Source: Gemmatimonadales bacterium (GTDB taxonomy: Bacteria > Gemmatimonadota > Gemmatimonadetes > Gemmatimonadales > GWC2-71-9). From it: a stretch of DNA of 64,000 nucleotides. The notes under the pieces were generated by a model. It saw nothing but the letters and a program-made list of their open reading frames with translations. It was not told where the DNA came from and made no database searches. The stretch covers positions 16,084 through 80,083 of the forward strand of contig DATAHW010000089.1 of NCBI GenBank assembly GCA_036262935.1, written 5' to 3'. Below are positions 1-64,000 of the stretch, piece after piece. Made by a program: the position numbers and the translations under genes. Numbering within the stretch: position 1 is the first letter of the stretch; every line of letters starts with the position of its first letter.

Positions 1-787
1 AGGTCACCCCATAGCTCCGGGTCTGCCCGTCCAGCGTGATCGTCCGGGTGCCGCCCCACGAGCAGCAGTCCAGCACCGCGTTGAACTGCATGTTGATCCC
101 GTAGTACTGCGGAAAGTCGACGGCGGCATCGGCTGCGGCGATGCAGTCGGTGGCAAGCGCGTTCAGATCCGCCGTCGTCGAGGAGACGTAGTGGGCGCGG
201 GGCTGTGGCAGGGTGTACCACCCCATCGCCGTGCTGCCCAGAACGTTCATCTGGCCGAACGATTGTTCGGGCCAGTGGTGGTTGAGGCCGGGGTAGGCGG
301 TGCCGGCGGCCCAGGTCTGATAGGTGGCGAGCGGATGCGGCTCGCTCGAGACGTCCGAGAACTTGCAGCCGATCGTGATGTACGCATAGGAGCCGATTCT
401 CGGAGGCGCGGCGGCCGCGGTCGCGGCGCCGGGCGCGGACTCCAGTGCGATGGACCGCGCCTGCAGCCGGCCGCTCGCGGTGCGCTCTCCCGCGACGCGT
501 ACCCGCTTCCGGTCCAGCGCCAGCGGCCCGCCCAACTCAGCCACGTTGCTCGCCTCCAGCGAGAGCTCGGTGACATGCCCCTGGTCGTCCACCAGCTCGT
601 GCCGCACGCGCGCGGAGCCGATGGCGCCTCGCGGATCGCCCCAGCGGGTGTGGAACCAGCCGGTGAGCTGACGCGACGCCGTCTGCTGCAGTTGGGGTGA
701 ATGCTCGTCACTGGGAGTCGTGGTCTCGTCGCGGCACGCCGTCAGCCCGGCGGCGAGTGCCAGGGCCACCAACGCAGATTTGCTCAT
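1..787 (-). CDS. Lipoprotein, N-terminal part only (gene runs off the left edge). Function unknown, with faint resemblance to secreted metallopeptidase N-terminal regions.
   Basis: Not in the ORF track because there is no stop in the window. My translation of the complement from ATG 787 reads MSKSALVALALAAGLTACRDETTTP, a signal peptide plus lipobox LTAC. GAGGAG lies 5 nt upstream. The GC3-rich frame stays open to position 1. Confidence 0.7.
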   Translation of the reverse strand, partial: MSKSALVALALAAGLTACRDETTTPSDEHSPQLQQTASRQLTGWFHTRWGDPRGAIGSARVRHELVDDQGHVTELSLEASNVAELGGPLALDRKRVRVAGERTASGRLQARSIALESAPGAATAAAAPPRIGSYAYITIGCKFSDVSSEPHPLATYQTWAAGTAYPGLNHHWPEQSFGQMNVLGSTAMGWYTLPQPRAHYVSSTTADLNALATDCIAAADAAVDFPQYYGINMQFNAVLDCCSWGGTRTITLDGQTRSYGVT

Positions 788-929
788 GGCGTCTCCTCGC
801 TCCGTCGGAGCCGTCCGGCCGCGGCTGGGACACAGCGGCATGGGGTGAAGCATCGGATGTGATTGCGTTGATATAAAACGGGTGGGACGAGCAGTTTTGC
901 GGCGGCGCGACCACCCGCCGCCCCTCCGG

Positions 930-1775
930 TCAGCCCCCAGGCTCCAGCCGGTCCCGGACTGCGTCGCCCAGCAGCGTGGCCGCCACCACCACCACCACCA
1001 GCGCCACGCCCGGTGCCGTGGCCACCCAGGGCGCGTTGACCAGCGTGTCACGCCCCGAGGCGATCAGGTTGCCCCAGGACGGGGTCGGCGGCTGCACGCC
1101 GAGGCCGAGGAACGAGAGCCCCGCCTCGAGCAGGATCGCGTTGCCGAGGCCGAGCGCCGCCGCGACGATCACCGGCGTGAGCGCGTTCGGCAGGATGTGC
1201 CGCAGCAGGATGCGGAGGTCGCGCGCGCCCAGTCCCGTCGCGCTCTCCACGAACGGCCGCGCGCTCAGCGCCCGCACTTCCGCATGGACCAGCCGCGCGA
1301 TGGTCATCCACCCCGTGAGCCCCAGCACCACGATCGTGAGCCCCGCGCTCGGCTGCCAGAGCGAGGCGAGCAGCAGGAGCAGCACCACACGCGGCAGCGC
1401 GAGCGCGAAATCGGTCACGCCGAGGAGCGTCACCCCGACCCACCCGCGCCAGTAACCCGCCGCCGCGCCCACCGCCATGCCGATGGCGACCGAGAGCACC
1501 GTCGCCAGGGCACCCACGCCGAGCGAGACCCGGGCGCCGTACACCAGCCGCGCCCACACGTCGCGGCCGAAGCGATCGGTGCCGAGCAGGTGAAAGCTCC
1601 CCTGCAGGTCCCTGGCGAGCGGCGGCAGGAACCGGGTGGCCACGAGGTCGTGCTGCGCGATCGGGTCGCCCGCGAGCAGCGGGGCCAGCAGGGCCGCGAG
1701 CACCGCGAGGGCCAGCAGGGCGGCGCCGGCACGTGCGCGGCGGTCATCGAGGAGCCTCCGGGCCTCGCCTCTCAT
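930..1775 (-). CDS. ABC transporter permease, Opp/Dpp family (DppC/OppC-like)
   Basis: C-terminal part of ORF 930..2447. It has multiple TM segments and an N-terminal DppC-type motif (HLLGTDRFGRDVWARLVYGARVSL). ATG 1775 overlaps the upstream stop as ATGA. The longer track ORF is an R/G-rich over-extension. Confidence 0.9.
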   Translation of the reverse strand: MRGEARRLLDDRRARAGAALLALAVLAALLAPLLAGDPIAQHDLVATRFLPPLARDLQGSFHLLGTDRFGRDVWARLVYGARVSLGVGALATVLSVAIGMAVGAAAGYWRGWVGVTLLGVTDFALALPRVVLLLLLASLWQPSAGLTIVVLGLTGWMTIARLVHAEVRALSARPFVESATGLGARDLRILLRHILPNALTPVIVAAALGLGNAILLEAGLSFLGLGVQPPTPSWGNLIASGRDTLVNAPWVATAPGVALVVVVVAATLLGDAVRDRLEPGG

Positions 1776-2725
1776 CGGGCGCGCGGATCCACCCAGCTCA
1801 CCAGCGCTTCCGCCAGCAGGTTCCCCAGCACGACGAGCACCGCGCTCACCGTCGTGGCGGCCATGACCACCGGGTAGTCGCGCGCCTGCACCCCCTCGAC
1901 CAGCACGCGGCCCACGCCGGGCCAGGCGAAGATCGCCTCGATGAACACGGCGCCGGAGAAGAGGGCGGGGAGGGAAAGGCCAAGCAGGGTGACCACGGGG
2001 ATGAGCGCGTTCCGGAGCACGTGGCGGAGCGTCACCCGCGTGTCGCTCAGGCCCTTCGACCGTGCCACGGTCACATATGGCGCGCCCGCCACGTCGAGCA
2101 TGGCGCCGCGGACGAACCGCGCCGTCCCGCCGATGCCCACCAGCGTGAGCGTGGCGAGCGGCAGCGCGAGGTGACGGAGGCGGTCGGCCACCTGAGCCGC
2201 GGGCGGCAGAAAGTCGGCATCGAGTCCCGTCGCGCCGAACGCCGGCAGCAGGCGAAACCGGTAGGTGAAGACCATCACCAGCATGAGGCCGAGCCAGTAG
2301 CCCGGCAGCGCGAACAGGGTGACGCTGGCGATCGAGAGCGCCGTGTCCAGCCGCCCTCCACGCGCGGCCTGCACCACACCCACCGCGATCCCGATGAGGT
2401 AGCTCAGCACCAGCGAGAGCCCTACCAGCTCCACCGTCGCGGGCCACGCCGCGCCGAGCATCGTCCGGACCGGGCGGCCCGAGGCGATGCTGGTGCCCCA
2501 GTCTCCGCGGGCGAAGCGGCCGAGCCAGGCGGCATACTGCGCGGTGACCGGCCGGTCGAGCCCGAGCGCGTGGCGCTGCGCCTCGAGCTGCTCGGCCGTG
2601 GCGGCCGGGCCGACCAGCAGCAGGGCGGGGTCACCCGGGGCGAGGCGGATGAGCGCGAACATCAGCGTCACGACGCCGAGCACGACGCCCAGGCCGCTGA
2701 GCGCGCGGCGAGCCAGCGGAAGCAT
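1772..2725 (-). CDS. ABC transporter permease, Opp/Dpp family (DppB/OppB-like)
   Basis: ORF 1772..2929 trimmed to M69 (MLPLARRALSGLGVVLGVVTLMFALIRLAPGDPA), a typical DppB N-terminus. It has 6 TM-like segments and is translationally coupled to the downstream permease. Confidence 0.9.
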   Translation of the reverse strand: MLPLARRALSGLGVVLGVVTLMFALIRLAPGDPALLLVGPAATAEQLEAQRHALGLDRPVTAQYAAWLGRFARGDWGTSIASGRPVRTMLGAAWPATVELVGLSLVLSYLIGIAVGVVQAARGGRLDTALSIASVTLFALPGYWLGLMLVMVFTYRFRLLPAFGATGLDADFLPPAAQVADRLRHLALPLATLTLVGIGGTARFVRGAMLDVAGAPYVTVARSKGLSDTRVTLRHVLRNALIPVVTLLGLSLPALFSGAVFIEAIFAWPGVGRVLVEGVQARDYPVVMAATTVSAVLVVLGNLLAEALVSWVDPRAR

Positions 2726-4172
2726 GGGCTGCAAGATACCTTTCGCCGTGCCCCGCTGCCTCGTCGCCCTGACGCTCTCGCTCGGCGCCCTCGCCGGCTG
2801 CCAACCCCCCGCCGCCCGGCGCGGCCCCACCGTCCTCTTCGCCTCCGGCGCCGATCTCCAGAGCATCAATCCGCTGCTCACCCTCCATCCCCTCGCGCGC
2901 CAGGTGCAGCGGTACGTCCTGTTCACCACGCTTGCCCGCTACGACTCGGCGCTGGTGCCGCGGCCGTATCTCGCGCGCGAGTGGAGCTGGTCGGCCGACG
3001 GCCGTGCGCTCACCTTCCGGCTCGCGCACGGGGTGCGCTGGCACGACGGCGCGGCCACCACGGCGCGCGATGTCCGCTGGACGCTCGATGCCGCGCGCGA
3101 TCCGGTCGTGGGCTACCCCCGCGCGGCCGAGCTCGCCGGGCTCGAGAGCGTCGCGGCGGTGGACGACTCCACGGTTACCCTCCGCTTCATCGCGCCGCCG
3201 GGCCGCGTGCCCGACGTGCTGACCGATCTCGCCATCCTCCCCGCGCACCTGCTCGATACGGTGCCACGCGAGCGGCTGCGCCGCGCGGCCTGGAACGAGC
3301 AGCCGGTCGGGAACGGTCCCTTCACGTTCGTCTCGCACCAGCCCAACCGCCGCTGGGTGTTCGCCGCCAACCCCGATTTTCCCGCCGCGCTCGGCGGCCC
3401 CCCGCGGCTCGAGCGGCTGATCCTGGTGGTCGTGGACGAGCCCGCCACCAAGCTGGCCGCGCTCACCGCCGGCGAGCTGGATTTCGCGGGGATCCAGCCG
3501 GCGCACGCGAGCTTCGTCGCGCGGGATCCGGCGCTGGCCATCCTGAGCTATCCGCTGCTCCTCACCTACGGCATCGTGCTCAACACCCGGCGGGCGCCGT
3601 TCACCGATCTCGCGACCCGGCGCCGGATCGACGCGGCGATCGACCGCCGGGAGATCGTGGACGGCTATCTGTACGGCTACGGAACGCCGGCGCGTGGCCC
3701 CGTGCCTCCAGGGGTCCCCGGCTATGTTCCGGTGGCGCCGAGCACGACACCGGCGCACAGGGCCGGGCCGCCGTTCGGGTTCGAGCTCCTGACGGTGGGG
3801 AGCGGTGAGGCGCCGCTGGAGCAGATGGTGCAGGCGCGGCTCCGCGCGGCGGGAATCGACGTCAGGATTCGCCAGCTCGAGCTGTCGGCCTTTCTGGCGC
3901 GGGTCTACGGCCCGGCGCACGACTTCGATGCCGCCGTTCTCGGGATCACCGGCGACGCGGGCCTCGCGTATCTCGGCCCGCTCGCGGCGCTCGCCGGTAT
4001 CCCCGCCCCGCGGGACCCGGTGGCCGCGCAACGGATGTTTGCGGACTCGACGCCGGTCGTCTTTCTCTATCACGCACGAGGGCTGCAGGGGATGAACCGG
4101 CGGGTACACGGGGTGACGATGGACCTGCGGGGTGAGCTGCCGACCGTGCACGACTGGTGGGTGGCGCCATGA
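2724..4172 (+). CDS. ABC transporter substrate-binding lipoprotein, family 5 (peptide/nickel/opine/oligosaccharide type)
   Basis: ORF 2487..4172 trimmed to MGCKIPFAVPRCLVALTLSLGALAGCQ (lipobox LAGC). Family-5 SBP-like sequence runs throughout (LFASGADLQSINPLL, RWHDG, VVDEPATKLAALTAGELDF). Confidence 0.88.
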   Translation: MGCKIPFAVPRCLVALTLSLGALAGCQPPAARRGPTVLFASGADLQSINPLLTLHPLARQVQRYVLFTTLARYDSALVPRPYLAREWSWSADGRALTFRLAHGVRWHDGAATTARDVRWTLDAARDPVVGYPRAAELAGLESVAAVDDSTVTLRFIAPPGRVPDVLTDLAILPAHLLDTVPRERLRRAAWNEQPVGNGPFTFVSHQPNRRWVFAANPDFPAALGGPPRLERLILVVVDEPATKLAALTAGELDFAGIQPAHASFVARDPALAILSYPLLLTYGIVLNTRRAPFTDLATRRRIDAAIDRREIVDGYLYGYGTPARGPVPPGVPGYVPVAPSTTPAHRAGPPFGFELLTVGSGEAPLEQMVQARLRAAGIDVRIRQLELSAFLARVYGPAHDFDAAVLGITGDAGLAYLGPLAALAGIPAPRDPVAAQRMFADSTPVVFLYHARGLQGMNRRVHGVTMDLRGELPTVHDWWVAP

Positions 4173-5164
4173 GCCCGGTGTTCCGCGCCGCGGCGCCGCT
4201 CCGGCTGGATTTCGCCGGCGGGTGGACCGACGTGCCGCCCTGGTCGGCCCGCGAGGGCGGCGTGGTGGTGTCCGCCGCGATCGATCTCTACGCGCACGCG
4301 GAGGTTTGGCCCGGCGGCGCCGGCTTTCGCCTCTCGGCGGAGGATCTGGGCGAGCACGCCGAGCTGCCGGATCGGGCCGCGCTCGCCGGCGACGGCCCGC
4401 TTCCGCTGCTCCGCGCCGGGCTGCGGGTCCTGCCGCTGGCCGGCTGTGCTGTCACCACGCGGTCCGACGCTCCGCCCGGCTCCGGCCTCGGGAGCTCCGG
4501 TGCGCTCGATGTCGCGCTCGTGGCCGCGCTCGCCACGGCGCGCGGGGACGCGCTCGGGGCCCGCGAGATCGCCGACCTCGCGTTCCGGCTCGAACGTCTC
4601 GAAGCGGGGATTCCCGGCGGCCGCCAGGACCAGTTCACCGCGGCGTTCGGCGGCTTTCTCCAGCTCGGCTTCCGCGATCCCGAGGTGTCGGTCACGCGAC
4701 TCGACCTCGATCCCGACTTTGTCGCCGCGCTCGAGCGTCGCATGCTCGTGGTCTACACCGGTGCCTCCCGCTTTTCCGGCGCCACCATCGGCCGGGTCAT
4801 GCAGGCGTACGAGCGGGGCGACCGGCTGGTCACGGCGGCGCTGCACGGCCTGCGCGAGACCGCCGAGCGAATGGCCGAGGCGCTCCGCGCCGGCGACCTC
4901 GCGCGCGTCGGCGCGCTCCTGAATGCCAACTGGCGGCAGCAGCAGGCGCTGGACCCCGGGATGTGTACGCCCCTCATGGCCAGGCTGGGGCAGGCCATGC
5001 GGGAGAGCGGCGCGCTCGGGGGCAAGGCCGCGGGCTCGGGCGCGGGCGGCTCGATGTTCTTTCTCGGTCCCGAAGATCCTGGCCCCGCCATCGAGGCCGC
5101 GCGCGCCATGGGAACGACGCTCCTTCCCATGCGCTGGGCCGCGACGGGGGTGCGCGCGTGCTGA
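4169..5164 (+). CDS. GHMP-family sugar kinase (heptose-7-P kinase / fucokinase-like)
   Basis: GHMP motif II PPGSGLGSSGA and C-terminal GAGGSMFFL. The start ATG overlaps the SBP stop (ATGA). Confidence 0.88.
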   Translation: MSPVFRAAAPLRLDFAGGWTDVPPWSAREGGVVVSAAIDLYAHAEVWPGGAGFRLSAEDLGEHAELPDRAALAGDGPLPLLRAGLRVLPLAGCAVTTRSDAPPGSGLGSSGALDVALVAALATARGDALGAREIADLAFRLERLEAGIPGGRQDQFTAAFGGFLQLGFRDPEVSVTRLDLDPDFVAALERRMLVVYTGASRFSGATIGRVMQAYERGDRLVTAALHGLRETAERMAEALRAGDLARVGALLNANWRQQQALDPGMCTPLMARLGQAMRESGALGGKAAGSGAGGSMFFLGPEDPGPAIEAARAMGTTLLPMRWAATGVRAC

Positions 5165-7887
5165 GCGCGCCGGAGCTCGAGGCCCGGCGCGAGCTGCTGG
5201 GCGTCTCGTCCGATCTCGCGGCGCTCGCCCGACACCTCGCGGAGCGGGCGGCCCCGCTCCTCGCGCGCACTGCCCTCGTTCCCTCGGCCAAGGCGCTGCT
5301 CTCGGCCGACGGCGGCGTCTGCGCCGGGGACGGCGCGGCGCTCGTGTTCGACCCCTGGAGCCCCTCCGATCACCGCTGCCCGCGCTGCGGGCGCGCCCAC
5401 ACCGGCGAGCGGCACGATCAGGCCTGGGCGCGCTTCCAGCACCTCTGGCTCGGAGAGCGCGCCGCCACGCTCGCCACGCTCGCCGCGCTCACGGGGCACG
5501 AGGGCGCCGCCGAGGGGGCATCCCGGATTCTCTCGGCCTACGCCGCCTCGTATACCGACTTCCCCAATCGCGACAACGTGCTCGGCCCCGCCCGGCTGTT
5601 CTTCTCGACCTATCTCGAGTCCATCTGGATCACCAACTACGTCGCGGCCGCCGTGCTGCTCCGCGAGAGCGGCCACCTGGCGGATGACGTGGCCGAGGGC
5701 GTGGGACTGGTCGCGGAGGAAGCGGCCAACATCATCGGCGAGTTCGACGAAGGCTTCTCCAACCGGCAGACATGGCACAACGCCGCGCTCGCCGCCATCG
5801 CCGTCTGGTTCGAGGACGAGGAGCTCATGGCCCGGGCGGTCCAGGCGGCCAGCGGGATGCTCCCGCACCTGGTCCAGGGATTCGGCGAGGACGGGATGTG
5901 GTACGAGGGCGAGAACTATCATCTGTTCGCGCTGCGCGGGCAGCTCGTCGGCATGGGGTGGGCCCGGCAGGCCGGCGTGGAGCTGCTCGAGGACGAGCGG
6001 CTCGCCGCGCGCCTGGCCGCGGCGCTCCGCGCGCCCGCGATCAGCGCCCTCCCCGACCACACGTTCCCTGCCCGCAAGGACTCGCGCTTCGGCCTGTCGC
6101 TCGCGCAGCCGATGTACCTCGAGCTCTGGGAGGTGGGCCTCGCCCGCCTGGGCGACCCCGACTCCGAGCTCTGGAGCTGGCTCCGGGAGCTGTACGCGGC
6201 ACCCTCGCCGCGCGCCGAGACGTTCGACTCGTATCTTCACGAAGCGGGAGAGCCCGCGCCCGCGCTGCCTCGGACGCGCGCCGGCCTCTCCTGGTGGGCG
6301 CTCCTCGAAATGGTGCCCGAGCTGCCGGCGACCGCGCCGCCGTGGTCGCCCGGGCCCGCGCTGCTCGAGGGTCAGGGGCTCGCGATCCTGCGGGACGGTG
6401 CGCGCTACGCGAGCCTCGAGTGCGGCAGGTTCGGCGGCGCCCACGGCCACCCCGACCGCCTGCACCTCACGCTCCACGCCGATGGGCAGCTCTGGCTCGC
6501 CGATCCCGGCACCGGCTCGTACGTGAGTCCCGAGCTCTTCTGGTATCGCTCGACCCTGGCCCACAACGCGCCGCGGCTCGAGGGGCGCTCCCAGCCGCCG
6601 GGCGACGCCCAATGCGAAGCATTCGACGTGCAGGAGGGCTGGAGCTGGGCGCGCGGCCGCTATGGCGCGCTCACCCGCACGCTCGTGGCAGGTCCGTACC
6701 TGCTCGACGTGGTGGAGTTCAACGGCGCCGAGGACCAGATGCTCGAGCTGCCCTGGCACCTGCCGGGCCCTGTCGAGGTCGTCACGCCGGGGGACTGGAC
6801 CCCCGACCGCATCGCCGGCGAGTTCGTGGAGGCGGCCGAGCGCTTTACCGGCGCCACGGCCGGCGGCGTCAGCCTGCGTGCGACCGCTCCGGGCGGCGCG
6901 ACGCTCACTCTCCATCTCCGCTTCGAGGGTGAGCTGCTGCGGGCGAGCGCCCCCGGCCGGCCGGACCGGCCCGACCGGGCCACGTTCTATCTCGTCCGCT
7001 CGCACGGCCGCGCGATCCGGCTCGTCTCCGTGCTGGAGCCCGCCGGGGCCGTGCCCGCCGTCCGCTCCGTGTCTACCGAGGGCGGTGCGATTCTGGTAGC
7101 CACGGAAGCCGGTACCGACCGCCACCTCGCCACGGCCGAAGGCTGGGAGGTGGGAGGTGCCGCGGAGTCCGTGCGCCTCGGCGGCGCCCGGCGCGCGCCG
7201 GTCACGCCAAGAAAGCTGATCGACCTCGAGCGGCCAACGCCGGTCACCGGGATCGCGCCCCACGTCTCGCCTGCGCCAGCGCTCGATGGCACGCTCGACG
7301 GCTTCGATGCCGGCGAGCCTCTGGCCCTCGACCACGAGGACCAGTACCGCCGCAGCGAGGAGCCGTACCCCGGTCCGGAGGAGCTCTCCGCCACGCTGCT
7401 CGCCAATTGGGATGAGGAGGGTCTCTATCTCGGCGTCGACGTGGTGAAGTCGGAGGTGGTCGTCCGCCCCGGCGATGCGCCGCCGCTCCGGCTCGACAAC
7501 GAGCCGGACGACATCCACGCCGACGGGCTTCAGGTCTATCTCCGGCCCGCCCCCGATGGGCCGGTCTACGGCTTTCTCGTCGTCCTCTCGGACGAGGCGG
7601 GCGGGGTGCGGGTGCAAGTCACGCCGGGGAGCGCCGGCACGCCCGACATGGTGACCGGAGCCTGGCGGCGCACCGAAACGGGTTATGCCGTGACCCTCCG
7701 CATCGCGCCACCCGAGTGGAATTCGCGCGGAGACGACGTGCTCGGCTTCGACGTCCTGGTGAACGAGATGCGCCCGGGGCGTCTCCGCCGCGCGGGGCAG
7801 CTCGTCTGGAGCGGCGGGGGCGGCTGGGTGTATCTCCGCGGCGATCGCCAGCCGGCGGAAAGCTTCGGCGTGCTGGAGCTCGAGTGA
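5158..7887 (+). CDS. Heparinase II/III-like (polysaccharide-lyase fold) protein with a C-terminal CBM9/DOMON-like carbohydrate-binding domain; cytoplasmic (no signal peptide)
   Basis: In-frame GTG 5158 overlaps the kinase stop (GTGCTGA). Motifs include HGHPDRLHLTLHADG, WYRSTLAHNAP and an N-terminal CPRCG ribbon. The C-terminus resembles CBM9 (LDGTLDGFDAGEPL, ADGLQVYL). Track ORF 4132..7887 is over-extended. Confidence 0.8.
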   Translation: MLSAPELEARRELLGVSSDLAALARHLAERAAPLLARTALVPSAKALLSADGGVCAGDGAALVFDPWSPSDHRCPRCGRAHTGERHDQAWARFQHLWLGERAATLATLAALTGHEGAAEGASRILSAYAASYTDFPNRDNVLGPARLFFSTYLESIWITNYVAAAVLLRESGHLADDVAEGVGLVAEEAANIIGEFDEGFSNRQTWHNAALAAIAVWFEDEELMARAVQAASGMLPHLVQGFGEDGMWYEGENYHLFALRGQLVGMGWARQAGVELLEDERLAARLAAALRAPAISALPDHTFPARKDSRFGLSLAQPMYLELWEVGLARLGDPDSELWSWLRELYAAPSPRAETFDSYLHEAGEPAPALPRTRAGLSWWALLEMVPELPATAPPWSPGPALLEGQGLAILRDGARYASLECGRFGGAHGHPDRLHLTLHADGQLWLADPGTGSYVSPELFWYRSTLAHNAPRLEGRSQPPGDAQCEAFDVQEGWSWARGRYGALTRTLVAGPYLLDVVEFNGAEDQMLELPWHLPGPVEVVTPGDWTPDRIAGEFVEAAERFTGATAGGVSLRATAPGGATLTLHLRFEGELLRASAPGRPDRPDRATFYLVRSHGRAIRLVSVLEPAGAVPAVRSVSTEGGAILVATEAGTDRHLATAEGWEVGGAAESVRLGGARRAPVTPRKLIDLERPTPVTGIAPHVSPAPALDGTLDGFDAGEPLALDHEDQYRRSEEPYPGPEELSATLLANWDEEGLYLGVDVVKSEVVVRPGDAPPLRLDNEPDDIHADGLQVYLRPAPDGPVYGFLVVLSDEAGGVRVQVTPGSAGTPDMVTGAWRRTETGYAVTLRIAPPEWNSRGDDVLGFDVLVNEMRPGRLRRAGQLVWSGGGGWVYLRGDRQPAESFGVLELE

Positions 7888-9050
7888 ACGGGGCCCTTGC
7901 GGGCATCACGTCCACCGGCAGCAAGCGGCCGGAGGCGCTGTTCGGCGGGACGGTGGCCGGCGTGCCGCGCGCGATGGTCCGCTCGTCGGGCTGCCGGGTG
8001 TGGGATGCCGACGGCCGCGAGTACGTGGACTTCATCATGGCGCTCGGCGCGGTCGCGCTGGGGTACGCGCACCCGGCGGTCACCGAGGCCGCGGTGCGCG
8101 CAGTCGCGGACGGTGTCGTCGGACCGCTGCCGCCGGTGCTGGAGGAGGAGCTGGCGGAGCAGCTTCGCGCGCTGATCCCGTGGGTCGAACAGGTGCGGTT
8201 CCTCAAGACCGGCGCGGAGGCGATGGCCGCCGCGGTGCGTCTGGCGCGCACGGTAACCGGCCGCGATGCCGTGCTGGGCTGCGGCTATCATGGCTGGCTC
8301 GACTGGTCGCAGGGCCCGGACGCGTCCGGCGTGCCGGCGTCCACGCGGGCGCTCTACGCCGAGCTGCCGTTCAACGATCCCGAGCGGACCCGCGAGCGCA
8401 TTCGCCAGGCGGGCAGCACCCTCGCTGCGGTGGTGTTCGAGCCGGTGATCCTCGGCCCCCCCGACCCCGAGTGGCTCGCGGTACTCCGAGAGGAGAGCAC
8501 CCGGAGCGGCGCGATCCTCATCGCGGACGAGATCAAGACCATCGGCCGACTGGCACTGGGCGGCGGCGCGGAGCGGTTCGGCTACCGTCCGGACCTGGTG
8601 GTGATGGCCAAGGCGATTGCCAACGGCTTCCCGCTCGCCGCCGTCGGTGGCCGCCGCGACATCATGGCGGCGGTGTCGCGGACCTGGATCTCCTCGACGC
8701 TCGCCACCGAATGGGTGTCGCTGGCGGCGGCGCGGGCGACGCTGCGCATCATGGTGGAACAGGGCGCGCCCGCCCGGCTCGGGGAGCTCGGCACGCGGCT
8801 CCTGGGCGGCTTGGGCGAGCTCGCGGCGCGGTACCCCGGAGTCGTGCGCCGGGCCGCCGGGCTGCCGGAGATGTGCTGCTTCGAGTTTCACGAGCCGCCA
8901 ACGGGAGCGGCGCTCGCGGTGGAGGCGGCGCGGCGGGGCGTGCTGTTCAAACGGTCGGCGTACAACTTCGTGTCGCTGGCGCACGACGAGGCGGTGATCG
9001 ACGGCGCGCTCGGCGTGCTGGATGAGTCGCTGCGCACGATCGTCCGGTAG
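7884..9050 (+). CDS. Class-III PLP aminotransferase (glutamate-1-semialdehyde aminomutase-like)
   Basis: GTG 7884 overlaps the previous stop (GTGA). Motifs include DADGREYVDF, FLKTGAEAM, ILIADEIKT and the PLP-lysine context VVMAKAIANGFPLAAVGG. Confidence 0.88.
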   Translation: MNGALAGITSTGSKRPEALFGGTVAGVPRAMVRSSGCRVWDADGREYVDFIMALGAVALGYAHPAVTEAAVRAVADGVVGPLPPVLEEELAEQLRALIPWVEQVRFLKTGAEAMAAAVRLARTVTGRDAVLGCGYHGWLDWSQGPDASGVPASTRALYAELPFNDPERTRERIRQAGSTLAAVVFEPVILGPPDPEWLAVLREESTRSGAILIADEIKTIGRLALGGGAERFGYRPDLVVMAKAIANGFPLAAVGGRRDIMAAVSRTWISSTLATEWVSLAAARATLRIMVEQGAPARLGELGTRLLGGLGELAARYPGVVRRAAGLPEMCCFEFHEPPTGAALAVEAARRGVLFKRSAYNFVSLAHDEAVIDGALGVLDESLRTIVR

Positions 9051-9159
9051 GCTCACCGCCGTGTGACTCGCGTTAGATTGCGCTCATGCTGCCGTACGAT
9101 CCGGAACGCACCCGGCGCTCGGCGACAGGTGCACGCATACACGAGGTGAGGAGGCCCCC

Positions 9160-9345
9160 ATGTCCCCGAGAAAACCCACGATCGACGACACCGACGACGT
9201 CGACGATGAAGATGGCGAGCTGGTGGAAGACGTGAATCGCGAGACCGACCTGACGCTCGAGCCGGAAGATGCCGACGACGTCGGCATGGGTGGCGACACC
9301 GAGACCGCCGAAGAGGAGGAGCTGGGCGGCGAGGCGGAGAGGTAG
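9160..9345 (+). CDS. Small hyper-acidic protein (61 aa), unknown function
   Basis: Strong SD (gaggaggccccc-ATG). The sequence is dominated by D/E (DDTDDVDDEDGELVEDV, TETAEEEELGGEAE). It ends 6 nt before the next gene and shows GC3-biased codons. Confidence 0.6.
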   Translation: MSPRKPTIDDTDDVDDEDGELVEDVNRETDLTLEPEDADDVGMGGDTETAEEEELGGEAER

Positions 9346-9351
9346 TCTCGG

Positions 9352-10152
9352 GTGCTGATCGACGTCCACGCGCACTTCCTCCACGACCGCACCCCCCGCG
9401 CCGACTGGCAGGCCCGGAACGCCAGCCGGCTGCGGGCGGGTGAGCGCGTCGGGATCACCATCCACGTGGCCTCGCTCCTCGGCAGTTGGGGCGCCACCTC
9501 GCCCACCTACTTTCCGTCGCCCACCGATCTGCGCTACGCCAACGACTGGCTGCTCGAGCTGCAGCGCCGCCACCCGGCGCGGGTCCGCGGCTACGTCGCC
9601 GTCAATCCGAACTACACCGACGCGGCGCTCGCCGAGATCGAGCGTTGCCTCGACGCGGGGATGATCGGCATCAAGCTCGCCGCCAGCCGTCGCGCGGACG
9701 ATCCGCTGCTCGACCCCGTCTGCCGGCTCGCGGCCACACGCGGCGTCCCGATTCTGCACCACGTCTGGCAGCACCGCCGCCGGGACTGGCCGGGGCAGGA
9801 GGCGTCCGATGCCGGCGAGCTCGGCGCCCTCGCCGAGCGCCACCCGGACGTGCGCTTCCTGCTGGCCCACATCGGCGGCGGCGGCGACTGGCTCCACTCC
9901 CTGCCGATCGTCCGCCGGCTACCGAACGTCTACGTGGACCTCTCGGGCAGCGGCGTGGACGGCGGCATGCTCGAGGCCTGCGTCGACGCCGTCGGCGTCG
10001 ACCGGCTGCTCTGGGGATGCGACCTCACCATCGAGACCGGCTGGGCCAAGCTCCGCTATCTCGAGCACCTGCTCTCCGCGCCGGAGCTCGAGCAGGTGCG
10101 CTGGCGAAACGCGGCCGGGATCTTTCCTCCCGGTGCCTTCCCGTCCGACTGA
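9352..10152 (+). CDS. Amidohydrolase-2 family metal-dependent hydrolase (TIM barrel)
   Basis: N-terminal IDVHAHF metal-binding motif, plus HHVWQH and LLAHIGGG. GTG start. Confidence 0.85.
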   Translation: MLIDVHAHFLHDRTPRADWQARNASRLRAGERVGITIHVASLLGSWGATSPTYFPSPTDLRYANDWLLELQRRHPARVRGYVAVNPNYTDAALAEIERCLDAGMIGIKLAASRRADDPLLDPVCRLAATRGVPILHHVWQHRRRDWPGQEASDAGELGALAERHPDVRFLLAHIGGGGDWLHSLPIVRRLPNVYVDLSGSGVDGGMLEACVDAVGVDRLLWGCDLTIETGWAKLRYLEHLLSAPELEQVRWRNAAGIFPPGAFPSD

Positions 10153-10925
10153 TGCGCATCGACGTCAACGCCTTCGTCGGCTCATACCCCTATCGGCGGG
10201 TTCCCGGCACCAGCCCCGAGGGGGTCCTCGGCGCCATGGACCGGGTCGGCATCGACGAGGCATGGGTGACTCATCTGCCCGGCCTTTTCTGGCGCGATCC
10301 TGCCGAGGGCAACGCCTGGCTGCTCGAAACCGCGGCGCGGCACGACCGGCTGCGGCCCGTGCCCTCCGTGCATCCCGGGCTCGCCGGGTGGCGGGACGTC
10401 CTCCGGCTCGCGGCCGATGCCGGCGCGCCCGCCGTCCGCGCCGATCCGACCTTCTACGGCATCGAGCCGGCGGGCGGGGCGATGCGCGCGCTCGCCGCGG
10501 CGTGTGCCGAGGCGGGGCTGCCGCTCGTGCTCGCCGTGCGTCTCGAGGACGGCCGGCAGCGGCACCCCAACGACCACGCGCCCGAGCTGCCGGCGGCCGC
10601 GGTGCGCGCGCTCGTCCGGAGCCACCCCCGCGTGCGGTTGCTGGTGACCCACGCCGACCGGCCGTTCATCGAGGAGGTGCACTTCGGCTCCACGCCCGGA
10701 GAGGCTGAGCGGCTCTGGTGGGACATCTGCTGGATCTGGGGACCGCCCGAGGACCACCTGCAGGCGCTGCTCGGCACCATCGGTGCCTCCCGCTTCGTGC
10801 TCGGCACCGGCCAGCCGCTCCGGATTCCCGAGAATGCCGCCGCGAAGCTCGACCTGCTCGACATCTCCGCCGCCGACCGGGCCGCCGTCGAAAGCGGCAA
10901 CGTGCGCACCCTCGGCCGGCCATGA
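10152..10925 (+). CDS. Second amidohydrolase-2-like TIM-barrel protein (divergent, lacks the HxH motif)
   Basis: In-frame ATG 10152 shares 1 nt with the previous stop (TGATG). It starts MRIDVNAFVGSYP instead of HxH, and also has LLVTHAD and FVLGTGQPL. Track ORF 9486..10925 is over-extended. Confidence 0.75.
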   Translation: MRIDVNAFVGSYPYRRVPGTSPEGVLGAMDRVGIDEAWVTHLPGLFWRDPAEGNAWLLETAARHDRLRPVPSVHPGLAGWRDVLRLAADAGAPAVRADPTFYGIEPAGGAMRALAAACAEAGLPLVLAVRLEDGRQRHPNDHAPELPAAAVRALVRSHPRVRLLVTHADRPFIEEVHFGSTPGEAERLWWDICWIWGPPEDHLQALLGTIGASRFVLGTGQPLRIPENAAAKLDLLDISAADRAAVESGNVRTLGRP

Positions 10926-11257
10926 CGACGTTCGAGTTCGAGCGCGAGCATTACCGCGTCGTGTATCCGGCGGGGACCAGTCCGACCTTCGTCGGCAACG
11001 GGATGGAGCGCGACGTGATCGACCTGTGTGAATCGGGCCTGCGCTACTGGGCCGCCGCCGGCGAGTCCCGGGAGATCGGCGACGAGGTGGACGGCACCAT
11101 TCGCCTTCGGCGCGGCGGCGAGCTGCGGGTGCTCGGCACCGTCGTCCGCGTGGTGGGCCGGGACGTGGCCCTGCGGCTGCTGGCCGGGGTGCCTCTCCGG
11201 GTAGTGCTCGACGAACAGCGCTACTTGCGTGACCGGCAGCGCGGCTCCGCCCGATGA
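10922..11257 (+). CDS. PilZ-domain protein (putative c-di-GMP receptor)
   Basis: ATGA overlaps at both ends. It carries RxxxR (REHYR) followed about 25 aa later by D-L-C-E-S-G, a DxSxxG-like motif with C in the S position. Size (111 aa) is typical of stand-alone PilZ. Confidence 0.7.
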   Translation: MTTFEFEREHYRVVYPAGTSPTFVGNGMERDVIDLCESGLRYWAAAGESREIGDEVDGTIRLRRGGELRVLGTVVRVVGRDVALRLLAGVPLRVVLDEQRYLRDRQRGSAR

Positions 11258-12144
11258 GCGATCGCACGGCCCTCATGGAGCGCCTCGCCTGGGGACTGGT
11301 GCCGGCGGCGCCCGTCCCGTTCCGCGGCACCGTCCTCGACGAGAGTGCCCAGCGCGGCTACGCACGCTGGATGGCCGATCATCCCGTGGCCGGCGTGGCC
11401 GTCTGGTCCCACAGCGGGCGGGGCACGCACCTCTCCGCGGAGCAGCGACGCCTGGTGCTCGACACCTGGCGCGAGGCGCTCCCGGATCGGGTGCTCGTCG
11501 CCGGCGCGCGCGACATCACGATGGCCATCGAGGCGCGTCGCGGCCGGGCCGATGCCCTCCTCGCCTTTCCCGAGCGAAACGATCCGGTGGCCTACCACGC
11601 CCGGCTCGGCCGGGAGCTGCCGGTGATCGCGTTCTGGCTGTACGAGGCGGCGGGGGGCGTGGCGTATGACGACGCGACGCTGCACCGGATCCTCGACCTC
11701 CCGGAAGTCGTCGGGATCAAGGTGGCGACCCTCGATTCCGTGATGACGTTTCAGCGACTCGCCGCCATTCTGCGCTCGCACCCCGACAAGCTGCTCATCA
11801 CCGGCGAGGACCGGTTCTTCGGCTATTCGCTCATGGCCGGCGCGCGGTCGGCGCTCGTCGGCATGGGCGCGGCGCTCCCGGACCTCCAGGCCGGGCTGCT
11901 CCGCGCCTGTGCCCAATCCGATTGGGCGACGTTTCACCGCCTGTCGACGCTGTGCGACCGCCTGGCCGAAGCCACGTTCATCGCCCCGATGGAGGGCTAC
12001 GTCCGCCGGATGCTCTGGGCCGCCGCCGCCGATGGTGCCATCCCCCCCGAGGCGTGCGACGATCCCTGGGGCCCGCCGCTCCCGTCCGAGGAGCGCCTCG
12101 CGGTGGAGCGCGCGGTGCGCGATGCACGCTCGGCTCGCGAGTGA
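11254..12144 (+). CDS. DapA/DHDPS-family class I aldolase-like protein
   Basis: Contains VVGIKVATLD (Schiff-base Lys context) and a LYEAAGG segment. ATGA coupling to PilZ. Confidence 0.8.
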   Translation: MSDRTALMERLAWGLVPAAPVPFRGTVLDESAQRGYARWMADHPVAGVAVWSHSGRGTHLSAEQRRLVLDTWREALPDRVLVAGARDITMAIEARRGRADALLAFPERNDPVAYHARLGRELPVIAFWLYEAAGGVAYDDATLHRILDLPEVVGIKVATLDSVMTFQRLAAILRSHPDKLLITGEDRFFGYSLMAGARSALVGMGAALPDLQAGLLRACAQSDWATFHRLSTLCDRLAEATFIAPMEGYVRRMLWAAAADGAIPPEACDDPWGPPLPSEERLAVERAVRDARSARE

Positions 12145-13306
12145 TTTCGAGCGGTTAGGCCGCGGCCTGCCCCGGGACGCGGCCGCGTACGTGCGCGAGG
12201 CGTACGGGATCGACCTGACCGCGCGCTACTTGGGCTACACGTTACCGCACCCCATCGGCAAGGGCTCCGGCCAGCTCTCGCTCAACACCGATCAGCTCGA
12301 CGCGGACCGCGAGGGGGGCCTCGCCTTCGTGGTGCTCAAGACGGTGATCGCCGAGGACACGGCGGGCACGCGCTCGATGGGCGCGTGGGCCGTTCACGAG
12401 GCCAGAATGCGGGTCGGCCGCCGGCGCGCCGCCGACGGCCGGGACGGCTGGACCGTCACCTGGAAAGGCAGGGGATGGGACCGGCCGTTCGACGACTATC
12501 TCGCGCTGGTGCGCGCGGCCGGCGATCTCACGCGGAGCGGCGAGCTGCTCGCCGTCCCCTCGGTGAAGTACCACCTGCCGCGCCTCGACGAGCCGTTTCG
12601 CGCGTCCGAGTATCAGCACACCACCCGGCGGTTGGCGGAGGCGTGGGGTGAAGGCGAGCTTCCCCTCGAAAAGGACTTCTCGCCCACCCTCGCCGGCGAC
12701 CCGCTGGCCGATGAGCGCGCGCGGATCCTCCGCTGGCTGCGCGAAGTCCCCCGTGAAATCCGCTCGGCCGCCGGCGCGACGCCGCTCCGGCTCGCGGTCA
12801 AGCTGATGAACGCGCGCTTCGATGACGGGTTCCAGCGCGAGATGATGGCGGCCACGGCGGGCGCGGACGCGCTCGTCTGCTTCAACCGACTGTGGGATCC
12901 GGCGGCGGAAGTGGCGTACGGCGGCTGGGACCTGAGCGCGCGGAATCTGCGGGTACTCCGGGAGGCCCGGGCGGAGCCCGCGGCGGCCGGAGCCCGGATG
13001 CCGCTCGTCGGCACCGGCAACATCTGCTCGGGCCGCGTGGTGCTGGACTACGCTCGCGCGGGTTGCGAGAGCGTGGAGCTGCACACCTTCCTTCAGCTCC
13101 CGCTGGGGGAGTACCCCGCCACGGCGGGCTCCCGCACCCAGCGCGCGCTGCACGCGCTGCTGTTTCATCCGGCCGACGGGCTCGTCGCGGGCATGTTCGA
13201 GCTGGAAGCCGCCGGTGTGCTGCACCGGCGCGGCGGGGAGCTGCGGTTTCTCGATCTGTGCGGCATGAGTGCGCCGGACGCGAAGCCGGACGAGGCACGG
13301 GCATGA
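12122..13306 (+). CDS. Dihydroorotate/dihydropyrimidine-dehydrogenase-like TIM-barrel protein (putative flavoenzyme)
   Basis: Contains HPIGKGSGQL, FVVLKTVI, LAVKLM and PLVGTGNICSG-RVVLDYARAGC, all DHOD-family-like. The start overlaps the previous gene by 23 nt. Start choice is uncertain. Confidence 0.7.
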   Translation: MHARLASDFERLGRGLPRDAAAYVREAYGIDLTARYLGYTLPHPIGKGSGQLSLNTDQLDADREGGLAFVVLKTVIAEDTAGTRSMGAWAVHEARMRVGRRRAADGRDGWTVTWKGRGWDRPFDDYLALVRAAGDLTRSGELLAVPSVKYHLPRLDEPFRASEYQHTTRRLAEAWGEGELPLEKDFSPTLAGDPLADERARILRWLREVPREIRSAAGATPLRLAVKLMNARFDDGFQREMMAATAGADALVCFNRLWDPAAEVAYGGWDLSARNLRVLREARAEPAAAGARMPLVGTGNICSGRVVLDYARAGCESVELHTFLQLPLGEYPATAGSRTQRALHALLFHPADGLVAGMFELEAAGVLHRRGGELRFLDLCGMSAPDAKPDEARA

Positions 13307-13364
13307 CCTAGCGGAGCCGTTGCCCCGGGCGGACCGGACACGCCTTTCAACCCTCAGGCACGCC

Positions 13365-14495
13365 ATGCACGTCAGCCGCATCGAGCTTCACGAGCTCTCC
13401 CTCCCGCTCGCGGAGCCCTTCATCATTTCGGGAGGCACGATGACCGTCCGCCGCTCGCTCGTCGTCGTGCTCCACGACGGCGAGGGCCACCTGGGCTACG
13501 GTGAGTCGCCGCCGTTCGAGCTCCCGTTCTACTCGGAGGAGACCCTCGGCTCCGCTCGGCTGCTGCTCGAGCAGGTGCTCATGCCGCGGCTGATCGGACG
13601 CGACATCGGCGGACCGGAGGAGGTGGACGCGATCCTGCGTGCCGGCGTGCGCGGCAACCCGTTCGCCCGCGCGGCGCTCGAGACCGCGGCCTGGGACCTG
13701 GAGGCGCACCGCCGCGGCACCGGTCTCGCCGCGCTTCTCGCCGGCCGGCTGGGCGTCGCGCCCGCCCGGCGCATCTCGTGCGGCGTGGCGCTCGGCATTC
13801 CCCAGGACCGCTCCGTGGGCACGCTGCAGCGCTGGATCACCCAGGCGCTGGGCCATGGCTACCGCCGGGTCAAGATCAAGGTGGCGCCGGAGTGGGACGT
13901 GGACCCCGTGCGCGCGGCGCGCGAGGTGCTCCGTGGGACGGGCATTCCCCTGACCGTCGACGCCAACGGCGGGTACGAATGGCCGCTCCACGAGCGGAGT
14001 CTCCGCGCGCTCGACGAGGCGGAGCTCCTCTACTTCGAGCAGCCGCTCCCGCCGGACGATCTCGTGGGCCACGTGACCCTCTCACGTGTGCTCCGCACCC
14101 CGGTGTGCGTGGACGAGACGCTGCACGGCGCCCGCTGGGCGCGGCAGCTCGCCGAGCTCGAAGGCCCGCGCGTCTGGAACGTGAAGGTGCACCGGATGGG
14201 CGGTCTCACCGAGGTCTGCCGCGTGGTCGGGATCGCGCGCGACTATGGCGCGGAGCTCTGGGCCGGGACCATGCCCGAGTCCGGCCTTGGCTCGCAGGCG
14301 GCGTTGGCGGCGGCGGCGCTTCCGGGCTTCGTCTATCCGTCCGACCTGGAGCCCAGCACCCGCTGGTTCGGCCCCGGCGTGGATGTCATCGAGCTCCGCA
14401 TGGCGGCGGACGGCACCATGGAGGTGCCCGGAACATCGATCGCGGGGCTGCTGGATCCCGACGCGTTCCGCCGTTCGGCCCGGCGGTTAGATTAG
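13365..14495 (+). CDS. Enolase-superfamily enzyme (OSBS / N-acylamino-acid racemase / dipeptide epimerase subgroup)
   Basis: Contains KIKVAP, LTVDANGGY, YFEQPL and VCVDETL, the metal-ligand D/E/D pattern of the MLE subgroup. ORF 13269..14495 trimmed to ATG 13365. Confidence 0.88.
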   Translation: MHVSRIELHELSLPLAEPFIISGGTMTVRRSLVVVLHDGEGHLGYGESPPFELPFYSEETLGSARLLLEQVLMPRLIGRDIGGPEEVDAILRAGVRGNPFARAALETAAWDLEAHRRGTGLAALLAGRLGVAPARRISCGVALGIPQDRSVGTLQRWITQALGHGYRRVKIKVAPEWDVDPVRAAREVLRGTGIPLTVDANGGYEWPLHERSLRALDEAELLYFEQPLPPDDLVGHVTLSRVLRTPVCVDETLHGARWARQLAELEGPRVWNVKVHRMGGLTEVCRVVGIARDYGAELWAGTMPESGLGSQAALAAAALPGFVYPSDLEPSTRWFGPGVDVIELRMAADGTMEVPGTSIAGLLDPDAFRRSARRLD

Positions 14496-14501
14496 AGCGC
14501 C

Positions 14502-14666
14502 ATGGTCGAATACGCGCTCCTGCTCGCCAGCACCTCGTTCCGAACCTTCGCGACCGACGCGGAAACCTGGGCGGCCGGGCTGAACTGGCATGCGCTCGGC
14601 TATGCTCTCTTCGCGCTGGTAGCGCTTCGGATCGCCTTCTGGGCCTTTCGCACCTCGGACTACTGA
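14502..14666 (+). CDS. Small hydrophobic protein (54 aa), Flp-pilin-like EY motif at the N-terminus
   Basis: Below the ORF-track cutoff; my own translation is MVEYALLLASTSFRTFATDAETWAAGLNWHALGYALFALVALRIAFWAFRTSDY. It sits 6 nt after the enolase-family stop and ends 11 nt before the GH38 start. An in-frame TAG lies 3 codons upstream. Confidence 0.45.
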   Translation: MVEYALLLASTSFRTFATDAETWAAGLNWHALGYALFALVALRIAFWAFRTSDY

Positions 14667-14677
14667 GGCGCGAGGCG

Positions 14678-17320
14678 GTGCCGGGCCTCACCTTTCATCT
14701 GATCCCGCACACCCACTGGGACCGGGAGTGGTACCTCACGCGCGCCGCGTTCGCGGCGCGACTCGTTCCTGCCCTCGACGACCTGCTCGACCGGCTCGAC
14801 GCGTCGCCGGAGTTCCGCAGCTTCCTGCTGGACGGGCAGACGGTCCTGCTGGAGGACTATCTCCGCATCCGGCCGGAGCGCCGGGGGCGCGTGGCCACGC
14901 TCGTCCGCGAGGGGCGCCTGCAGGTGGGGCCCTGGTACGTGCTGGCGGACGAGTTCGTTCCCTCGGGGGAATCGCTGCTTCGGAACCTCCTGCTCGGCGC
15001 CGCTGACGCGCGCCGGCTCGGGGGGCGGAGCGACGTGCTCTACTCGCCCGATGCATTCGGCCATCCCGCGGCGTGGCCGGCGCTGGCTGCGGAGTTCGGC
15101 ATCCGGTTCGGCGTCGCCTGGCGCGGCCTTGGCGGCGACCCGGACCAGCACGGCGACCTCTACCGCTGGCACGCCCCCGACGGCCGGCCGGTGCTGCTGC
15201 ACCATCTGCCGCCAGACGGGTACGAGGCCGGCTCGGGCCTGGTGGACGAGCCGCGGCGCCTGGTGGAGGCCTGGGCCCGCCTCCGTCCCGCGCTCACGCG
15301 CCGCGCCGCGACGTCCCACATCGCAGTGCCGGTCGGCGCGGATCACCACGCCGCGCCCGCCGTGGCGCGCGTGCGGGAGCTGCTCGCGCGACTCGAGCCC
15401 GAGGCCGACGTCAGGGTCTCCCGGCTCGACGAGTACTTCCGGGCGGCCGCGGCCGCGGCCGAGGCTGGTGCGTTGCCCGAGCTCCGGGGCGAGCTCCGCA
15501 CCCACGGCTACACCTGGACGCTCCAGGGCGTGCACGCCACCCGCGCGCCCCTCAAGCGCGCTCACGCCCGGGCGGAGCTCTGGCTCGAGCGGATCGCCGA
15601 GCCCCTCGCGGCGCTCGCGCTCGCTGCCGGCCGGGGCGACCGCCGTCCCATCCTGCGGGATGCCTGGCGGATGCTGGTGCGCTCGCAGTTCCATGACTCG
15701 ATCTCGGGGTGCACCTCGGATGCGGTGGCACGGCGGGTCCTCGCGCGCACCGAAGACGCGGAGCAGGTCGCGCGCGAGGTGGCGCGCGCCAGCCTCGAAG
15801 CGCTCGCGGGCCATGATCCGGACCTCGCGCGGGACGATCCGGGGCAGACGGCGCCGCGCCTCGTGCTGTGGAACCCCGTGCCGCGGCCCCGGGCCGGCAC
15901 GGTCGTCGTGGCCGATCTGACCTGGTTCCGGCGCGACGTGCTCGTCGGTCCGCCCGGCACGCGGCTGCCGCTGGTGGGAGCGGGCGCGCGCCCGGCCTCG
16001 CTCATGACCGCGGAGGGCCGGATCCCGCTCCAGCCGCTCGGCGGTAGCACGGCACACGAGCGGCTCGATGCGCCGCACCACTACCCCGACCAGGACGAGG
16101 TGGACGTGCGCCGGGTGGCGTTTCGCGCGCCCGCGCTCGCGGGCTTCGGGCTCGGCGTGCTGGAGCCGGCGCGGGACGCACGGCCCGGCCTGGAGAGCGG
16201 CGTCCGCGCGGGCGCACGGAGCCTGGACAACGGACTCATCGCCATCCTCGTGGGCCGGGACGGCAGCGTCACCCTGTCCGACCTCCGCACCCGCATGCTC
16301 TATCCCGCGCTGCTCCGCCTCGAGTCCTCCGGCGACGTGGGCGACACCTACACCTTCGCGCCGCCTGCGCGGGACCGGGTCCGGCGGATGCGCGGCCCCG
16401 TGCGGGTGCGCCCCCTCGCGGCCGGACCGCTGGTCGGCGCGCTTGAGGTGATGGGTGCCGTCGTCTGCGCCCGGGGGCGAGTGGACGTTCGACTGGTGCT
16501 CACCATGCACGCGGGCAGTCCGGCGCTCCGCTGCACGCTCGAGTACGACAATCAGGCCACCGACCACCGACTGGTGTTCCGGCTGCCGAGCGGCGTGGCG
16601 GGCGCTCCGGCGGTGGTCGGTGGCGCGTTCGGCGCCGTCGAGCGGCCCGCCACGCCGCCGGGCGGCACGGGCACTCCGCTCGAGACGCCGGTGAAGACGG
16701 CACCAGCGCAGCGCTTCGTGGCCGTGGCGGAGCGGAGCCGTGGGCTCGCGCTCCTGGCGCCGGGGTTCTTCGAGTACGAGCTCACGGCCGCCGGCGATCT
16801 GCGCATGACCGTACTCCGCGCCGTCGGCCAGCTCTCGCGCGCCGATCTTCCCACCCGGCCTGGGCATGCGGGATGGCCCACGCCCACGCCCGGGGCCCAG
16901 TGCCTCGGTGCCGATCGGCTTCAGTTCGCGGTCGCGCCGGTGACGGGCCCGGCTCTCGCCGCCGGGACCGTGCTGCCGGAGCTGTGGGAGGACGTGTTCC
17001 TGCCGCCGGTCGCGGCCTGGCTCCGCCAGGCCACGCCGCTCCGGGCCGTCGCGTCCGACATCCGGCTGGAAGGCGCGGGCCTGGTCTTCTCGTCCATGAA
17101 GCCGGCGGAGGACGGCGATGCGCTCGTCCTCCGGTGCTACAACGCGCGCGCGGCGGACGCCGAAGGTCGCTGGCGACTGGGCCGGCCCGTGGCCCGCGCC
17201 GCGCGCGTGCGGGCGGACGAGACACGCCTTGACGAGCTCCGGCTCGAGGATGGCGGCCGTGTCATCCCGTTCGGCGCCGGCCCGCACGAGATCGTAAGCG
17301 TGCTGGTGTCGCCGGACTGA
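14678..17320 (+). CDS. Glycoside hydrolase family 38 alpha-mannosidase (cytoplasmic, MngB-like)
   Basis: In-frame GTG 14678. The N-terminus FHLIPHTHWDREWY is the GH38 signature, followed by VGPWYVLADEF and YSPDAFGH. Track ORF 13778..17320 is over-extended. Confidence 0.9.
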   Translation: MPGLTFHLIPHTHWDREWYLTRAAFAARLVPALDDLLDRLDASPEFRSFLLDGQTVLLEDYLRIRPERRGRVATLVREGRLQVGPWYVLADEFVPSGESLLRNLLLGAADARRLGGRSDVLYSPDAFGHPAAWPALAAEFGIRFGVAWRGLGGDPDQHGDLYRWHAPDGRPVLLHHLPPDGYEAGSGLVDEPRRLVEAWARLRPALTRRAATSHIAVPVGADHHAAPAVARVRELLARLEPEADVRVSRLDEYFRAAAAAAEAGALPELRGELRTHGYTWTLQGVHATRAPLKRAHARAELWLERIAEPLAALALAAGRGDRRPILRDAWRMLVRSQFHDSISGCTSDAVARRVLARTEDAEQVAREVARASLEALAGHDPDLARDDPGQTAPRLVLWNPVPRPRAGTVVVADLTWFRRDVLVGPPGTRLPLVGAGARPASLMTAEGRIPLQPLGGSTAHERLDAPHHYPDQDEVDVRRVAFRAPALAGFGLGVLEPARDARPGLESGVRAGARSLDNGLIAILVGRDGSVTLSDLRTRMLYPALLRLESSGDVGDTYTFAPPARDRVRRMRGPVRVRPLAAGPLVGALEVMGAVVCARGRVDVRLVLTMHAGSPALRCTLEYDNQATDHRLVFRLPSGVAGAPAVVGGAFGAVERPATPPGGTGTPLETPVKTAPAQRFVAVAERSRGLALLAPGFFEYELTAAGDLRMTVLRAVGQLSRADLPTRPGHAGWPTPTPGAQCLGADRLQFAVAPVTGPALAAGTVLPELWEDVFLPPVAAWLRQATPLRAVASDIRLEGAGLVFSSMKPAEDGDALVLRCYNARAADAEGRWRLGRPVARAARVRADETRLDELRLEDGGRVIPFGAGPHEIVSVLVSPD

Positions 17321-17328
17321 TCGGCCTG

Positions 17329-19401
17329 TTAGCTCCCGCGGCTCCACACCTGATTGTCGCGGTCGACGTCCGGAAACTCGCCCTCCGGGTCGATCTCGAC
17401 CCGCGCGACGGCCGGCTGCGCCGCCACCCGGACGGTGGTCCGGCGCGCACCGGTCAGCCACACGGAAACGGGCAGCTCCAGTCGCTGGACCTGTCCGTCA
17501 GCGCGCGTGATCGCCAGCCGAACGGGCATCGGCGCGAGGCCGCGGTCCTCGACGGTGATCGCGGTCGAGTCGCCCGAGGTGGTGACCGGGCCGACGGCCT
17601 GGTCCAGCGGCCACGCCTCGTAGAACCACGTCCGCCAGAACCAGCCGAGGTCGCGCCCGGCCACGGCGCCCATGGTGTTGAAGAAATCCGCCGGATATGG
17701 GTGCCGCCCGCTCCAGCGGTGGCCGTATTCTCGGAACGCCCGGTGGAACGTCTCCTCGCCGAGGATCCCCCGCAGCGCCACCAGCGCCTGCGCGGTCTTG
17801 TCGTAGAACATGATGAAGTAGAGGTTGGCCGGGTACAGGTCGCCGGGCCACATCAGCGTCTGGTCGTGGCCGCCGCGTGCGGCCTCGAGGTAGAGCTGCC
17901 GCTGCCCCGGCTCCGAGTCGGTCGGCCGGCCGCCGGTGCGCGGCTCGCCGTACAGCACGCGCATCGCCTGCGCGACGTCGAACTGAGTGAAGCCCTCGTC
18001 CATCCACGGGTACCGCTCCTCGTTCGAGCCGACCTGCATCGGAAACCACATGTGCCCGGTCTCGTGCATCAGGTCGCCCGCGAGCGAGAGGGTGTCCGCG
18101 AACGGCTGCATGAGGGTCATCATCGGATACTCCATCCCGCCGCTGTTCAGCACGCCCTCCATGGAGGTCATGGTGGGCCAGGGATACGGCCACAGGTAGG
18201 CGGAAAGCTGCTCGATGGCGTCGCGCGTGAACCGGGCGCCGCCGCGCGCCCACGCCGCCGCCGCCGCGGTGGGACGGTAGAAGCTGTTGATGTCGACGGT
18301 GTCACGCCCGGCTCGGCGGTCGCCGACCAGCGCCCGCGTGGCGTCCCACGCGTACTCGTCGCTCGTGCCCCAGGCGAAGTCGCGCACGTTCCGGGCGAGA
18401 AAGTGCCACGTCGCGGTGGGCCCGGTATCGGCGAAGCCGGCGGCCGCCGCTGGCCCCGGTTCGAGCACGTGGACCACGGTGCCGGCGCGCCGCGCTTCCG
18501 CCAGGCGCGCCCGCGCTCCCGGCGACAGGACCTCGGTCGCGTTGACCAGCCGTCCGGTCGCGCCCACCACCCAGCCATGGGGCACGGTGACGCGCACGTC
18601 GTAGTCGCCCGGGTCCATGTAGAACTCGGCCTCGAGCAGATACGGGTCGGCGACCCAGCCGTTCACGTCGTCGTAGACTGCCACTTGCGGGTACCAGTAG
18701 CCCATGAAGTAGACGTCGTCTTCGCGGCCCTGGCGTCCGTCGGATGGCGCCGGCGGGGGCGTGTAGGACCAGGTGACGTCCAGCGCTACGCTGTCGCCCG
18801 GCAGGACAGGCGTGGACAGCGGAATCCAGGCGACGGTGCCGTCGACCATGTAATCGCCCCCCGCGGCGCGGTCTCGCCGCGCCATGTCGGTGATCGGCAC
18901 GGCCGCCACGCCTGTATCGGGCGGCGCGAGCACGCGTCCGCCGACCGCCACACGGTCGAGCCGCATCCCGCCCGTGATCGGCGCCGATTGGCGGCGCGGA
19001 TTCCCCGCGGCGAACGCGTTCTGCCGCAGGTGGACGGCCAGTTGGCGCAACGTGTCGGGCGAATGATTCAGATAGATCACCTGCTCCCGGCCCGTGACGC
19101 GGCGGGTGAACGGATCCAGCCGCGCCTCGATGCGGTAGCGTGCGTGCTGCACCCAGTTCGCGGGGCCGGGGCGCCCGCTGCGCGTGCGCGTGCCGCGCTC
19201 GACCGCGCGGGTGAACTCCGGGATCTCGTAGACGGGCCCGGGGAGCGGCCGGCCGGCCTCCAGCGTCGCCGCGGGAGCGAGTGGCGCGGCCGGCCGAGTC
19301 TGGGCGGCGACCGCGGCGGGGATCAGGAGAGCGGCGAGGAGCATCGTAGCGCCAGCACGCGTGCGGGCGATGCCGCGACGGCGGCCGATTGTCGGGTTCA
19401 T
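17329..19401 (-). CDS. Secreted M1-family-like zinc metallopeptidase
   Basis: HETGH followed by E 19 residues later (HExxH-X18-E). Signal peptide ends in AAVAAQ. The start could be ATG 19401 or GTG 19419. Confidence 0.85.
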   Translation of the reverse strand: MNPTIGRRRGIARTRAGATMLLAALLIPAAVAAQTRPAAPLAPAATLEAGRPLPGPVYEIPEFTRAVERGTRTRSGRPGPANWVQHARYRIEARLDPFTRRVTGREQVIYLNHSPDTLRQLAVHLRQNAFAAGNPRRQSAPITGGMRLDRVAVGGRVLAPPDTGVAAVPITDMARRDRAAGGDYMVDGTVAWIPLSTPVLPGDSVALDVTWSYTPPPAPSDGRQGREDDVYFMGYWYPQVAVYDDVNGWVADPYLLEAEFYMDPGDYDVRVTVPHGWVVGATGRLVNATEVLSPGARARLAEARRAGTVVHVLEPGPAAAAGFADTGPTATWHFLARNVRDFAWGTSDEYAWDATRALVGDRRAGRDTVDINSFYRPTAAAAAWARGGARFTRDAIEQLSAYLWPYPWPTMTSMEGVLNSGGMEYPMMTLMQPFADTLSLAGDLMHETGHMWFPMQVGSNEERYPWMDEGFTQFDVAQAMRVLYGEPRTGGRPTDSEPGQRQLYLEAARGGHDQTLMWPGDLYPANLYFIMFYDKTAQALVALRGILGEETFHRAFREYGHRWSGRHPYPADFFNTMGAVAGRDLGWFWRTWFYEAWPLDQAVGPVTTSGDSTAITVEDRGLAPMPVRLAITRADGQVQRLELPVSVWLTGARRTTVRVAAQPAVARVEIDPEGEFPDVDRDNQVWSRGS

Positions 19402-19502
19402 GCACCGAACTTGCCTCACGCCGCAGACATGTCAATCGCCGCCGTCGCGATCCGCGGAGCCCTGGCCTCCCGCGCGCGTAGGTGAGCCGCTAGCTTTGGC
19501 GC

Positions 19503-19883
19503 ATGCACGATTTGCCATCGCTTCCGTGCTACCCCTGTCCCCACCTGTCGTCCTGCTGCGCCTACGGTGTCACCCTGAGTGACGACGAGGCCGCCGCGAT
19601 CGCGCGCGCGCACGGCGACGGAATGGTCTACCGGACCCGCTGGGGCGAGTGGCGCACGCGGGTGCGTGGCCGTCGCTGCGTATTCCTCAGGGACAACGTG
19701 TGCACCATCCACGCGCAGGCGTACTATCCCGCGGTCTGCCGCGGTTTCCCCTGGACCGACGCGGAAACCGGCGGCCCCTACGAGTACGACCGCACGATCT
19801 GTCCGGAGTTCATCGTGCGCCCGGAGCTGGTGCAGCTTGGCGGCGCCGTGGCGCGGCCGGCACGACCCGGCGGCGATCTGTGA
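19503..19883 (+). CDS. CxxCxxCC (YkgJ-like) putative zinc/iron-chelating protein
   Basis: N-terminal CYPCPHLSSCC cluster plus later C residues (RRCVFL, CTIH, AVCRGFP). The stop overlaps the next start (GTGA). Confidence 0.7.
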   Translation: MHDLPSLPCYPCPHLSSCCAYGVTLSDDEAAAIARAHGDGMVYRTRWGEWRTRVRGRRCVFLRDNVCTIHAQAYYPAVCRGFPWTDAETGGPYEYDRTICPEFIVRPELVQLGGAVARPARPGGDL

Positions 19884-21166
19884 TCCCAGGACTCCTTCGC
19901 GGCTGCGCGATTCCTCTCTCACCCGTCACCCTCGCGATCCTCATGGCCGCTCCCGCCACGGCGCAGACGCCCGATGCCGCGCTCGAGCACGCGCGCGCGC
20001 TGCTCCGGTCCACCCCGCTGATCGACGGCCACAACGATCTCCCCTGGGCGATCCGCACGGCGGAGGGAGCGCCGCGCGACGTCGCCGCGTACGATCTCCG
20101 GCAGCGGACGCCCGGGATGACCGATCTCGAACGACTGAAGGCGGGCCAGGTCGGAGCCCAGTTCTGGTCGATCTACGTCGACGGCGAGATGAAGGACAGC
20201 GGGTACGCGCGGGTGCAGCTCGAGGAGTTCGACATTGCCCGGCGCATGATCGCGCGCTACCCCGACCGGCTCTCGCTCGCGCTCGCGGCGGACGACATCG
20301 AGCGCGATGCGAAGCGGGGCCGGCTGGCGTCGCTCTTGGGCATGGAGGGCGGGCACGTCATCGAGAATTCGCTCGGCGCGCTCCGGTCCTACTACGCCCT
20401 TGGCGCGCGTTACATGACGCTCACCCACAACGTCACCACCGACTGGGCCGACGCGGCGCTCGACAGCGCGCGGCACGGCGGCCTCACCCCCTTCGGCCGC
20501 GAGGTGGTGCATGAGATGAACCGGCTGGGGATGCTGGTGGATCTGGCGCACGTCTCGCCGGGCACGATGAGCGACGCGCTCGACGCCACCGACGCGCCGG
20601 TCATCTTCTCCCACTCCGGTGCGCGCGCGCTGGTGGACCACCCCCGGAACGTGCCCGACTCGATTCTCGCACGGCTGCCGAAGAACGGCGGCGTGGTGAT
20701 GCTGACGTTCGTGCCGCAGTTCGTGTCCACCGAGTTCATGGCGTGGGAGCAGCAGAGCGACAGCGTGTGGAAGCAGCTCAAGGCCACCATCCCCGACAGC
20801 GCCGAGCGCCGGCGGCAGCACGACGCCTGGGAGGCCGGCCATGCCGCCCCCAGCGCCACGCTCGCCCAGGTGGCCGATCATATCGAGCACGTGCGTGACG
20901 TGGCGGGGGTGGACCACGTCGGGATCGGGAGCGACTTCGACGGCATCGAGCACGTGCCGTTGGGACTGGAGGATGTCTCCCGGTTTCCGTTCCTCTTCGC
21001 CGAGCTCATCCGGCGCGGCTGGAGCGATACCGATCTGAAGAAGCTCGCGGGCAGGAATCTGCTCCGCGTGATGCACCAGGCCGAGGCCACCGCCGCCCGT
21101 CTGCAGCGCGAGCGCCAGCCCTCGACCCGGACCATCGAGGAGCTGGACGGCCCCCCGCGGAGCTGA
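19880..21166 (+). CDS. Membrane (renal-type) dipeptidase, peptidase family M19
   Basis: Contains IDGHNDLPW, GMEGGH, RYMTLTHN, DLAHVS, FSHSGA and GIGSDFDG. In-frame GTG 19880 gives a signal-like N-terminus. Confidence 0.9.
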   Translation: MIPGLLRGCAIPLSPVTLAILMAAPATAQTPDAALEHARALLRSTPLIDGHNDLPWAIRTAEGAPRDVAAYDLRQRTPGMTDLERLKAGQVGAQFWSIYVDGEMKDSGYARVQLEEFDIARRMIARYPDRLSLALAADDIERDAKRGRLASLLGMEGGHVIENSLGALRSYYALGARYMTLTHNVTTDWADAALDSARHGGLTPFGREVVHEMNRLGMLVDLAHVSPGTMSDALDATDAPVIFSHSGARALVDHPRNVPDSILARLPKNGGVVMLTFVPQFVSTEFMAWEQQSDSVWKQLKATIPDSAERRRQHDAWEAGHAAPSATLAQVADHIEHVRDVAGVDHVGIGSDFDGIEHVPLGLEDVSRFPFLFAELIRRGWSDTDLKKLAGRNLLRVMHQAEATAARLQRERQPSTRTIEELDGPPRS

Positions 21167-21191
21167 CGTGCCGGACGCTCGCCGACAGCTG

Positions 21192-21285
21192 ACGGCACTG
21201 TCATCCCGAGCGGAGCGAGGGATCTTGCCCGGCCGAGTTCGGACTGCGGAACAGTAGATCGCTCCGCTCGGGATGACAGTGCCGT
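21192..21285. repeat. Perfect 27-bp inverted repeat (acggcactgtcatcccgagcggagcga / tcgctccgctcgggatgacagtgccgt) with a 40-nt spacer
   Basis: Arms at 21192-21218 and 21259-21285 are exact reverse complements. It lies between convergent genes (dipeptidase, SURF1), so it may act as a bidirectional terminator or REP-like element. Confidence 0.85.
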
Positions 21286-21296
21286 TCACCCGCGAC

Positions 21297-21338
21297 CGCT
21301 CACCTCTCACCTCTCACCTCTCACCTCTCACCGCTCAC
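21297..21338. repeat. Heptamer tandem repeat c(g/t)ctcac x6
   Basis: Read directly as cgctcac ctctcac ctctcac ctctcac ctctcac cgctcac. It overlaps the SURF1 stop codon (21328-21330). Confidence 0.9.
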
Positions 21339-22035
21339 CCCTACTCCCCACTCCCCCCACCACCAGCACCGCAAACCCCACCACCATCCCCGCGAAGAGA
21401 AACCACTGGATCGCGTAGCTCAGATGCGGCCCCTCGTCGAGCGGCGCCGGCGCGAGCCGGCGGGGAAACGAAGGCAGCGCGCTGTCCGGGCTCTGCTGGA
21501 TGTAGACCGGCAGTACGTCGTACGGCAGCCGTTCGCGCAGGGCGGCCAGGTCGAGCCGGCGCCAGGTCGTGCGTCCGCCGTGCTCGATCGGCGCCCCGCC
21601 GGCCGGCGGGACCGGCAGCGCGACCCCGCGCACCACCAACTCGCCCGGCTCCTGCAGCCCGTCGAGGTCCACCGTGACGGCGTCCGGCGACGGAACGAAG
21701 CCGCGTTCGACCAGCACCGCCGGCCCCTTGTCACCCAGCAGCAGCGGGGTCACGATCAGCACTCCCGGTGTCCCCTCCAGCACGTTGCCCCTGAGGACGA
21801 CATCCCGCCCCCGGTCGTAGCGCCCGCGGGCCACCACGCGGCGCTGCCCCAGCGACTCCGGGTGCTGCGTGGCCGCGGTGAGGGTGACTTCGGGTGCCAG
21901 GCGGCCGGCCATCGTGGCCGCGTTCGCCGCGCGGCGCTGGTGCAATCGGTCGAGCTGCCACACGCCGAGCCGGGCGAATCCGGCGGCGACCAGCAGCATG
22001 ACGAAGATCAGCAGGCGGCGTGCGGTGGGTGACAT
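21328..22035 (-). CDS. SURF1/Shy1-family cytochrome oxidase assembly protein
   Basis: N-terminal TM plus GVWQLDRLHQRR, C-terminal GPHLSYAIQWF plus a second TM; a typical SURF1 layout. Confidence 0.85.
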   Translation of the reverse strand: MSPTARRLLIFVMLLVAAGFARLGVWQLDRLHQRRAANAATMAGRLAPEVTLTAATQHPESLGQRRVVARGRYDRGRDVVLRGNVLEGTPGVLIVTPLLLGDKGPAVLVERGFVPSPDAVTVDLDGLQEPGELVVRGVALPVPPAGGAPIEHGGRTTWRRLDLAALRERLPYDVLPVYIQQSPDSALPSFPRRLAPAPLDEGPHLSYAIQWFLFAGMVVGFAVLVVGGVGSRGER

Positions 22036-22167
22036 CGCTGTTCAGGATAGAGGACGGTCGGAGCGCCCGGCCGAGCCCCGGGGGAAGCTCGGCGCGGTCC
22101 GGCTCTTGCGCGGGGCGGGGAAGCTACATTCACAGGCGACCGCAACTTAACCACGGCGAGGTAGAAC

Positions 22168-22773
22168 ATGCGGACCCTACGGCGCGGCCTGACCGCCGCG
22201 GCTGCCGCGATGCTGCTCCTCGGAGGCCTGGCCGGCGCGCAGGAGGCGCCCCCGGGCCTGGTCGAGGTGCGGAGCTCTGAACGGCACGGCTTCTGGGGCG
22301 CGCTCGGCGTGGGCGCGGGCGGCGAGGCGTTCGACCTCCGAGACGGCGCCGGCTACAGCGGCGATCTCTACAAGCCCACCGTGTCGCTCCGGCTCGGCGG
22401 CACGCCCAGCCGCTATCTCCGCCTCGGCGGGGAGGTACTCGGCTGGATCAACGACCAGGGCCGCCGCACCGAATCGCTCACCAGCGTACTCTTCATCACC
22501 CAGTTCTATCCCGCGCCCGCTGCCGGCCTCTATCTCAAGGGCGGGCTCGGCCTGGGCCGGAACGAGGTGAGCTTCGACCCTGGTTTCGGCGTGGGTGACA
22601 CCGGGTTCGCCGGTCTTCTCGGCGCCGGCTGGGAAATCCGGGTGGGCCGGCGGCTGTACCTCAATCCGGCCGCGGACCTGGTCGAGCACCGCTATACCGG
22701 CCGCGACGGGGCCGGCTACCGTGAGCGGCTGCTCAACTTCGGACTCGGCGTCCTCTTCCAGTCCGGGGGCTGA
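22168..22773 (+). CDS. Small outer-membrane beta-barrel protein (OmpA-beta-barrel/OmpW-like size)
   Basis: Signal peptide LGGLAGAQ. Alternating hydrophobic, G/Y-rich strands (GFWGALGVGAGG, LYLKGGLGLG, GLLGAGWEIRVG). Confidence 0.7.
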   Translation: MRTLRRGLTAAAAAMLLLGGLAGAQEAPPGLVEVRSSERHGFWGALGVGAGGEAFDLRDGAGYSGDLYKPTVSLRLGGTPSRYLRLGGEVLGWINDQGRRTESLTSVLFITQFYPAPAAGLYLKGGLGLGRNEVSFDPGFGVGDTGFAGLLGAGWEIRVGRRLYLNPAADLVEHRYTGRDGAGYRERLLNFGLGVLFQSGG

Positions 22774-22818
22774 CTTCGTATTGTTTTGGACCCCGAATTC
22801 CACATCGCAGGTGGCGCC

Positions 22819-23538
22819 ATGAGAGAGTTCGCTCGCGTTGTCGGTCTGGCCACGGCGCTCGCGCTCCCGGGCCTGTGGGGCTGCGGCGGCGATCTCACGC
22901 TCCCCGAGTCCACCGGGGCTGGGCTCGCGCTCGCGGTCGTCCAGGGCAACGGCCAGCAGGGGACGGTCGGGCAGCCGCTCCCGAACCCCGTCGTCGTGCT
23001 GGTCCGCAGCGACGCCGGGCAGCCGATCGCCAACCGGCAGGTGGAGTTTGCGCCTGCGGAGGGCCAGGCGGCCAGCTTCGATCCGGACACCGCTGTCACC
23101 GACTCGAGGGGGGAGGCGGTCACCAAGTGGGTCCTGGGGACCGCTCCGGGCGTCTACACCGCGGAGGCACGCGTCCTGGCCCAGGGAGACGCGCCGCCGC
23201 CGGTGCCACTCCAGGCCGCGGCCGTGGCGGGCACCCCCGACACTATCCGGCCGGTGAGCCACACCGGCCAGCCCGGCCAGCCAAATCAGACGCTGCCCGA
23301 GCCGCTCGTCGTTATGGTGCTCGATCGATTCGGCAACCCGGTCGCCGGCGCCGAAGTGGCCTGGAGCGTCGTGGCCGGCGGAGGCCAGGTGAGCGCGGAC
23401 CGGGTGGCCACGGCGACGGACGGCACCTCCAGCGTCACTTGGACACTGGGCGCGGGCATCGGACTCCAGCGGGTCACGGCCAATGTGGGTGGCACCTCGG
23501 GCTCCCCGGTCACCTTCACCGCCGTGGTTCTCTTCTGA
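22819..23538 (+). CDS. Ig-like (Big_1/invasin-type) repeat lipoprotein 1
   Basis: MREFARVVGLATALALPGLWGC lipobox followed by GGDLTLP. Two repeats of the type VVQGNGQQGTVGQPLPNPVVVLV..D..G.P. Confidence 0.8.
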   Translation: MREFARVVGLATALALPGLWGCGGDLTLPESTGAGLALAVVQGNGQQGTVGQPLPNPVVVLVRSDAGQPIANRQVEFAPAEGQAASFDPDTAVTDSRGEAVTKWVLGTAPGVYTAEARVLAQGDAPPPVPLQAAAVAGTPDTIRPVSHTGQPGQPNQTLPEPLVVMVLDRFGNPVAGAEVAWSVVAGGGQVSADRVATATDGTSSVTWTLGAGIGLQRVTANVGGTSGSPVTFTAVVLF

Positions 23539-23610
23539 GCGAGGGTGTGGCGGCGGAGGCGCAACACCCGCGGGCGGAGGGCCAGCCAAGCGCTTGATGC
23601 TCAATCACCT

Positions 23611-26226
23611 ATGACGGGGCGTCGCGCCTCTCACCGGGCACATATCCTGCTTCATCCACGGCTTTCCTCTACCCGACATCCTGTGACCACCACCCGGCGT
23701 CGCCTGGCGTACTCGCTCTCCTTCGGACTCGCCGCGGCCTCGTCGGCCTGCGGCGGCGACGGCCTCGTGCTGCCCAACGAGTCGCGTCCGGCGTCCATCA
23801 GCGTCGTGAGCGGCGACGGTCAGTCCGCCGCCGCGGGAGCGGCGTTGGGCCAGCCGCTGGTGGTGAGTGTGGTGGACGCGCTCGAGCGCCCGGTCCAGGG
23901 CCAGACGGTGGCGTTCACGGTCGACGCGGGCGGCGGAACGGTGGCGCCCGCCACCGCATCGACTGACGCCGACGGGCTTGCCTCCGCGAACTGGACCCTG
24001 GGAACCGGAGCGGGCACGCAGAGCGTGAAGGCGCAGGTGCAGGCCGCGGGGCTCCCCGCGCCGCTCGTCGCCGGGTTCACCGCCACCGCGACATCCGGGA
24101 CCGGCGCCATCCTCGAGCCCGTCAGCGGCGACAATCAAACGGCTCCGGTCAAGTCCGCGCTCGCGGATTCGCTCGTGGTGCGCGTGACCGACGCGCTCCA
24201 GAACCCGGTGGCCGGCGTCGAGGTGCAGTGGTCGGTGGATGGCGGCGGCTCCATCAGCCCGGTGACGGTGACCACCGGCGCCGACGGTCTGGCCGCGGCG
24301 GAGCGGGTGCTCGGCAGCGCTGCCGGGACCCAGACGGCCCAGGCCGCGGCGACCGGGCTCGCGCCGGTGACGTTCACCCACACCGCGGTCGCCGCCAATC
24401 CCACCGTGCTGCGCCTCGTCTCGGGCGACGGACAGACCGGCTCCGTGGGCAACCCGCTCGCCGAGCCCGTGGTGGTGCGTCTCGAAGACGAAAATGGGAA
24501 CGGCGTGGGCGACAAGTCCGTCACCTTCGTGGCCGGACCGGGCGCGGGCAGCACCGATCCGGTGAATGCCACGACCGATCCCAACGGCTTCGCCTCCAGC
24601 GTCTGGACCCTCGGGTCGAGCCTCGGCGGGAAGACGCTGACGGCCATCTTCTCGGGTCTGCCGCCCGTGGCCTTCACCGCCACCGCGGTCGCCGCGACGC
24701 CCACGCAGCTCGCCTTCACCCGGCCCCCGCAGACCACGGCGGCCGGGGCCAGCTTCAGCCCGTCCATCCAGGTCACCGTGCAGGACGCCGCTGGTAACAC
24801 CGTCACCAGCGCCAACGACGCAGTCACGCTGGCCATCGGCAGCAATCCGGCGGGCGGCACCCTTTCCGGGACGGTTACGGTCAACGCGGTGAACGGCGTC
24901 GCGTCCTTCGGAAACGTCTCGATCGACCAGGTGGGCTCCGGCTACACGCTGACCGCGTCCGCCGCGGGGCTCGCCGGCGCCACGAGCCCGGCGTTCGACA
25001 TCGTGCCCACGCAGGTGAATACGATCATCGTGATCACCAGCGACACGCCCGACCCATCGACCATCGGCGTGCCGTTTACGGTCACCTGGAACCTGAACTC
25101 GTCCGGCACCGCGCCGATCACCGGCAACGTCACGGTGACGGTCAACGGAACCGCCGACACCTGCAGCGCGCCCGCCGCGCTGGGCGCCGGAAGTTGTGAT
25201 CTGACCATCACCCTCAACGGCTCGCACCGCCTCACCGCCACCTTCCCGGGCGACGCGAACTACAAGAGCTCGACCGACATCGACGCGCACCAGGTGAAGG
25301 GGACGACGAGCACGACGCTCGCGTCATCGGTGAACCCTTCGACCGTGGGCCAGAGCATCACGCTGACCGCGCATGTCGCGCCCAGCGGCGGGAGCACCGG
25401 GAGCCCCGGCGGGCAGGTGCAGTTCATGGAGGGGGCCACGCTGCTCGGGACCAGAAGCGTGAACGGAGCGGGGGACGCGGCGCTGGACATCAGCTCCCTG
25501 GGGGAGGGACTCCATTCGATCACCGCGGCCTACCAGGGCTCGACCACGTTTGAGGCCAGCACATCGGCGGCGGTCGATCAGCAGGTGAACGCGGCTCCGA
25601 ACGTGCCGCCGACCGCCGTGGACGATGCCACCGGGTACTCCGTGCTCGAGGATGGAACGCTGAACGCGGGTACGAGCGTGCTGCAGAACGATTCCGACAA
25701 CGATGGGCCTTCGCCGCTCGTGGCGCGCAATGCCAGCGACCCGGCGAATGGCACGGTCGCACTCAACAGCGATGGGACGTTCACCTACACTCCCGACCCT
25801 GATTTCAACGGCACCGATACCTTCACCTACGAGGCGTTCGACGGAGCGGCCGCATCGACCGCCACCGTGACGATCACCGTCACGCCCGTCAACGACGCCC
25901 CGAGCTTCAACTCGGGCGGCAACGTCACCCAGAGCGACGCGGCGGGCCAGTTCGATCAGCCGTGGGCCACAGCTCTGAGCGCCGGTCCCACCAACGAGAG
26001 CGGGCAGTCGTTGAGCTTCGTCACGACGCTGGTCAATCCGTTGAACGCGTTGCTGTTTGCTCAGCAGCCAAGCGTGGACCCGACGGGCCGGCTCACGTTC
26101 ACCGCCGCCGCGCTCGCTTCGGGCACCGTGGATGTCCAGGTCCACATCGTGGACGACGGCGGCACCGCGAACGGCGGCGTCGACGCCAGCGGCGACCAGC
26201 CGTTCACGATCACTCTCACGCCTTAG
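23611..26226 (+). CDS. Large Ig-like repeat lipoprotein 2 with a C-terminal cadherin-like (VNDAP) module
   Basis: Lipobox ASSAC followed by GGDGLVLP. Contains many VSGDGQ..G..L..PLVV.V.D..GNPV repeats, Cys-pair Ig repeats (TCSAPAALGAGSCDLTIT), then TAVDD..Y.V.ED..L and VNDAPSF. Alternative start GTG 23683. Confidence 0.85.
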   Translation: MTGRRASHRAHILLHPRLSSTRHPVTTTRRRLAYSLSFGLAAASSACGGDGLVLPNESRPASISVVSGDGQSAAAGAALGQPLVVSVVDALERPVQGQTVAFTVDAGGGTVAPATASTDADGLASANWTLGTGAGTQSVKAQVQAAGLPAPLVAGFTATATSGTGAILEPVSGDNQTAPVKSALADSLVVRVTDALQNPVAGVEVQWSVDGGGSISPVTVTTGADGLAAAERVLGSAAGTQTAQAAATGLAPVTFTHTAVAANPTVLRLVSGDGQTGSVGNPLAEPVVVRLEDENGNGVGDKSVTFVAGPGAGSTDPVNATTDPNGFASSVWTLGSSLGGKTLTAIFSGLPPVAFTATAVAATPTQLAFTRPPQTTAAGASFSPSIQVTVQDAAGNTVTSANDAVTLAIGSNPAGGTLSGTVTVNAVNGVASFGNVSIDQVGSGYTLTASAAGLAGATSPAFDIVPTQVNTIIVITSDTPDPSTIGVPFTVTWNLNSSGTAPITGNVTVTVNGTADTCSAPAALGAGSCDLTITLNGSHRLTATFPGDANYKSSTDIDAHQVKGTTSTTLASSVNPSTVGQSITLTAHVAPSGGSTGSPGGQVQFMEGATLLGTRSVNGAGDAALDISSLGEGLHSITAAYQGSTTFEASTSAAVDQQVNAAPNVPPTAVDDATGYSVLEDGTLNAGTSVLQNDSDNDGPSPLVARNASDPANGTVALNSDGTFTYTPDPDFNGTDTFTYEAFDGAAASTATVTITVTPVNDAPSFNSGGNVTQSDAAGQFDQPWATALSAGPTNESGQSLSFVTTLVNPLNALLFAQQPSVDPTGRLTFTAAALASGTVDVQVHIVDDGGTANGGVDASGDQPFTITLTP

Positions 26227-26340
26227 CCGAAGCGGCTTCGCGGCCGCTCCTGTGACCCATCTCATCGCCCGACTTCCCCGGCTGGTGTAGCTTTCCGCTC
26301 GCTCAGTCCGCGCACCCCGTCATCCGATCCGCCGAGTCCT

Positions 26341-29154
26341 GTGCCGACCATTCGAATCGCCCTTCGCCTCCTCCCCGCGGTGGGTCTCCTGCTCAGTTGC
26401 GGCGGAGGCGATCTCGTGCTCCCCTCCGAAGGCGAGCCCGCCGCCATCACGATCGTTCAGGGCGACGCCCAGTCCGGCCGCGTCGGCAACACGCTGGCCG
26501 AGCCGGTGGTCGCGCGAGTGACCGACTCCCAGGGCCGGCCGGTGGCCGGGATCCCGGTGGCCTTCGCATTCACGGGCGGGGTGGCCGCCACCGTGGCCCC
26601 CGATACCGCGATGACTGACGCCGACGGCCGGGCTCCCTTCCAGATCCTCCTCGGCCCCCAAGTGGGTTCGGGGAGCGCCGAAGTGCGCGTGAGCGGCTCC
26701 GCGGGGAGTGGCGCACTCGCCGCGCCGGTCCAGTTCACCGCGCTTCCAGCCAATGCGAACGAGCTGGTGCCCGTCTCCGGCGACAGCCAGTCGGCCCGGG
26801 TCGGCGGGGCGCTGGCGGACCCGCTGGTGGTGCAGGTGACCGACGCGTTCGGCAACCCGATCGCGGGGGTGGACGTCGCCTGGACCGCGGTCGATGGGGG
26901 CAGCGTGAGTCAGGCGACGGTGCAGACCGGAGACGACGGGCTCGCCTCGGTCGAGGTGACGCTCGGGCCCAACGCCGGCATCCAGCACACGACGGCGAGC
27001 GCGCCCGGGCTGGCCGGATCACCGGTCACCTTCACCGCCACCGCGCTCCCCGGCGCCGCCACCACACTCGAGGTCGTATCCGGCGACGGGCAGACCGCGC
27101 TGGTGGGGACGCCCGTCCCCGATCTGCTCGTGGTCCGCGCTCGGGATGCGGGCGGGAACCCCGTCGCGGGACTTGGCGTCACCTGGCTGGTCACGGCGGG
27201 CCGCGGGAGTGTCGCGCCGCAGAACGGCACCACCGGCCAGGACGGCCAGGCGTCCACGAGTTGGACGCTGGGGCCGGAGCCCGGGGCGAACACCGTCGCC
27301 GCGGTAATCTCCGGCGTGGGCACCGTCGAGTTTACCGCGACCGGCAATCCCGGCGCGCCGCCGGCGCTTTCGATCGAGACCCAGCCGCCCGCGACGGCCG
27401 TGCGTGGCCTGCCGCTGAGCCGCGCGCCCGCCGTTCAGTTGCGCGAGCCGGACGGGTCCGCGCGCGCACAGGCGGGTGTCCGGGTCAGCGTCAAGCTCGC
27501 CACCGCGGGTGGGACACTCCGCGGCACCCTGACACGAACCACCGGGCCGAGCGGCGGCGCCGAGTTCGGCGGCCTCGTCATCGAGGGGCCGCCTGGTACG
27601 TACGCGCTTGCCTTCTCGGCCCCGGGCTACTCCGGTGCCACCTCCGCGGGCATCGCGCTTGCCCGCGCGCCCAGCACCATCGAGATCACGTCCGACAAGC
27701 CCGACCCCTCCGCGCCCGGCGAGGCGGTGCAGGTGGCGTTCCGCGTGCAGTCCGCGGGCGGCGCGCCGGATGGCACGGTGCAGGTAACGGCTGACGACGG
27801 CTCGAGCTGCAGCGCGAACGTGGGCGCCGGTGCGTGCGCGCTGACGCTCACCGCCGTGGGCTCGCGCACGATCACCGCGACCTACTCCGGCAGCGCCGAC
27901 TTCGAGGGGGCGACGGACACCGAGTCGCACGAGGTCCAGGCGGCGCCGCCTCCCGTGCCGAGCGCGACGAGGTCTACGGTGGCCGTGGGCAACACCACGC
28001 TTCCGCTCGGTGGGAGCACCCAGGTCATCGTGACTGTCCGCGACGCGGCCGGCGGCCCCCTGCAAGGCGTGGCGGTGAGCGTCACCGGTTCGGGCGCGGC
28101 TAACCCCGTCACCCCGGCCTCCGTCACAACCGACGCGGGCGGTGCCGCGCGGTTCACCTTCGACGCCGCGGTCGCGGGCACGATGACGCTTACGGCCGTG
28201 GCGGGCGGCGTGACGCTCGGAGCGCAGCCATCGGTAACCGTTCAGCGCGCCGAGACAAAGACGAGCATTACCGCGGACGCGCCGGATCCTTCCGCGCCAG
28301 GCGAGGTGGTGACGGTGGCCTTCAGCGTCACCAGCACCGCGGGAACGCCGACCGGCACCGTCAAGATCACCGCGAGCGGTGGCGATGAGACCTGCTCCGG
28401 GAGCCTGGCCCAGGGGAGCTGCGCGCTCACGCTCACGACCGCCGGCAACAGGACCCTCACCGCGACCTACTCGGGCGATGACAACTTCTCGCCGAGCTCC
28501 GGCGTCGCGCCCCACATCGTCGGCTCGCCGAGCCTCTCGATCCAGAGGCAGCCGTCGAGCACCGCGGTCAGCGGAATCCCCTTCCACGATCAGCCGGAGC
28601 TGCAGCTCGAGGACGCAAACGGACACAAGCTCGGCCAGGCCGGCGTGGCCATCACGGCCGCACTCGCACCCGGCGCCGGTGGCTCGCTCTCGGGGACGCT
28701 CACTCGACTGACGGACAAGGACGGCCGAGCCAAGTTCGACGACCTTGCCATTACCGGCCCGGAGGGCTCGTACGCCATCGAGTTCAGCGCGGCCGGCTTC
28801 GCGTCCGTGACCTCGAGCACGATCACGCTGCAGCCCGCGCCGCCTTCCCCGACCACCACTACGATCACGTCCGACCTGCCTGATCCATCGGTTGCCGGGG
28901 TGCCGATCCCAGTGAGCTTCACCGTCACGAGTCCCGCGGGCACCCCGGCCGGCAGCGTGGTCGTCACCGCGAGCGGCGGCGAGGAGACGTGCTCCGCCAG
29001 CGTGGCCGAGGGAGGCTGCACACTCACGCTCACCGTGGCCGGGTCCAGGACCCTCACCGCCTCATTCAGCGGCGCGGGCTTCGCCGGCAGTTCGGATGAT
29101 GAGGATCATTTCGTCGTCGGGCTGGGTGGCTCGTCCGTCGCATCCGGACCGTGA
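26341..29154 (+). CDS. Large Ig-like repeat lipoprotein 3
   Basis: GTG start. Lipobox LLLSC followed by GGGDLVLP. At least three different Ig-like repeat types recur, including three Cys-pair repeats (ETCS....G.C.LTLT). Confidence 0.85.
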   Translation: MPTIRIALRLLPAVGLLLSCGGGDLVLPSEGEPAAITIVQGDAQSGRVGNTLAEPVVARVTDSQGRPVAGIPVAFAFTGGVAATVAPDTAMTDADGRAPFQILLGPQVGSGSAEVRVSGSAGSGALAAPVQFTALPANANELVPVSGDSQSARVGGALADPLVVQVTDAFGNPIAGVDVAWTAVDGGSVSQATVQTGDDGLASVEVTLGPNAGIQHTTASAPGLAGSPVTFTATALPGAATTLEVVSGDGQTALVGTPVPDLLVVRARDAGGNPVAGLGVTWLVTAGRGSVAPQNGTTGQDGQASTSWTLGPEPGANTVAAVISGVGTVEFTATGNPGAPPALSIETQPPATAVRGLPLSRAPAVQLREPDGSARAQAGVRVSVKLATAGGTLRGTLTRTTGPSGGAEFGGLVIEGPPGTYALAFSAPGYSGATSAGIALARAPSTIEITSDKPDPSAPGEAVQVAFRVQSAGGAPDGTVQVTADDGSSCSANVGAGACALTLTAVGSRTITATYSGSADFEGATDTESHEVQAAPPPVPSATRSTVAVGNTTLPLGGSTQVIVTVRDAAGGPLQGVAVSVTGSGAANPVTPASVTTDAGGAARFTFDAAVAGTMTLTAVAGGVTLGAQPSVTVQRAETKTSITADAPDPSAPGEVVTVAFSVTSTAGTPTGTVKITASGGDETCSGSLAQGSCALTLTTAGNRTLTATYSGDDNFSPSSGVAPHIVGSPSLSIQRQPSSTAVSGIPFHDQPELQLEDANGHKLGQAGVAITAALAPGAGGSLSGTLTRLTDKDGRAKFDDLAITGPEGSYAIEFSAAGFASVTSSTITLQPAPPSPTTTTITSDLPDPSVAGVPIPVSFTVTSPAGTPAGSVVVTASGGEETCSASVAEGGCTLTLTVAGSRTLTASFSGAGFAGSSDDEDHFVVGLGGSSVASGP

Positions 29155-29257
29155 GAGGCGTCGAAGTGCAATTTCTTTCATCGTCCCGAGGCGCTGACGG
29201 CTCGCGGATGTGATCCGAGTCCTAGCCGAGGCGGCATCCGCGCGGTAGCGTCAAGCC

Positions 29258-30016
29258 ATGCCCGTGCCCAGCTCATGGTTCTGCCTCGCGTTTGCCGCGT
29301 CGCTCGTCGCGTGCGGTGGCGACCTCACGCTTCCCGCGACCCCGTCCGGCGGTGACGGGTCGCCCACCGGTCCGGAGCCGCCGTCGGGCGCCGCAGTGTC
29401 GGCGGGTGACGATCGTTACTCCACGAGGGAGGGCGACGACCACACGCTCTCGATTCCATCACCGGGCGTGCTCGGGAACGACCTGGTCGAGGGCGTGCCC
29501 GGCACCGGACTCCAGGCCATCCTGCTCGAGGCCCCCGAGCACGGCCGTCTCGCGCTCCACGCCGACGGCTCGCTCGACTACACCCCCGATGCCGATTGGT
29601 TCGGCAGCGAGCGCTTCAGCTATCGCGCGGCGCTTGGCGCCACCGAGTCCGCGCCGGCGGAAGTCGTGATCGAGGTGCAGAGCGTGAACGACGCGCCACG
29701 GTTTACTCCCGGCCCCGACCAGCGGGCCGAGCACAAGGCGGATGAGCAGCAGGTCGAACACTGGGCTGGCGACATCGCCCCCGGCCCGGCCAACGAGTCG
29801 GACCAGCAGGTGAGCTTCGTGGTCGAGGTGTTGTCGGGGAACGACGTCCTGAAGGGGACGCCCACGATCAGCCCGTCGGGCACGCTTACCTATCGGCCGT
29901 CGCACCACGAGGGGAGTGCTACCATCGGGGTGCGTCTCCAGGACGACGGGGGTACGGCCAACGACGGCACCGACACCAGCCCGATCCACGTGCTGACGAT
30001 ATCGGTCGACGAGTAG
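29258..30016 (+). CDS. Cadherin-like (VNDAP) lipoprotein 4
   Basis: Lipobox SLVAC followed by GGDLTLP. The GNDL...DGSLDYTPD..W.G.D.F.Y, VNDAPRF and DDGGTANDGTD modules parallel the C-terminus of lipoprotein 2. Confidence 0.8.
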   Translation: MPVPSSWFCLAFAASLVACGGDLTLPATPSGGDGSPTGPEPPSGAAVSAGDDRYSTREGDDHTLSIPSPGVLGNDLVEGVPGTGLQAILLEAPEHGRLALHADGSLDYTPDADWFGSERFSYRAALGATESAPAEVVIEVQSVNDAPRFTPGPDQRAEHKADEQQVEHWAGDIAPGPANESDQQVSFVVEVLSGNDVLKGTPTISPSGTLTYRPSHHEGSATIGVRLQDDGGTANDGTDTSPIHVLTISVDE

Positions 30017-30117
30017 CGCGCGTTCGTCCGTTCGATGGCCGGGTCCTTTCGGTCTCCGGTGCATCGCGATACAATCCGGGTTTCCTCGGCCACTCGATCC
30101 CTCCTCGCCGTGGTCCC

Positions 30118-32031
30118 ATGATGCACCTGCTCCGTCGCCCCCTTGTATCGATCGCGCTGCTGGCCCTCGTGGCCTGCGGCGGGGGAGACCTCACGCTCCC
30201 GAACGAGGGTCAGCCGGCCAACGTGTCGGTGGTCTCGGGCGACGGCCAGACGGGGACGATTCTCGAGCCGCTCCCCGACTCCCTCGTCGTCCAGGTGACC
30301 GACCGCTTCGGGAACCCGGTGCCGGGGGTCGAGGTCACCTGGGCCGCGGAAGGCGGAGGCGACGTCCAGCCGGCCACGGCCACGACCGGAAACGACGGGC
30401 GTGCGGCCACCCAGCGCATCCTCGGCAGCCAGCCGGGGAGCTACGGCACCACCGCCCTCGTCACGCTGCTGCCCGAGAACGTCGCATCGTTCACCAACAC
30501 CGCCGTAGCAGCCAAGCTGGTGCTGGTGACGCAGCCCGGAGCGACGGCCACTTCGGGCGCGGTGATCGACCCGCAGCCGGTGCTGCAGCTCCAGGACGCG
30601 AGCGGCAATCCCGCGGCGCGGCAGGGCGTCGCGGTCACCGTGCAGATCGCGTCGGGCGAAGGGACGCTTCGCGGCACCACCACCCAGACCAGCGATGCCA
30701 CGGGGCAGGTCGCCTTCACCGACATCGCCATCGTCGGGGCGCCCGGGGCGCGCACACTCATCTTCGCCGCCTCCGGGTATGCCTCCGCCATCAGCACGAC
30801 GGTCTCCCTCGGCGTGGGTGCGCCGGCATCGGTCGTGCCTGCCGCCGGCGATGCGCAGAGCGCACCCGCCGGGACGGCGGTGCCAGTGGCGCCTGCCGTG
30901 GTGGTGCGCGATGCGGCCGGTACGCCCGTGGCGGGCCTGCAAGTCGCCTTCGTGGTAGCATCGGGCGGGGGGAGCGTCACCGGCGGCGACGCGGTCACCG
31001 ACGCCGACGGCGTCGCCACGGTCGGGCGCTGGACTCTTGGCGGCAGCGTGGGCGGCAACACGCTTCGTGCCACCGTGGCGGCGGACAACGTGAACGGCAA
31101 TCCGGTAGTCTTCACCGCGACTGCGGTCCCCGGGGCGCCGAGCGCGGACAAGAGCTCCGTCTCCGCTTCGCCCGGAACGATTTCGGCGTCGGCCGGATCG
31201 GACGGCAGCGACATAACCGTCATCGTGCGCGACAGCCGAGGCAACCCGCTCCCCGCACAGGGCGTCACGCTCGACGCCACGGGCGACGGGGTGAGCCTGA
31301 CCCAGCCCGGGCCGACGGACGCCTCCGGCACCAGCACCGGTCGCTTCAGCGCGACCACGGCGGGGGACCACACGATCTCGGCTTCAGTGGGCGGGACGAC
31401 GATCGGCAGGGCCACCGTCACCGTTGTTCCGGGAGCGCCCGTGGCCTCCGCGAGCGCCGCGGCCGTGCCGGCCGGCACGGCAGGCACGCCGACGCAGGTC
31501 GAAGTGACACTGAAGGACCAGTTCGGCAATCCGGTGCCCGGCGCGGCGGGCCAGATCACCGTGGCGGTGTCGGGCGCCAACCCTGTCGCCGGCGTCGACA
31601 TCGAGGACCGCGGCGGCGGCGCCTATCGCGCCGGCTATCGGCCGGTGCACATCGGTGTCGATCAGGTGGACGTGCGCGTCGGCGGGCAGGCCGTGCCGGG
31701 GAGCCCGTTCGCGAGCGCCGTGTCGCCGGGCGCGCCGGACCCCGGGCGGACCACCGCCGACGTCCCGGACGGCACCTTCGGGCAGACCCTGGAGTTCGTG
31801 GTGCACGTCGCTGACAGCGAGGGAAATCCGGTCGGGCACGGCGGAGACCAGGTGGCGGTGACGGTCCAGGGCGTGACCGACGGCGCCCGGCCAGTGCAGG
31901 ATGCGGGCGACGGCACCTACCACGCCACCTGGCGCCCATTCGTGTTCGGCACCTTCCAGGTGCAGATCACCTTGAACGGCGTCCCCATCGCCGGCAGCCC
32001 GTTCACCACCAGGATCGACTTCTTCCGGTAG
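30118..32031 (+). CDS. Ig-like repeat lipoprotein 5 with C-terminal filamin-type repeats
   Basis: Lipobox ALVAC followed by GGGDLTLP. Big_1-like repeats are followed by two GSPF-containing repeats (VPGSPFASAV, IAGSPFTTRI) typical of filamin/ABP280 folds. Confidence 0.85.
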   Translation: MMHLLRRPLVSIALLALVACGGGDLTLPNEGQPANVSVVSGDGQTGTILEPLPDSLVVQVTDRFGNPVPGVEVTWAAEGGGDVQPATATTGNDGRAATQRILGSQPGSYGTTALVTLLPENVASFTNTAVAAKLVLVTQPGATATSGAVIDPQPVLQLQDASGNPAARQGVAVTVQIASGEGTLRGTTTQTSDATGQVAFTDIAIVGAPGARTLIFAASGYASAISTTVSLGVGAPASVVPAAGDAQSAPAGTAVPVAPAVVVRDAAGTPVAGLQVAFVVASGGGSVTGGDAVTDADGVATVGRWTLGGSVGGNTLRATVAADNVNGNPVVFTATAVPGAPSADKSSVSASPGTISASAGSDGSDITVIVRDSRGNPLPAQGVTLDATGDGVSLTQPGPTDASGTSTGRFSATTAGDHTISASVGGTTIGRATVTVVPGAPVASASAAAVPAGTAGTPTQVEVTLKDQFGNPVPGAAGQITVAVSGANPVAGVDIEDRGGGAYRAGYRPVHIGVDQVDVRVGGQAVPGSPFASAVSPGAPDPGRTTADVPDGTFGQTLEFVVHVADSEGNPVGHGGDQVAVTVQGVTDGARPVQDAGDGTYHATWRPFVFGTFQVQITLNGVPIAGSPFTTRIDFFR

Positions 32032-32047
32032 GGCGCGGCGGACGCGG

Positions 32048-32077
32048 TTGATTTCCCCCCTCCACGGCGGCTATTTT
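32048..32077 (+). promoter_or_regulatory. Sigma-70-like promoter candidate for the tRNA pair
   Basis: TTGATT (32048-53), an 18-nt spacer, then TATTTT (32072-77), 10 nt before the tRNA-Leu 5' end. The AT-rich hexamers stand out in GC-rich DNA. Confidence 0.4.
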
Positions 32078-32087
32078 GCTGCGCTGC

Positions 32088-32169
32088 GCCCTGGTGGTGA
32101 AACTGGTAGACACGCTATCTTGAGGGGGTAGTGCCGAAAGGCGTCGCGGTTCGAATCCGCGCCAGGGCA
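32088..32169 (+). tRNA. tRNA-Leu (anticodon GAG)
   Basis: Hand-folded. Acceptor gccctgg/ccagggc, anticodon stem ctatc/ggtag with loop ttGAGgg, long variable arm tgccgaaaggcgt, T arm cgcgg-ttcgaat-ccgcg, discriminator A. No encoded CCA. Confidence 0.9.
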
Positions 32170-32212
32170 TGACCTTCGGGGGCACCGGCGTGTGCCCCCG
32201 CGCTGTTGATCG

Positions 32213-32284
32213 GCCACTGTAGCTCAGTGGTAGAGCACTCGATTCGTAATCGAGCGGTCGTCGGTTCAAGTCCGACCAGTGGCT
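32213..32284 (+). tRNA. tRNA-Thr (anticodon CGT)
   Basis: Hand-folded. Acceptor gccactg/cagtggc, D arm gctc-agtggta-gagc, anticodon stem ctcga/tcgag with loop ttCGTaa, T arm gtcgg-ttcaagt-ccgac. Confidence 0.9.
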
Positions 32285-32307
32285 CTCGCTCCGCCCCGGC
32301 TCCACAC

Positions 32308-32331
32308 GGCGCCACCGCTTCCGGTGGCGCC
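32308..32331 (+). terminator. Perfect 10-bp GC hairpin after the tRNAs (no U-tract)
   Basis: ggcgccaccg-cttc-cggtggcgcc. A second 8-bp hairpin, gggggcac-cggcgt-gtgccccc, lies between the two tRNAs (32178-32199). Confidence 0.4.
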
Positions 32332-32435
32332 GTCGTGCCTCCAGCCCATGGCGATGCCGCCCGGGGCGCAGCTACTTTCCACGGCCCCCTTTCTACCCCC
32401 AGTGCCGCCGACCGTGTGCCCGGCGCATTACGAGA

Positions 32436-35400
32436 GTGACCGTGCCGGACGATAGCCCGGAGCCCGCCATCGAGCTTCCCGCCGCCGCCGCTCCGCCGAA
32501 CGGTGGAGTGATGGGCCGGCTCATCCGGCAGAAGGACTGGTCGGCCACACCGCTCGGGCCTATCCACGCATGGCCTCAGAGCCTCCGCACGGCCGTGGGC
32601 ATCTGCACCGAATCGCGTTACCCGATGGCGATCTGGTGGGGTCCCGGCATCGTTCAGCTCTACAACGACGGCTACATCCCGGTGCTCGGAGCCAAACACC
32701 CGCACGCGCTCGGGCAGAACGGGCGCGAGTGCTGGGCCGAGATCTGGGACCTGGTCGGCCCGTTCTACACTCAGGTCATGGTGCGGGGCGAGCCCACCTG
32801 GTCGGACGACCTGCTGCTCCCCATGGATCGCTACGGGTACGTCGAGGAGACGTACTTCACCTTCTCCTACAGCCCCATTCGTGACGAGTCGGGCGGGGTC
32901 GGCGGCCTGCTCATCACCTGCGCCGAAACGACCCCGCGCGTAGTCGGCGAGCGTCGACTCGGTACGCTTCGCGACCTGGGTGCGCGCACCGGCGACGCGC
33001 GGACCGTGCGCGCCGCGTGCGATCTCGCGATGGGTATTCTGGCGCAGAACACGGCCGATGTGCCGGCCGCCGCGCTGTATCTGCTCGACCCGGCCATGCC
33101 GATCGCTAGACTTGCGGGGCGAGCCGGCCCCCCGGAAGCGCTCCCGCTTGCCGCCGCGGCCCTGGATGTGTCCGCCGCCTCGCCGTCGCCGCTCGCCCGG
33201 GTGTTCGAGACCGGCCAGGCCGCGGTGCTGCACCCCGAGGGCTCGGCCGAGCTGATCGTGCTGCCGGTCGCGGGCGCTGCCCGCACGACTCCGGTCGGCG
33301 TCCTGCTCGCGGCGGCCAACTCCCGCCGCCGCCTGGACGACTCGTATCGCGGATTCTTCGAGCTCATCGCGGGTCACATTGCGAGCGCCATCGCCAACGC
33401 GCTGGCCTACGAGGAGGCGGAACGGCGCGCCGAGGTGCTGGCCGAGCTGGATCGGGCCAAGACGGCATTCTTCAGCAATGTGAGCCACGAGTTCCGGACG
33501 CCGCTCACGCTGCTGCTCGGTCCGCTGGAAGACGCCCTGCTCGACACCGGTGAGCCGCTGCCCGCGCGGCAGCGCGATCGGGTGGAGGTTGCGCACCGCA
33601 ACAGCCTGCGGCTGTTGCGGCTGGTGAACACGCTGCTGGACGTGGCCCGGCTCGAGGCGGGCCGGATGGAGGCGGCGTTCGAGCCGGTGGACCTCGCCGC
33701 CCTGACGGCCGACCTCGCCAGCGGCTTCCGCTCCGCCGCGGAGCGGACGGGGCTCCGCTTCACGGTGGAGTGCGCGCCGCTGGCCGAGGCGGTGTTCGTC
33801 GATCGGGATATGTGGGAAAAGATCGTTCTCAACCTGCTCAGCAACGCGCTCAAGTTCACGGTCCGGGGCGAAATCGGGGTACGGCTGACGCCGCTCGATG
33901 GATCGGTGCGGCTCGAGGTGCGCGACACCGGCGTCGGGATCCCCGCGGAAGAGCTGCCGCGCATCTTCGAGCGGTTCCACCGCGTGCGTGAGGCGCGTGG
34001 TCGATCGCTCGAAGGGACCGGCATCGGACTCTCCCTGGTGCAGGACCTGGTGAAGCTGCACGGCGGCGCCATCGAGGTCGCCAGCGTCCCGTCCCAGGGG
34101 AGCACGTTCCGGGTCATCCTGCCCACGGGGCGTGCGCACCTGCCCGCGGACCAGATCGGCGAGCCGGGTGGGCGTTCGGCGGGCGCCATCGGGCCGGCCG
34201 CCTACGTCGAGGAGGCGCTCCGGTGGCTCCCGAGCGACGCGCCGGCCTCGGGGCGACAGGGCGCCCGCATCGTGCTGGCGGACGACAACGCCGACATGCG
34301 CGAGTACGTCGTGCGCCTCCTCGGCGAGGGATGGCGGGTCGAGGCCGTGGTGGACGGACGCGAGGCGCTGGAGGCGGTCCGCCGCGAGCTGCCGGACCTG
34401 GTCATCTCCGACGTCATGATGCCGGGGCTGGATGGCTTTGCGCTGCTCGCCGCGCTACGGGCGGACACCAGCACCCGGTCGCTCCCGGTGATCCTGCTCT
34501 CGGCACGCGCGGGCGAGGAGGCGCGCGTCGAGGGCCTGCGCGCCGGCGCCGACGACTACCTCGTCAAACCCTTCACCGCGCGTGAGCTGCTCGCCCGGGT
34601 CGAGTCCATGCTCACGCTGGCCAGGGTGCGCCGCGAGTCGGAGGCGGCGGTCCGCGCGAGCGAGGAGCGGTACCGGGCATTCGTCGAGCTGACCTCCGAT
34701 GCGGTGTGGCGGATCGAGCTCGAAGGGCCGGTGCCGGTGGCGCAGTCGGCGGACGAGCAGATCGACCGGATCTATCAGCATGCCTGGCTCGCCGAGTGCA
34801 ACGATGCCATGGCGCACATGTACGGCGTGGCCTCCGCCGCCGAGCTGACCGGAGCGCGCCTGGGCGAGCTGCTGCCTCGCACCGATCCGGCCAACCTGGC
34901 CTACCTGCACGCCTTCATCGCCAACAGCTACCGTCTCATCGACGCCGAGTCCAACGAGGTCGGGCTCGACGGCCGCCCGCGCTACTTCGTGAACAACCTG
35001 TTCGGCATCGTGGAGGATGGCGGCCTCGTCCGCGTCTGGGGCTCGCAGCGGGACATCACTGAGCGCCGCCGGACCATGGAGCGGCTGCAACGGGCCCAGC
35101 GGATGGAGTCGGTCGGCAAGCTGGCGGGCGGGATCGCGCACGAGGTGAACAACATGATGTCCGTCGTGCTCGGCTGCTCCGAGTTCGTGCTCCGCCGCCC
35201 CGACCTCGACCCCGCGGTGCGCGCCGACGTCGAGCAGGTGCGGCAGGCCGCCGAGCGCTCGGCCGCCATCACGGCCCAGCTCCTCGCGTTCGGCCGCCGG
35301 CAGATGCTGCAGCCGGTGCCGCTCGATCTCAACGCCGTCGTGCGCGAGCTGGAGCCGGTCCTCCGCCGGACGCTGGGGGAGAGCGCGACCGTCGAGCTCC

Positions 35401-36242
35401 GTCTCGGCTCGCTCGGCGCCGTCCTCGCCGACCGGGGCCAGCTCCAGCAGGTGCTCATCAATCTGGCCCTCAATGCGCGCGATGCCATGCCCCGCGGCGG
35501 CCGGTTCACGGTCGAGACCGCGGCCGGCGAGCTCGCCGACGCGGATGCCGCCGAGCACCCCGAGGTCCGCTTGCGGTTCGGACTCCACGCCCTCCTGCGC
35601 GTGAGCGACACCGGCCACGGCATGGACCGGGAAACGGCGAGTCACGTTTTCGAGCCGTTCTTCACCACCAAGGGCGTGGGCAAGGGGACCGGGCTCGGAC
35701 TCTCGACCGTATACGGCATCGTCAAGCAGTCGGACGGCTACGTGTGGGTGGATTCCGAGCCGGGAGAGGGCACCACCTTCCGGATCTATCTCCCCCTGGC
35801 CGGGGCGGCGCTCACGGCTGAAAGCGTGGCGGCGGATCACGCCGCGGGCGGCGAGGAGACCGTCCTGGTCGTCGAGGACGAGGTGCTGGTGCGGAGCCTC
35901 GCCGTGCGCGTGCTCGAGGGACGAGGCTATGAGGTGCTGGTGGCGGAGAGCGGCGAAGCGGCGCTCGATCTGCTGGACGCCCGTCCCGACCAGGTGCACC
36001 TCGTCGTGAGCGACGTCGCCATGACCGGGATCGGTGGGCGCGAGCTCGGCCGCCGGCTGGCCGAAGCGCATCCCGACCTGCCGGTCCTCTACATGAGTGG
36101 CTATCCGGCGGATGAGGCCGTGCGGAACGGTCTGCTGGAAGAACGGCAGCCCTTCATTCAGAAACCGTTCGCACCCGAAGCTCTCGCGGACGCGGTGCGC
36201 GCGCTGCTCGATCGCACGGTTGCGCGCCGGGTTCAGGCGTAG
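32436..36242 (+). CDS. Double hybrid sensor histidine kinase: PAS-GAF-HisKA-HATPase-REC-PAS-HisKA-HATPase-REC
   Basis: H-box 1 is FFSNVSHEFRTPL with G-box GTGIGLSLV. REC1 has ADDNADM..LVISDVMMPGLDG..KPF. H-box 2 is AGGIAHEVNNMM with GTGLGLSTVYGIV. REC2 has LVVEDE..LVVSDVAMTG. GTG start. Confidence 0.9.
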   Translation: MTVPDDSPEPAIELPAAAAPPNGGVMGRLIRQKDWSATPLGPIHAWPQSLRTAVGICTESRYPMAIWWGPGIVQLYNDGYIPVLGAKHPHALGQNGRECWAEIWDLVGPFYTQVMVRGEPTWSDDLLLPMDRYGYVEETYFTFSYSPIRDESGGVGGLLITCAETTPRVVGERRLGTLRDLGARTGDARTVRAACDLAMGILAQNTADVPAAALYLLDPAMPIARLAGRAGPPEALPLAAAALDVSAASPSPLARVFETGQAAVLHPEGSAELIVLPVAGAARTTPVGVLLAAANSRRRLDDSYRGFFELIAGHIASAIANALAYEEAERRAEVLAELDRAKTAFFSNVSHEFRTPLTLLLGPLEDALLDTGEPLPARQRDRVEVAHRNSLRLLRLVNTLLDVARLEAGRMEAAFEPVDLAALTADLASGFRSAAERTGLRFTVECAPLAEAVFVDRDMWEKIVLNLLSNALKFTVRGEIGVRLTPLDGSVRLEVRDTGVGIPAEELPRIFERFHRVREARGRSLEGTGIGLSLVQDLVKLHGGAIEVASVPSQGSTFRVILPTGRAHLPADQIGEPGGRSAGAIGPAAYVEEALRWLPSDAPASGRQGARIVLADDNADMREYVVRLLGEGWRVEAVVDGREALEAVRRELPDLVISDVMMPGLDGFALLAALRADTSTRSLPVILLSARAGEEARVEGLRAGADDYLVKPFTARELLARVESMLTLARVRRESEAAVRASEERYRAFVELTSDAVWRIELEGPVPVAQSADEQIDRIYQHAWLAECNDAMAHMYGVASAAELTGARLGELLPRTDPANLAYLHAFIANSYRLIDAESNEVGLDGRPRYFVNNLFGIVEDGGLVRVWGSQRDITERRRTMERLQRAQRMESVGKLAGGIAHEVNNMMSVVLGCSEFVLRRPDLDPAVRADVEQVRQAAERSAAITAQLLAFGRRQMLQPVPLDLNAVVRELEPVLRRTLGESATVELRLGSLGAVLADRGQLQQVLINLALNARDAMPRGGRFTVETAAGELADADAAEHPEVRLRFGLHALLRVSDTGHGMDRETASHVFEPFFTTKGVGKGTGLGLSTVYGIVKQSDGYVWVDSEPGEGTTFRIYLPLAGAALTAESVAADHAAGGEETVLVVEDEVLVRSLAVRVLEGRGYEVLVAESGEAALDLLDARPDQVHLVVSDVAMTGIGGRELGRRLAEAHPDLPVLYMSGYPADEAVRNGLLEERQPFIQKPFAPEALADAVRALLDRTVARRVQA

Positions 36243-37306
36243 ACCGTCACACCCGTCGCCTTGAACGTGGCGAAGACCGGGAGCCCTTCCCGGAGCCCCA
36301 ACGACCCGACCGCCTCCCGCGTCACCTCGGCGACCAGCATCGGCCGGGTGCCCAGGACCACCCGCACCCGCTCACCCGCCGGCGCGTCCGGCACCAGCTC
36401 CACGATCGGTCCATGGAAGACGTTCTGGGCGCTCCCCTCCGGGTGCTCGCGGAAGAGCGTGATTTCCCGCGGGCTCACAGTCAGGAATACGTCGCCCGGG
36501 CCGGGGAGGTCCGAGACCGCGATCTCCCCCTCCGCGGTCCGGACCGATGACCCGTCGCGGTCGCATGGCGTCCCCCGCTGGCCGATGAACAGATTGGTCC
36601 CCATCAGCTCCGCCACGAACGGCGAGCGCGGGTAGCGGAGCAGCTCCTCCCGCGGGCCCGCCTGGGACACCCTGCCTCGCTCGAGCACCACGATCCGGTC
36701 GCCGAAGACCAGCGCCTCCAGCGGGCTGTGCGTCACGTAGAGCGTGATGCACGGGAGCCGCGCGAGCAGCTTGCGGAGCTCGGTGCGCACCGTGCCGCGG
36801 GTCCGCATGTCGAGCGCGGCCAGCGGCTCGTCGAGCAGCAGCAGCCGCGGTGCCGGCGCCAGCGCCCGCGCGAGCGCCACCCGCTGCTGCTCCCCGCCCG
36901 AGAGCTGGCGCGGCTGCCGGCGGCCCAGCTCCGCCACGCCGGCCGTGGCCAGCGCGCCCCGCACGCGCTCGCGCCGGATAGCCGGCGGCAGCCGGCGGTC
37001 GCCCAGGCCGAAGGCCACGTTCTGCTCCACGCTGAGGTGGGGGAAGAGCGCGTAGTCCTGGGGGACGTAGCCCACATCGCGCCGCCACGGTGGCAGCAGA
37101 AGGGCGCGCTCGGTATCCACCCAGGGACGGCCGTCAACCGTCACCACCCCGTGCGCCGGGCGATCGAGGCCCGCGAGCAGCCGCAGCACGGAGGTCTTGC
37201 CCGCGCCGCTCTCGCCCACGAGCACCGTGGTGGTGTTCGGTTCGGCAGCGAGATCGACGTCGAGCGTGAACTCGCCGCGGCGGTCAGCGAGCCGGGCGGC
37301 GAGCAC
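36233..37306 (-). CDS. modC: Molybdate ABC transporter ATP-binding protein with a C-terminal TOBE domain
   Basis: Walker A GESGAGKT, signature LSGGEQQRVALARAL, Walker B LLLDEP, and a C-terminal TOBE-like segment. The 3' end overlaps the kinase 3' end by 10 nt (convergent). Confidence 0.9.
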   Translation of the reverse strand: MLAARLADRRGEFTLDVDLAAEPNTTTVLVGESGAGKTSVLRLLAGLDRPAHGVVTVDGRPWVDTERALLLPPWRRDVGYVPQDYALFPHLSVEQNVAFGLGDRRLPPAIRRERVRGALATAGVAELGRRQPRQLSGGEQQRVALARALAPAPRLLLLDEPLAALDMRTRGTVRTELRKLLARLPCITLYVTHSPLEALVFGDRIVVLERGRVSQAGPREELLRYPRSPFVAELMGTNLFIGQRGTPCDRDGSSVRTAEGEIAVSDLPGPGDVFLTVSPREITLFREHPEGSAQNVFHGPIVELVPDAPAGERVRVVLGTRPMLVAEVTREAVGSLGLREGLPVFATFKATGVTVYA

Positions 37307-38072
37307 GGACCAGGAGGAGGACGACGACGGAGACGCCGAGCAGCAGCACCGAGAGCGCTACGGCGGCTTCCAGGTCGGTCTGCAGCGCGAGATAGACGGC
37401 GAGCGGCATCGTCTGGGTGACTCCGGGAAGATTGCCCGCGAAGGTAATGGTGGCGCCGAACTCGCCCAGCGCACGCGCCCAGCTCATGGCCGCGCCGCCG
37501 AGGAGGGAGGGTAGCGCGAGCGGGAGCATCACCCGCGCGAAGGTGCGCGCCGGTGGGCTCCGCAGGGTCGAAGCCATGTCGAGGTAGCGGCGATCCACTT
37601 CCGCGAGCCCGGTGCGCGCGGCACCCACGAAGAACGGCGCGGAGACGAACGCCTGTGCCACCACGACGCCCACCGTGGTGAACGGCAGCGTGAGGCCCAC
37701 GGCGCGCAGCACTCCGCCCGCGAGCCCGGCGCGGCCGAACGCCGCCAGCAGGGCTACCCCGGCGACGGTTGGCGGCAGGACCAATGGCAGATCGACCAGG
37801 AGCTCCACCGCGCGCTTGCCGGGGAACCGGCGTGTGGCGAGCAGATAGGCCAGTGGGAGGCCGAGCGCCACAACGAGCGCCGTCGCGCCCGCGCTCGTGA
37901 TCAGGCTCAGGCGAAGCGCCTCCAGCACAAGCGGCTCGCGCAGCCGCTGCAGGAGCGCCGCCGGAGGCACCCGGAGCACCAGCGCGGCGAGCGGCAGCAC
38001 CAGCAGCACCAGCAGCCCGGCGGCGGCGCCGGCCACGAGCAGCCGCAGAAGCTGGGCGCGAAGCGCCCTCAC
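37284..38072 (-). CDS. modB: Molybdate ABC transporter permease
   Basis: Contains VDLPLVLPPTVAGVALLAAFGR (ModB/CysTW signature). Operon position is between modA and modC. Confidence 0.9.
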   Translation of the reverse strand: MRALRAQLLRLLVAGAAAGLLVLLVLPLAALVLRVPPAALLQRLREPLVLEALRLSLITSAGATALVVALGLPLAYLLATRRFPGKRAVELLVDLPLVLPPTVAGVALLAAFGRAGLAGGVLRAVGLTLPFTTVGVVVAQAFVSAPFFVGAARTGLAEVDRRYLDMASTLRSPPARTFARVMLPLALPSLLGGAAMSWARALGEFGATITFAGNLPGVTQTMPLAVYLALQTDLEAAVALSVLLLGVSVVVLLLVRARRPAR

Positions 38073-38851
38073 GGCGCCGGGGCGGACAACAGCCCATGAC
38101 GCTCGAGCACGCGCTGTCCCTCGGCGCCGAGGGCCGCGTCCACGAACGCCCGGGCGTCCGCCGGGTTGCCGGCGGCGGCGAGGACAGCTATCGGATACTC
38201 CGCCACCGCGTTCTGGTCTGCCGGGATCTCGAGCATCCGGACGCGCCGGGCCACGGCCGGCGTCACATCCGATCGGTATGCCACCCCTGCGTCCGCCTCG
38301 CCCAGTTGCACCCGGGCCACCACGGCTTTCACGTTCTCTTCGTTCGACACCACGTTGGCGAGCGCATCGCGCGCGAAGCCGGCGGGAAAGCCCGGCGCCT
38401 CGCCCAGTCGCGCGAGCACCTCACGGGCGTACCGCCCCGCAGGCACCACCTCGGCCGCGAGCACCAGCTTGACGCCGGGCCGCGCGAGATCCTGGAGTCG
38501 CTCGATCCGTCCCGGATTGGACGTGGGCACCACGACCACGAGCCGGTTCCGGGCGAACACCTTCGGCACGCCCGCGACCAATTCCCGCTCCAACGCGAAG
38601 CGCATCCAGCGCTCATCGGCCGAAGCGAAGACGTCGGCCGGGGCTCCGAGCTCGAGCTGCGCCGCGAGCTGCTGCGAGCCCGCGAAGTTGAACCGGATCG
38701 AGAGGCCGGGCCGGCTGCGCTCCACCAGCGTGCCGAGGTCGCCGAAGGCATCGCCGAGTGATGCGGCGGCGAAGACGGTGAGCGTCCGGGATGCCGGTCC
38801 GCGGGATGGCACGAGCGCGAGCGCGAGCAGCGCGAGGAGCCCGGCCTTCAC
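38069..38851 (-). CDS. modA: Molybdate-binding periplasmic protein
   Basis: Signal peptide, then LTVFAAASL..AF and FNFAGSQQLAAQLE.GAPADVFASAD, ModA-like throughout. Confidence 0.88.
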   Translation of the reverse strand: MKAGLLALLALALVPSRGPASRTLTVFAAASLGDAFGDLGTLVERSRPGLSIRFNFAGSQQLAAQLELGAPADVFASADERWMRFALERELVAGVPKVFARNRLVVVVPTSNPGRIERLQDLARPGVKLVLAAEVVPAGRYAREVLARLGEAPGFPAGFARDALANVVSNEENVKAVVARVQLGEADAGVAYRSDVTPAVARRVRMLEIPADQNAVAEYPIAVLAAAGNPADARAFVDAALGAEGQRVLERHGLLSAPAP

Positions 38852-39249
38852 GGCGCGCCCGCGCCTCGGCCGAGCATGACCTCAGTGGATTTGATCAGGG
38901 CGAATACCTCATCACCCGCTGCCAGCCCGAGCCGCTCTGCCGACCCGCGCGTGATGATCGAGACCAGCTCCTGCTCGCCCACCCGGAGAAGAACCTCCGC
39001 CATGACGCCATCGACGGTGACCGACAGAACGCGGCACCGAAGCTGGTTGCGGGCGCTGATGTCGAGTCCCGGCCGCGGATGGTCCCCCAGGCCACTCAGC
39101 CCCAGCAGCCGTTCGAGGTCGCGCCGCTCGAAGAGCCACTTGCGGCCGATGCGCCGGCCGGGGAGCTTGCCGCCGCGCGCGAGGGCCTGGACCCGTTTGA
39201 CGTTGAGATGAAGCAGATCGGCCGCTTGTTCGGCGCTCAGAAGTTCCAT
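38848..39249 (-). CDS. Excisionase/MerR-type HTH fused to a TOBE (molybdate-binding Mop) domain; putative molybdate-responsive regulator
   Basis: MELLSAEQAADLLHLNVKRVQALARGGKLPGRRIGRKWLFERRDLERLL is the HTH. The C-terminal ARNQLRCRVLSV...GDEVFALIKSTEVML is TOBE-like. 4-nt overlap with modA. Confidence 0.75.
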   Translation of the reverse strand: MELLSAEQAADLLHLNVKRVQALARGGKLPGRRIGRKWLFERRDLERLLGLSGLGDHPRPGLDISARNQLRCRVLSVTVDGVMAEVLLRVGEQELVSIITRGSAERLGLAAGDEVFALIKSTEVMLGRGAGAP

Positions 39250-39311
39250 AAGTATCTCTATGGTACTTGAGCGCACGCACTCAGGCTAGTGAGGAAGCGT
39301 GGAGAGCGCCT

Positions 39312-39776
39312 TCAGTCCGGATGTCGCTCGAATCGGACGAAGACGTGGACGATGATCAACTGGAGCACCGTGGCGCCCGCGGCCAGGAGGAAGTGGCCCA
39401 GCCCCGCCGCGATTCCGATGGCCGCCGTGGACCAGATGGAACCGGCCGTGGTCAGGCCGGACACCCGCCCCTCGGCCTTGGTGATGATGCCGCCGCCCAG
39501 GAACCCGACGCCGATGGCAATCGCCTGAATCACCCGGATCGGGTCGGGCCGGATCGCCTGGTCGCCGCTGCGGGCGTCGATGACGGCGATGGCGCCAAGT
39601 GCGGTGTAGAGCGCCGCGGCCAGGGCGACGAGCATGTGGGTCCGGAGGCCGGCGGACTTGCCGGCCTGCTCCCGCTCCCAGCCGAGCGGTGCCGCGAGCG
39701 CGGCGGCCACGACCAGACGCAGCAGGAGCAGCGCCTCCGCATCGAGGTTCGGAGTGAGTATCGAAGGGGTCAGCAC
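39312..39776 (-). CDS. mgtC: MgtC/SapB-family membrane protein
   Basis: Contains LLLRLVVAAALAAPLGWERE..GK.AGLRTHMLV and GGGIITK, MgtC N-terminal domain signatures. Confidence 0.85.
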   Translation of the reverse strand: MLTPSILTPNLDAEALLLLRLVVAAALAAPLGWEREQAGKSAGLRTHMLVALAAALYTALGAIAVIDARSGDQAIRPDPIRVIQAIAIGVGFLGGGIITKAEGRVSGLTTAGSIWSTAAIGIAAGLGHFLLAAGATVLQLIIVHVFVRFERHPD

Positions 39777-39909
39777 GGGAAGGATCGGCGGTTCGGGTTT
39801 CGCGGCGCGGTCGGCATGAGCGCTCCTGAAGGTCTGCCTTCAGGCTACCGCGTTGGGACCCCCGCGGCTGTGCCCCGGGGCACTGGAGCGCCCAGGGCTG
39901 ACGCGCAGC

Positions 39910-40977
39910 TCAGCTCCCGCGCCCCGTCGTCAGCAGCTCGCGCAGCGGATGTCCCCGGAAGATGGGCTGCAGCGCAAAGTAGCGGGCCATGAGTCGGGTC
40001 CCCGGCACGAGCAGATCGTAGTGGTCGAGGGTGACGGTCTGAGCCGCCGGGTCGCCTGTGGCGGCGGTCGTCAGGAGGAAATGCACGGCGAACGCAGCCG
40101 CCTCGGCCTGCTGCTCGCGCGGGTTGCCGTAGCCGTAGCGCTTCGGATCCTTGATCGGTGCGACCCCGCGCCAGAGCGTGGCGAGCTGCGTGCCCGAGTG
40201 TGCCTGCCAGCGGTGCGCCAGCTCGTGCGCCAGGGTGTGCCGGAGCTGGGCGACGCTCGCCATGCCGGCCGGGTCAAGCGCCAGCGAGTCCCGGGTGGCG
40301 ATGTACTCGCCGAGGCGCCCGGCCGCCCGTCCGCGTGCGCCGACCAGACCCGCGGCCCGCGCCGGCCGGCCGAAGATCGCGTACAGCGTGTCGGCGTACG
40401 CGCCGGTCACGATGGAACCCACCAGGCGGCGCGCCCCCGGACCGTCCGTGCCGCCCACCAGCGCTCCCTCACCGCGCCACTCCCTTGACGCAAGACTGTC
40501 GAGCCATGCCGGGTGGCGTGCCACGTCGACGAGCGGCCCCGGCGCCTCGGTCTCGAACACGCCTCCATCCACTCGAAACAGATACGCGGGGCTGCCGAGT
40601 CCCTGATCGACGTACGCGAGTGAAATGGCCGACGCGCGCCACCGGCCGCGGGGCGACGCACGCACCGGTCCGACCACCGGGAGTACGGCGGTGTAGCGGC
40701 CGTCGCTCGAGCGGAACACCAGGCCGGTGTCGGTCACGAGCATGACGCCGGCGAGTGGCGGCAGCCCGCGGGGTGAGAGGTACCCGATCACCATGGCGCC
40801 CAGTGCGGCGCGTCCGCCGCGCTCCGGGCGCCGCGAATCGGAGAGCCGCACCCGCAACGTGTCCTCCCGGCCATCCATGGCGACGTAGCCCCGCTCCCCC
40901 GCCGTGCGGAGAGAGATTCCGCCGGCCAGTGCGAGTGTCGCGAGTGCGGCCGAGACCAGCGCGCGGCGCGCCGTCAA
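39910..40977 (-). CDS. Secreted or membrane-anchored HExxH protein (putative zinc peptidase), unknown family
   Basis: HTLAHELAHRW motif and an N-terminal hydrophobic segment. TTG start overlaps the upstream small ORF stop (TTGA), so the start is uncertain. Confidence 0.6.
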   Translation of the reverse strand: MTARRALVSAALATLALAGGISLRTAGERGYVAMDGREDTLRVRLSDSRRPERGGRAALGAMVIGYLSPRGLPPLAGVMLVTDTGLVFRSSDGRYTAVLPVVGPVRASPRGRWRASAISLAYVDQGLGSPAYLFRVDGGVFETEAPGPLVDVARHPAWLDSLASREWRGEGALVGGTDGPGARRLVGSIVTGAYADTLYAIFGRPARAAGLVGARGRAAGRLGEYIATRDSLALDPAGMASVAQLRHTLAHELAHRWQAHSGTQLATLWRGVAPIKDPKRYGYGNPREQQAEAAAFAVHFLLTTAATGDPAAQTVTLDHYDLLVPGTRLMARYFALQPIFRGHPLRELLTTGRGS

Positions 40978-41195
40978 CGCTGGGCCAGGCTCCCTCCGTC
41001 GGCCGCTGCGGGGGCCGACGCAGCGCTCGCCGGGTCGACCCAGGTCGACTGGATGAGCAGAAAGGTGAGTGCCAGGATCAGGAACAGCATCGAGCCGAGG
41101 ACCGCGAACGCGGTCCGCTCGGAGACCGGCGCTGGCGGCGCGGCGGGCGAGGTCGCGGGGACGGCTGGAGCGGAGACGCTGCTGTCGGCGGACAC
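40974..41195 (-). CDS. Small single-TM protein (73 aa)
   Basis: GTG start, a P/A-rich N-terminus, then a TM segment AFAVLGSMLFLILALTFLLI. GC3-rich codons, coupled to the downstream gene. Confidence 0.45.
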   Translation of the reverse strand: MSADSSVSAPAVPATSPAAPPAPVSERTAFAVLGSMLFLILALTFLLIQSTWVDPASAASAPAAADGGSLAQR

Positions 41196-41236
41196 GATGG
41201 GGTCTCGTTGAGCCTGCGGGGGAAGGGTGAGTGACG

Positions 41237-42781
41237 TCAGCCGGGGATGCGAAGCCGAGTCCCGGCGCGGAGTGCCTGATCGCCGGGCAGCGCGTTCACC
41301 CGGCGGATCGAGCGGACCGTCGTGTGGTACTTCCGGGCGATGCCGCTCAGCGTCTCGCCGCGGCGTACCCGGTGCAGGGTGGCGGTTGCCGGTCCCACGC
41401 GCTCGGCGCCCATGGTGCCCGTGGCGCGCATGGCCAGCGCGGAGGGCACCGCGACGGCCGGAATGACGAGCCGCGTCCCCTTGGCGACGCGGGTGCCTTT
41501 GATCCGCGGGTTGGCGGCCTGGACGTCGCGAGTCGGCAGGTGATAGCGCCCGGCTACGGTCGACAGCCGCTCGCGGCGGCGGGCCACGTAGCTGAGGTAA
41601 TGCACCCGCGCCTTCGGGCTCAGCTTCGCGTACCGGGCGGAGACCTGGGCGCCGGTCCCCTCGGGCAGGCGGATGACCATCGTGGCGCGAGGCGGCGTAA
41701 CCAGCCGGAGATACTGCGGGTTGAGCTCCTGCAGTTCGGCCACGCCGGCGTCCGCCAGCCGGGCAATGACGTCGAGTCCGGTGGCATCGGTGACCACCAG
41801 CGAGTCGTAGGTGAACGGCGCCGGGACCGCGATGGGGAAGCCGTAGCGCAGCGGGTCTTTCGCGATGATCGCCGCGGCGATGAGCTTGGGCACGTAGTCC
41901 TGGGTCTCGGCCGTCAGGAGATCGGTCGAGGCCAGGCGAAAGAACGCGGCGTCACTGGTCGGGTCGGGCGGGGTGGCCGCCTCCGCGTCGGCGCCCGCCT
42001 CCTCGACATCGGCGAGTGCGGCGCTGCTGTCGTCGGCGGATGCGGAATCATCCGTGAGGTCGGTGCTGTCGGCCGGTACCTGCTCGGCAGGCGTCTCCCA
42101 CTCGAGCTTGCCGAGGCTGCGGGAGACCTTGCCGGCGCCGGCGTTGTAGGCGGCGGCCGCCAGGTAGAGCGAGCCGAACCGCTGGCGCAGGTCGCGTAGA
42201 TGGCGGGCGGCGGCGTCGGTGGCCTTCACCGGATCGCGCCGCTCGTCCACCCATGAGTCCACGCGGAGTCCGTATCCCTGGCCCGTGGGACGCATGAACT
42301 GCCACATCCCCACGGCAAAGGAGCGGCTCACCGCCTGGCTCGAGTAGCCGCTCTCGATCAGCGCGAGATAACCCAGATCGCCGGGGAGCCCCTCCGCCTG
42401 AAAGCGCGCGCGGATCATGGGCTCGAATCGCGCGGCCCGGGTGAGAAAGATCTCCATCCGCCCACGCGCCGCGCCCTGGAAGTAATCGAGGTAGTAGCGG
42501 ACCCGTGGATGCGAGGCGTAGGACTGGACGTCGATATCCCAGCTCACGCCGCGCGCGTCGAACGCGGGAACGACGGCATCGTCCGGCGTCGCCGCGGCCA
42601 GGTCGTTGAGTACGACGGCGTCTGCCGCCGAGCTCTCGTGGGTCGGTGCGCTCGGATCGAAGATGGAAAGCAGGGAGTCGTTGATGCCGGCGGCCATCGG
42701 GGCCATGGCCGGGGCCGGGGGCAGTCCGGTTGCGCAGGCCGCCAATCCCGCGAGCGTACAGGCGAGGAGCAGTCGCGTCAT
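41237..42781 (-). CDS. mltD: Membrane-bound lytic murein transglycosylase D-like lipoprotein (SLT domain plus 2 LysM)
   Basis: MTRLLLACTLAGLAAC lipobox. SLT core is ALIESGYS...GMWQFM. Two C-terminal LysM repeats (Y.V.RGE.LS.IA..Y type). ORF trimmed from 42835. Confidence 0.85.
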   Translation of the reverse strand: MTRLLLACTLAGLAACATGLPPAPAMAPMAAGINDSLLSIFDPSAPTHESSAADAVVLNDLAAATPDDAVVPAFDARGVSWDIDVQSYASHPRVRYYLDYFQGAARGRMEIFLTRAARFEPMIRARFQAEGLPGDLGYLALIESGYSSQAVSRSFAVGMWQFMRPTGQGYGLRVDSWVDERRDPVKATDAAARHLRDLRQRFGSLYLAAAAYNAGAGKVSRSLGKLEWETPAEQVPADSTDLTDDSASADDSSAALADVEEAGADAEAATPPDPTSDAAFFRLASTDLLTAETQDYVPKLIAAAIIAKDPLRYGFPIAVPAPFTYDSLVVTDATGLDVIARLADAGVAELQELNPQYLRLVTPPRATMVIRLPEGTGAQVSARYAKLSPKARVHYLSYVARRRERLSTVAGRYHLPTRDVQAANPRIKGTRVAKGTRLVIPAVAVPSALAMRATGTMGAERVGPATATLHRVRRGETLSGIARKYHTTVRSIRRVNALPGDQALRAGTRLRIPG

Positions 42782-42990
42782 GCGGCGCGTATCGGGGACT
42801 GCGGGGTTACGGATGGACGGAGATTGCGGCGGCAACTACGCAGGAAACGGGCCGTCTGGCGGCCGCGCGAAAGTATCGACGAGGCAATCGTTTGAGCGCG
42901 CTCGGTAGCGCACGTGCGCGCCGTCCCTCACGCAAAAACTCGGGCCGACGGCAAAACGCGTCCTGCCGCCTCGAACCGAGGCAGCCCGCC

Positions 42991-43038
42991 AATGAAGTGA
43001 AGGGGGCGTACCCGAAGGCACGCCCCCTTCACTTCATT
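42991..43038 (-). terminator. Perfect 19-bp stem-loop downstream of the orphan gene (no U-tract)
   Basis: aatgaagtgaagggggcgt (42991-43009) and acgcccccttcacttcatt (43020-43038) flank a 10-nt loop containing cttcgg on the minus strand. Confidence 0.45.
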
Positions 43039-43064
43039 CGGCCGGGTCGCTCACCCGCGCCGAC

Positions 43065-44114
43065 TCAGGCCGCCGACTGCCCGCGGTTGGCTTTCCGCGT
43101 CTCGACCTGTCGCTTCAGCCAGTCGATCTGATCCTTGATGGTCTGCCGGGTGGCCTTGCTGGCCAGCCACTCGAGCGCTCGGCGGCGCTCTTCTTCGCTG
43201 AACACCGGCGACTCGGCGAGCCGCTGGTAGAAGGCCACCTGCTTTTCGGTCGGGGCGTACGGCCCGACGCGAGCAACGACCTCCGCCGGCGCCGACGCGG
43301 GTGCGGTGCGCTCGACCTGCACTTCGGCCGCCGCCACCGGAGGCACGGGCGCGGACGGCTGCGCCTTGGAGATGCCGCGCAGCGTACCGGGCTGCGCCTC
43401 CACCACCCGTGTCTGGCCGCCCTGCCGCGCGCTTGCGATGACCTGCGCGCGCACGTTGCCGGGGATGAGACGGAAGCGAGCGTTCCGCGCCGCCTTCATG
43501 GCACCCGCTTCGTACCAGTGCGGGTTGAGCTGACGCTCGCGCTGGACGCTGATCTCTTCGCCGGCGAGAATCTGACGGACGAAATCGCGGATGGCGGGCT
43601 CGCTGAAGTTCTCCGCCATCCACGCCAGGTAGTCCCGGCCGTCGGCGGTGGCGAGCAGCTCGCGGTAGGTGCGACCCCGGTACTTCTTGCTGGGCACCCG
43701 AGCGTCGAGGTCGAGCTGAGCCGGCTCGTAGAAGAGCGGCTGGCGCTTGACGCCGATGACCTGGTCGAGCCGGACCTCCTGCCCGGCAGGCGACACCGCG
43801 AACCGCGCGGCCTTGACCTTGAAGAGCGCTTCGCGGTCCTCGCCCTCGCCGATGACCTCGTACTGCAGGTCTTCCTCGCGGATCACCTGACCCTGCGACA
43901 CCAACGCCATGCAGCACTCATCCACGCCCGTCTTGGAGAGCCCGACGACCTCCTGGCCCCCCTCCTTCACCACGTACACGAGGTCCGTGCCGGCGACCCC
44001 ATCGAGTTCCTTGCGCAGCGCCTCTTCGTCCATCCGGTCCATCAACTGAAATGGGTCCCAGGGCTGCGGTGCTGGCACCGCCGTGTCCGCGGGATTCGGC
44101 ATCGTTTCCGCCAT
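43065..44114 (-). CDS. Hypothetical cytoplasmic protein (349 aa), no family recognised
   Basis: ATG 44114 is preceded by ggagaacgagg. The track ORF start (44267) is actually the TTGACA -35 box. The C-terminal TEKQVAFYQRLAESPVF...IDWLKRQ helix-rich tail is distinctive. Confidence 0.7.
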   Translation of the reverse strand: MAETMPNPADTAVPAPQPWDPFQLMDRMDEEALRKELDGVAGTDLVYVVKEGGQEVVGLSKTGVDECCMALVSQGQVIREEDLQYEVIGEGEDREALFKVKAARFAVSPAGQEVRLDQVIGVKRQPLFYEPAQLDLDARVPSKKYRGRTYRELLATADGRDYLAWMAENFSEPAIRDFVRQILAGEEISVQRERQLNPHWYEAGAMKAARNARFRLIPGNVRAQVIASARQGGQTRVVEAQPGTLRGISKAQPSAPVPPVAAAEVQVERTAPASAPAEVVARVGPYAPTEKQVAFYQRLAESPVFSEEERRRALEWLASKATRQTIKDQIDWLKRQVETRKANRGQSAA

Positions 44115-44239
44115 GTGCCTCGTTCTCCTGATTCCTGTGCATGGGACCGCCGACGGGCGGCCCCTCCGGGTCCAACGGCTCGCCAAAACGCGGCCGTTTG
44201 CGTTGTCGATGACCGGGTGGTCTGTTCGACGTAAGTTAC

Positions 44240-51057: not shown

Positions 51058-53652
51058 TCATCGTGTCGCATCCGGGTGCCGTTCCAGCCGGAGTACGACA
51101 CCGTCGAGCACCCCTCCTTCGGGCGAGGGCTCCACCCGGAAGCGCACCGGAGTCTGGGCTGCCTTGAGCAGATCCAGTACCTCGTTCGGCACCGACACCT
51201 CGTACTCCCCCGGCCTGAGACCCGCGGCGTAAAACGCGCCGTCCGAGAAGGTCGTTACCCGCGTCGTCGCCCCGGAGCCCAGATGGCGCAGCAGGACCGA
51301 CACGCCACCCACGCCGGCGTCGTCGCCCAGGACGACCCGGCCCGCGGCTTCGCTGGCCGGGAGCATCGGGACATCCACCGCGTCGTACGAGTTCGGCCCG
51401 GGCACGAGTCGATACACCAGCGCCGCCGGCACCCAAAGCGGGTCTTCGAGCGAAAGGGTGTCCACCTCGACCGACGTGGCTTCGAAGGGCACCAAGTCCC
51501 ATGCCGAGTAGCGGCCCAGGGAATCGGTCGTGACCCCGCGCGAGCCCACCCGGAGCCGGACCCCCGCGAGTCCCGGCTCATCGGGCTCATGATGACCGTT
51601 CCCGTTGAGGTCCCGGAAGACCCGCCCCACCACGCGCGCCCGGCCGATCAGACGGCCGTTGCCGAACTCGAAGCGTCCGAGGTGGCGGTCATAGGTGGCC
51701 GATCCCTCGAGGAGATTGGTACCCTCGAGGCCGCTCTCCGCCGTCCAGCGGCTGCGGCTGGCGGCCCGCAGGGAGGGAAGATTGGTGGACAGCGCCACGT
51801 CCAGCGCGGGGCCGCGCTGCCCGCGCGACCAGCCGGTGCCGACGTCGAGCCGGACGGGGCCGGCGATCTGCCGGCCGACGCTCGCGGCGATCCGCGACAG
51901 CCCGGAGGTCTCGAGCGAGAGCTCGCCGCGGACATACAGCGACCGGAACACCGCCCCCGGCCCGCGGAGCACCAGATCGCCGGCCGCGTCCACCCCGATT
52001 TCGTCGGCGTCCTCGGCGGCGACAGTGTGCTGGTGATGCAGGCCGGTGACGAGCCGGAGCGCGGAGAACCTGGTCGTGAGCGCCAGCCGCTCGGCGTCGC
52101 TCGAGCCCACGGGCAGCGCGGCGTGCGAGAGCGCGAGCTGCAGATAACTGTTGCCCACGAGGGGGCGCGGCCGCCAGAACGCCACGACGTCGGTACGCGA
52201 GCGCTCGGATCCCGGCGTCACCAGCGGAGCCACGATGCCCGTGGCGAAGCGCGTGTGCTCGAGATCGAGGTGGAAGTCGGGGGTGGGGTCGAAGTCGACC
52301 CGCCCACGGAGTAGGCCGTGCGCGACAGCCTCGAGCGTGAGGCCGGTGGAGGTCGTGGCGGCGGCCGACACGAGCGCGTATGGGTGCCACAGATCCGGGA
52401 GCGAGTCCCGCCAGAAGTTGTCCGAGCCCGCCTCGGCGGTGAGCCAGCGCGAGATGCCGTAGCGCGCCGACAGCGAGAGCGCCCCCGCGCAGGGCTCGTC
52501 CTCGCAGGCGCCGGCGCTGGCCGCGTATTCGAACCGGCCCGCGGGCAGGCGATCGAAGGGCACCTGCACGGCGCGGCGCCGGTGAATGACCTCGCCATTC
52601 GGGCCGTAGGCCAGCACCTCGACCGCATTGGAGCCATACCGGAGCGGCACGTCCAGCGCGTACCGCCCCGCGCCGGTGGAGGGCGAGGAGCTCAGGAGCT
52701 GCTGGTCCTGGTACAGGTCCACTTCCCAGCCGTCGGGAACGGTCCCCTCCAGGAGCTCCTGGCCGAACGCGGCCGGCCTGAGGAACGGTGCGTTGGTGAG
52801 CTCGAATCCACGGACGGTGCGCCCCCGCCTCGCGCCCGGCACGATGTCGCCCACCCGGAACTGGCGGACCCAGCGGTTCGTGGGCCACGCGCCCGACCAG
52901 GACGAGCGGAAGTCGGTCGTGCCGCCCGTGGGCGACTGCTGCCCGAGATACTGCAGCTCGAGGCTACCGCCGAGCAGCTGGGCGCCGAGCCCGAGCTGCA
53001 CGAGCGAGGCATCCACGGGGTCGGTGAGCGAGCCGGTGTAGGCCCAGTCCAGTACCGCGCCGTCCGCCATGCGCCGGGGCCGGGACAGCGCGACCTCCCA
53101 CGGCGTGGAGTTCGGGAGACCCAGCAGCATGCGCCGGCGCTGCTCGCGGGCGAGCCGGCGGACCACGGGCAGATCCGCGGTGTGGCTGGCCACCAGAATC
53201 AATTCGCCGGGATCGGATTGGAACGTGATGTCGAGCGCGGCGCCGAGCGCGTCCGTGGTCGCGTACAGCTCGCCGCCGCTCCAGGTGAGGGTCGCCCGGG
53301 ATACGTGCCACGAGCTGTCGCCACGCGCCACGGTCCCCGAGTCGGTATCGAAGCCGAAGGACACGCGCCCCGGCTCGAGGACGCCCGAGAGCCGGTGCCC
53401 CGGCAGAATGGTGCCGGTCCGGACCTCCGCCAGCTCGAGCAGCCGCCGCACCGGAAGCAGAATTGTGGTGTCCCGGCCCAGCGCCGAGATCACCTCGACC
53501 GGGCCGCCATCGATGCGGAGCTGCAGCAGCACTTCGCTGGCGGAGGTGTCCGCCGCACTCGGCTGTTGCGCTGCGAGCAGGCGGGTGAAGAGCAGGAGCA
53601 GCCCGTTCGCCAGGACCACCGCCGCGAGGCGGCGCAGCGGAGGGCGGCGCAC
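51058..53652 (-). CDS. Usher-like outer-membrane protein (864 aa) with two C-terminal Cna-B/CarboxypepD_reg-like beta-sandwich domains (locus B)
   Basis: Signal peptide RLLAAQQ. An N-terminal soluble domain (LLQLRIDGGPVEVISALGRD..ILLPV..L) resembles usher N-domains. A large beta-rich middle region is followed by RVFRDLNGNGHHEPDEPGLAGVRL and GRVVLGDD..SVLL...TFSDGAFY..GLRPGEYEV. Confidence 0.6.
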   Translation of the reverse strand: MRRPPLRRLAAVVLANGLLLLFTRLLAAQQPSAADTSASEVLLQLRIDGGPVEVISALGRDTTILLPVRRLLELAEVRTGTILPGHRLSGVLEPGRVSFGFDTDSGTVARGDSSWHVSRATLTWSGGELYATTDALGAALDITFQSDPGELILVASHTADLPVVRRLAREQRRRMLLGLPNSTPWEVALSRPRRMADGAVLDWAYTGSLTDPVDASLVQLGLGAQLLGGSLELQYLGQQSPTGGTTDFRSSWSGAWPTNRWVRQFRVGDIVPGARRGRTVRGFELTNAPFLRPAAFGQELLEGTVPDGWEVDLYQDQQLLSSSPSTGAGRYALDVPLRYGSNAVEVLAYGPNGEVIHRRRAVQVPFDRLPAGRFEYAASAGACEDEPCAGALSLSARYGISRWLTAEAGSDNFWRDSLPDLWHPYALVSAAATTSTGLTLEAVAHGLLRGRVDFDPTPDFHLDLEHTRFATGIVAPLVTPGSERSRTDVVAFWRPRPLVGNSYLQLALSHAALPVGSSDAERLALTTRFSALRLVTGLHHQHTVAAEDADEIGVDAAGDLVLRGPGAVFRSLYVRGELSLETSGLSRIAASVGRQIAGPVRLDVGTGWSRGQRGPALDVALSTNLPSLRAASRSRWTAESGLEGTNLLEGSATYDRHLGRFEFGNGRLIGRARVVGRVFRDLNGNGHHEPDEPGLAGVRLRVGSRGVTTDSLGRYSAWDLVPFEATSVEVDTLSLEDPLWVPAALVYRLVPGPNSYDAVDVPMLPASEAAGRVVLGDDAGVGGVSVLLRHLGSGATTRVTTFSDGAFYAAGLRPGEYEVSVPNEVLDLLKAAQTPVRFRVEPSPEGGVLDGVVLRLERHPDATR

Positions 53653-53659
53653 GGGGGCC

Positions 53660-54205
53660 TCAGTTCCCGGTGTAGACGGCTGTCAGGGTGACGGTGCCGG
53701 TGTAGGTGCCGGCTCGCTGTCCCAGGGCCGGCGAGACCTTCCCGCCGATCCACACGTAATAGGTGTTCTGCGGTGGCGGATTGTTGCGGATGCGGATGAG
53801 GAGTGCCGTGCTCGGCGTGTACGCGGTGCAGTTGCTCTGCTGGTCCTGGTTGCGGTGGCATCCCATCCGGCCCGCGACCGGATCGTCCGCGAAGCTGATC
53901 GGCATCGAGAAGGCGCCGGTCTGGAGCACCGTGGGCAGCGCGAAGGTGACCCGCACCTCCGCGTTCTTGCTCCCGTGGATCACGAACTTGCCCGCCAGCG
54001 CGGTCTTCGGTGCCACCGTGCTGGGCGTGCCCGGCACTACCACTCCGAAGTTGAGGTTGTTAAGCTGGCCGACGGTGACCGCGGTATTGTCGATGCGGGC
54101 GGTCGCGAGCAGTGATGCGGTGGCCGCGGCCTGCGCATGCACGCGTGCCGGTCCGCCGAGGAGCGGGAGCGCGGCCAGGAGCAGGACGGCGGCGGGGCGG
54201 CCCAT
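53660..54205 (-). CDS. DUF4402/SCPU-like pilin subunit B3 (contains a Cys pair)
   Basis: Signal peptide ARVHAQA. Contains LNFGVVVPG, AEVRVTF.LPTVL and the C-terminal AGTYTGTVTLTAVYTGN. Confidence 0.65.
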   Translation of the reverse strand: MGRPAAVLLLAALPLLGGPARVHAQAAATASLLATARIDNTAVTVGQLNNLNFGVVVPGTPSTVAPKTALAGKFVIHGSKNAEVRVTFALPTVLQTGAFSMPISFADDPVAGRMGCHRNQDQQSNCTAYTPSTALLIRIRNNPPPQNTYYVWIGGKVSPALGQRAGTYTGTVTLTAVYTGN

Positions 54206-54208
54206 CGA

Positions 54209-55057
54209 TCAGCGCGTCTCGAGGTCCACCGTCCGGGTCACCGGGGCGGCGGGAAGGATGTTGCGCTGGTCGAGATCGCCTCGGGCGGTCGTGAGGCTCA
54301 TCAGGACGGTATAGCGTCCCGCGGGCACGCTGTCCAGCGGGAACACGTAGCGGCGGGCGAGCGAGTGATACACGGCGACGGGGGTTTCCCACTCGCCGCG
54401 AACGTGCTGCCCGGCGTCGAGCAGCCGATAGCCGAGGGTGCCGAGGTAGGCGGCGTTCCCCTGGCGCTCGGCACCGAACCACACGACCAGCGAGTCGCCC
54501 TCGCGCGACGCGCGGAAGTCGGTGACCGACACGCCGGTGTGGACCTCCCCCTTGCGGTAGGTGAGCGAAATGATCGTCCGCAGCTCGAGCGACAGCCCGG
54601 CCGAGACCCCGCTGTCCGCTCCGACCACAGCCACCTTCGACCCGCGCGAGGTCGCGATGATCCGGCTCCAGTACTCGCCGTCCGGCAGCCCTGCCGGCGG
54701 CGTGGCGAGAAGTCGCACCACCTGACGCTGCCCCGGGGCGAGCACCATTCGCTTCGGATAGGCCTTGATCCAGGCGGCCGCGGAGGGCTCGGTGGAGTCC
54801 GGCTGATCGATGAGGCGGATGAAGACGGTGCCGGTGGAATCGGTCGCCGGATAGCCGAACTTGAGCTCGATCGAAACCTCCTCGGGCTCGGTGCTGGTGT
54901 TGACCAGGAACACCTGGCCGGTCCGGCTTCGATGGTCCATGAAGACGGCGTGCGGAGCTACCAGAACGGCTCGCAGGAAGGCCGGCGAGAGCATCAGTGC
55001 CACGGCTGCGCAGGAGAGCGCATGCGCCAGGCGGGGTGGGCGGCGGTAGAGGCGCAT
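54209..55057 (-). CDS. PapD-like periplasmic pilus chaperone (locus B)
   Basis: ORF 54209..55519 trimmed to ATG 55057 (TGATG junction). LVAPHAVFMD....GQVFLVNTS.EP.EVSIELKF and AYPKRMVLAPGQRQVVRLL.....LPDGEYWSRI match the PapD-type strand pattern (I.P.R.......Q.L.V.N / P.lf.L.PG..Q..Ri....LP.D.E..f). Confidence 0.65.
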   Translation of the reverse strand: MRLYRRPPRLAHALSCAAVALMLSPAFLRAVLVAPHAVFMDHRSRTGQVFLVNTSTEPEEVSIELKFGYPATDSTGTVFIRLIDQPDSTEPSAAAWIKAYPKRMVLAPGQRQVVRLLATPPAGLPDGEYWSRIIATSRGSKVAVVGADSGVSAGLSLELRTIISLTYRKGEVHTGVSVTDFRASREGDSLVVWFGAERQGNAAYLGTLGYRLLDAGQHVRGEWETPVAVYHSLARRYVFPLDSVPAGRYTVLMSLTTARGDLDQRNILPAAPVTRTVDLETR

Positions 55058-55545
55058 CAGCTTCCCGTGTAGGCGATCGTGACGGTCACGGTGCCGGCGT
55101 AGGTGCCGGCGCTCTGTTTGGCGGCCGGGGTGGCCGTGCCGCCGAGGAAGAGGTACAGCCGCCCGTTTTCGCTCAGCGTGGTCACCAGCGGCGCCCGCGG
55201 ATCGAACGGGCTTGCGGTCGCGATGATGCCGTCCCGCGCGTAGCCGCCGTCCCCCGCGGTGAACTTGAGCGGCAGCTTCGCGCCGCCTGCGGCGGTCATC
55301 ACCGGCGGCAGTCCGAGATCGACGCGGACCTCGGTTCCCTTGGCGCCGCGGAGCTCGAACTGGCCCGCATGGAGCGCGTCGAATCGGCTGACGCTCGCGG
55401 GGGTCCCCGAAAACAAGGTGCCGAAGTCCAGCATCTGGCGGCTGAGCGCGCTGAGCGGCCGGCCGCCGGTGCCCTGGCCCCAGCTCGCGGTCGGCACCAG
55501 GCACTGCCCCGCGAGCCACCCGATCAACAGGACCGCGAACCTCAA
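55057..55545 (-). CDS. DUF4402/SCPU-like pilin subunit B2
   Basis: Signal peptide PTASWGQ. Contains LDFGTLF, TEVRVDL.LP and the C-terminal AGTYAGTVTVTIAYTGS. Confidence 0.65.
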   Translation of the reverse strand: MRFAVLLIGWLAGQCLVPTASWGQGTGGRPLSALSRQMLDFGTLFSGTPASVSRFDALHAGQFELRGAKGTEVRVDLGLPPVMTAAGGAKLPLKFTAGDGGYARDGIIATASPFDPRAPLVTTLSENGRLYLFLGGTATPAAKQSAGTYAGTVTVTIAYTGS

Positions 55546-55581
55546 TACGCTCCCTCCGACTGGCTCATACCCCCGAACGGC

Positions 55582-55616
55582 GACGCTGGCGGACCCACAT
55601 CGCGTCCGCCAGCGTC
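55582..55616 (-). terminator. Perfect 13-bp intercistronic hairpin after the first pilin gene (attenuator or stabiliser candidate)
   Basis: gacgctggcggac (55582-94), a 9-nt loop, then gtccgccagcgtc (55604-16), in the 105-nt gap between B1 and B2. Confidence 0.5.
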
Positions 55617-55650
55617 CGGAGAGACCTGCCCGTTCGCCGGGTGAGGACGT

Positions 55651-56178
55651 TCAGTTGCCCGTGTAGGCGGCGCTGAGCGTGATGGTGTTGGTATAGGTGC
55701 CCGCGGCCTGATTGGCCGCCGGGCTAACGGTACCGCCCAGGTAGATGCTGAGCAACCCGGTCGCATTGTTGAGCCGCGTGGTGCTGCCCGTCGCCGGGTC
55801 GAAGGCGGTGGCGCCGGCCCGGGTGCCCGCCACGTTGTAGGCCGCCGCGTTGGCGCCGTAGGTGAGGGGGATGTTGGCGCCCGGGCCGGTGAGGACCGCG
55901 GGCAACGTGGTGAAGCTCACGGTCACCTCGGCATTGGGCGAGCCGGTGAGACCCACTTCGCCGGAGGTCACGTCGCTCGGCAGGACCGTCCGGGCGATGC
56001 CGCCAAACGTCGCGCCGAAGTCGAGGTCCTGCACCTTCGCCGCGACCAGCGCCTGCTGCACCACGGCCGTCGCGGTGATGCTCGCGGTGGCCGGCGTGGC
56101 TTGGGCCTGCGCGGTGCTCATCGCGCCGGCGAGCATCAGAGCGGCGCCGGCAACGGCACCCTTCACGGACACGTTCAT
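55651..56178 (-). CDS. DUF4402/SCPU-like pilin subunit B1 (probably the major subunit)
   Basis: ATG 56178 with ggtggagagagcc SD. Signal peptide MSTAQAQA. Contains LDFGATF, AEVTVSFTTLPAVL and the C-terminal AGTYTNTITLSAAYTGN. ORF 55651..56373 trimmed. Confidence 0.7.
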   Translation of the reverse strand: MNVSVKGAVAGAALMLAGAMSTAQAQATPATASITATAVVQQALVAAKVQDLDFGATFGGIARTVLPSDVTSGEVGLTGSPNAEVTVSFTTLPAVLTGPGANIPLTYGANAAAYNVAGTRAGATAFDPATGSTTRLNNATGLLSIYLGGTVSPAANQAAGTYTNTITLSAAYTGN

Positions 56179-56254
56179 GGCTCTCTCCACCTGAGGGTTA
56201 AGGGCGGGCTGCCCGGGAGTGAATCGGGGGCGATCGCGTTGTCGGGCGGGCAGA

Positions 56255-56270
56255 CCAAGTTCTGTGCCAG
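56255..56270 (-). promoter_or_regulatory. Sigma-54-like -24/-12 element CTGGCAC-agaac-TTGG upstream of locus B
   Basis: Minus strand reads caCTGGCACagaacTTGGtctg, with the -12 region about 77 nt upstream of ATG 56178. The -12 is TTGG rather than TTGC. Confidence 0.4.
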
Positions 56271-56648
56271 TGGTGGAGAAGCCGCGGGCGTGCGGAATCG
56301 TGACGTCGGAAAATTTGACGCTTGGCTGGAGATCGAAGCCGCGAGCCGCCGGACGAGCCGATGCATCGTCCACCCGGTGAGCGTGGACCTGGGCGGGTCA
56401 TGCCCGCCGATGAAGCGCGCTTCCTCAGTCTGTTAACCCTGATGGGATAGCTGGTTACGCGGCGGGCTGCCGGGCCGGGGCCGCTCGGCGGGGGCGCGGC
56501 TGAATTCGGAGAGGGGCGTGGGACTGGCGGCCGGAACTTCGAGCTCGAGGTAGGGCGGCCCGCGCCACTCGGGAGTCGGACCACCGCGCTTTCGTTGGCA
56601 CACTCCTCTCCGCCTCAATCGCCTTCGTTCAAAATGCGGCGCCCAGCA

Positions 56649-57515
56649 TCACTCCGACTTGCCCGCCTGCCCCGGTCGCACCAGCCGCACCGTGCCCTGG
56701 AACGACTCCAGCGATACCTGCGCCCCGCCGCCGCCCAGCGTGAAGCTGAAGCGCTTGCCCTTCCGCGCATCCCGCAGAGTCACCGGCACCACCGATTCGA
56801 AATCGCCGTTGAACGTGCTCACCGTGAAACTCGCGCTGGTCTGCTCGGTAACCGCCACGGTCACGTCGCCGTTGTGGCTCGAGAGCTCGTAGCGTCCGCC
56901 GCTCCGGATCGGCCCGTCGTAGCCGAGATCCCCGTTCACGGTGGTGGCTTCGAGGCTCGTGGCATCGACCCGCTCGAGCACGATCTCGCCGTTGACGGTC
57001 TCCGCCACGATGTCGCCGGTGGCGTCGGAAACGTTCACATCGTCGTTGACCGAGTGTACCTCGATCCTGCCCCTGGCGCCCTTCAGGCTCACGCTGCCCT
57101 CGACCGAGCTGAGTGAGACGAGCCCCTCACCGCCGGTCACGTCCACCGACCCCTGGACCGTCTCGACGTTCACCGGCCCGCGTGCCCCCTTCACGGTCAC
57201 ATCGGTGTACACGCCGGACAGGTCGAGTCCCATCCACGCAGGCGCCGTGATCCGGAGGTCCACCGCGGGCGCCGGGCCCCGGCGTCCTTCGGTCCGCACC
57301 CGCACGGTGCCGGCCGCCGTGACGACCTCGACCCCGCCGCGAGGGCCGGACTCGGCCTCCACTCGTACGGCATTCCGCGCCCAGGTGGTGACGTCGATGT
57401 CGCCGCCGTGCGAGTCCACGACCAGGCGCTGGCCCTGCTGTACCGGGACGGTGGTGTCGATCTGCTGCACGAGCGCGAGTGCCGCGAAGGCGACATGGGC
57501 CAGAGAGAAGAGCAC
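56649..57515 (-). CDS. DUF4097-type beta-helix (putative adhesin) protein, membrane-anchored
   Basis: GTG start with AAGGA SD. N-terminal anchor LAHVAFAALALV. Repetitive G.V.V....G.V.L.SV.G.V.L motifs match the DUF4097 pattern. Confidence 0.8.
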   Translation of the reverse strand: MLFSLAHVAFAALALVQQIDTTVPVQQGQRLVVDSHGGDIDVTTWARNAVRVEAESGPRGGVEVVTAAGTVRVRTEGRRGPAPAVDLRITAPAWMGLDLSGVYTDVTVKGARGPVNVETVQGSVDVTGGEGLVSLSSVEGSVSLKGARGRIEVHSVNDDVNVSDATGDIVAETVNGEIVLERVDATSLEATTVNGDLGYDGPIRSGGRYELSSHNGDVTVAVTEQTSASFTVSTFNGDFESVVPVTLRDARKGKRFSFTLGGGGAQVSLESFQGTVRLVRPGQAGKSE

Positions 57516-57527
57516 GATCGGGTCCTT

Positions 57528-58250
57528 TCAGCTCACAGAGGAGACGAGCGCGGCCGCCTGCCGCAGCAATTCGAGCTTCTGCCGCATCGTCTCGGCCAAG
57601 TGCGAATTCAGGTAGAGGTTCGCCGAGTCGGCGGCCACGGCGCGCTGCGCCTGGGCGAGCGCCCGGTCGATGGTGGCGAGGTTGCGCTCGATCACCCGCA
57701 CGGTCGTCGTGTCCAGGCGGCCCCGCCCCGCTTCCAGCACCCGCTCGAGATCCGCCACGGCGGCGTCATAGCCGACCACCGCGCCGCGCGGCTGCCTCGC
57801 AACGGCGAGGACGGCCTGGCTGTCGCCTTGACGGAGGCCGTCCAGCGGCTGTCCGGCGGGCCGGGGAGCCGACACGGGAGCGAGCGGCCGTGAGGCGAGC
57901 GGCCGTGAAGCGAGCGGCAGCATGGCAGCCGGATGCAGCAGCCACGCGGCGCCGCCCGACAGCGCCATGAGCGCGATCCCCGCCGCGGCGAGCTGAGGGA
58001 GCGAGAAGCTCCAACGGCGTACCTCGCGGCGTGGGGCCGCCCCGATCCGGGCCGCGATCGCGGGCCACAGATCGCGCTCGGGCCCGCGATCCTCGAGCCC
58101 CTGCGCGCGGGCCACGATCCGCTTGAGGTCGGCGAGCACGGCGCCGCACGCCACACAGTGCCTGAGGTGCATCTCCAGCTCGGCGCGCTCGTCGTCAGGG
58201 AGCTCGCCGTCGAGGTACTCGGAGAGTCGGTCGGTCCACTGGTCGCTCAT
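57528..58250 (-). CDS. Anti-sigma factor, zf-HC2 type, single TM
   Basis: N-terminus [28 protein letters not shown] (H-x3-C-x2-C). Mid-protein [24 protein letters not shown]. Confidence 0.88.
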
Positions 58251-58260
58251 ATTGCCTTCC

Positions 58261-58833
58261 TCACCGCTCGAGATGCTGCCTGAGGGCCATCCGTGCCCGA
58301 TGCAACTGGGACTTCGAGGTGCCGGTCGCGAGGCCCAGCATACGGGCGATCTCCTCGTGCCGGTATCCTTCCACGTCGTGAAGCACGAACACCTGCCGGG
58401 CTCCGTCGGGGAGCCGCTCGACCGCCGTCTCGAAATCCATCGAGATTTCCGGCGTGGTTCGGCGGCCGGGAACCAGCTCCAGGACCGCGTCGCCCTCGAC
58501 GTGGCGCTTCCGGCGGACGCCCACCGTCTCGCGCCGGCCGAGGATCACGTTGACGGCGAGGCGGTGAAGCCAGGTCCCGAACGCCGCCTCGCCGCGGAAG
58601 GTGCCCAGCTTCTGCCAGGCACGAACGAAGACGTCCTGGATCACGTCGTCCGCGTCGTCGTCTCCCATCATCCGGCGCACCAGGCTGGCGACCCGGTTGA
58701 GATGTCCCCGGTACAGCCGCTCGAAGGCGTGCGCGTCCCCGCTGGCGGCCAAGGTGGCGTCCACCGCGTCCGGGTCGGTCCTGCCGCTCGCCTCGTGCTG
58801 CAGCGTCGTTGCTCCAGTCCCTGGTGGGGTCAT
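58261..58833 (-). CDS. ECF (sigma-70 family group IV) RNA polymerase sigma factor
   Basis: Region 2 is [12 protein letters not shown]. Region 4 is [40 protein letters not shown] trimmed to M34. Confidence 0.9.
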
Positions 58834-58880
58834 CGCGGGGGGTTGGATCGGACTGTGGCTCAAAAGGTTGCAGAAAAGAT

Positions 58881-58988
58881 GGAAGGACGGAAGGACGGAA
58901 AGGCGGAACGCGGGAAACCCCGAAGGCCGCAACGCAGCCCGTGCCTAAGGTGGCCCCCCTTTCCGTCCTTCCGTCCTTCCGTCCTTCC
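58881..58988. repeat. Composite hairpin built from ggaaggac octamer units
   Basis: ggaaggacggaaggacggaaagg (58881-58903) is the exact reverse complement of cctttccgtccttccgtccttcc (58958-58980), with one extra gtccttcc unit to 58988 and a 54-nt spacer. It sits in the divergent ECF-sigma/hutU intergenic region. Confidence 0.9.
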
Positions 58989-59004
58989 GCCCAGATTCCG
59001 CCCC

Positions 59005-60672
59005 ATGACTACCCTTGCCCATGCCCCGATCACCGCCCCGACCGGCACGACCCTTTCCTGCAAAGGATGGCATCAGGAAGCGGCGCTCCGGATGCTGATG
59101 AACAATCTCGACCCGGCGGTGGCCGAGCGGCCGGAGGAGCTGATCGTCTACGGCGGGGCCGGGAAGGCCGCGCGGAACTGGGAGTGCTACGAGCGGATCG
59201 TGGCCACGCTCCGGCGGCTGGAGAACGACGAGACGCTGCTGGTGCAGAGCGGGAAGCCGGTGGGCGTGTTCCGCACCCACGAGGAGGCGCCGCGGGTACT
59301 GATCGCGAATGCGCACCTGGTGCCCCGGTGGGCCACCTGGGATGAGTTCCGCCGGCTGGACGCGCTCGGCCTCACCATGTACGGGCAGATGACGGCCGGC
59401 TCGTGGATCTACATCGGCACGCAGGGGATCCTCCAGGGCACCTACGAGACGTTCGCCGAGTGCGCCCGGCAGCATTTCGGCGGCACGCTCGAGGGGCGGC
59501 TCGTGGTGACTGGTGGTCTGGGCGGGATGGGCGGCGCCCAGCCGCTCGCGGCCACGATGAACGGGGCGGCATTTCTGGGCGTGGACGTGGACGAGAGCCG
59601 GATCCGCCGCCGGGTGGAGACGCGCTACTGCGACCGGCTGGAGCACGATCTCGATGCCGCTCTCCGACTGGTCGAGGACGCGCGGGCGCGGCGCCGGCCG
59701 CTCTCGGTCGGGCTGGTGGGCAACATCGCCGAGGTGCTGCCGGAGCTGGTGCGCCGGGGCGTGGTGCCGGATGTCCTCACCGACCAGACGTCGGCGCACG
59801 ATCTCAGGGTCGGTTACATCCCGGCCGGGCTCTCGCTCGACGACGCGGCGGAGCTCCGCGACGCCGATCCGACGGCGTACGAGTCGCGGGTGCTCGACTC
59901 GATGGTGACCCAGGTGCAGGCCATGCTCGAGCTCCGGGCGCGCGGTGCCGTCACGTTCGACTACGGCAACAACCTGCGCGGCCAGGTGGCCGACCACCGC
60001 GGGATGGCCGAGGCGTTCGACATCCCGGGCTTCGTGCCGCAGTTCATCCGCCCGCTCTTCTGCCGCGGCGCCGGACCGTTCCGCTGGGCCGCGCTCTCGG
60101 GTGACCCGGCCGACATCGCGGCCACGGACGCGGCGGTGTTGGAGACATTCTCGAAGAACGAGGCGCTGGCCCGCTGGATCCGCCAGGCGCAGGAGCGGGT
60201 CCGGTTCCAGGGGCTGCCGGCCCGGATCTGCTGGCTCGAGTACGGTGAGCGCGCGGAGATGGGCCTCCGCTTCAACCGGCTGGTCAGGGAGGGCAAGGTG
60301 CGCGCGCCGATCGTCATCGGCCGGGACCACCTCGACACGGGATCGGTGGCCTCGCCCAACCGGGAGACGGAGGGGATGAAGGACGGCTCCGATGCCATCG
60401 CCGACTGGCCGCTCCTCAATGCGCTTCTCAACACCGCGTGCGGTGCGAGCTGGGTGTCGCTGCACCACGGCGGCGGGGTGGGAATAGGTTACTCGATTCA
60501 CGCCGGCATGGTGGCGGTGGCCGACGGCACCGCCCTGGCCGACCGGCGGCTCGAACGAGTACTCACCGCGGACCCGGGCACCGGCGTGATGCGGCACGCG
60601 GACGCGGGCTACGAGCTGGCCATCGAGACGGCGCGGGAGCGGGGTGTCGATCTTCCGATGCTGAACGGGTAG
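59005..60672 (+). CDS. hutU: Urocanate hydratase
   Basis: Near full-length HutU-like sequence ([48 protein letters not shown]). Track ORF 58123..60672 trimmed to ATG 59005. Confidence 0.95.
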
Positions 60673-60721
60673 GCTCGAGTGAGTCTTCAGCCTCGCTGGC
60701 CCGAGCGGGCATCGCTGGCCC

Positions 60722-60891
60722 TTCACCACGAAGGCACGAAGGGCACGAAGGTACACGAAGGATTCCTCTTCCGGAAAGGCGTCTTGGACCCGGCCAACAC
60801 CAACAACTTGGTGGTGGCCCGGCTTACCGATGGGCTCCGTGCTCCAGGCCCCCTTCGCGTACCTTCGTGCCCTTCGTGCCTTCGTGGTGAA
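60722..60891. repeat. Composite hairpin built from cacgaagg(g) units; perfect 33-bp arms (41 bp with one mismatch)
   Basis: ttcaccacgaaggcacgaagggcacgaaggtac (60722-54) is the exact reverse complement of 60859-60891. The spacer contains a nested caccaa-caac-ttggtg hairpin. It lies between hutU and hutI. Confidence 0.9.
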
Positions 60892-60917
60892 TACAGCGCC
60901 AATCTCCACCATCGCAG

Positions 60918-62171
60918 ATGAAGCTCCTCGAGAACATCGCCCAGCTCGCCACCTGCCCCGCGGAAGGCGGGCAGGCGGAGATCCAGCCGATCGCCGATGC
61001 CGCGCTCGTGTGGGAGGACGACACCATCCGCTGGGTGGGCCCGCGTCGAGATCTCCCGGCCGCGTACGCGGGCGCCGAGCGCCACGATGCCGGCGGCGGG
61101 CTGGTGATCCCCGGGCTGGTGGACTGCCACACTCATCTGGCGTTCGGCGGGTGGCGCGCGGAGGAGTTCGAGCAGCGGATACAGGGCCGGAGCTACCTCG
61201 AGATCGCCGCCGCGGGCGGCGGCATCGCCCGGACGGTACGGCTCACGCGCGAGGCCACCGACGCGGAGCTCGAGAGCCGGGCGGCCGGGTTCCTGCGCGA
61301 GATAATGTCCCTTGGCGTCACCACGGTCGAATGCAAGAGCGGCTACGGGCTTGACCGCGAGCACGAGCTCCGGTTGCTCCGGGTGTACCGCTCGCTGGCC
61401 GGATCCCAGCCCGTCCGCCTCGTTTCCACGCTCCTGGGTGCTCACGTCGTCCCGCCCGAGTACCGCGACGACCGCGCCGGCTATCTCGCGCTCCTGGTCG
61501 ACGATCTGATTCCCACGGTGGCGCGTGAGCACCTCGCCGACTTCTGCGATGTCTTCGTCGAGCGCTCCGCGTTCACCGTGGACGAGGCGCGGCGGATATT
61601 GCGCGCCGGCCGGGCCGCGGGGCTGGGCTCCAAGCTGCACGCGGACCAGTTGAGCGCGGGGGGCGGGGCCGAGCTGGCGGCGGAGGTGGGAGCCGTATCG
61701 GCGGACCATCTCGAGCGCGCGTCGGAGGCAGGCGTGGCCGCAATGGCGAGCGCCGGCGTCGTCGCGGTGAGTCTGCCGCTCGCCTCGCTCTATCTCGGGC
61801 AGCCGCCATTCGGCGCCCGGCGCTGGATCGCAGCCGGCGTGCCCGTGGCGGTGGCCACCGACTTCAACCCAGGCTCGGCGCCGAGTTATCACCTGCCATT
61901 CGCGCTCACGCTGGCCTGCACGCTCCAGGGGATGACGCCGGCCGAGGCCCTCAAGGGCGGAACCATCGTTGCGGCCCGGGCCGTTGGCCTCGACTCGCGG
62001 ATCGGCTCGCTCGAGGTGGGGAAGGCGGCCGACTTCGCGCTGATCGATGCACCGGACGTGAACCAGTGGTTGTACCACCTGCGGGCCAATGCCTGTCGGG
62101 TGACCGTGCTCGCGGGGTCGATCGGCTGGTCGGCCTCCACTGGCGCGGAGGCGGCTCGTTTCGCATCTTGA
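60918..62171 (+). CDS. hutI: Imidazolonepropionase
   Basis: Contains GLVDCHTHL, ECKSGYGL, KLHADQL and ATDFNPGS, HutI signatures. Confidence 0.93.
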   Translation: MKLLENIAQLATCPAEGGQAEIQPIADAALVWEDDTIRWVGPRRDLPAAYAGAERHDAGGGLVIPGLVDCHTHLAFGGWRAEEFEQRIQGRSYLEIAAAGGGIARTVRLTREATDAELESRAAGFLREIMSLGVTTVECKSGYGLDREHELRLLRVYRSLAGSQPVRLVSTLLGAHVVPPEYRDDRAGYLALLVDDLIPTVAREHLADFCDVFVERSAFTVDEARRILRAGRAAGLGSKLHADQLSAGGGAELAAEVGAVSADHLERASEAGVAAMASAGVVAVSLPLASLYLGQPPFGARRWIAAGVPVAVATDFNPGSAPSYHLPFALTLACTLQGMTPAEALKGGTIVAARAVGLDSRIGSLEVGKAADFALIDAPDVNQWLYHLRANACRVTVLAGSIGWSASTGAEAARFAS

Positions 62172-62235
62172 AAGCTTCCGCACCATCCTCGGCGCAGGCT
62201 TTCCGTTCCCGTCACCTCTCGATGGAGGAGATCAC

Positions 62236-62640
62236 ATGCACCGTCGTCTCACATGGCTGGCTTCGCCGCGGCGCATCGCGTTGGCGGCCGCCGTCGTCAC
62301 CCTCGTCGGCTGTGGGGGCGAAGCCTCGAAGTACTCCGGCACCTGGACGCGCGATCTGTACGGCGAGGGCGAAGTCAAGATGAACCTCGCGTCCAACGGC
62401 AACGTGGAGCTCATGATGCCGTCGCCGCGCTGGCCGGATTCGGTGGACATGAAAGGCCGCGCGGCGTTCCTGGGCGACACGCTGCTGTTCAAGTCCGACA
62501 CGGCTGGCAGCAAGTGCCAGTCGGCCGATGCGCGCTATCTGGTCAGCCGGACGCAGGACGAGCTCCACATCGCCGGCGTCGGGATGGACACGTGCGGGGG
62601 ACGCCGGGCCGCGCTGGTCGGCACCTGGAAGAAGTCATGA
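62236..62640 (+). CDS. Small lipoprotein, unknown function
   Basis: Lipobox TLVGC. 134 aa with GC3-biased codons. Confidence 0.6.
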   Translation: MHRRLTWLASPRRIALAAAVVTLVGCGGEASKYSGTWTRDLYGEGEVKMNLASNGNVELMMPSPRWPDSVDMKGRAAFLGDTLLFKSDTAGSKCQSADARYLVSRTQDELHIAGVGMDTCGGRRAALVGTWKKS

Positions 62641-62641
62641 G

Positions 62642-63697
62642 TCAGCGCGGCCACTGCTGGGTCACGCAGTGGAACGCGCCCAGTCCCCAGACCAGGTCGG
62701 TGCAATCGATCCCCACGATCTCGCGCCCGGGGAACAAGGCAGCCAGCGTGGCAGCCGCTTCCTCGTCGCGAGCGGGGTCGTAGGTCGGCAGGAGGACGAG
62801 CTCGTTGGCGATGTAGAAGTTGGCATAGCTCGCCGGGAGACGGTGCCCGTCATGATACAGCGGACGGGGCATCGGCAGCGTGACCACCCGGAGCGGACGC
62901 CCGTCCTGATCGGTCATGCCACGGAGCCGCTCCAGGTTCTTCCGGAGCGGCTCATGGTTTTCATCCCGCGGGTCGTCTTCCACCACCGTCACCACGGTCC
63001 CGGGGTCCACGAACCGGGTGATGTCGTCCACGTGGCCATCGGTGTCGTCACCGGCGATCCCGTCGCCCAGCCAGAGAATCTTGGTGACACCGAGATACTC
63101 CCGGAGGCAGCCTTCGATGGCGGCGCGGTCGAGCTCCGGATTGCGATTGGGGTGAAGCAGGCACGCCTCGGTGGTGAGCAGCGCGCCAAGGCCGTTCACG
63201 TCGATCGAACCGCCCTCCATGACTATGCCGGGCTCGAACACCGGCAGCCCAAGCTCCGCCCCGATGCGCGACGGCACCACGTCATCCAGATCATAGGGCG
63301 GGTACTTCTCCCCCCAGGCGTTGAAGTCCCAGTCCACGATCGCCTGCTCGCGCCGGCCCTCGCGGGTCCGCTGCACGAAGATGGGGCCATGATCGCGGCA
63401 CCACGCGTCGTTGGTCGGGTTATGGTGGAAAAAGACGTCGCCCGTTCCCGCACCCGCGTCCGCGAGCAGGGTACGGACCGACGCCTCCATGGACGGACCC
63501 GCCACGTTGATGTGCACCTCCTCCCGATCGGCGAGGGCGCGCACCATCGCGGCGAAAATTCCGGGCACCGGCCCGAACTTCCCCGGCCAGGACGCCTCCT
63601 TGTGCGGCCAGCTCAGCCAGGTTCCCCGATGGGGCTCCCACTCGGCGGGCATGCGGTAGCCGAGCCGGGCAGGGGTGTCGGAGGGGGCAGCGGGCAT
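62642..63697 (-). CDS. aguA: Agmatine deiminase
   Basis: Contains MPAEWEPH, NDAWCRDHGP, GGSIDVNG and the C-terminal GAFHCVTQQ (catalytic Cys context). Confidence 0.92.
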   Translation of the reverse strand: MPAAPSDTPARLGYRMPAEWEPHRGTWLSWPHKEASWPGKFGPVPGIFAAMVRALADREEVHINVAGPSMEASVRTLLADAGAGTGDVFFHHNPTNDAWCRDHGPIFVQRTREGRREQAIVDWDFNAWGEKYPPYDLDDVVPSRIGAELGLPVFEPGIVMEGGSIDVNGLGALLTTEACLLHPNRNPELDRAAIEGCLREYLGVTKILWLGDGIAGDDTDGHVDDITRFVDPGTVVTVVEDDPRDENHEPLRKNLERLRGMTDQDGRPLRVVTLPMPRPLYHDGHRLPASYANFYIANELVLLPTYDPARDEEAAATLAALFPGREIVGIDCTDLVWGLGAFHCVTQQWPR

Positions 63698-63727
63698 CAG
63701 GTGACGGTGAGAAGGGAGCGGTGCGCC

Positions 63728-64000
63728 TCAGTCCAGATACCGTCTCGTAATATCCTGATATGCGTCGATCCTCCGGTCGCGGAGGAACGGCCAGTGCGTG
63801 CGGCTCACGTCCACTTTTCCGAGATCCACGGTGGCGGTGAGGACCTCCGGGCCCGTGCCGCCCTTGACCAGGAGGCGGCCGCCAGGGTCGGCGACGAAGC
63901 TCCCGCCCCAGAACTCGATGCCGCGGCCGTCACTCGCGCTGCCGGCCTCCGGACCCTCGTACCCCACGCGGTTGACCGCGCAGACGAACACGCCGTTCGC
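63728..64000 (-). CDS. aguB: N-carbamoylputrescine amidase (CN-hydrolase family), C-terminal part only (gene runs off the right edge)
   Basis: Contains VCAVNRVG, FWGGSF..DP.G and RRIDAY. Adjacent to aguA on the same strand. Confidence 0.8.
   Translation of the reverse strand, partial: ANGVFVCAVNRVGYEGPEAGSASDGRGIEFWGGSFVADPGGRLLVKGGTGPEVLTATVDLGKVDVSRTHWPFLRDRRIDAYQDITRRYLD

Follow-up and report, generated by a model that had tools for sequence, protein, structure and literature searches.

A conserved operon of the Gemmatimonadota with a candidate role in the import and breakdown of a mannose-containing glycan

The 13 plus-strand genes at positions 2724–17320 of the window, the 64,000-nucleotide stretch of Gemmatimonadales DNA analyzed here, form a real operon that has been passed down throughout the phylum Gemmatimonadota. 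Working from protein families and gene context, from which we infer all steps of the proposed route, we favor a role in the import and cytoplasmic catabolism of an α-mannose/uronate/amino-sugar oligosaccharide or of a glycolipid or glycoconjugate head group, a reading to which we give an even chance.

The gene set (g1 to g13), claimed at these same coordinates in the original prediction, was recovered by GC3 frame analysis and translation of the window, which has a G+C content of 73%. Upstream lies a divergent Opp-type permease pair on the minus strand, and downstream a convergent gene for an M1 peptidase. Each of the seven overlapping or abutting junctions predicted earlier could be read directly in the sequence as described: ATGA at 4169, 10922, and 11254, GTGA at 7884, GTGCTGA at 5158, TGATG at 10150–10154, and a 23-nt overlap at 12122–12144. 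Across 87 related loci, median gaps are −4 nt for g2/g3, +2 nt for g6/g7, and −2 nt for g9/g10, and this coupling is not a matter of chance. Families were assigned with Pfam and NCBIfam, and for g3 and g10 also with AF2 models and Foldseek; the earlier assignments were correct by Pfam, NCBIfam, PDB, and fold matches, with refinements for g3 and g11. By inspection, no enzyme has a hydrophobic leader at its N terminus, in keeping with the predicted lack of signal peptides.

The same 87 loci made up the synteny set, with each gene counted only over loci whose contig extends to it. On this basis, 61–73 of the 62–73 loci that extend to the gene in question carry the solute-binding protein (SBP), the lyase-like g3, the aminotransferase, or the permeases, and gene order is the same in relatives whose g3 is only 35–40% identical. 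The original prediction was to be given up if the cluster were not syntenic in relatives; it is a syntenic, translationally coupled unit across them, so the operon survives. The further claim of a single 13-gene pathway goes too far: the PilZ gene is lineage-specific, the 61- and 54-aa genes were detected in some loci only, the GH38 gene and the g9–g11 trio are detachable, and in many lineages an unrelated SpoU/TrmJ-like methyltransferase gene lies within the operon.

The OppB-type permease (1772–2725, minus strand; PF00528 and PF19300) is found in all 66 related loci extending that far, and the OppC-type permease (930–1775, minus strand; PF00528), with its start at ATG 1775, in 61 of 62. The start of the former at 2725 agrees with the N termini of its orthologues, and its ATG overlaps that of g1 in a CATG palindrome. 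g1 (2724–4172; 70/70 loci) encodes a family-5 solute-binding lipoprotein (PF00496, SBP_bac_5, 216 bits) with the lipobox LAGC at residue 23. Its top NCBIfam models are NikA, Opp4A, and GsiB, none of which comes near its cut-off; the OppB-type protein reaches 258 bits with Opp2B (cut-off 350), and the OppC-type protein 238 bits with Opp4C and 232 bits with Opp2C, both below cut-off. The SBP and permeases score highest against Ni/Co- and peptide-type models rather than sugar-type ones, all below cut-off, an observation that counts against glycan import.

g2 (4169–5164) encodes a GHMP sugar kinase (PF00288 and PF08544; motif PPGSGLGSS at residue 102) that by sequence belongs to the HddA/WcbL/fucokinase branch of anomeric kinases, with manno-heptose anomeric kinases as its closest relatives (HddA model 137.7 bits, cut-off 600; PDB 3k85, 2e-41; WcbL 4usk, 7e-37). 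It is present in all 78 related loci extending that far. The kinase gene is missing from one deep clade among metagenome loci analyzed as a second set, which counts against glycan catabolism.

g3 (5158–7887; PF07940, Hepar_II_III_C, and PF05426, Alginate_lyase) encodes a lyase-like cytoplasmic enzyme whose PL17-like fold is accompanied by a Zn-ribbon-like Cys3His insert in the N-terminal part and a CBM9-like domain at the C terminus. The best Foldseek match of its AF2 model (pLDDT 79) is Alg17c (E 3e-21, TM 0.70, 16% identity), and its C-terminal domain matches CBM9 1i82 (TM 0.71), homologues matching PF06452. The fold is nearest to the exolytic PL17/PL15 uronate lyases, and the catalytic tyrosines (Y258 and Y450 of Alg17c), N201, and the metal site are retained, whereas H202 of Alg17c is replaced by R203. 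Motifs are invariant throughout the g3 family, as is the change of the PL17 catalytic histidine to arginine, because of which lyase chemistry is only putative. Loci annotated as an ABC importer and then a heparinase II/III family protein provide precedents for this arrangement.

g4 (7884–9050) encodes a class-III aminotransferase (PF00202, Aminotran_3, 161 bits; PLP Lys243 in MAKAIANG) present in all 73 loci extending that far. Its sequence places it in the glutamate-1-semialdehyde (GSA)-aminomutase/sugar C-6' aminotransferase branch: HemL models stay below cut-off (210 versus 398), the PDB match to GSA-AM reaches 1e-52, and alignment to PDB GenB-type sugar C-6' aminotransferases is full-length (1e-40). 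The highly acidic 61-aa protein of g5 (9160–9345) follows its own strong Shine-Dalgarno sequence, GGTGAGGAGG, and has no family match in Pfam or NCBIfam profile searches; homologous ORFs of 62–69 aa occur in loci L002 and L008, tblastn matches were obtained in six loci, and the gene is missing where the g4–g6 gap is 12–50 nt. g6 (9352–10152; PF04909, 96 bits) encodes a metal-dependent Amidohydro_2 enzyme in which D4, H6, H8, H173, and D224 are invariant among 64 orthologues; no other protein of the operon is as well conserved, and identity in deep relatives is still 59–64%. It is always abutted by g7 (10152–10925; median gap 2 nt), a divergent paralogue that lacks the HxH motif and is probably the partner subunit of catalytic g6. 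The window copy of g7 has no Pfam or PDB match; its orthologues match PF04909, and the pair is present in 57 of 64–65 loci (~88%). The PilZ-domain protein of g8 (10922–11257; PF07238, 24 bits versus 22.5), with RxxxR at residue 8 and a second motif reading DLCESG, is a sporadic, lineage-specific insertion detected in about 11 of 52 loci by tblastn and a g7–g9 gap of 330–384 nt.

g9 (11254–12144; 51/59 loci) encodes a divergent class-I (Schiff-base) aldolase/dehydratase of the DHDPS/NAL family (PF00701, 29 bits versus 22.1; PDB DHDPS/NAL matches ~1e-7), in which Lys156 of GIKVAT is invariant among 50 orthologues and SHSGR stands in place of the GTTGE motif. g10 (12122–13306; 46/56 loci) is an orphan DHOD/DPD-like TIM-barrel protein, putatively FMN-binding, without a Pfam match above cut-off (DHO_dh 12.9 bits). 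PDB DHODH matches are weak (8e-4), and its AF2 model, of moderate confidence (pLDDT 64), resembles DHODH/DPD FMN domains (Foldseek E 2.5e-12); none of its best 120 homologues carries a Pfam domain, and those with names are called "hypothetical protein". g11 (13365–14495; 46/56 loci) is an enolase-superfamily enzyme of the NSAR/OSBS subfamily with MR_MLE N- and C-terminal domains (TIGR01928, 204 bits versus 200.65; PDB 3mwc, 2e-83; NAAAR 2zc8, 4e-66) and the residues K170-x-K172, D199, E225, D250, K274, and R277. Its start is most likely ATG 13365 and not GTG 13269, because PDB relatives align from that residue; this leaves 58 nt between g10 and g11. Assignment as an L-Ala-D/L-Glu epimerase was rejected, the models giving 51–62 bits (best 61.9) against cut-offs of 343–500. 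The 54-aa membrane protein of g12 (14502–14666; MVEYALLLA...) matches no family above cut-off but has tblastn matches in 29 loci; L033 has a 58-aa homologue, and a 55-aa gene is called in L001. Eleven nucleotides past its stop, g13 (14678–17320) starts at GTG 14678 and encodes a cytoplasmic MngB/SpGH38-like GH38 hydrolase (four GH38 Pfam domains above cut-off; MngB model 376.6 bits versus 1138; PDB 2wyh, 2e-77) with HTHWD at residue 11 and PDAFGH at residue 124. Of 39 full loci, 35 have a linked GH38 gene, which lies downstream in 27 and upstream of the permeases in eight.

Outside the phylum, distant homologues of g3 (Hep) adjoin paired amidohydrolases (Amh), aminotransferases, GH38 or GH92 enzymes, and other kinds of importer, and six loci are independent recurrences of the module. 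L098 reads Amh-Amh-Hep and L105 GH38-DegT-Amh-Amh-GFO-Hep, both with the amidohydrolase pair in reversed order; in L099 an SBP1-type sugar ABC importer is followed by Hep and then by GFO; L100 has Hep, a ceramidase-like gene, DegT, and an SSF symporter; and GH92 and GH38 lie near Hep in L106 and L107, respectively. On haloarchaeal megaplasmids, g6-like and g7-like parts are fused into ~560-aa proteins beside a g4-like aminotransferase (35% identity, 188–217 bits), in loci that also hold sulfatases, DegT, Gfo/Idh/MocA, and ABC importers.

Under the glycan-catabolism reading, the SBP and the divergent permeases would import the compound, presumed to be acidic and to bear an amino group, with ATPases encoded elsewhere, and GH38 would take off α-mannosyl residues. 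g3 may attack a 4-substituted uronic-acid residue by β-elimination, or related proton abstraction at C-5, using a Tyr-His pair and Asn-Arg-Gln where PL17 has Asn-His. The HddA-like kinase, whose gene shows translational coupling to g3, could phosphorylate a released manno-type sugar at C-1, and the aminotransferase and heteromeric g6/g7 pair would process an amino, N-acyl, or lactone part. Where present, the g9 lyase, the g10 flavoprotein, and g11 may convert a keto-deoxy or N-acyl-amino acid to central metabolites, the PilZ, acidic, and 54-aa proteins being accessory. The original prediction has cytoplasmic enzymes acting on an imported compound, a logic that fits. Its mannose-containing substrate gains support from the linkage of GH38 in two gene orders and from the α-mannosidases near distant g3 homologues, and its amino-compound part from the class III or DegT aminotransferase that always accompanies the module. 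Neither NCBIfam nor the literature yielded a characterized locus that matches, and no NCBIfam equivalog cut-off was exceeded other than that of the generic OSBS/NSAR model. Against this reading count the lack at the locus of an ABC ATPase or regulator gene, and within the operon of the canonical uronate-catabolic enzymes KduI/KduD, DEH reductase, KdgK, Eda, and GH88.

Alternatively, the same enzymes might recycle or remodel the cell's own envelope glycan or glycolipid, with surface-polymer fragments re-imported from the periplasm, which would make the operon housekeeping rather than nutritional. We regard this as unlikely, although the operon is phylum-wide, vertically inherited, and stably sited beside ACIII genes with the SpoU/TrmJ-like gene, a housekeeping gene, inside it; this setting suits a constitutive core function no less than nutrient catabolism and counts against the favored reading. 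The SBP is also a periplasmic lipoprotein, and the L105 module is co-directional with adjoining WecG/TagA-type and GT4 glycosyltransferase genes and an acyltransferase gene, which likewise counts against glycan catabolism. However, glycosyltransferase, flippase, and nucleotidyl-transferase genes are absent from all Gemmatimonadota loci examined, four kinds of nutrient importer accompany the homologous modules of other lineages, and some lineages have lost GH38 and the g9–g11 trio.

Composite structure is a somewhat less probable explanation: the transport and sugar genes (SBP, kinase, g3, g4, g6/g7, and GH38) would be merely co-transcribed with an unrelated g9–g11 amino-acid module acting, for example, on N-acyl-D/L-amino acids or a cyclic amide. 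In L084, L086, L087, and the L060-type clade, the trio is either absent or reduced to fragments and the rest of the operon is retained, and an unrelated SpoU gene is tolerated. To our knowledge, the substrates of the NSAR/OSBS enzymes characterized to date are N-succinyl amino acids or SHCHC rather than sugars, and the combination of DHOD/DPD-like protein, amidohydrolase, and class-III aminotransferase may echo reductive pyrimidine or hydantoin chemistry. Yet the trio stays attached in ~82–86% of loci, with overlapping junctions and over g3 identities of 35–95%, and no additional transporter or regulator sets it apart as a unit of its own.

Salvage of a glycopeptide or murein peptide, with an MppA-like SBP importing a peptide-containing compound and g11 epimerizing a dipeptide, is very improbable, and this flavor of the original prediction found no support. 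The SBP5/Opp-type family does include MppA and OppA, the enolase MLE subgroup does include Ala-Glu epimerases, and genes for a secreted M19 dipeptidase and the M1 peptidase lie immediately downstream. But g11 belongs to NSAR/OSBS, far below the epimerase cut-offs; the SBP scores lowest against OppA/MppA-type models (28.6 bits); the operon holds no gene for a murein-peptide amidase or carboxypeptidase and none of the MpaA, LdcA, or AmpD type; the M1 gene, which L001 does not have, is an insertion; and homologues of g3, g4, and g6/g7 sit in sugar-type, not peptide, neighborhoods. A biosynthetic or cofactor role, with g11 as MenC (o-succinylbenzoate synthase) or the operon building a sugar-derived metabolite, is equally doubtful: g11 barely exceeds the OSBS cut-off and a g4-like aminotransferase of Methylomagnum lies within a glycan-biosynthesis cluster, but other men genes are absent from the window and related loci, some lineages keep the cluster without g11, an SBP-dependent importer heads an operon devoid of nucleotidyl- and glycosyl-transferases, and Gemmatimonadales reportedly prefer the futalosine pathway (PMC9426454).

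Import and catabolism of a mannose-containing glycan or glycoconjugate thus remains the reading that we favor for this operon, which includes several as yet unstudied enzyme families.

Third-position GC frame plotting and translation of the window (G+C, 73%) resolved thirteen plus-strand genes at 2724-17320, bearing out the original prediction of a thirteen-gene operon. All of the coupled junctions claimed for it are present on reading: ATGA at 4169, 10922 and 11254, GTGA at 7884, GTGCTGA at 5158, TGATG at 10150-10154, and a 23-nt overlap at 12122-12144. Two start codons were corrected, that of the NSAR/OSBS gene (g11) to ATG 13365, the Met from which its PDB relatives align, and that of the GH38 gene (g13) to GTG 14678, by comparison with an orthologue N-terminus. 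Among the products, only the family-5 solute-binding protein (SBP) encoded by the first gene, g1, has an N-terminal leader, of the lipoprotein type (LAGC at residue 23); no signal peptide is apparent by inspection in the translations of the enzymes, as had been claimed. In related loci the median junctions are −4 nt between the kinase and lyase-like genes (g2/g3), +2 nt within the amidohydrolase pair (g6/g7), and −2 nt between the DHDPS-like and DHOD-like genes (g9/g10).

Divergent from the operon, on the minus strand, lie genes for an OppB-like permease (1772-2725) and an OppC-like permease (930-1775), with a lipoprotein-like ORF beside them, also on the minus strand, within 1-930. The ATG of the OppB-like gene (minus strand, 2725) and that of g1 (2724) share a CATG palindrome at 2723-2726; the two start codons thus overlap by 2 nt and leave no intergenic promoter space. 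The closest relatives share this arrangement (a 73-nt gap by tblastn in the comparison loci L003, L004, L006-L008, L012, L014 and L023), and the distance between OppB and g1 is 100-500 nt in more distant loci. Scans of 800-19800 returned no sigma-70 promoters and seven weak intrinsic-terminator matches, all inside genes, both scans being uninformative for this high-GC organism. Across the whole window, Rfam gave no RNA element near the operon and only three tRNA genes, at 32088-32284 and 44845-44918, which are unrelated to it. Predicted folding of the 109-nt spacer between g4 and g5 is no more stable than for shuffled controls (z 0.58). Downstream of the GH38 gene, a convergent M1 peptidase gene (17329-19344) parts it from a CxxCxxCC-domain gene (19503-19883) and a gene for a secreted M19 dipeptidase (19880-21166). 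In L001 the GH38 gene is followed directly by the CxxCxxCC-domain and M19 genes (21847-22727). The M1 gene in the window looks like an insertion.

The best homologues of the lyase-like protein g3 are 97%, and then 62-92%, identical and come from Gemmatimonadales metagenome-assembled genomes. In a scan with one genome per GTDB species, g3 relatives were found in at least 316 genomes, and the best 80 of the 316 are all from Gemmatimonadales/Gemmatimonadota; approximately 1,960 clusters (50% identity) match g3 at E ≤ 0.001. Gene-neighbourhood conservation, on which the original prediction proposed that the operon be judged, was assessed by tblastn of all window proteins against 87 loci, counting only loci whose contig reaches far enough, and the operon genes are syntenic in relatives. 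The kinase gene is present in 78 of 78 loci, g1 in 70 of 70, OppB in 66 of 66, OppC in 61 of 62, and the aminotransferase gene g4 in 73 of 73. Slightly lower are g6 (57/65) and g7 (57/64), followed by g9 (51/59) and by g10 and g11 (46/56 each). GH38 was found in 35 of the 39 loci with full ±10 kb flanks, downstream, as in the window, in 27 of the 35 and upstream of the permeases in the other 8. This pattern indicates that the operon is layered into a core, a shell, an extension, and lineage-specific small genes. The invariant core is the transporter, the lyase-like protein and the aminotransferase; the kinase, the amidohydrolase pair and GH38 form a near-invariant shell, and g9-g11 are a frequent extension.

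Deep relatives, in which g3 is 35-40% identical, are Gemmatimonadota wherever named. Their gene order is OppC and OppB on the minus strand, then SBP, kinase, lyase-like protein, SpoU methylase, aminotransferase, two amidohydrolases, DHDPS, DHOD-like protein and MLE-type enolase, and the cluster usually adjoins alternative complex III genes. GH38 lies upstream in three of these loci, and none is found within 10 kb in three. The amidohydrolase pair is best conserved among them (59-64% and 51-58% identity) and g3 least. In the clade typified by L060, g6-g11 were not found within 10 kb. In a further deep clade (L125/L133 type), from a separate set of metagenome loci found with an alignment query, the SBP gene leads straight into the lyase-like gene without a GHMP kinase, and GH38 is upstream of the permeases. 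In many lineages the operon also contains, with overlapping junctions, a gene for a SpoU/TrmJ-like RNA methyltransferase of 241-249 aa (PF00588, 97.5 bits), located at 12762-13511 in L062 and between the lyase-like and aminotransferase genes in L083-L087. It is not in the window operon, where g3 and g4 overlap directly (GTGA).

The domains of g3 are Hepar_II_III_C and Alginate_lyase, and its AF2 model (pLDDT 79) consists of an (α/α)6 toroid and an antiparallel β-sandwich, as in the two-domain PL17 fold. The top structural match in the PDB is the exolytic PL17 oligoalginate lyase Alg17c (E 3e-21, target-normalised TM 0.67-0.70, 16% identity), followed by PL15 Atu3025, dermatan-sulfate epimerase and heparinase III; the C-terminal domain resembles CBM9 (TM 0.71). 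In a profile alignment, Tyr258, Tyr450, Asn201 and the GHGHxD/His metal site of Alg17c correspond to Y254, Y455, N202, and H429/H431/D433 with H469 in g3, and these catalytic and metal-site residues are invariant in 23 orthologues and retained in relatives at 27-36% identity. The catalytic His202 of Alg17c is replaced by Arg203, and the NRQ motif is invariant family-wide. Six motifs are invariant in relatives down to 27-36% identity: C...HxCPxCG, (S/N)NRQ, EG(E/D)NYH, GHGHPD, GTGxY and WYRSxxxHN. The oligoalginate lyase model NF042990 scores 23.6 bits on g3 against a cut-off of 1400. These invariant motifs therefore mark a distinct and evidently functional family in which a PL17-like fold is combined with an altered set of catalytic residues; its chemistry may be that of a lyase, an epimerase or another kind of enzyme.

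Exolytic uronate lyases coupled to ABC importers (Alg17c, Agrobacterium PL15 Atu3025 and the Sphingomonas A1 alginate system) share with the operon SBP-dependent ABC import and a cytoplasmic two-domain enzyme. However, the operon differs from them in several respects: (i) g3 has Arg for His202 and a Tyr-His dyad. (ii) It has an additional Zn-ribbon-like insert and a CBM9-like domain. (iii) The SBP belongs to family 5 rather than family 1. (iv) DEH reductase, KdgK and Eda are absent. The general design, in which an SBP-dependent importer delivers a glycan for breakdown in the cytoplasm, is of a known kind; the enzyme set is new. Among plasmids, tblastn with g3 gave four weak partial matches only, which serve solely as precedents for a heparinase-like gene placed after those of an ABC importer.

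The GHMP kinase g2 belongs to the HddA/WcbL/fucokinase branch; its nearest PDB entries are of the HddA/WcbL type (3k85, 2e-41), its GHMP N and C domains score 57.3 and 42.6 bits, and its phosphate-binding motif, PPGSGLGSS at residue 102, is conserved in 77 orthologues. The HddA equivalog gave 137.7 bits against a cut-off of 600. In g13 the GH38 N, middle, C and C2 domains (114.8, 42.7, 26.3 and 32.4 bits) all exceed their Pfam cut-offs, and the GH38 motifs for metal binding (HxHxD type) and for the Asp nucleophile are represented by HTHWD (residue 11) and PDAFGH (residue 124). Nearest to it are SpGH38 (2wyh, 2e-77) and the MngB model, at 376.6 bits against an equivalog cut-off of 1138. As in E. 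coli MngAB and for streptococcal SpGH38, a cytoplasmic GH38 would act on an imported α-mannoside, although here it is a separable component of a larger module. Unlike MngAB, the operon imports through an ABC system and not a PTS, so a 6-phospho substrate is not expected for g13.

Within that ABC system, g1 matches SBP_bac_5 (216 bits) and the two permeases match BPD_transp_1 (130 and 88 bits). The best specific models for g1 are NikA, Opp4A and GsiB, all far below cut-off, and none of the equivalogs NikA, OppA, DppA, GsiB and CntA was reached, the top being NikA (84.6 bits against 393). The transporter proteins likewise have their top scores against Ni/Co-type Opp models, all below cut-off; since sugar-binding family-5 SBPs may be absent from the model library, these scores do not decide the ligand. 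Import of nickel or a metallophore, to which the top models for the SBP and the permeases point, was rejected because all scores are below cut-off and the rest of the operon does not fit. Cognate OppD/OppF ATPase genes are found beside the permeases neither in the window nor in L001 or L083-L087.

GSA aminomutases are the nearest relatives of the class-III aminotransferase g4, which can also be aligned from end to end with GenB-type sugar C-6' aminotransferases. The product of g6 is a canonical Amidohydro_2 protein (PF04909, 96.3 bits) in which the HxH residues H6 and H8, the distal His H173 and the strand-8 Asp D224 are invariant in 64 orthologues; its nearest PDB entries are ACMSD-type decarboxylases. 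The window copy of g7 has neither a PF04909 match nor an HxH motif, and g7 orthologues match PF04909. On haloarchaeal megaplasmids (L088-L092; e.g., NZ_CP101160.1 340236-341930), g6-like and g7-like sequences are fused in a protein of approximately 560 aa (WP_254810888.1, WP_276256064.1; 26-35% identity to g6/g7), which argues that g6 and g7 probably work as one enzyme. A class-III aminotransferase like g4 (35% full-length identity, 188-217 bits) is encoded next to the fusion in L090, close by in L091, and in other cases at another site of the replicon. These loci thus share with the operon the g6/g7 homologues, the aminotransferase and ABC importers, whereas sulfatases, DegT, Gfo/Idh/MocA oxidoreductases and ceramidase-like proteins, as well as RidA, abound in them, and no homologues of g3, the kinase or GH38 were found there. 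They appear to be uncharacterised glycan-catabolic islands. The genes surrounding a g6-like match in Chlorohelix are uninformative.

The best-supported reading of the operon is import and cytoplasmic catabolism of a glycan or glycoconjugate that contains α-mannose, a uronic acid, and an amino or N-acyl group. The GH38 or GH92 enzymes and the manno-type anomeric kinase point to α-mannose, the PL17/PL15/heparinase-like enzyme to the uronic acid, and the aminotransferase and amidohydrolase to the amino or N-acyl group. The aminotransferase, the amidohydrolase pair and g9-g11 would share the processing steps, in a division of labour that is conjectural. No characterised utilisation locus was matched, so the earlier view that the operon cannot be assigned to a named pathway stands. 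None of the papers found on Gemmatimonadetes/Gemmatimonadota with heparinase, GH38/mannosidase or polysaccharide lyase, or on inositol phosphorylceramide with polysaccharide lyase, describes the locus.

The most informative evidence on operon function comes from loci outside the phylum, where distant members of the g3 family occur in other lineages on contigs of 35-67% G+C. The lyase-like gene follows an amidohydrolase pair in L098, and in L105 the order is GH38, DegT, two amidohydrolases, a Gfo/Idh/MocA oxidoreductase and the lyase-like protein. In other loci it accompanies an SBP1-type sugar ABC importer and a Gfo/Idh/MocA oxidoreductase (L099), or a ceramidase-like protein, DegT and an SSF symporter (L100), and it lies near GH38 in L107 and near a GH92 α-mannosidase in L106. 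The recurring set is the lyase-like protein, the paired amidohydrolase, the aminotransferase and an α-mannosidase; gene order and the kind of importer vary, archaeal ABC systems included. Because the set recurs despite rearrangement, it is a stronger sign of functional coupling than fixed synteny in one phylum. A housekeeping or self-recycling role of the operon would be in keeping with its phylum-wide inheritance, with the SpoU/TrmJ-like gene inside it, and with the glycosyltransferases that adjoin the module in L105, and we regard such a role as unlikely.

Of the extension genes, g9 encodes a divergent DHDPS/NAL-family protein (PF00701, 29.4 bits against 22.1) whose Schiff-base Lys156, in GIKVAT, is invariant in 50 orthologues; on direct reading, SHSGR stands in place of the G(T/S)TGE (GTTGE) substrate-carboxylate motif. 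No NCBIfam equivalog was reached on g9, with no KdgD match and only weak NanA/DapA matches. The product of g10 has no Pfam domain (DHO_dh, 12.9 bits against 27), and its AF2 model, of moderate confidence (pLDDT 64), matches the FMN-binding TIM-barrel domains of DHODH/DPD (Foldseek E 2.5e-12, TM 0.52-0.65). On direct reading, the stretch tentatively equated with the catalytic Cys/Ser loop (SCPN/SSPN) is PSVKYHLP, and tblastn of g10 against 72,556 plasmids gave no match. The three genes are missing or fragmentary in L084, L086 and L087. After the amidohydrolase pair in L086 (16278-17196) and L087 (17157-17576), the DHDPS-like, DHOD-like and NSAR-like genes are reduced to fragments; gene decay or assembly error may be the cause in these low-coverage long-read assemblies. 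That g9-g11 are detachable would be consistent with a separate module that is merely co-transcribed, which we consider quite unlikely.

The third of these proteins, g11, falls within the NSAR/OSBS subfamily (TIGR01928, 204 bits against 200.65; PDB 3mwc, 2e-83; NAAAR, 4e-66). It has the KxK motif (K170, K172), the D/E/D metal ligands (D199, E225, D250) and the second catalytic Lys (K274), with an Arg three positions further on (R277), and most of these residues are conserved in 40 orthologues. The enolase-family gene had been linked to L-Ala-D/L-Glu epimerases, but the corresponding models score 61.9 bits against 343 (NF011708) and 51.4 against 500 (NF041118). A murein or glycopeptide compound as substrate is not supported by these values, and salvage of such a compound appears very improbable. 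A MenC or other biosynthetic role is just as improbable, because the futalosine pathway is reportedly the preferred route in Gemmatimonadales (PMC9426454), so that OSBS activity is not needed, and no men genes lie near g11 in the window or related loci; on these two grounds g11 as MenC was ruled out. The futalosine route is common to Thermus, Deinococcus and, reportedly, Gemmatimonadales. With the N-acylamino acid racemases of Amycolatopsis, Deinococcus and Thermus and the Geobacillus D-to-L amino-acid conversion operon, g11 shares the subfamily and the catalytic and metal ligands; however, a succinyl-transferase (GNAT) or M20 desuccinylase partner is lacking here, and the context is sugar-type. 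A mirror of the DAP succinylase pathway (DapA-like, DapC-like, NSAR and desuccinylase) was also rejected, as nothing beyond family names supports it.

The small genes are lineage-specific. The PilZ match of g8 is marginal (PF07238, 24 bits against 22.5), with REHYR present and a second motif, DLCESG, that has Cys for the Ser of (D/N)xSxxG; PilZ occurs in only ~11 of 52 loci. Fewer than a dozen loci have the acidic 61-aa gene g5 (9160-9345), which others lack and which could not be assigned to a family. Its product and that of L008 14366-14575 share the extremely acidic start MSPRKPT(I/V)DD(T/A)DDVDDEDG..., and the gene has a strong Shine-Dalgarno sequence and lies 5' of the amidohydrolase pair in several loci. 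The 54-aa membrane gene g12 (14502-14666) was detected in 29 loci; its product and that of L033 19027-19203 both start MVEYALLLA, resembling the mature N-terminus of Flp-type pilins, and g12 has no leader peptide and no Pfam Flp match.

For the catabolic reading, the oxidative hexuronate pathway of Agrobacterium tumefaciens (Udh, Gli, Gci, KdgD and KGSA dehydrogenase; PMC6353982) offers a parallel, since the same superfamilies act there in series as an amidohydrolase lactone isomerase, an MLE-type enolase cycloisomerase and a DHDPS-family dehydratase/decarboxylase. By analogy, 2,5-dioxopentanoate, the product of that route, could plausibly serve a GSA-aminomutase-type aminotransferase. In contrast, the operon has no Udh, KGSA dehydrogenase or other aldehyde dehydrogenase, and has a DHOD-like flavoprotein instead. 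Orthology to the oxidative uronate pathway was rejected, the match being at superfamily level only, with g11 an NSAR/OSBS protein, g9 without a KdgD match, and g6 nearest in the PDB to ACMSD-type decarboxylases. A 2-acylamino-aldonic acid would formally be an N-acyl α-amino acid, the NSAR substrate class, an analogy with no orthology behind it.

A more specific proposal, which we offer as an outside chance, is that the operon is one form of a cytoplasmic pathway, so far undescribed, that several bacterial lineages possess and of which haloarchaea have parts. It would be founded on a new PL-like family (PL17-like fold, Tyr-His/Asn-Arg-Gln site, Zn ribbon and CBM9), a heteromeric Amidohydro_2 enzyme and the aminotransferase, and would dismantle head groups with α-mannosyl or hexosaminyl 1→4 glucuronic acid. 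Such linkages are found in the glycosyl-inositol-phosphoceramides of plants and fungi and in actinobacterial mannosyl-glucuronosyl-diacylglycerol anchors. The lyase-like enzyme would release a manno-sugar for the coupled anomeric kinase. A glycolipid head group fits the recurrence of GH38/GH92, ceramidase-like and Gfo/Idh/MocA neighbours, and also the Glp-like glycerol-metabolism genes near lyase-like homologues in two low-GC loci.

Gemmatimonadota are among the most abundant soil phyla; to our knowledge, few of their strains are in culture and most of their biochemistry has yet to be characterised. The operon is among the most conserved multi-enzyme loci of the phylum, and it brings together at least three enzyme families of which no member has been studied. 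One is PL17-like with an altered catalytic motif, another is the Amidohydro_2 enzyme of two subunits that archaea encode as a fusion, and a third is the orphan DHOD-like protein. The recurring neighbourhoods provide concrete, testable candidate substrates. The substrate, once solved, could add a CAZy-type family and a new physiological context for the NSAR/OSBS and DHDPS families, and would show what Gemmatimonadota take up in soil and sediment.

Follow-up and report, generated by a model that had tools for sequence, protein, structure and literature searches.

Five consecutive lipoprotein genes in the 64-kb window (the whole stretch of DNA analysed here) encode proteins that share a near-invariant peptide, C-G-G-(x)-D-L-(T/V)-L-P, directly after the cysteine at which each is predicted to be lipidated. 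This peptide, hereafter the tether, sets the locus apart more than any other feature and was absent from the original prediction made for this DNA. The explanation we prefer, and to which we give an even chance, is that the array encodes a clade-specific lipoprotein family of outer-membrane-anchored Ig-like rods, which would act as surface adhesins or a coat and be sorted or docked via the tether.

Gene layout and domain content

The locus lies on the plus strand and consists of a gene for a 201-aa barrel, five intact lipoprotein genes (P2–P6) and then two tRNA genes. The ORFs and tRNAs lie where the original prediction had placed them:

21328–22035, − strand: divergent SURF1-family gene that bounds the syntenic frame upstream, outside the system
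22168–22773, + strand: OMP barrel, ORF of 201 aa with a Sec signal peptide
22776–22785, + strand: −10-like AT-rich element in the barrel-to-P2 spacer (TATTGTT at 22779–22785 by count)
22819–23538, + strand: P2, 239-aa lipoprotein, the array's conserved first gene
22882–22905, + strand: P2 tether, C-G-G-D-L-T-L-P, whose Cys is the predicted lipidation site
23683–26226, + strand: P3, 847-aa lipoprotein from GTG 23683 (alternative starts 23611 and 23545)
23749–23775, + strand: P3 tether, sequence motif C-G-G-D-G-L-V-L-P
26341–29154, + strand: P4, 937-aa lipoprotein
26398–26424, + strand: P4 tether, sequence motif C-G-G-G-D-L-V-L-P
29258–30016, + strand: P5, 252-aa lipoprotein
29312–29335, + strand: P5 tether, C-G-G-D-L-T-L-P, followed by a linker instead of Big_1
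30118–32031, + strand: P6, 637-aa lipoprotein, the array's conserved last gene
30175–30201, + strand: P6 tether, sequence motif C-G-G-G-D-L-T-L-P
32088–32169, + strand: tRNA-Leu(GAG), downstream edge of the syntenic frame
32213–32285, + strand: tRNA-Thr(CGT), downstream edge of the syntenic frame together with tRNA-Leu(GAG)

From the barrel to P6 the intergenic gaps measure 45, 72–144, 114, 103 and 101 nt, and P6 is followed by the first tRNA after 56 nt. The start of P3 is ambiguous: GTG 23683, the gene-caller's choice in an identical contig (L001), gives 847 aa, ATG 23611 gives 871 aa, and GTG 23545, the longest ORF, gives 893 aa. GC3 is 0.87–0.89 in all six ORFs, a coding-type composition. 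Each lipoprotein has a lipobox after its signal peptide, ending LWGC in P2, SSAC in P3, LLSC in P4 and LVAC in both P5 and P6. Two signal features are atypical, a Ser at −3 in P3 and an n-region without K/R in P5. The host belongs to an uncultured lineage of soil Gemmatimonadales, represented by MAGs and metagenomes only.

P2–P6 together contain about 27 beta-sandwich domains (2+8+9+2+6), so the 'dozens' of repeats first described are genuine repeats, slightly overcounted, and Pfam recovered every repeat type that had been named. Big_1 was matched with E values of 1e-17 to 1e-35. The Cys-pair repeat is Big_3_5 (E 1e-24 to 1e-28), with the C..C pair in four copies; the 'VNDAP' modules of P3 and P5 are Big_9/Cadherin_5/Cadherin_4; and the 'GSPF' repeats are Filamin, in two copies in P6 (E 2.8e-28). 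In the mature parts, the lipidated Cys aside, the Big_3_5 pairs hold the only cysteines, which fits disulfides formed outside the cytoplasm. As originally proposed, this is a dedicated multi-gene locus of Ig-like-repeat lipoproteins, and no enzymatic domain was found in the array proteins with Pfam and NCBIfam profiles.

P2 consists of two Big_1 domains (residues 32–134 and 135–239; Pfam E 1.7e-18), modelled by AF2 as two Ig domains (pLDDT 87.9) whose best PDB matches in Foldseek were intimin D0-D1 and D00-D0, FdeC, InvE, invasin and InvD (E 7e-11 to 4e-7). P3 contains three Big_1 domains, an Ig-like domain, two Big_3_5 (one with the Cys pair), a Big_9/cadherin-like (VNDAP) module and a C-terminal Big_9-like domain. 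P4 has three Big_1, Ig-like domains, three Big_3_5 (all Cys-paired) and one CarboxypepD_reg-like sandwich. In P5 the tether is followed by a Pro/Gly/Thr-rich linker, a Big_9/cadherin-like (VNDAP) module and a C-terminal Big_9-like domain; this protein is a free-standing version of the P3 C-terminal module, with 42% identity to the P3 C-terminus of relatives. P6 is built of Big_1, Ig-like, Big_1, Big_1/Invasin_D3 and the two Filamin domains.

A shared peptide after the predicted lipidation site

Within the 64-kb window the tether motif did not occur outside P2–P6. A generic lipobox finder returned 66 ORFs downstream of the barrel, all of which carry the tether, compared with none of 30 putative lipoproteins elsewhere in the window and the locus flanks, including six others in the window. 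The consensus, drawn from roughly 160–190 array members, has an extended form, C-G-G-(x)-D-L-(T/V)-L-P-x-(E/D)-G-(E/Q)-P, and C22, D25, L26 and P29 of P2 are invariant in 40 orthologues (mean column identity 62%). Residues 1–30 of P2 have pLDDT <50 in the AF2 model, placing the tether outside the folded Ig domain. From these sequence features, we infer that the tether is a short linear motif with a sorting or docking role, although its conservation could have another cause, such as processing, shedding or contact with the first Ig domain.

The tether could also be a mere relic of paralogy: tandem copies of a single Big_1 lipoprotein gene would have kept it through descent or gene conversion, and it would serve no specific purpose. 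It does run into a homologous first Big_1 in four of the five proteins and in nearly all members elsewhere, and at the DNA level no repeat shared by the paralogues is better conserved than the 25 nt that encode the tether (80–84%; family D8). However, DNA identity between paralogues is otherwise only 60–74%, and protein identity across their first 60 residues is about 47%, whereas D, L, L and P are near-invariant, even though they belong to a segment outside the fold and the orthologous arrays span barrel identities down to 48%. P5 kept its tether after the loss of Big_1, and in two orthologues (L014 and L016) CGGDL[TA]LP is retained next to a diverged linker; the linker drifts and the tether does not. 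Moreover, tether-coding copies differ at synonymous sites, arguing against recent gene conversion. We consider a functionless relic unlikely, and a sorting or docking role remains our preferred account of the tether.

Conservation of the array and the place of the barrel

Two to six tether lipoprotein genes occur in every one of the 46 Gemmatimonadales loci that reach 48% identity or more in the barrel. Comparing gene order in relatives, a check put forward with the original prediction, showed that in complete arrays (n = 21 intervals) a P2-like gene (219-aa gene) comes first in 20 and a GSPF filamin-bearing gene last in 16. Between these ends the content is variable: complete arrays hold three to six genes, P4 is missing in two relatives (L005 and L012), and the tRNA-Leu/tRNA-Thr pair follows every one. 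The array genes are under purifying selection (dN/dS 0.08–0.26). They are also intact and, because paralogue DNA is only 60–84% identical, not a recent duplication, so the refuting case of a young array with pseudogenised members does not apply. The array is old, and we take the family to be vertically inherited and specific to one uncultured Gemmatimonadales clade.

With PF13505 (OMP_b-brl) the barrel reaches 27.0 bits, short of the 28.7 cut-off, but 26 of 34 relatives match this profile (best E 4.4e-11); its AF2 model is strand-rich and of low confidence (pLDDT 38). The original prediction had placed it at the head of the lipoproteins and speculated that it could be their anchor or partner. 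In a fuller form of this reading, the barrel would be a dedicated anchor, dock or export partner, which the tether would bind. Consistent with this, in every one of the 46 loci with an array the barrel is its immediate same-strand neighbour, here only 45 nt away, the barrel is unusually conserved (about 80% identity in relatives), and no convincing terminator separates it from P2, where two weak matches fell below chance expectation. Against it, six more distant genomes (L054–L058 and L060) have the barrel in the same CxxC-M19-SURF1(−)-barrel frame without any array. In four of them (L055, L056, L058 and L060) the tRNA-Leu/tRNA-Thr pair follows about 50–135 nt after the barrel, and in the others an unrelated opposite-strand gene follows. 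Since distant array-less relatives have SURF1-barrel and then tRNA-Leu directly, the barrel predates the array, which was inserted or expanded where barrel and tRNA meet; this insertion site explains the adjacency. The CxxC, M19 and SURF1 genes upstream are equally syntenic, and a mature barrel of roughly 175 residues and about 8 strands is too small for a translocon.

The barrel-to-P2 spacer also bears on this question. Aligning 19 spacers revealed a TAT[TGC][GC]T[AT] heptamer at a conserved distance in 14–15 loci, against a background in the window of 0.086 per kb per strand. Such a conserved −10-like element, placed after the barrel stop and ahead of P2, suggests a separate promoter, probably the array's own, and co-transcription of barrel and array is not supported. 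A partnership of the barrel with the lipoproteins is thus improbable; most likely the barrel just neighbours the array and is not one of its components.

Proposed location of the rods and known systems

We infer that P2–P6 are lipidated, located in the outer membrane at the cell surface, and adhesive. Each protein would be exported by Sec, lipidated at the lipobox Cys and carried to the outer membrane, and a sorting or docking partner shared by all of them would recognise the unstructured extended tether. Rods of 2–9 Ig domains (roughly 8–35 nm) would then extend outward from the cell, acting as adhesins or a surface coat, and their distal modules would be cadherin-like, filamin-like or disulfide-bonded Big_3_5.

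P2–P6 could instead face the periplasm from the inner leaflet of the outer membrane or from the inner membrane, serving as spacers, scaffolds or macroglobulin-like binders, with the tether as a Lol-sorting or retention determinant. A periplasmic position is the established default for diderm lipoproteins, and Gemmatimonadota are not known to have an export route for surface lipoproteins; both count against a surface location. Periplasmic MG-domain lipoproteins exist in E. coli, and Pfam gave weak matches to MG4 and CarboxypepD_reg/transthyretin-like domains in the array proteins. Selection is moderately purifying, and strong diversifying selection was not seen in dN/dS. However, Pfam and NCBIfam profile searches found no thioester or A2M domain in the array proteins, the folds that match best belong to surface adhesin passengers, and rods of 8–9 Ig domains, at an estimated length of about 30–35 nm, would equal or exceed the periplasm. 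Lol sorting is known to use positions +2 to +4, but the tether core reaches +8/+9. The lipoproteins are 52–65% identical to their relatives compared with about 80% for the barrel and M19, and such faster divergence than neighbours, like variable gene content, is usual for exposed proteins. We regard a periplasmic location as the less probable of the two, if a serious one, and continue to favor surface rods.

In Slam/type XI systems a surface lipoprotein gene (TbpB, fHbp or HpuA) sits, like the array, beside the gene for an outer-membrane barrel; in those systems the barrel handles the lipoprotein. Slam combines a 14-strand DUF560 barrel and a TPR domain, and its cargo ends in an 8-strand barrel; Pfam and NCBIfam detected neither a DUF560 barrel nor such a cargo domain at the locus, where the barrel is a small OMP_b-brl protein that predates the array. 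Large T1SS repeat adhesins (Bap/LapF/tandem-95, VCBS) have in common with P3 and P5 the Big_9/cadherin-like 'VNDAP' modules, and NF012211 (tand_rpt_95) matched P3 and P5 below its cut-off (E 2e-22 and 5e-15). Unlike these adhesins, the array proteins are much smaller, have an N-terminal lipoprotein signal peptide and lack RTX repeats or a C-terminal T1SS signal.

Bacteroidota and Gemmatimonadota belong to the same FCB superphylum. In Bacteroidota, some lipoproteins bear the lipoprotein export signal (LES), a short conserved peptide that begins right behind the +1 Cys and is enough to expose them at the surface (PMC5080379). Its sequence, K-(D/E)2 or S-D-D-D-D-like, spans +2 to +6 and is defined by its net negative charge, whereas the tether, G-G-(x)-D-L-x-L-P, has a hydrophobic/Pro core and extends to +8/+9. 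This lack of resemblance to the acidic LES counts against the surface reading. The LES marks a surface lipoproteome, the tether one gene family at one locus in the sequence examined, and no SusC/D-type partner as in Bacteroidota is present at the array locus.

The closest precedents are intimin/invasin passengers and the Leptospira Lig lipoproteins. Type Ve inverse autotransporters (intimin, invasin, FdeC, InvD and InvE) have a Big_1 and Invasin_D3 rod like that of the array, but are anchored by their own IAT beta-barrel; the array proteins are predicted to be lipid-anchored, with no N-terminal IAT barrel, LysM or ligand-binding tip, such as an intimin/invasin-like C-terminal C-type lectin, found in them. 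Lipid anchoring of Ig-repeat adhesins had been called unusual, which is overstated: Leptospira LigA/B/C are surface-exposed lipoproteins with 12–13 Ig-like domains (PMC7821625). Like the array proteins, these adhesins combine an N-terminal lipobox and a long tandem Ig-like run, in Lig with a short '0 segment' between the two, and have no enzymatic domain (PMC7821625). No shared tether of the C-G-G-x-D-L-x-L-P type has been described for Lig, and the Lig domains are Big_2 (PF02368), whereas those of the array are Big_1, Big_3_5, Big_9 and Filamin. Finally, Lig proteins are encoded by single genes in a spirochaete pathogen, whereas here the family forms an array of three to six genes.

Layout, domains and signal peptides of the array

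The region at 22168–32285 contains six same-strand ORFs whose GC3 of 0.87–0.89 reflects a coding-type codon bias, followed by two tRNA genes, in a window of 70–74% GC.

Features of the array region (window coordinates)
22168–22773, + strand: OMP (hereafter the barrel), ORF of 201 aa
22819–23538, + strand: P2, ORF of 239 aa
23683–26226, + strand: P3, 847 aa from the GTG start assigned by gene calling in an identical metagenome contig
23611 (ATG, 871 aa) and 23545 (GTG, 893 aa), + strand: alternative starts of P3
26341–29154, + strand: P4, ORF of 937 aa
29258–30016, + strand: P5, ORF of 252 aa
30118–32031, + strand: P6, ORF of 637 aa
32088–32169, + strand: tRNA-Leu(GAG)
32213–32285, + strand: tRNA-Thr(CGT)

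Spacers from the barrel through tRNA-Leu measure, in order, 45, 72–144, 114, 103, 101 and 56 nt, and an Rfam scan returned three tRNAs and nothing else. The array of five lipoprotein genes (P2–P6) described in the original prediction is therefore real, with two small corrections. P3, put at about 870 aa, lies where expected and measures 847 aa from the gene-caller GTG (871 aa from ATG 23611). The 'dozens' of beta-sandwich repeats are indeed many, and come to approximately 27 (2+8+9+2+6 for P2–P6) when counted with HMMs of the two P2 domains together with Pfam coordinates.

Each repeat type that had been named by eye was matched by Pfam: Big_1 in P2, P3, P4 and P6 (E down to 1e-35); the Cys-pair repeats as Big_3_5 in P3 and P4, with the C...C pair in four copies; the VNDAP modules as Big_9/Cadherin_5/Cadherin_4 in P3 and P5; and GSPF as two Filamin repeats in P6. 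Invasin_D3 also matched in the array (E 1.7e-29), and weaker Pfam matches included CarboxypepD_reg, MG4 and Invasin_D3. The predicted absence of enzymatic domains was borne out, as Pfam and NCBIfam scans of the array proteins found no catalytic domain, and NCBIfam held no family-level model matching the barrel or P2–P6. A macroglobulin-type protease inhibitor was ruled out by the lack of a thioester or A2M domain in the same two databases.

All five array proteins start with a signal peptide ending in a lipobox cysteine. LWGC (P2), LLSC (P4) and LVAC (P5 and P6) qualified under the lipobox pattern [LVI][ASTVI][GAS]C, and P3 carries SSAC, with an atypical Ser at –3 where its orthologues have LAAC, LSAC or VLAC. 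By signal peptide and lipobox, P2–P6 are thus predicted bacterial lipoproteins (Lgt/LspA substrates). In the P5 signal peptide (29258–29314), the n-region lacks Lys and Arg, and residue 9 is an additional Cys (MPVPSSWFCLAFAASLVAC). Four codons ahead of the P5 ATG the frame is closed by a stop (…SAR*RQA-MPVPSS), and none of the three intervening codons is a start codon, so no longer P5 start is available.

Several other genes lie around the array. Directly after the two tRNAs, 32436–36242 encodes a 1268-aa hybrid sensor kinase/response regulator; in one relative (L005) a similar multi-domain kinase is placed instead upstream of the CxxC gene, one of the conserved genes preceding the barrel. A second envelope-related cluster on the – strand (46258–54205) comprises a 711-aa OmpA-family protein, four small ORFs of 142–249 aa with no Pfam match, a 181-aa ORF and an 864-aa protein carrying a CarboxypepD_reg/SdrD_B-like domain; nearby is a lipoprotein-like gene with an OmpA domain (45399–46253, +). 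At 13778–17320 and 4132–7887 are GH38 alpha-mannosidase-like and heparinase II/III-like genes beside an SBP_bac_5 solute-binding protein, a glycan-utilisation context unrelated to the array.

A conserved peptide following the lipobox cysteine

Immediately after the lipobox, the array proteins share a peptide, C-G-G-(x)-D-L-(T/V)-L-P, which we call the tether: CGGDLTLP in P2 and P5, CGGDGLVLP in P3, CGGGDLVLP in P4 and CGGGDLTLP in P6. It is common to all five proteins and was missed in the original prediction. Scanned in six frames, the entire 64-kb window showed the pattern in the P2–P6 genes and nowhere else. A generic lipobox finder, run on 74 related loci, returned 96 putative lipoproteins; the tether was present in all 66 lipobox ORFs downstream of the barrel and in none of the 30 located elsewhere, six of them in the window. 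The consensus over approximately 160–190 array members reads [L][A/L][A/G]-C-G-G-(x)-D-L-(V/T)-L-P-x-(E/D)-G-(E/Q)-P-A, after which the first Big_1 domain begins.

Among 40 P2 orthologues (mean column identity 62%), C22, D25, L26 and P29 do not vary, and conservation at T27 and L28 is ≥90%. In the AF2 model of P2, residues 1–30, which include the tether, have pLDDT <50, placing this conserved segment outside the predicted fold; such conservation of an apparently unfolded stretch is the hallmark of short linear motifs. In P5, the tether is followed by a Pro/Gly/Thr-rich linker and no Big_1 domain; among P5 orthologues the tether (CGGDL[TA]LP) is kept and the linker varies freely. To judge from these sequences, P5 offers a natural control for tether conservation apart from Big_1.

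We also searched a 60-column N-terminal profile against 1.84 billion representatives. The results were dominated by giant multi-Big_1 proteins that matched the Big_1 part only, and a similar N-terminal motif appeared in one of the 150 top matches; because the matches cover only the Big_1 part, this search says little about the motif elsewhere. The single exception, P0250, is a 3797-aa multi-Big_1 protein whose N-terminus resembles the tether (…LATVRCGGGGVTLPEEGLPTAITIMAGD), and therefore giant tether-bearing proteins exist somewhere.

The tether could serve the array proteins as a shared signal that a sorting or docking partner recognises. Carried further, it would be a new Gemmatimonadales lipoprotein sorting or docking signal, a chemically different counterpart of the Bacteroidota LES that sends the Ig-rod family to the surface or to a common outer-membrane partner and marks an unknown export or anchoring route; we put this forward as a less likely reading. 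The D-(S/T)-x sequon of O-glycosylation in Bacteroidota was ruled out as an identity for the tether, which reads D-L-(T/V) and does not fit.

Distribution, age and insertion history of the array

The host is an uncultured Gemmatimonadales bacterium. Metagenomic relatives of the barrel and of P2 number in the hundreds; the few named ones are Gemmatimonadales or Gemmatimonadota MAG proteins. A genome-collection scan seeded on the barrel recovered 74 loci, all from Gemmatimonadota MAGs except one (L049) labelled as a Bacillota MAG; since every locus was found through the barrel, arrays elsewhere in the genomes fall outside these counts. Where barrel identity was at least 48% (46 loci; L008–L053 and L059), 2–6 tether lipoprotein ORFs lay directly downstream in 46/46, and none of the scanned loci with a barrel below 48% identity had any. 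The whole interval was visible in 21 loci, spanning 6.2–9.8 kb and 3–6 genes. Relatives thus share an ordered layout: the first gene is P2-like, with approximately 219 mature residues, in 20/21 complete intervals, the filamin GSPF signature marks the last gene in 16/21, and the genes in between differ in number and domain composition, with P4 and P5 missing in some relatives.

The original prediction would have been undercut by a recent strain-specific duplication with pseudogenised members. Within the window, however, the P2–P6 paralogues are only 60–84% identical in DNA, which rules out recent tandem duplication or gene conversion. Against L008 and L009, two close relatives with the array, dN/dS was 0.08–0.25 for P2–P6 and 0.06–0.10 for the barrel, reaching 0.26 (P3) against a third, L010. 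The lipoproteins are 52–65% identical to those of relatives whose barrels are approximately 80% identical. Paralogue identity, dN/dS and divergence together indicate that the array is old, functional and evolving faster than its neighbours, and no array member in the window is a pseudogene. Recent horizontal transfer was also ruled out, as array GC (0.70–0.735) equals that of the flanks and the array occurs throughout the clade.

In the L008 and L009 comparison, the lipoprotein genes exceeded their flanking genes in synonymous divergence, with P3 extreme; against L008, dS was 0.14–0.30 for the lipoproteins (22819–32031) versus 0.07–0.11 for CxxC, M19, SURF1 and the barrel (19503–22773). Recombination with other strains at the locus could account for the raised values. 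In four MFD long-read MAG loci (L013, L015, L018 and L053), the array ORFs are broken into short pieces and the flanking genes are intact by sequence similarity; real pseudogenes are a less likely cause than assembly errors of the homopolymer or indel type in a repeat-rich, GC-rich region.

The original prediction had speculated that the small barrel is the anchor or partner of the array. The barrel itself scored 27.0 bits against PF13505 (OMP_b-brl; threshold 28.7), and 26/34 relatives matched that family at E ≤1e-3 (best 4.4e-11); its barrel fold is a prediction drawn from the family assignment. Its AF2 model, from a 20-sequence alignment, is strand-rich and unreliable (pLDDT 38), and thus unusable for fold search, and a profile search of PDB sequences found no relative (best E 0.25). 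The C-terminus reads ...GVLFQSGG (22750–22773) and ...VLFQSGR in relatives, with the last aromatic residue 4–5 positions from the end; the usual proteobacterial beta-signal has a terminal aromatic residue.

All loci keep the frame CxxC–M19 dipeptidase–SURF1(–)–barrel, including six distant genomes without the array (L054–L058 and L060; barrel 32–42% identical). Four of these (L055, L056, L058 and L060) have the tRNA-Leu(GAG)/tRNA-Thr(CGT) pair approximately 50–135 nt after the barrel, with a canonical TTGACC-N17/18-TATACT promoter between them. In the other two, L054 and L057, the junction is held by a different gene of 1045 aa on the other strand (L054:10640–14220; same position in L057), which by sequence looks like a BNR/sortilin-type repeat protein. 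These array-less loci point to an ancestral order SURF1(–)–barrel–tRNA-Leu–tRNA-Thr, with the lipoprotein genes filling precisely that junction in the array clade. The junction between the barrel and tRNA-Leu(GAG) (22774–32087) looks like a recurrent insertion site, holding the array, nothing or the 1045-aa gene.

The barrel–P2 spacer carries an AT-rich heptamer, TAT[TGC][GC]T[AT] (22776–22785), found at a fixed distance in 14–15 of 19 loci, in a 72% GC genome where its background is 0.086 per kb per strand. We infer that it is a –10 element of the array's own promoter. TACAAT occurs in the P5–P6 spacer (approximately 30070) and TTGATT-N18-TATTTT just before tRNA-Leu (32048–32079); these and the heptamer are possible individual promoters. 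A sigma-70 promoter scan found none, and a terminator scan gave two weak sites, below chance expectation. The array-less barrel–tRNA loci and the separate –10-like heptamer give the anchor or partner role no support, and suggest that the barrel is a neighbour of the array rather than its leader, with adjacency explained by insertion history.

Proposed role and comparison with known systems

The AF2 model of P2 is confident over two Ig domains (residues 32–134 and 135–239; mean pLDDT 87.9), and Foldseek placed it nearest to the solved folds of intimin D0–D1 and D00–D0, FdeC, InvE, invasin and InvD. By sequence and analogy, the array proteins are most likely rods anchored in the outer membrane and exposed at the surface, where they would serve as adhesins or form a surface coat. 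Assuming a typical domain size, tandem rods of up to nine Ig domains would reach approximately 30–35 nm, with disulfide-bonded Big_3_5 domains and with cadherin-like and filamin-like modules placed distally on the projecting rods. These features, together with variable gene content and faster divergence, fit the surface-rod reading. A periplasmic location, to which the same features give a poorer fit, is a serious rival, albeit one we consider less likely; if the proteins face the periplasm and the tether is only a family relic, the array would be no more than a set of paralogues specific to this lineage, of an ordinary kind.

Gemmatimonadota are plentiful in soil, and to our knowledge almost nothing is known of their cell surface; likewise, we know of no surface-export signal of the post-cysteine kind defined so far outside Bacteroidota. 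As surface rods, lipid-anchored, conserved and under selection, the array proteins could help the cell attach to particles, to polymers or to other cells, and the shared tether offers a concrete handle on lipoprotein sorting in this phylum.

Like inverse autotransporters (type Ve), the array proteins have tandem Big_1/Invasin_D3 Ig domains; unlike them, they lack the N-terminal 12-strand IAT beta-barrel, start with a lipoprotein signal peptide and, as Pfam found no PF11924 or LysM match in any protein of the locus, are not inverse autotransporters. Nor are they type IX cargo, because Pfam and NCBIfam found no CTD (Por_Secre_tail/TIGR04183) in the five proteins, or T1SS adhesins, because Pfam found no RTX (HemolysinCabind) repeat. 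T1SS-adhesin models in NCBIfam (NF045619/NF012211) gave sub-threshold, domain-level matches and no full-length match, with tand_rpt_95 at 78.8 and 55.4 bits (cut-off 90) and adhes_GNV_Cterm at 17 bits (cut-off 180). Nor is the array a Slam (type XI) system, in which a DUF560 barrel with a TPR domain adjoins cargo ending in an 8-strand barrel domain; Pfam and NCBIfam detected neither DUF560 nor TPR in the barrel, and the lipoproteins gave no match to a TbpB-type domain.

The Bacteroidota LES, an acidic run of the K-(D/E)2, Q-A-(D/E)2 or S-D-D-D-like type at +2 to +6 after the cysteine, is a precedent for a post-cysteine signal on lipoproteins (PMC5080379). The tether, in contrast, reads G-G-(G)-D-L over these positions with no Lys, Gln or Ser lead, and does not qualify as an LES, given its single acidic residue and hydrophobic/Pro core.

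No relevant publication emerged from a literature search on Ig-like or surface lipoproteins of Gemmatimonadetes. The direct precedent for lipid-anchored Ig-repeat surface proteins is Leptospira LigA/B/C, surface lipoproteins with 12–13 Ig-like domains (PMC7821625). We place the array in this known kind, lipid-anchored Ig-repeat surface proteins, and what is new is its ordered multi-gene arrangement, its Big_1-based architecture and its family-specific tether.

Follow-up and report, generated by a model that had tools for sequence, protein, structure and literature searches.

We identified a short peptide motif shared by five tandem neighbouring genes for adhesin-like lipoproteins (p1-p5) in a soil Gemmatimonadales MAG (GCA_036262935.1, contig DATAHW010000089.1, positions 16,084 to 80,083). 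The shared block, C-G-G-(G)-D-(G)-L-x-L-P, immediately follows the lipobox cysteine; it is also present in more than 100 distinct lipoproteins encoded in soil metagenomes and in many genomes of Gemmatimonadales. Judged from sequence, the motif probably serves this one family as a localisation or docking tag. Gemmatimonadota are abundant in soils and, to our knowledge, lipoprotein surface display in diderms is understood in few lineages, namely Bacteroidota (lipoprotein export signal, LES), Neisseria (Slam) and Borrelia. Literature searches on the localisation or sorting of Gemmatimonadota lipoproteins returned nothing. The window (the whole stretch of DNA that was analysed, 64 kb) contains the following features.

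22168..22773, + strand: small predicted outer-membrane beta-barrel protein (OMP), 201 aa, with signal peptide, first gene of the cluster
22819..23538, + strand: p1, lipoprotein, 239 aa, two Big_1 Ig-like domains
22882..22905, + strand: motif site of p1, C-G-G-D-L-T-L-P, Cys at 22882
23683..26226, + strand: p2, lipoprotein, 847 aa, three Big_1, Big_3_5, Big_9/cadherin-like and a C-terminal domain
23749..23775, + strand: motif site of p2, C-G-G-D-G-L-V-L-P (Gly inserted), Cys at 23749
26341..29154, + strand: p3, lipoprotein, 937 aa, four Big_1, Big_3_5 and CarboxypepD_reg-like repeats
26398..26424, + strand: motif site of p3, C-G-G-G-D-L-V-L-P, Cys at 26398
29258..30016, + strand: p4, lipoprotein, 252 aa, motif, Pro/Gly-rich linker and Big_9/cadherin-like
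29312..29335, + strand: motif site of p4, C-G-G-D-L-T-L-P, Cys at 29312
30118..32031, + strand: p5, lipoprotein, 637 aa, three Big_1/Invasin_D3 and two Filamin-type repeats
30175..30201, + strand: motif site of p5, C-G-G-G-D-L-T-L-P, Cys at 30175

The motif had been described in the first-pass annotation as common to all five lipoproteins, and both the ORF list and a six-frame regex bear this out (5/5). Exactly five motif sites occur in the 64 kb, all on the + strand and each directly preceded by a lipoprotein-type signal peptide, with no further copies in any of the six frames. Searched at the DNA level with degenerate codons, C-G-G-(x)-D-L-x-L-P gave four matches compared with 0.00 expected from 100 shuffles; p2 escapes this pattern because of its extra glycine, which is also kept in its orthologues (CGGDGIVLP). 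Six other lipoproteins of the window (CRDETT, CQPPAA, CATGLP, CGSRGD, CAPKVK, CGGEASK) were found again by an independent lipobox predictor and, as originally listed, do not carry the motif. A promoter and terminator scan of the cluster gave no more matches than chance.

All five proteins have a lipoprotein signal peptide by the criterion of a positive n-region, a hydrophobic h-region and a lipobox of the form [LVI][ASTVI][GAS]C. The lipoboxes of p1 (LWG-C) and p2 (SSA-C) are atypical, while those of orthologues are canonical (LLG-C, LAA-C, VLA-C). The start of p2 is most likely the GTG at 23683, matching the gene calls on identical contigs and NCBI record HEX2637446. For p3, a 924-aa gene call on identical contigs would shorten the signal peptide. 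In one orthologue of p1 (L001), CGGDLTLP is kept despite a diverged signal peptide.

The regions following the motif resemble adhesins. Pfam Big_1 (PF02369) matches p1, p2, p3 and p5 with 67, 61.5, 119.8 and 121.8 bits, respectively (gathering cut-off 34.9). There is no Pfam Big_1 match in p4, which matches Big_9 and Cadherin_5 only; over residues 93-250 it shares 39% identity with the last 160 aa of p2 (E=7e-27). For p5, Ig domains of intimin and invasin rank best among PDB structural matches, and the best PDB fold matches of the passenger are intimin D00-D1, invasin InvE and FdeC. The passengers share Big_1/Invasin_D3 Ig-like repeats with the inverse autotransporter adhesins (intimin/invasin). 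However, arrays of the p1-p5 type are N-terminally lipid-anchored and have no fused beta-barrel or LysM.

The general form of the block is C-x(2-3)-D-(G)-[L/I/V]-x-L-P. Its columns carry 3.9-4.3 bits of information, compared with 1.1-2.3 bits in the signal peptide and about 3.3 bits in the best Ig-domain columns, and both the signal peptides and the linkers following the motif diverge among family members. D-[LIV]-x-L-P is present in 25 of 25 Big_1-first lipoproteins that were not picked via the search pattern, including the variants CGADLVLP, CSADLTLP, CGTDLLLP and CNEGDLLLP. Position +2 is glycine in 28 of 29 aligned sequences and serine in the remaining one; asparagine occurs there in one variant, and aspartate never. 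A single Asp at +4/+5 is invariant, and not all but some members add a second acidic residue (CGGDD, CGGED). Synonymous variation is seen at every codon of the motif (GGC/GGT/GGA/GGG, GAC/GAT, CTC/CTG/CTT/TTG, CCC/CCG/CCT), and gene conversion or a DNA- or RNA-level element was rejected on this ground. On these alignments the motif is under strong purifying selection at the protein level. The first-pass annotation had named, as one outcome that would speak against a sorting or export signal, a residual duplication signal in these paralogues with no proteome-wide enrichment. The lack of enrichment holds on the sampled contigs, but the motif is clearly not a residual duplication signal, because it has more than 100 distinct carriers, varies freely at synonymous sites and is retained in all 25 of the lipoproteins described above.

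The position of the motif is set by distance from the lipidated cysteine and not from the folded domain. The proline is fixed at +8 or +9, whereas the start of the first Ig domain varies from mature residue 13 to 27, and p4-type proteins place between about 6 and about 27 linker residues ahead of their first domain. This Cys-fixed position fits a signal or partner-recognition element beside the anchor. In an AF2 model of p5 mature residues 1-130, residues 1-10 have a mean pLDDT of 56 and no secondary structure, and the domain begins at residue 16; the motif is thus modelled as a low-confidence, unstructured tether. The motif is kept in four diverged p4-type proteins without Big_1 (L064:6283, L175 and L194 among them), and at least 17 homologous Ig-first lipoproteins outside this clade have other tethers. 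We considered whether the motif forms a strand integral to the first Ig domain and rejected this on the low-confidence AF2 coil, the variable spacing and the absence of the motif from these homologous lipoproteins. A vestigial inter-domain linker was likewise rejected as a general origin: two p3 junctions are similar, yet D-h-x-h-P is found at none of 50 internal domain junctions of the family, where the consensus is V-T-F-T-A-T-A.

Lineage specificity had also been proposed, and the genome scan agrees with it. Among the matches listed, the motif lies behind a signal peptide in 13 Gemmatimonadales species genomes and in one genome outside this order (L047, Haliangiales); all other in-frame matches listed are without a signal peptide. 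In the metagenome scan, among the matches listed, a Big_1 domain follows 86 of the 99 that have a signal-peptide-like upstream segment. Each scan sampled at least 120 loci, and most contigs were reached via the motif itself, such that families with looser variants may be missed. A word-indexed protein search with a profile of the signal peptide and motif returned only five short fragments, all from the same family, and is therefore uninformative about other families; no NCBIfam model covers the motif.

Within Gemmatimonadales-like contigs (560 kb sampled), the motif is present in 79/79 Big_1-first lipoproteins and in 0/35 other predicted lipoproteins. The restriction to one functional class that was originally suggested is upheld, the class being lipoproteins with Ig-like or cadherin-like repeats, including the p4-type derivative. 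A PrcB-like (PrcB_C) protein (L213) also matches the motif. However, only 1 of 120 members of that family does so and the motif is not kept in the 119 homologues; we therefore rejected this carrier as evidence for a general signal. By comparison with its homologues, the PrcB-like occurrence is a chance variation on another tether, CGGSDLTQPPG. A proteome-wide sorting code of the Bacteroidota LES or Lol +2 type is not supported by these results, namely the 0/35 on the same contigs and the unconserved PrcB-like match. On its distribution the motif is not a general sorting code.

In the experimentally defined Bacteroidota LES, a polar or positive residue is followed by at least two acidic ones (K-(D/E)2, SDDDD, SDDFE), and hundreds of lipoproteins unrelated to one another carry it (Lauber et al. 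2016, PMC5080379). The Gemmatimonadales motif resembles it in being a short acidic-containing motif right after the +1 cysteine, in the critical Cys-relative position and in its surface-type proteins, and the host organism also belongs to the FCB group. However, in most members it has one invariant Asp at +4/+5 after Gly-Gly(-Gly), and it has an invariant hydrophobic-Pro core, L-x-L-P. Most members have fewer than the two acidic residues in +3 to +6 typical of LES, the CGGDD and CGGED variants having two. It is also confined to one protein family, with none of the 35 non-Ig predicted lipoproteins on the 560 kb of sampled contigs carrying it, in contrast to the many unrelated surface families that carry LES. 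As in Lol avoidance, where residues following the cysteine decide the compartment and Asp is key, the motif has an Asp near the anchor. However, the block reaches +8/+9 with Leu and Pro, its passengers look extracellular, and the family departs from the Lol +2 rule of E. coli, which calls for Asp at +2 and a permissive residue at +3. Slam-dependent lipoproteins, which have an adjacent Slam (DUF560) outer-membrane gene and end in a beta-barrel domain, differ as well: the neighbour here is the 201-aa OMP_b-brl-like protein and not DUF560, and the C-termini are Ig, filamin or cadherin-like.

The block is best read as a short flexible segment beside the lipid anchor of an expanded, Gemmatimonadales-specific family of adhesin-like lipoproteins assembled from Big_1, Big_3_5, filamin-type and cadherin-like repeats. 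We tentatively favour, at somewhat less than even confidence, a role as a family-specific anchor-proximal element that would be read at the membrane during localisation of these lipoproteins. The likeliest such role would be routing to, or holding at, the cell surface, the site of action of intimin/invasin-like Ig arrays. The reader would be a component that handles this lipoprotein family alone and not general sorting machinery. A more specific proposal, which we regard as doubtful, is that the motif is a true Gemmatimonadota surface-export signal, a second and chemically distinct signal of the LES kind in the FCB group with a hydrophobic-Pro core and one Asp, which would be recognized by a putative outer-membrane flippase or BAM-associated reader dedicated to Ig-array adhesins. 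Unrelated surface lipoproteins would be expected to carry a sorting code, but among the lipoproteins sampled the motif was confined to one family plus its p4 derivative.

Several other explanations are compatible with part of these observations. The motif could be a family heirloom with a purely local structural role, capping or spacing the first Ig domain at its N-terminus (e.g. as the vestige of an inter-domain junction) and holding no targeting information. Its near confinement to one homologous family is in keeping with this, as are its usual position in Big_1-first members, 5-6 residues before the domain start P-A-x-I-x-V-V-x-G-D-x-Q, and the similar register of two internal p3 junctions, FTALP and TATALP. 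However, AF2 does not pack the motif onto the domain, its conservation exceeds that of every column of the domain it would serve, and homologous Ig-first lipoproteins fold without it. Together with the variable spacing, the 0/50 junctions and its retention in the four p4-type proteins, this makes an heirloom quite unlikely. Aspartate near the lipidated cysteine is a classical Lol-avoidance determinant in Enterobacteria (at +2), with +3/+4 decisive in Pseudomonas. By this precedent the invariant Asp at +4/+5, in its context, could block LolCDE extraction and retain the proteins in the inner membrane, facing the periplasm, and predicted periplasm-facing outer-membrane lipoproteins are indeed without the motif (e.g. 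the MltD-like SLT/LysM protein, CATGLP, CASQLP). We nevertheless consider retention very unlikely, as +2 is occupied by Gly, Ser or Asn, known avoidance signals contain nothing equivalent to the conserved L-x-L-P, and the passengers match adhesin modules (intimin, invasin, FdeC and cadherin-like) that usually work outside the cell; tandem-Ig proteins of 640-940 aa would also be long for the periplasm. A processing site, at which a dedicated protease would cut within or after D-L-x-L-P and free the Ig arrays from the lipid anchor, is extremely improbable. The general shape alone, a short invariant exposed peptide between anchor and passenger, fits such a site, but no protease gene is consistently linked, and the nearby membrane dipeptidase (M19), which is not an endopeptidase, belongs to the conserved synteny of housekeeping genes.

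The gene at the head of the cluster suggests a further possibility, that the tether docks onto an outer-membrane partner (the cluster-head OMP or family members) and holds the Ig arrays in an assembly. The OMP aligns to positions 3-175 of 175 of Pfam OMP_b-brl with E=6e-6 and 27 bits, just below the 28.7-bit cut-off; a PDB sequence search with it gave no match and single-sequence AF2 was uninformative (pLDDT 31). In the window and at 12 loci where homologues are 43-82% identical, a gene of this type lies just before the first motif lipoprotein and is co-oriented with it, and the motif is limited to proteins encoded in such clusters and to paralogues of these proteins. However, for 42 of the 54 motif genes that stand first in a cluster or alone, no OMP homologue was detectable in the 1.5 kb upstream, and these are flanked by unrelated housekeeping genes (aminotransferase, Ser/Thr kinase, SDR, sulfatase). 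With the OMP upstream of just 12 of the 54, an obligatory link between OMP and motif was rejected. Since the OMP gene is part of a conserved M19-peptidase/SURF1 neighbourhood, its adjacency may be inherited gene order, and the near invariance of the motif makes covariation with a partner unmeasurable. We therefore regard docking as unlikely.

A comparable gene layout is found in B. thetaiotaomicron, where the phase-variable S-layer lipoprotein gene BT1927 lies beside a gene for a small predicted barrel OMP, BT1926, and this OmpA-like type of barrel has been proposed as an anchor or secretion partner (PMC4611039, PMC12578637, bioRxiv 10.1101/521070). The likeness is one of gene layout, a large lipoprotein gene adjoining a small barrel gene. 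However, the barrel gene comes first here whereas BT1926 is downstream of BT1927, and the adjacency holds for the 12 window-type loci, most motif genes elsewhere (42 of the 54 first or solitary ones) being without an adjacent barrel gene.

As a sharply conserved, family-restricted and Cys-fixed pentapeptide, the motif offers a concrete handle for mutation and a bait for reader machinery or a partner. Members of this large family of Gemmatimonadales adhesin-like lipoproteins are now annotated as 'hypothetical' or 'Ig-like domain-containing protein', and the motif provides a simple signature for their annotation.

The five tandem lipoprotein genes, p1 to p5, lie behind a small gene for a predicted outer-membrane beta-barrel protein (OMP), and each encodes a lipoprotein-type signal peptide and a lipobox Cys:

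22168-22773, + strand, OMP, small gene preceding p1 to p5
22819-23538, + strand, p1, mature N-terminus CGGDLTLP
23683-26226, + strand, p2, mature N-terminus CGGDGLVLP
26341-29154, + strand, p3, mature N-terminus CGGGDLVLP
29258-30016, + strand, p4, mature N-terminus CGGDLTLP
30118-32031, + strand, p5, mature N-terminus CGGGDLTLP

A six-frame regular-expression search of the 64-kb window finds the block C-G-G-(G)-D-(G)-L-x-L-P at these five mature N-termini only, and its DNA pattern has four matches against 0.00 expected in shuffled sequence. The first-pass annotation was therefore right that all five share it; the six other window lipoproteins listed there are real predictions and all lack it. 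Big_1 (intimin/invasin-type) Ig domains open p1, p2, p3 and p5, followed across this set by Big_3_5, CarboxypepD_reg-like, filamin-type or cadherin-like repeats, and the sole domain of p4 is Big_9/cadherin-like (Pfam). The cluster proteins are identical to HEX2637444-HEX2637449 ('MAG TPA: Gemmatimonadales bacterium'), annotated as hypothetical or Ig-like domain proteins and nothing more.

Some details concern the gene calls. The longest p2 ORF begins 46 codons 5' of the likely GTG start at 23683 (window 23545-23683), and the automatic p3 call on identical metagenome contigs (924 aa) begins within the signal peptide (26341-26400), which would mask its lipoprotein nature. In NCBIfam, 'choice-of-anchor X' (NF041940) scores 24.3 bits, just short of its cut-off of 25, on residues 596-618 of p5 (31903-31971), in the last filamin-type repeat. 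Opposite the Ig-lipoprotein genes (22177-31601), the minus strand has ORFs as long as 561 aa (for example 23605-25290 and 27019-28626), one of which (24782) a naive predictor takes for a lipoprotein. We rejected these as genes; they are typical of 72% GC DNA.

The motif is confirmed as real, specific to Gemmatimonadales and strongly selected. In L001, a related syntenic contig, the p1, p2, p3 and p5 orthologues retain the block, including the Gly inserted specifically in p2 (CGGDGIVLP), behind signal peptides that hardly align with those of the window. When GTDB was scanned at one genome per species, with counts covering the 120 matches listed, at least 13 Gemmatimonadales species genomes had the block after a hydrophobic signal peptide, as did one genome only from outside the order (L047, Haliangiales); the other in-frame matches listed lack a signal peptide and are apparently chance occurrences. 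At least 99 metagenome matches have a signal-peptide-like segment upstream. A Big_1 domain follows the block in 86 of the 99 listed, the remainder being five truncated members of the same family, one p4-type protein, one PrcB_C lipoprotein and six false matches. Alignment columns of the block carry 3.9-4.3 bits of information, compared with 1.1-2.3 in the signal peptide and a maximum of about 3.3 in the Ig domain behind it. Copies differ by synonymous changes at every motif codon; the constraint therefore acts on the protein, and gene conversion or a nucleic-acid element is ruled out as the source of the block.

Because most family sequences had been reached through the motif, we set apart those Big_1-first lipoproteins on the fetched contigs that the search patterns miss at the DNA level, 25 in number. 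Every one of them carries D-[L/I/V]-x-L-P ending at +8/+9, with variable small residues ahead of the Asp (CGADLVLP, CSADLTLP, CGTDLLLP, CNEGDLLLP), from which the core follows as C-x(2-3)-D-(G)-[LIV]-x-L-P. Together with the orthologue retention, the breadth and the codon variation, this shows that the block is more than residual duplication signal.

The Haliangiales MAG instance (L047:1073) has a convincing lipoprotein signal peptide and then CGGGDLALP, with downstream sequence that is not Ig-like; it may be a chance or independent occurrence. L001 (ENA contig_90203, 236 kb, cluster at 33022-53576) has many short gene calls, with split p2, p3 and p5 orthologues and fragmented M19 and SURF1 matches, apparently through frameshift errors in a long-read assembly and not because the genes are pseudogenes. 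Two proteins from the protein searches (P0001, P0005) are likewise chimeric or frameshifted fragments.

The block is confirmed to be confined to one expanded adhesin-like lipoprotein family and a p4 derivative, as the proposed restriction to one functional class had implied. A motif-blind lipobox predictor run over 560 kb of Gemmatimonadales-like DNA places it in 79/79 Big_1-first lipoproteins and, one p4-type carrier apart, in none of 35 other predictions, a denominator that is really smaller because several are probably spurious antisense ORFs. A PrcB_C lipoprotein on contig L213 carries a perfect block, which we rejected as a sign of a general signal: L-x-L-P is retained in 0/119 of its Gemmatimonadota homologues in the protein search, with tethers such as CGGSDLTQPPG, CAGSDVTQP and CSSSEISTSPPG, and the L213 block is a chance variant. 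Both results argue against a general sorting code. The PrcB_C family (about 166 aa; L213:426-968, minus strand; P0167-P0286) has its own tether, C-[GAS]-[GS]-S-[DE]-[LVI]-[TS]-x-P-P-G, acidic at +5 in nearly all 120 sequences and superficially like the motif, without L-x-L-P.

The position of the motif is confirmed to be set by the lipid anchor. The motif stands at a constant distance from the Cys, and the start of the first Big_1 domain ranges over mature residues 13 to 27. In an AlphaFold2 model of mature p5 residues 1-130 (18-row alignment, mean pLDDT 87), a confident Ig domain matching the intimin and invasin folds begins at residue 16, and residues 1-10 are modelled without secondary structure, at a mean pLDDT of 56. 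Low-complexity sequence, about 6 to about 27 residues long, links the block to the cadherin-like domain in four diverged proteins of the p4 type (window p4, L064:6283, L175, L194:741). The N-termini of p4 and p2 align, and p4 residues 93-250 share 39% identity with the final 160 residues of p2; judged from these alignments, p4 appears to derive from a p2-like protein by loss of Ig repeats. Retention of the block through that loss speaks against a function bound to the Big_1 fold. A first-Ig-domain profile without the block matched 30,262 cluster representatives; the best 150 include at least 17 lipoproteins with an Ig domain close behind the Cys, among which only P0130, P0163 and a D-less variant, P0024, have the block and the rest unrelated tethers. 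D-h-x-h-P is absent from the family's internal domain junctions (0/50). On these grounds we reject the block as part of a domain and regard it as an autonomous tether element beside the anchor; that it is a purely local structural heirloom seems quite improbable.

Many giant lipoproteins of the wider Ig-domain family (P0018-P0164, outside the window) share another post-Cys block, C-[ST]-[DE]-x-x-(T)-G-P or C-x-[DE]-R-x-V-T-G-P (CSESTGP, CTDDSTGP, CLDRAVTGP, CMDRTVTGP, CGREVTGP, CTDSVLGP). D-L-x-L-P may be one lineage's version of a more widespread scheme in which an acidic residue precedes a Pro at about +8.

The Bacteroidota lipoprotein export signal (LES), present on hundreds of unrelated lipoproteins, requires at least two acidic residues preceded by a polar or positive one (PMC5080379; PMC12578637); the block has neither property. 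It also departs from the +2 Asp rule of Proteobacterial Lol-avoidance, and an inner-membrane retention signal is a very unlikely reading. The block is thus outside both classes as defined, and could by analogy work in a manner like either. A processing site is barely credible. Our tentative reading is a recognition element for localising this lipoprotein family, most likely for surface display. Determinants placed just after the lipobox are an already known kind of feature, to which the block would belong; we found no curated NCBIfam model covering it and, in literature searches, no publication describing it. It is of moderate interest and amenable to mutation and transplantation.

The proposal that the block instead docks the lipoproteins to a partner draws on the 201-aa OMP, a full-length Pfam OMP_b-brl match slightly under threshold. 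In 12 loci the gene immediately upstream of the first motif gene encodes an OMP homologue, an arrangement like the S-layer lipoprotein/small barrel pairs of B. thetaiotaomicron (PMC12578637; bioRxiv 10.1101/521070). However, 42/54 first or solitary motif genes have unrelated upstream genes and no OMP-like neighbour, and the barrel gene is itself part of a conserved neighbourhood with M19-peptidase and SURF1 genes. A partner encoded in cis is therefore no general feature. Docking as such is unlikely. The order M19 membrane dipeptidase, SURF1 (opposite strand), OMP barrel, Ig-lipoprotein cluster (window 19649-22773 onward) recurs in L001, L090, L132, L174, L177, L227 and L234. Downstream of the cluster, a 1268-aa hybrid histidine kinase (32436-36242), with a clear same-position homologue only in L001, could regulate the Ig-lipoprotein genes.
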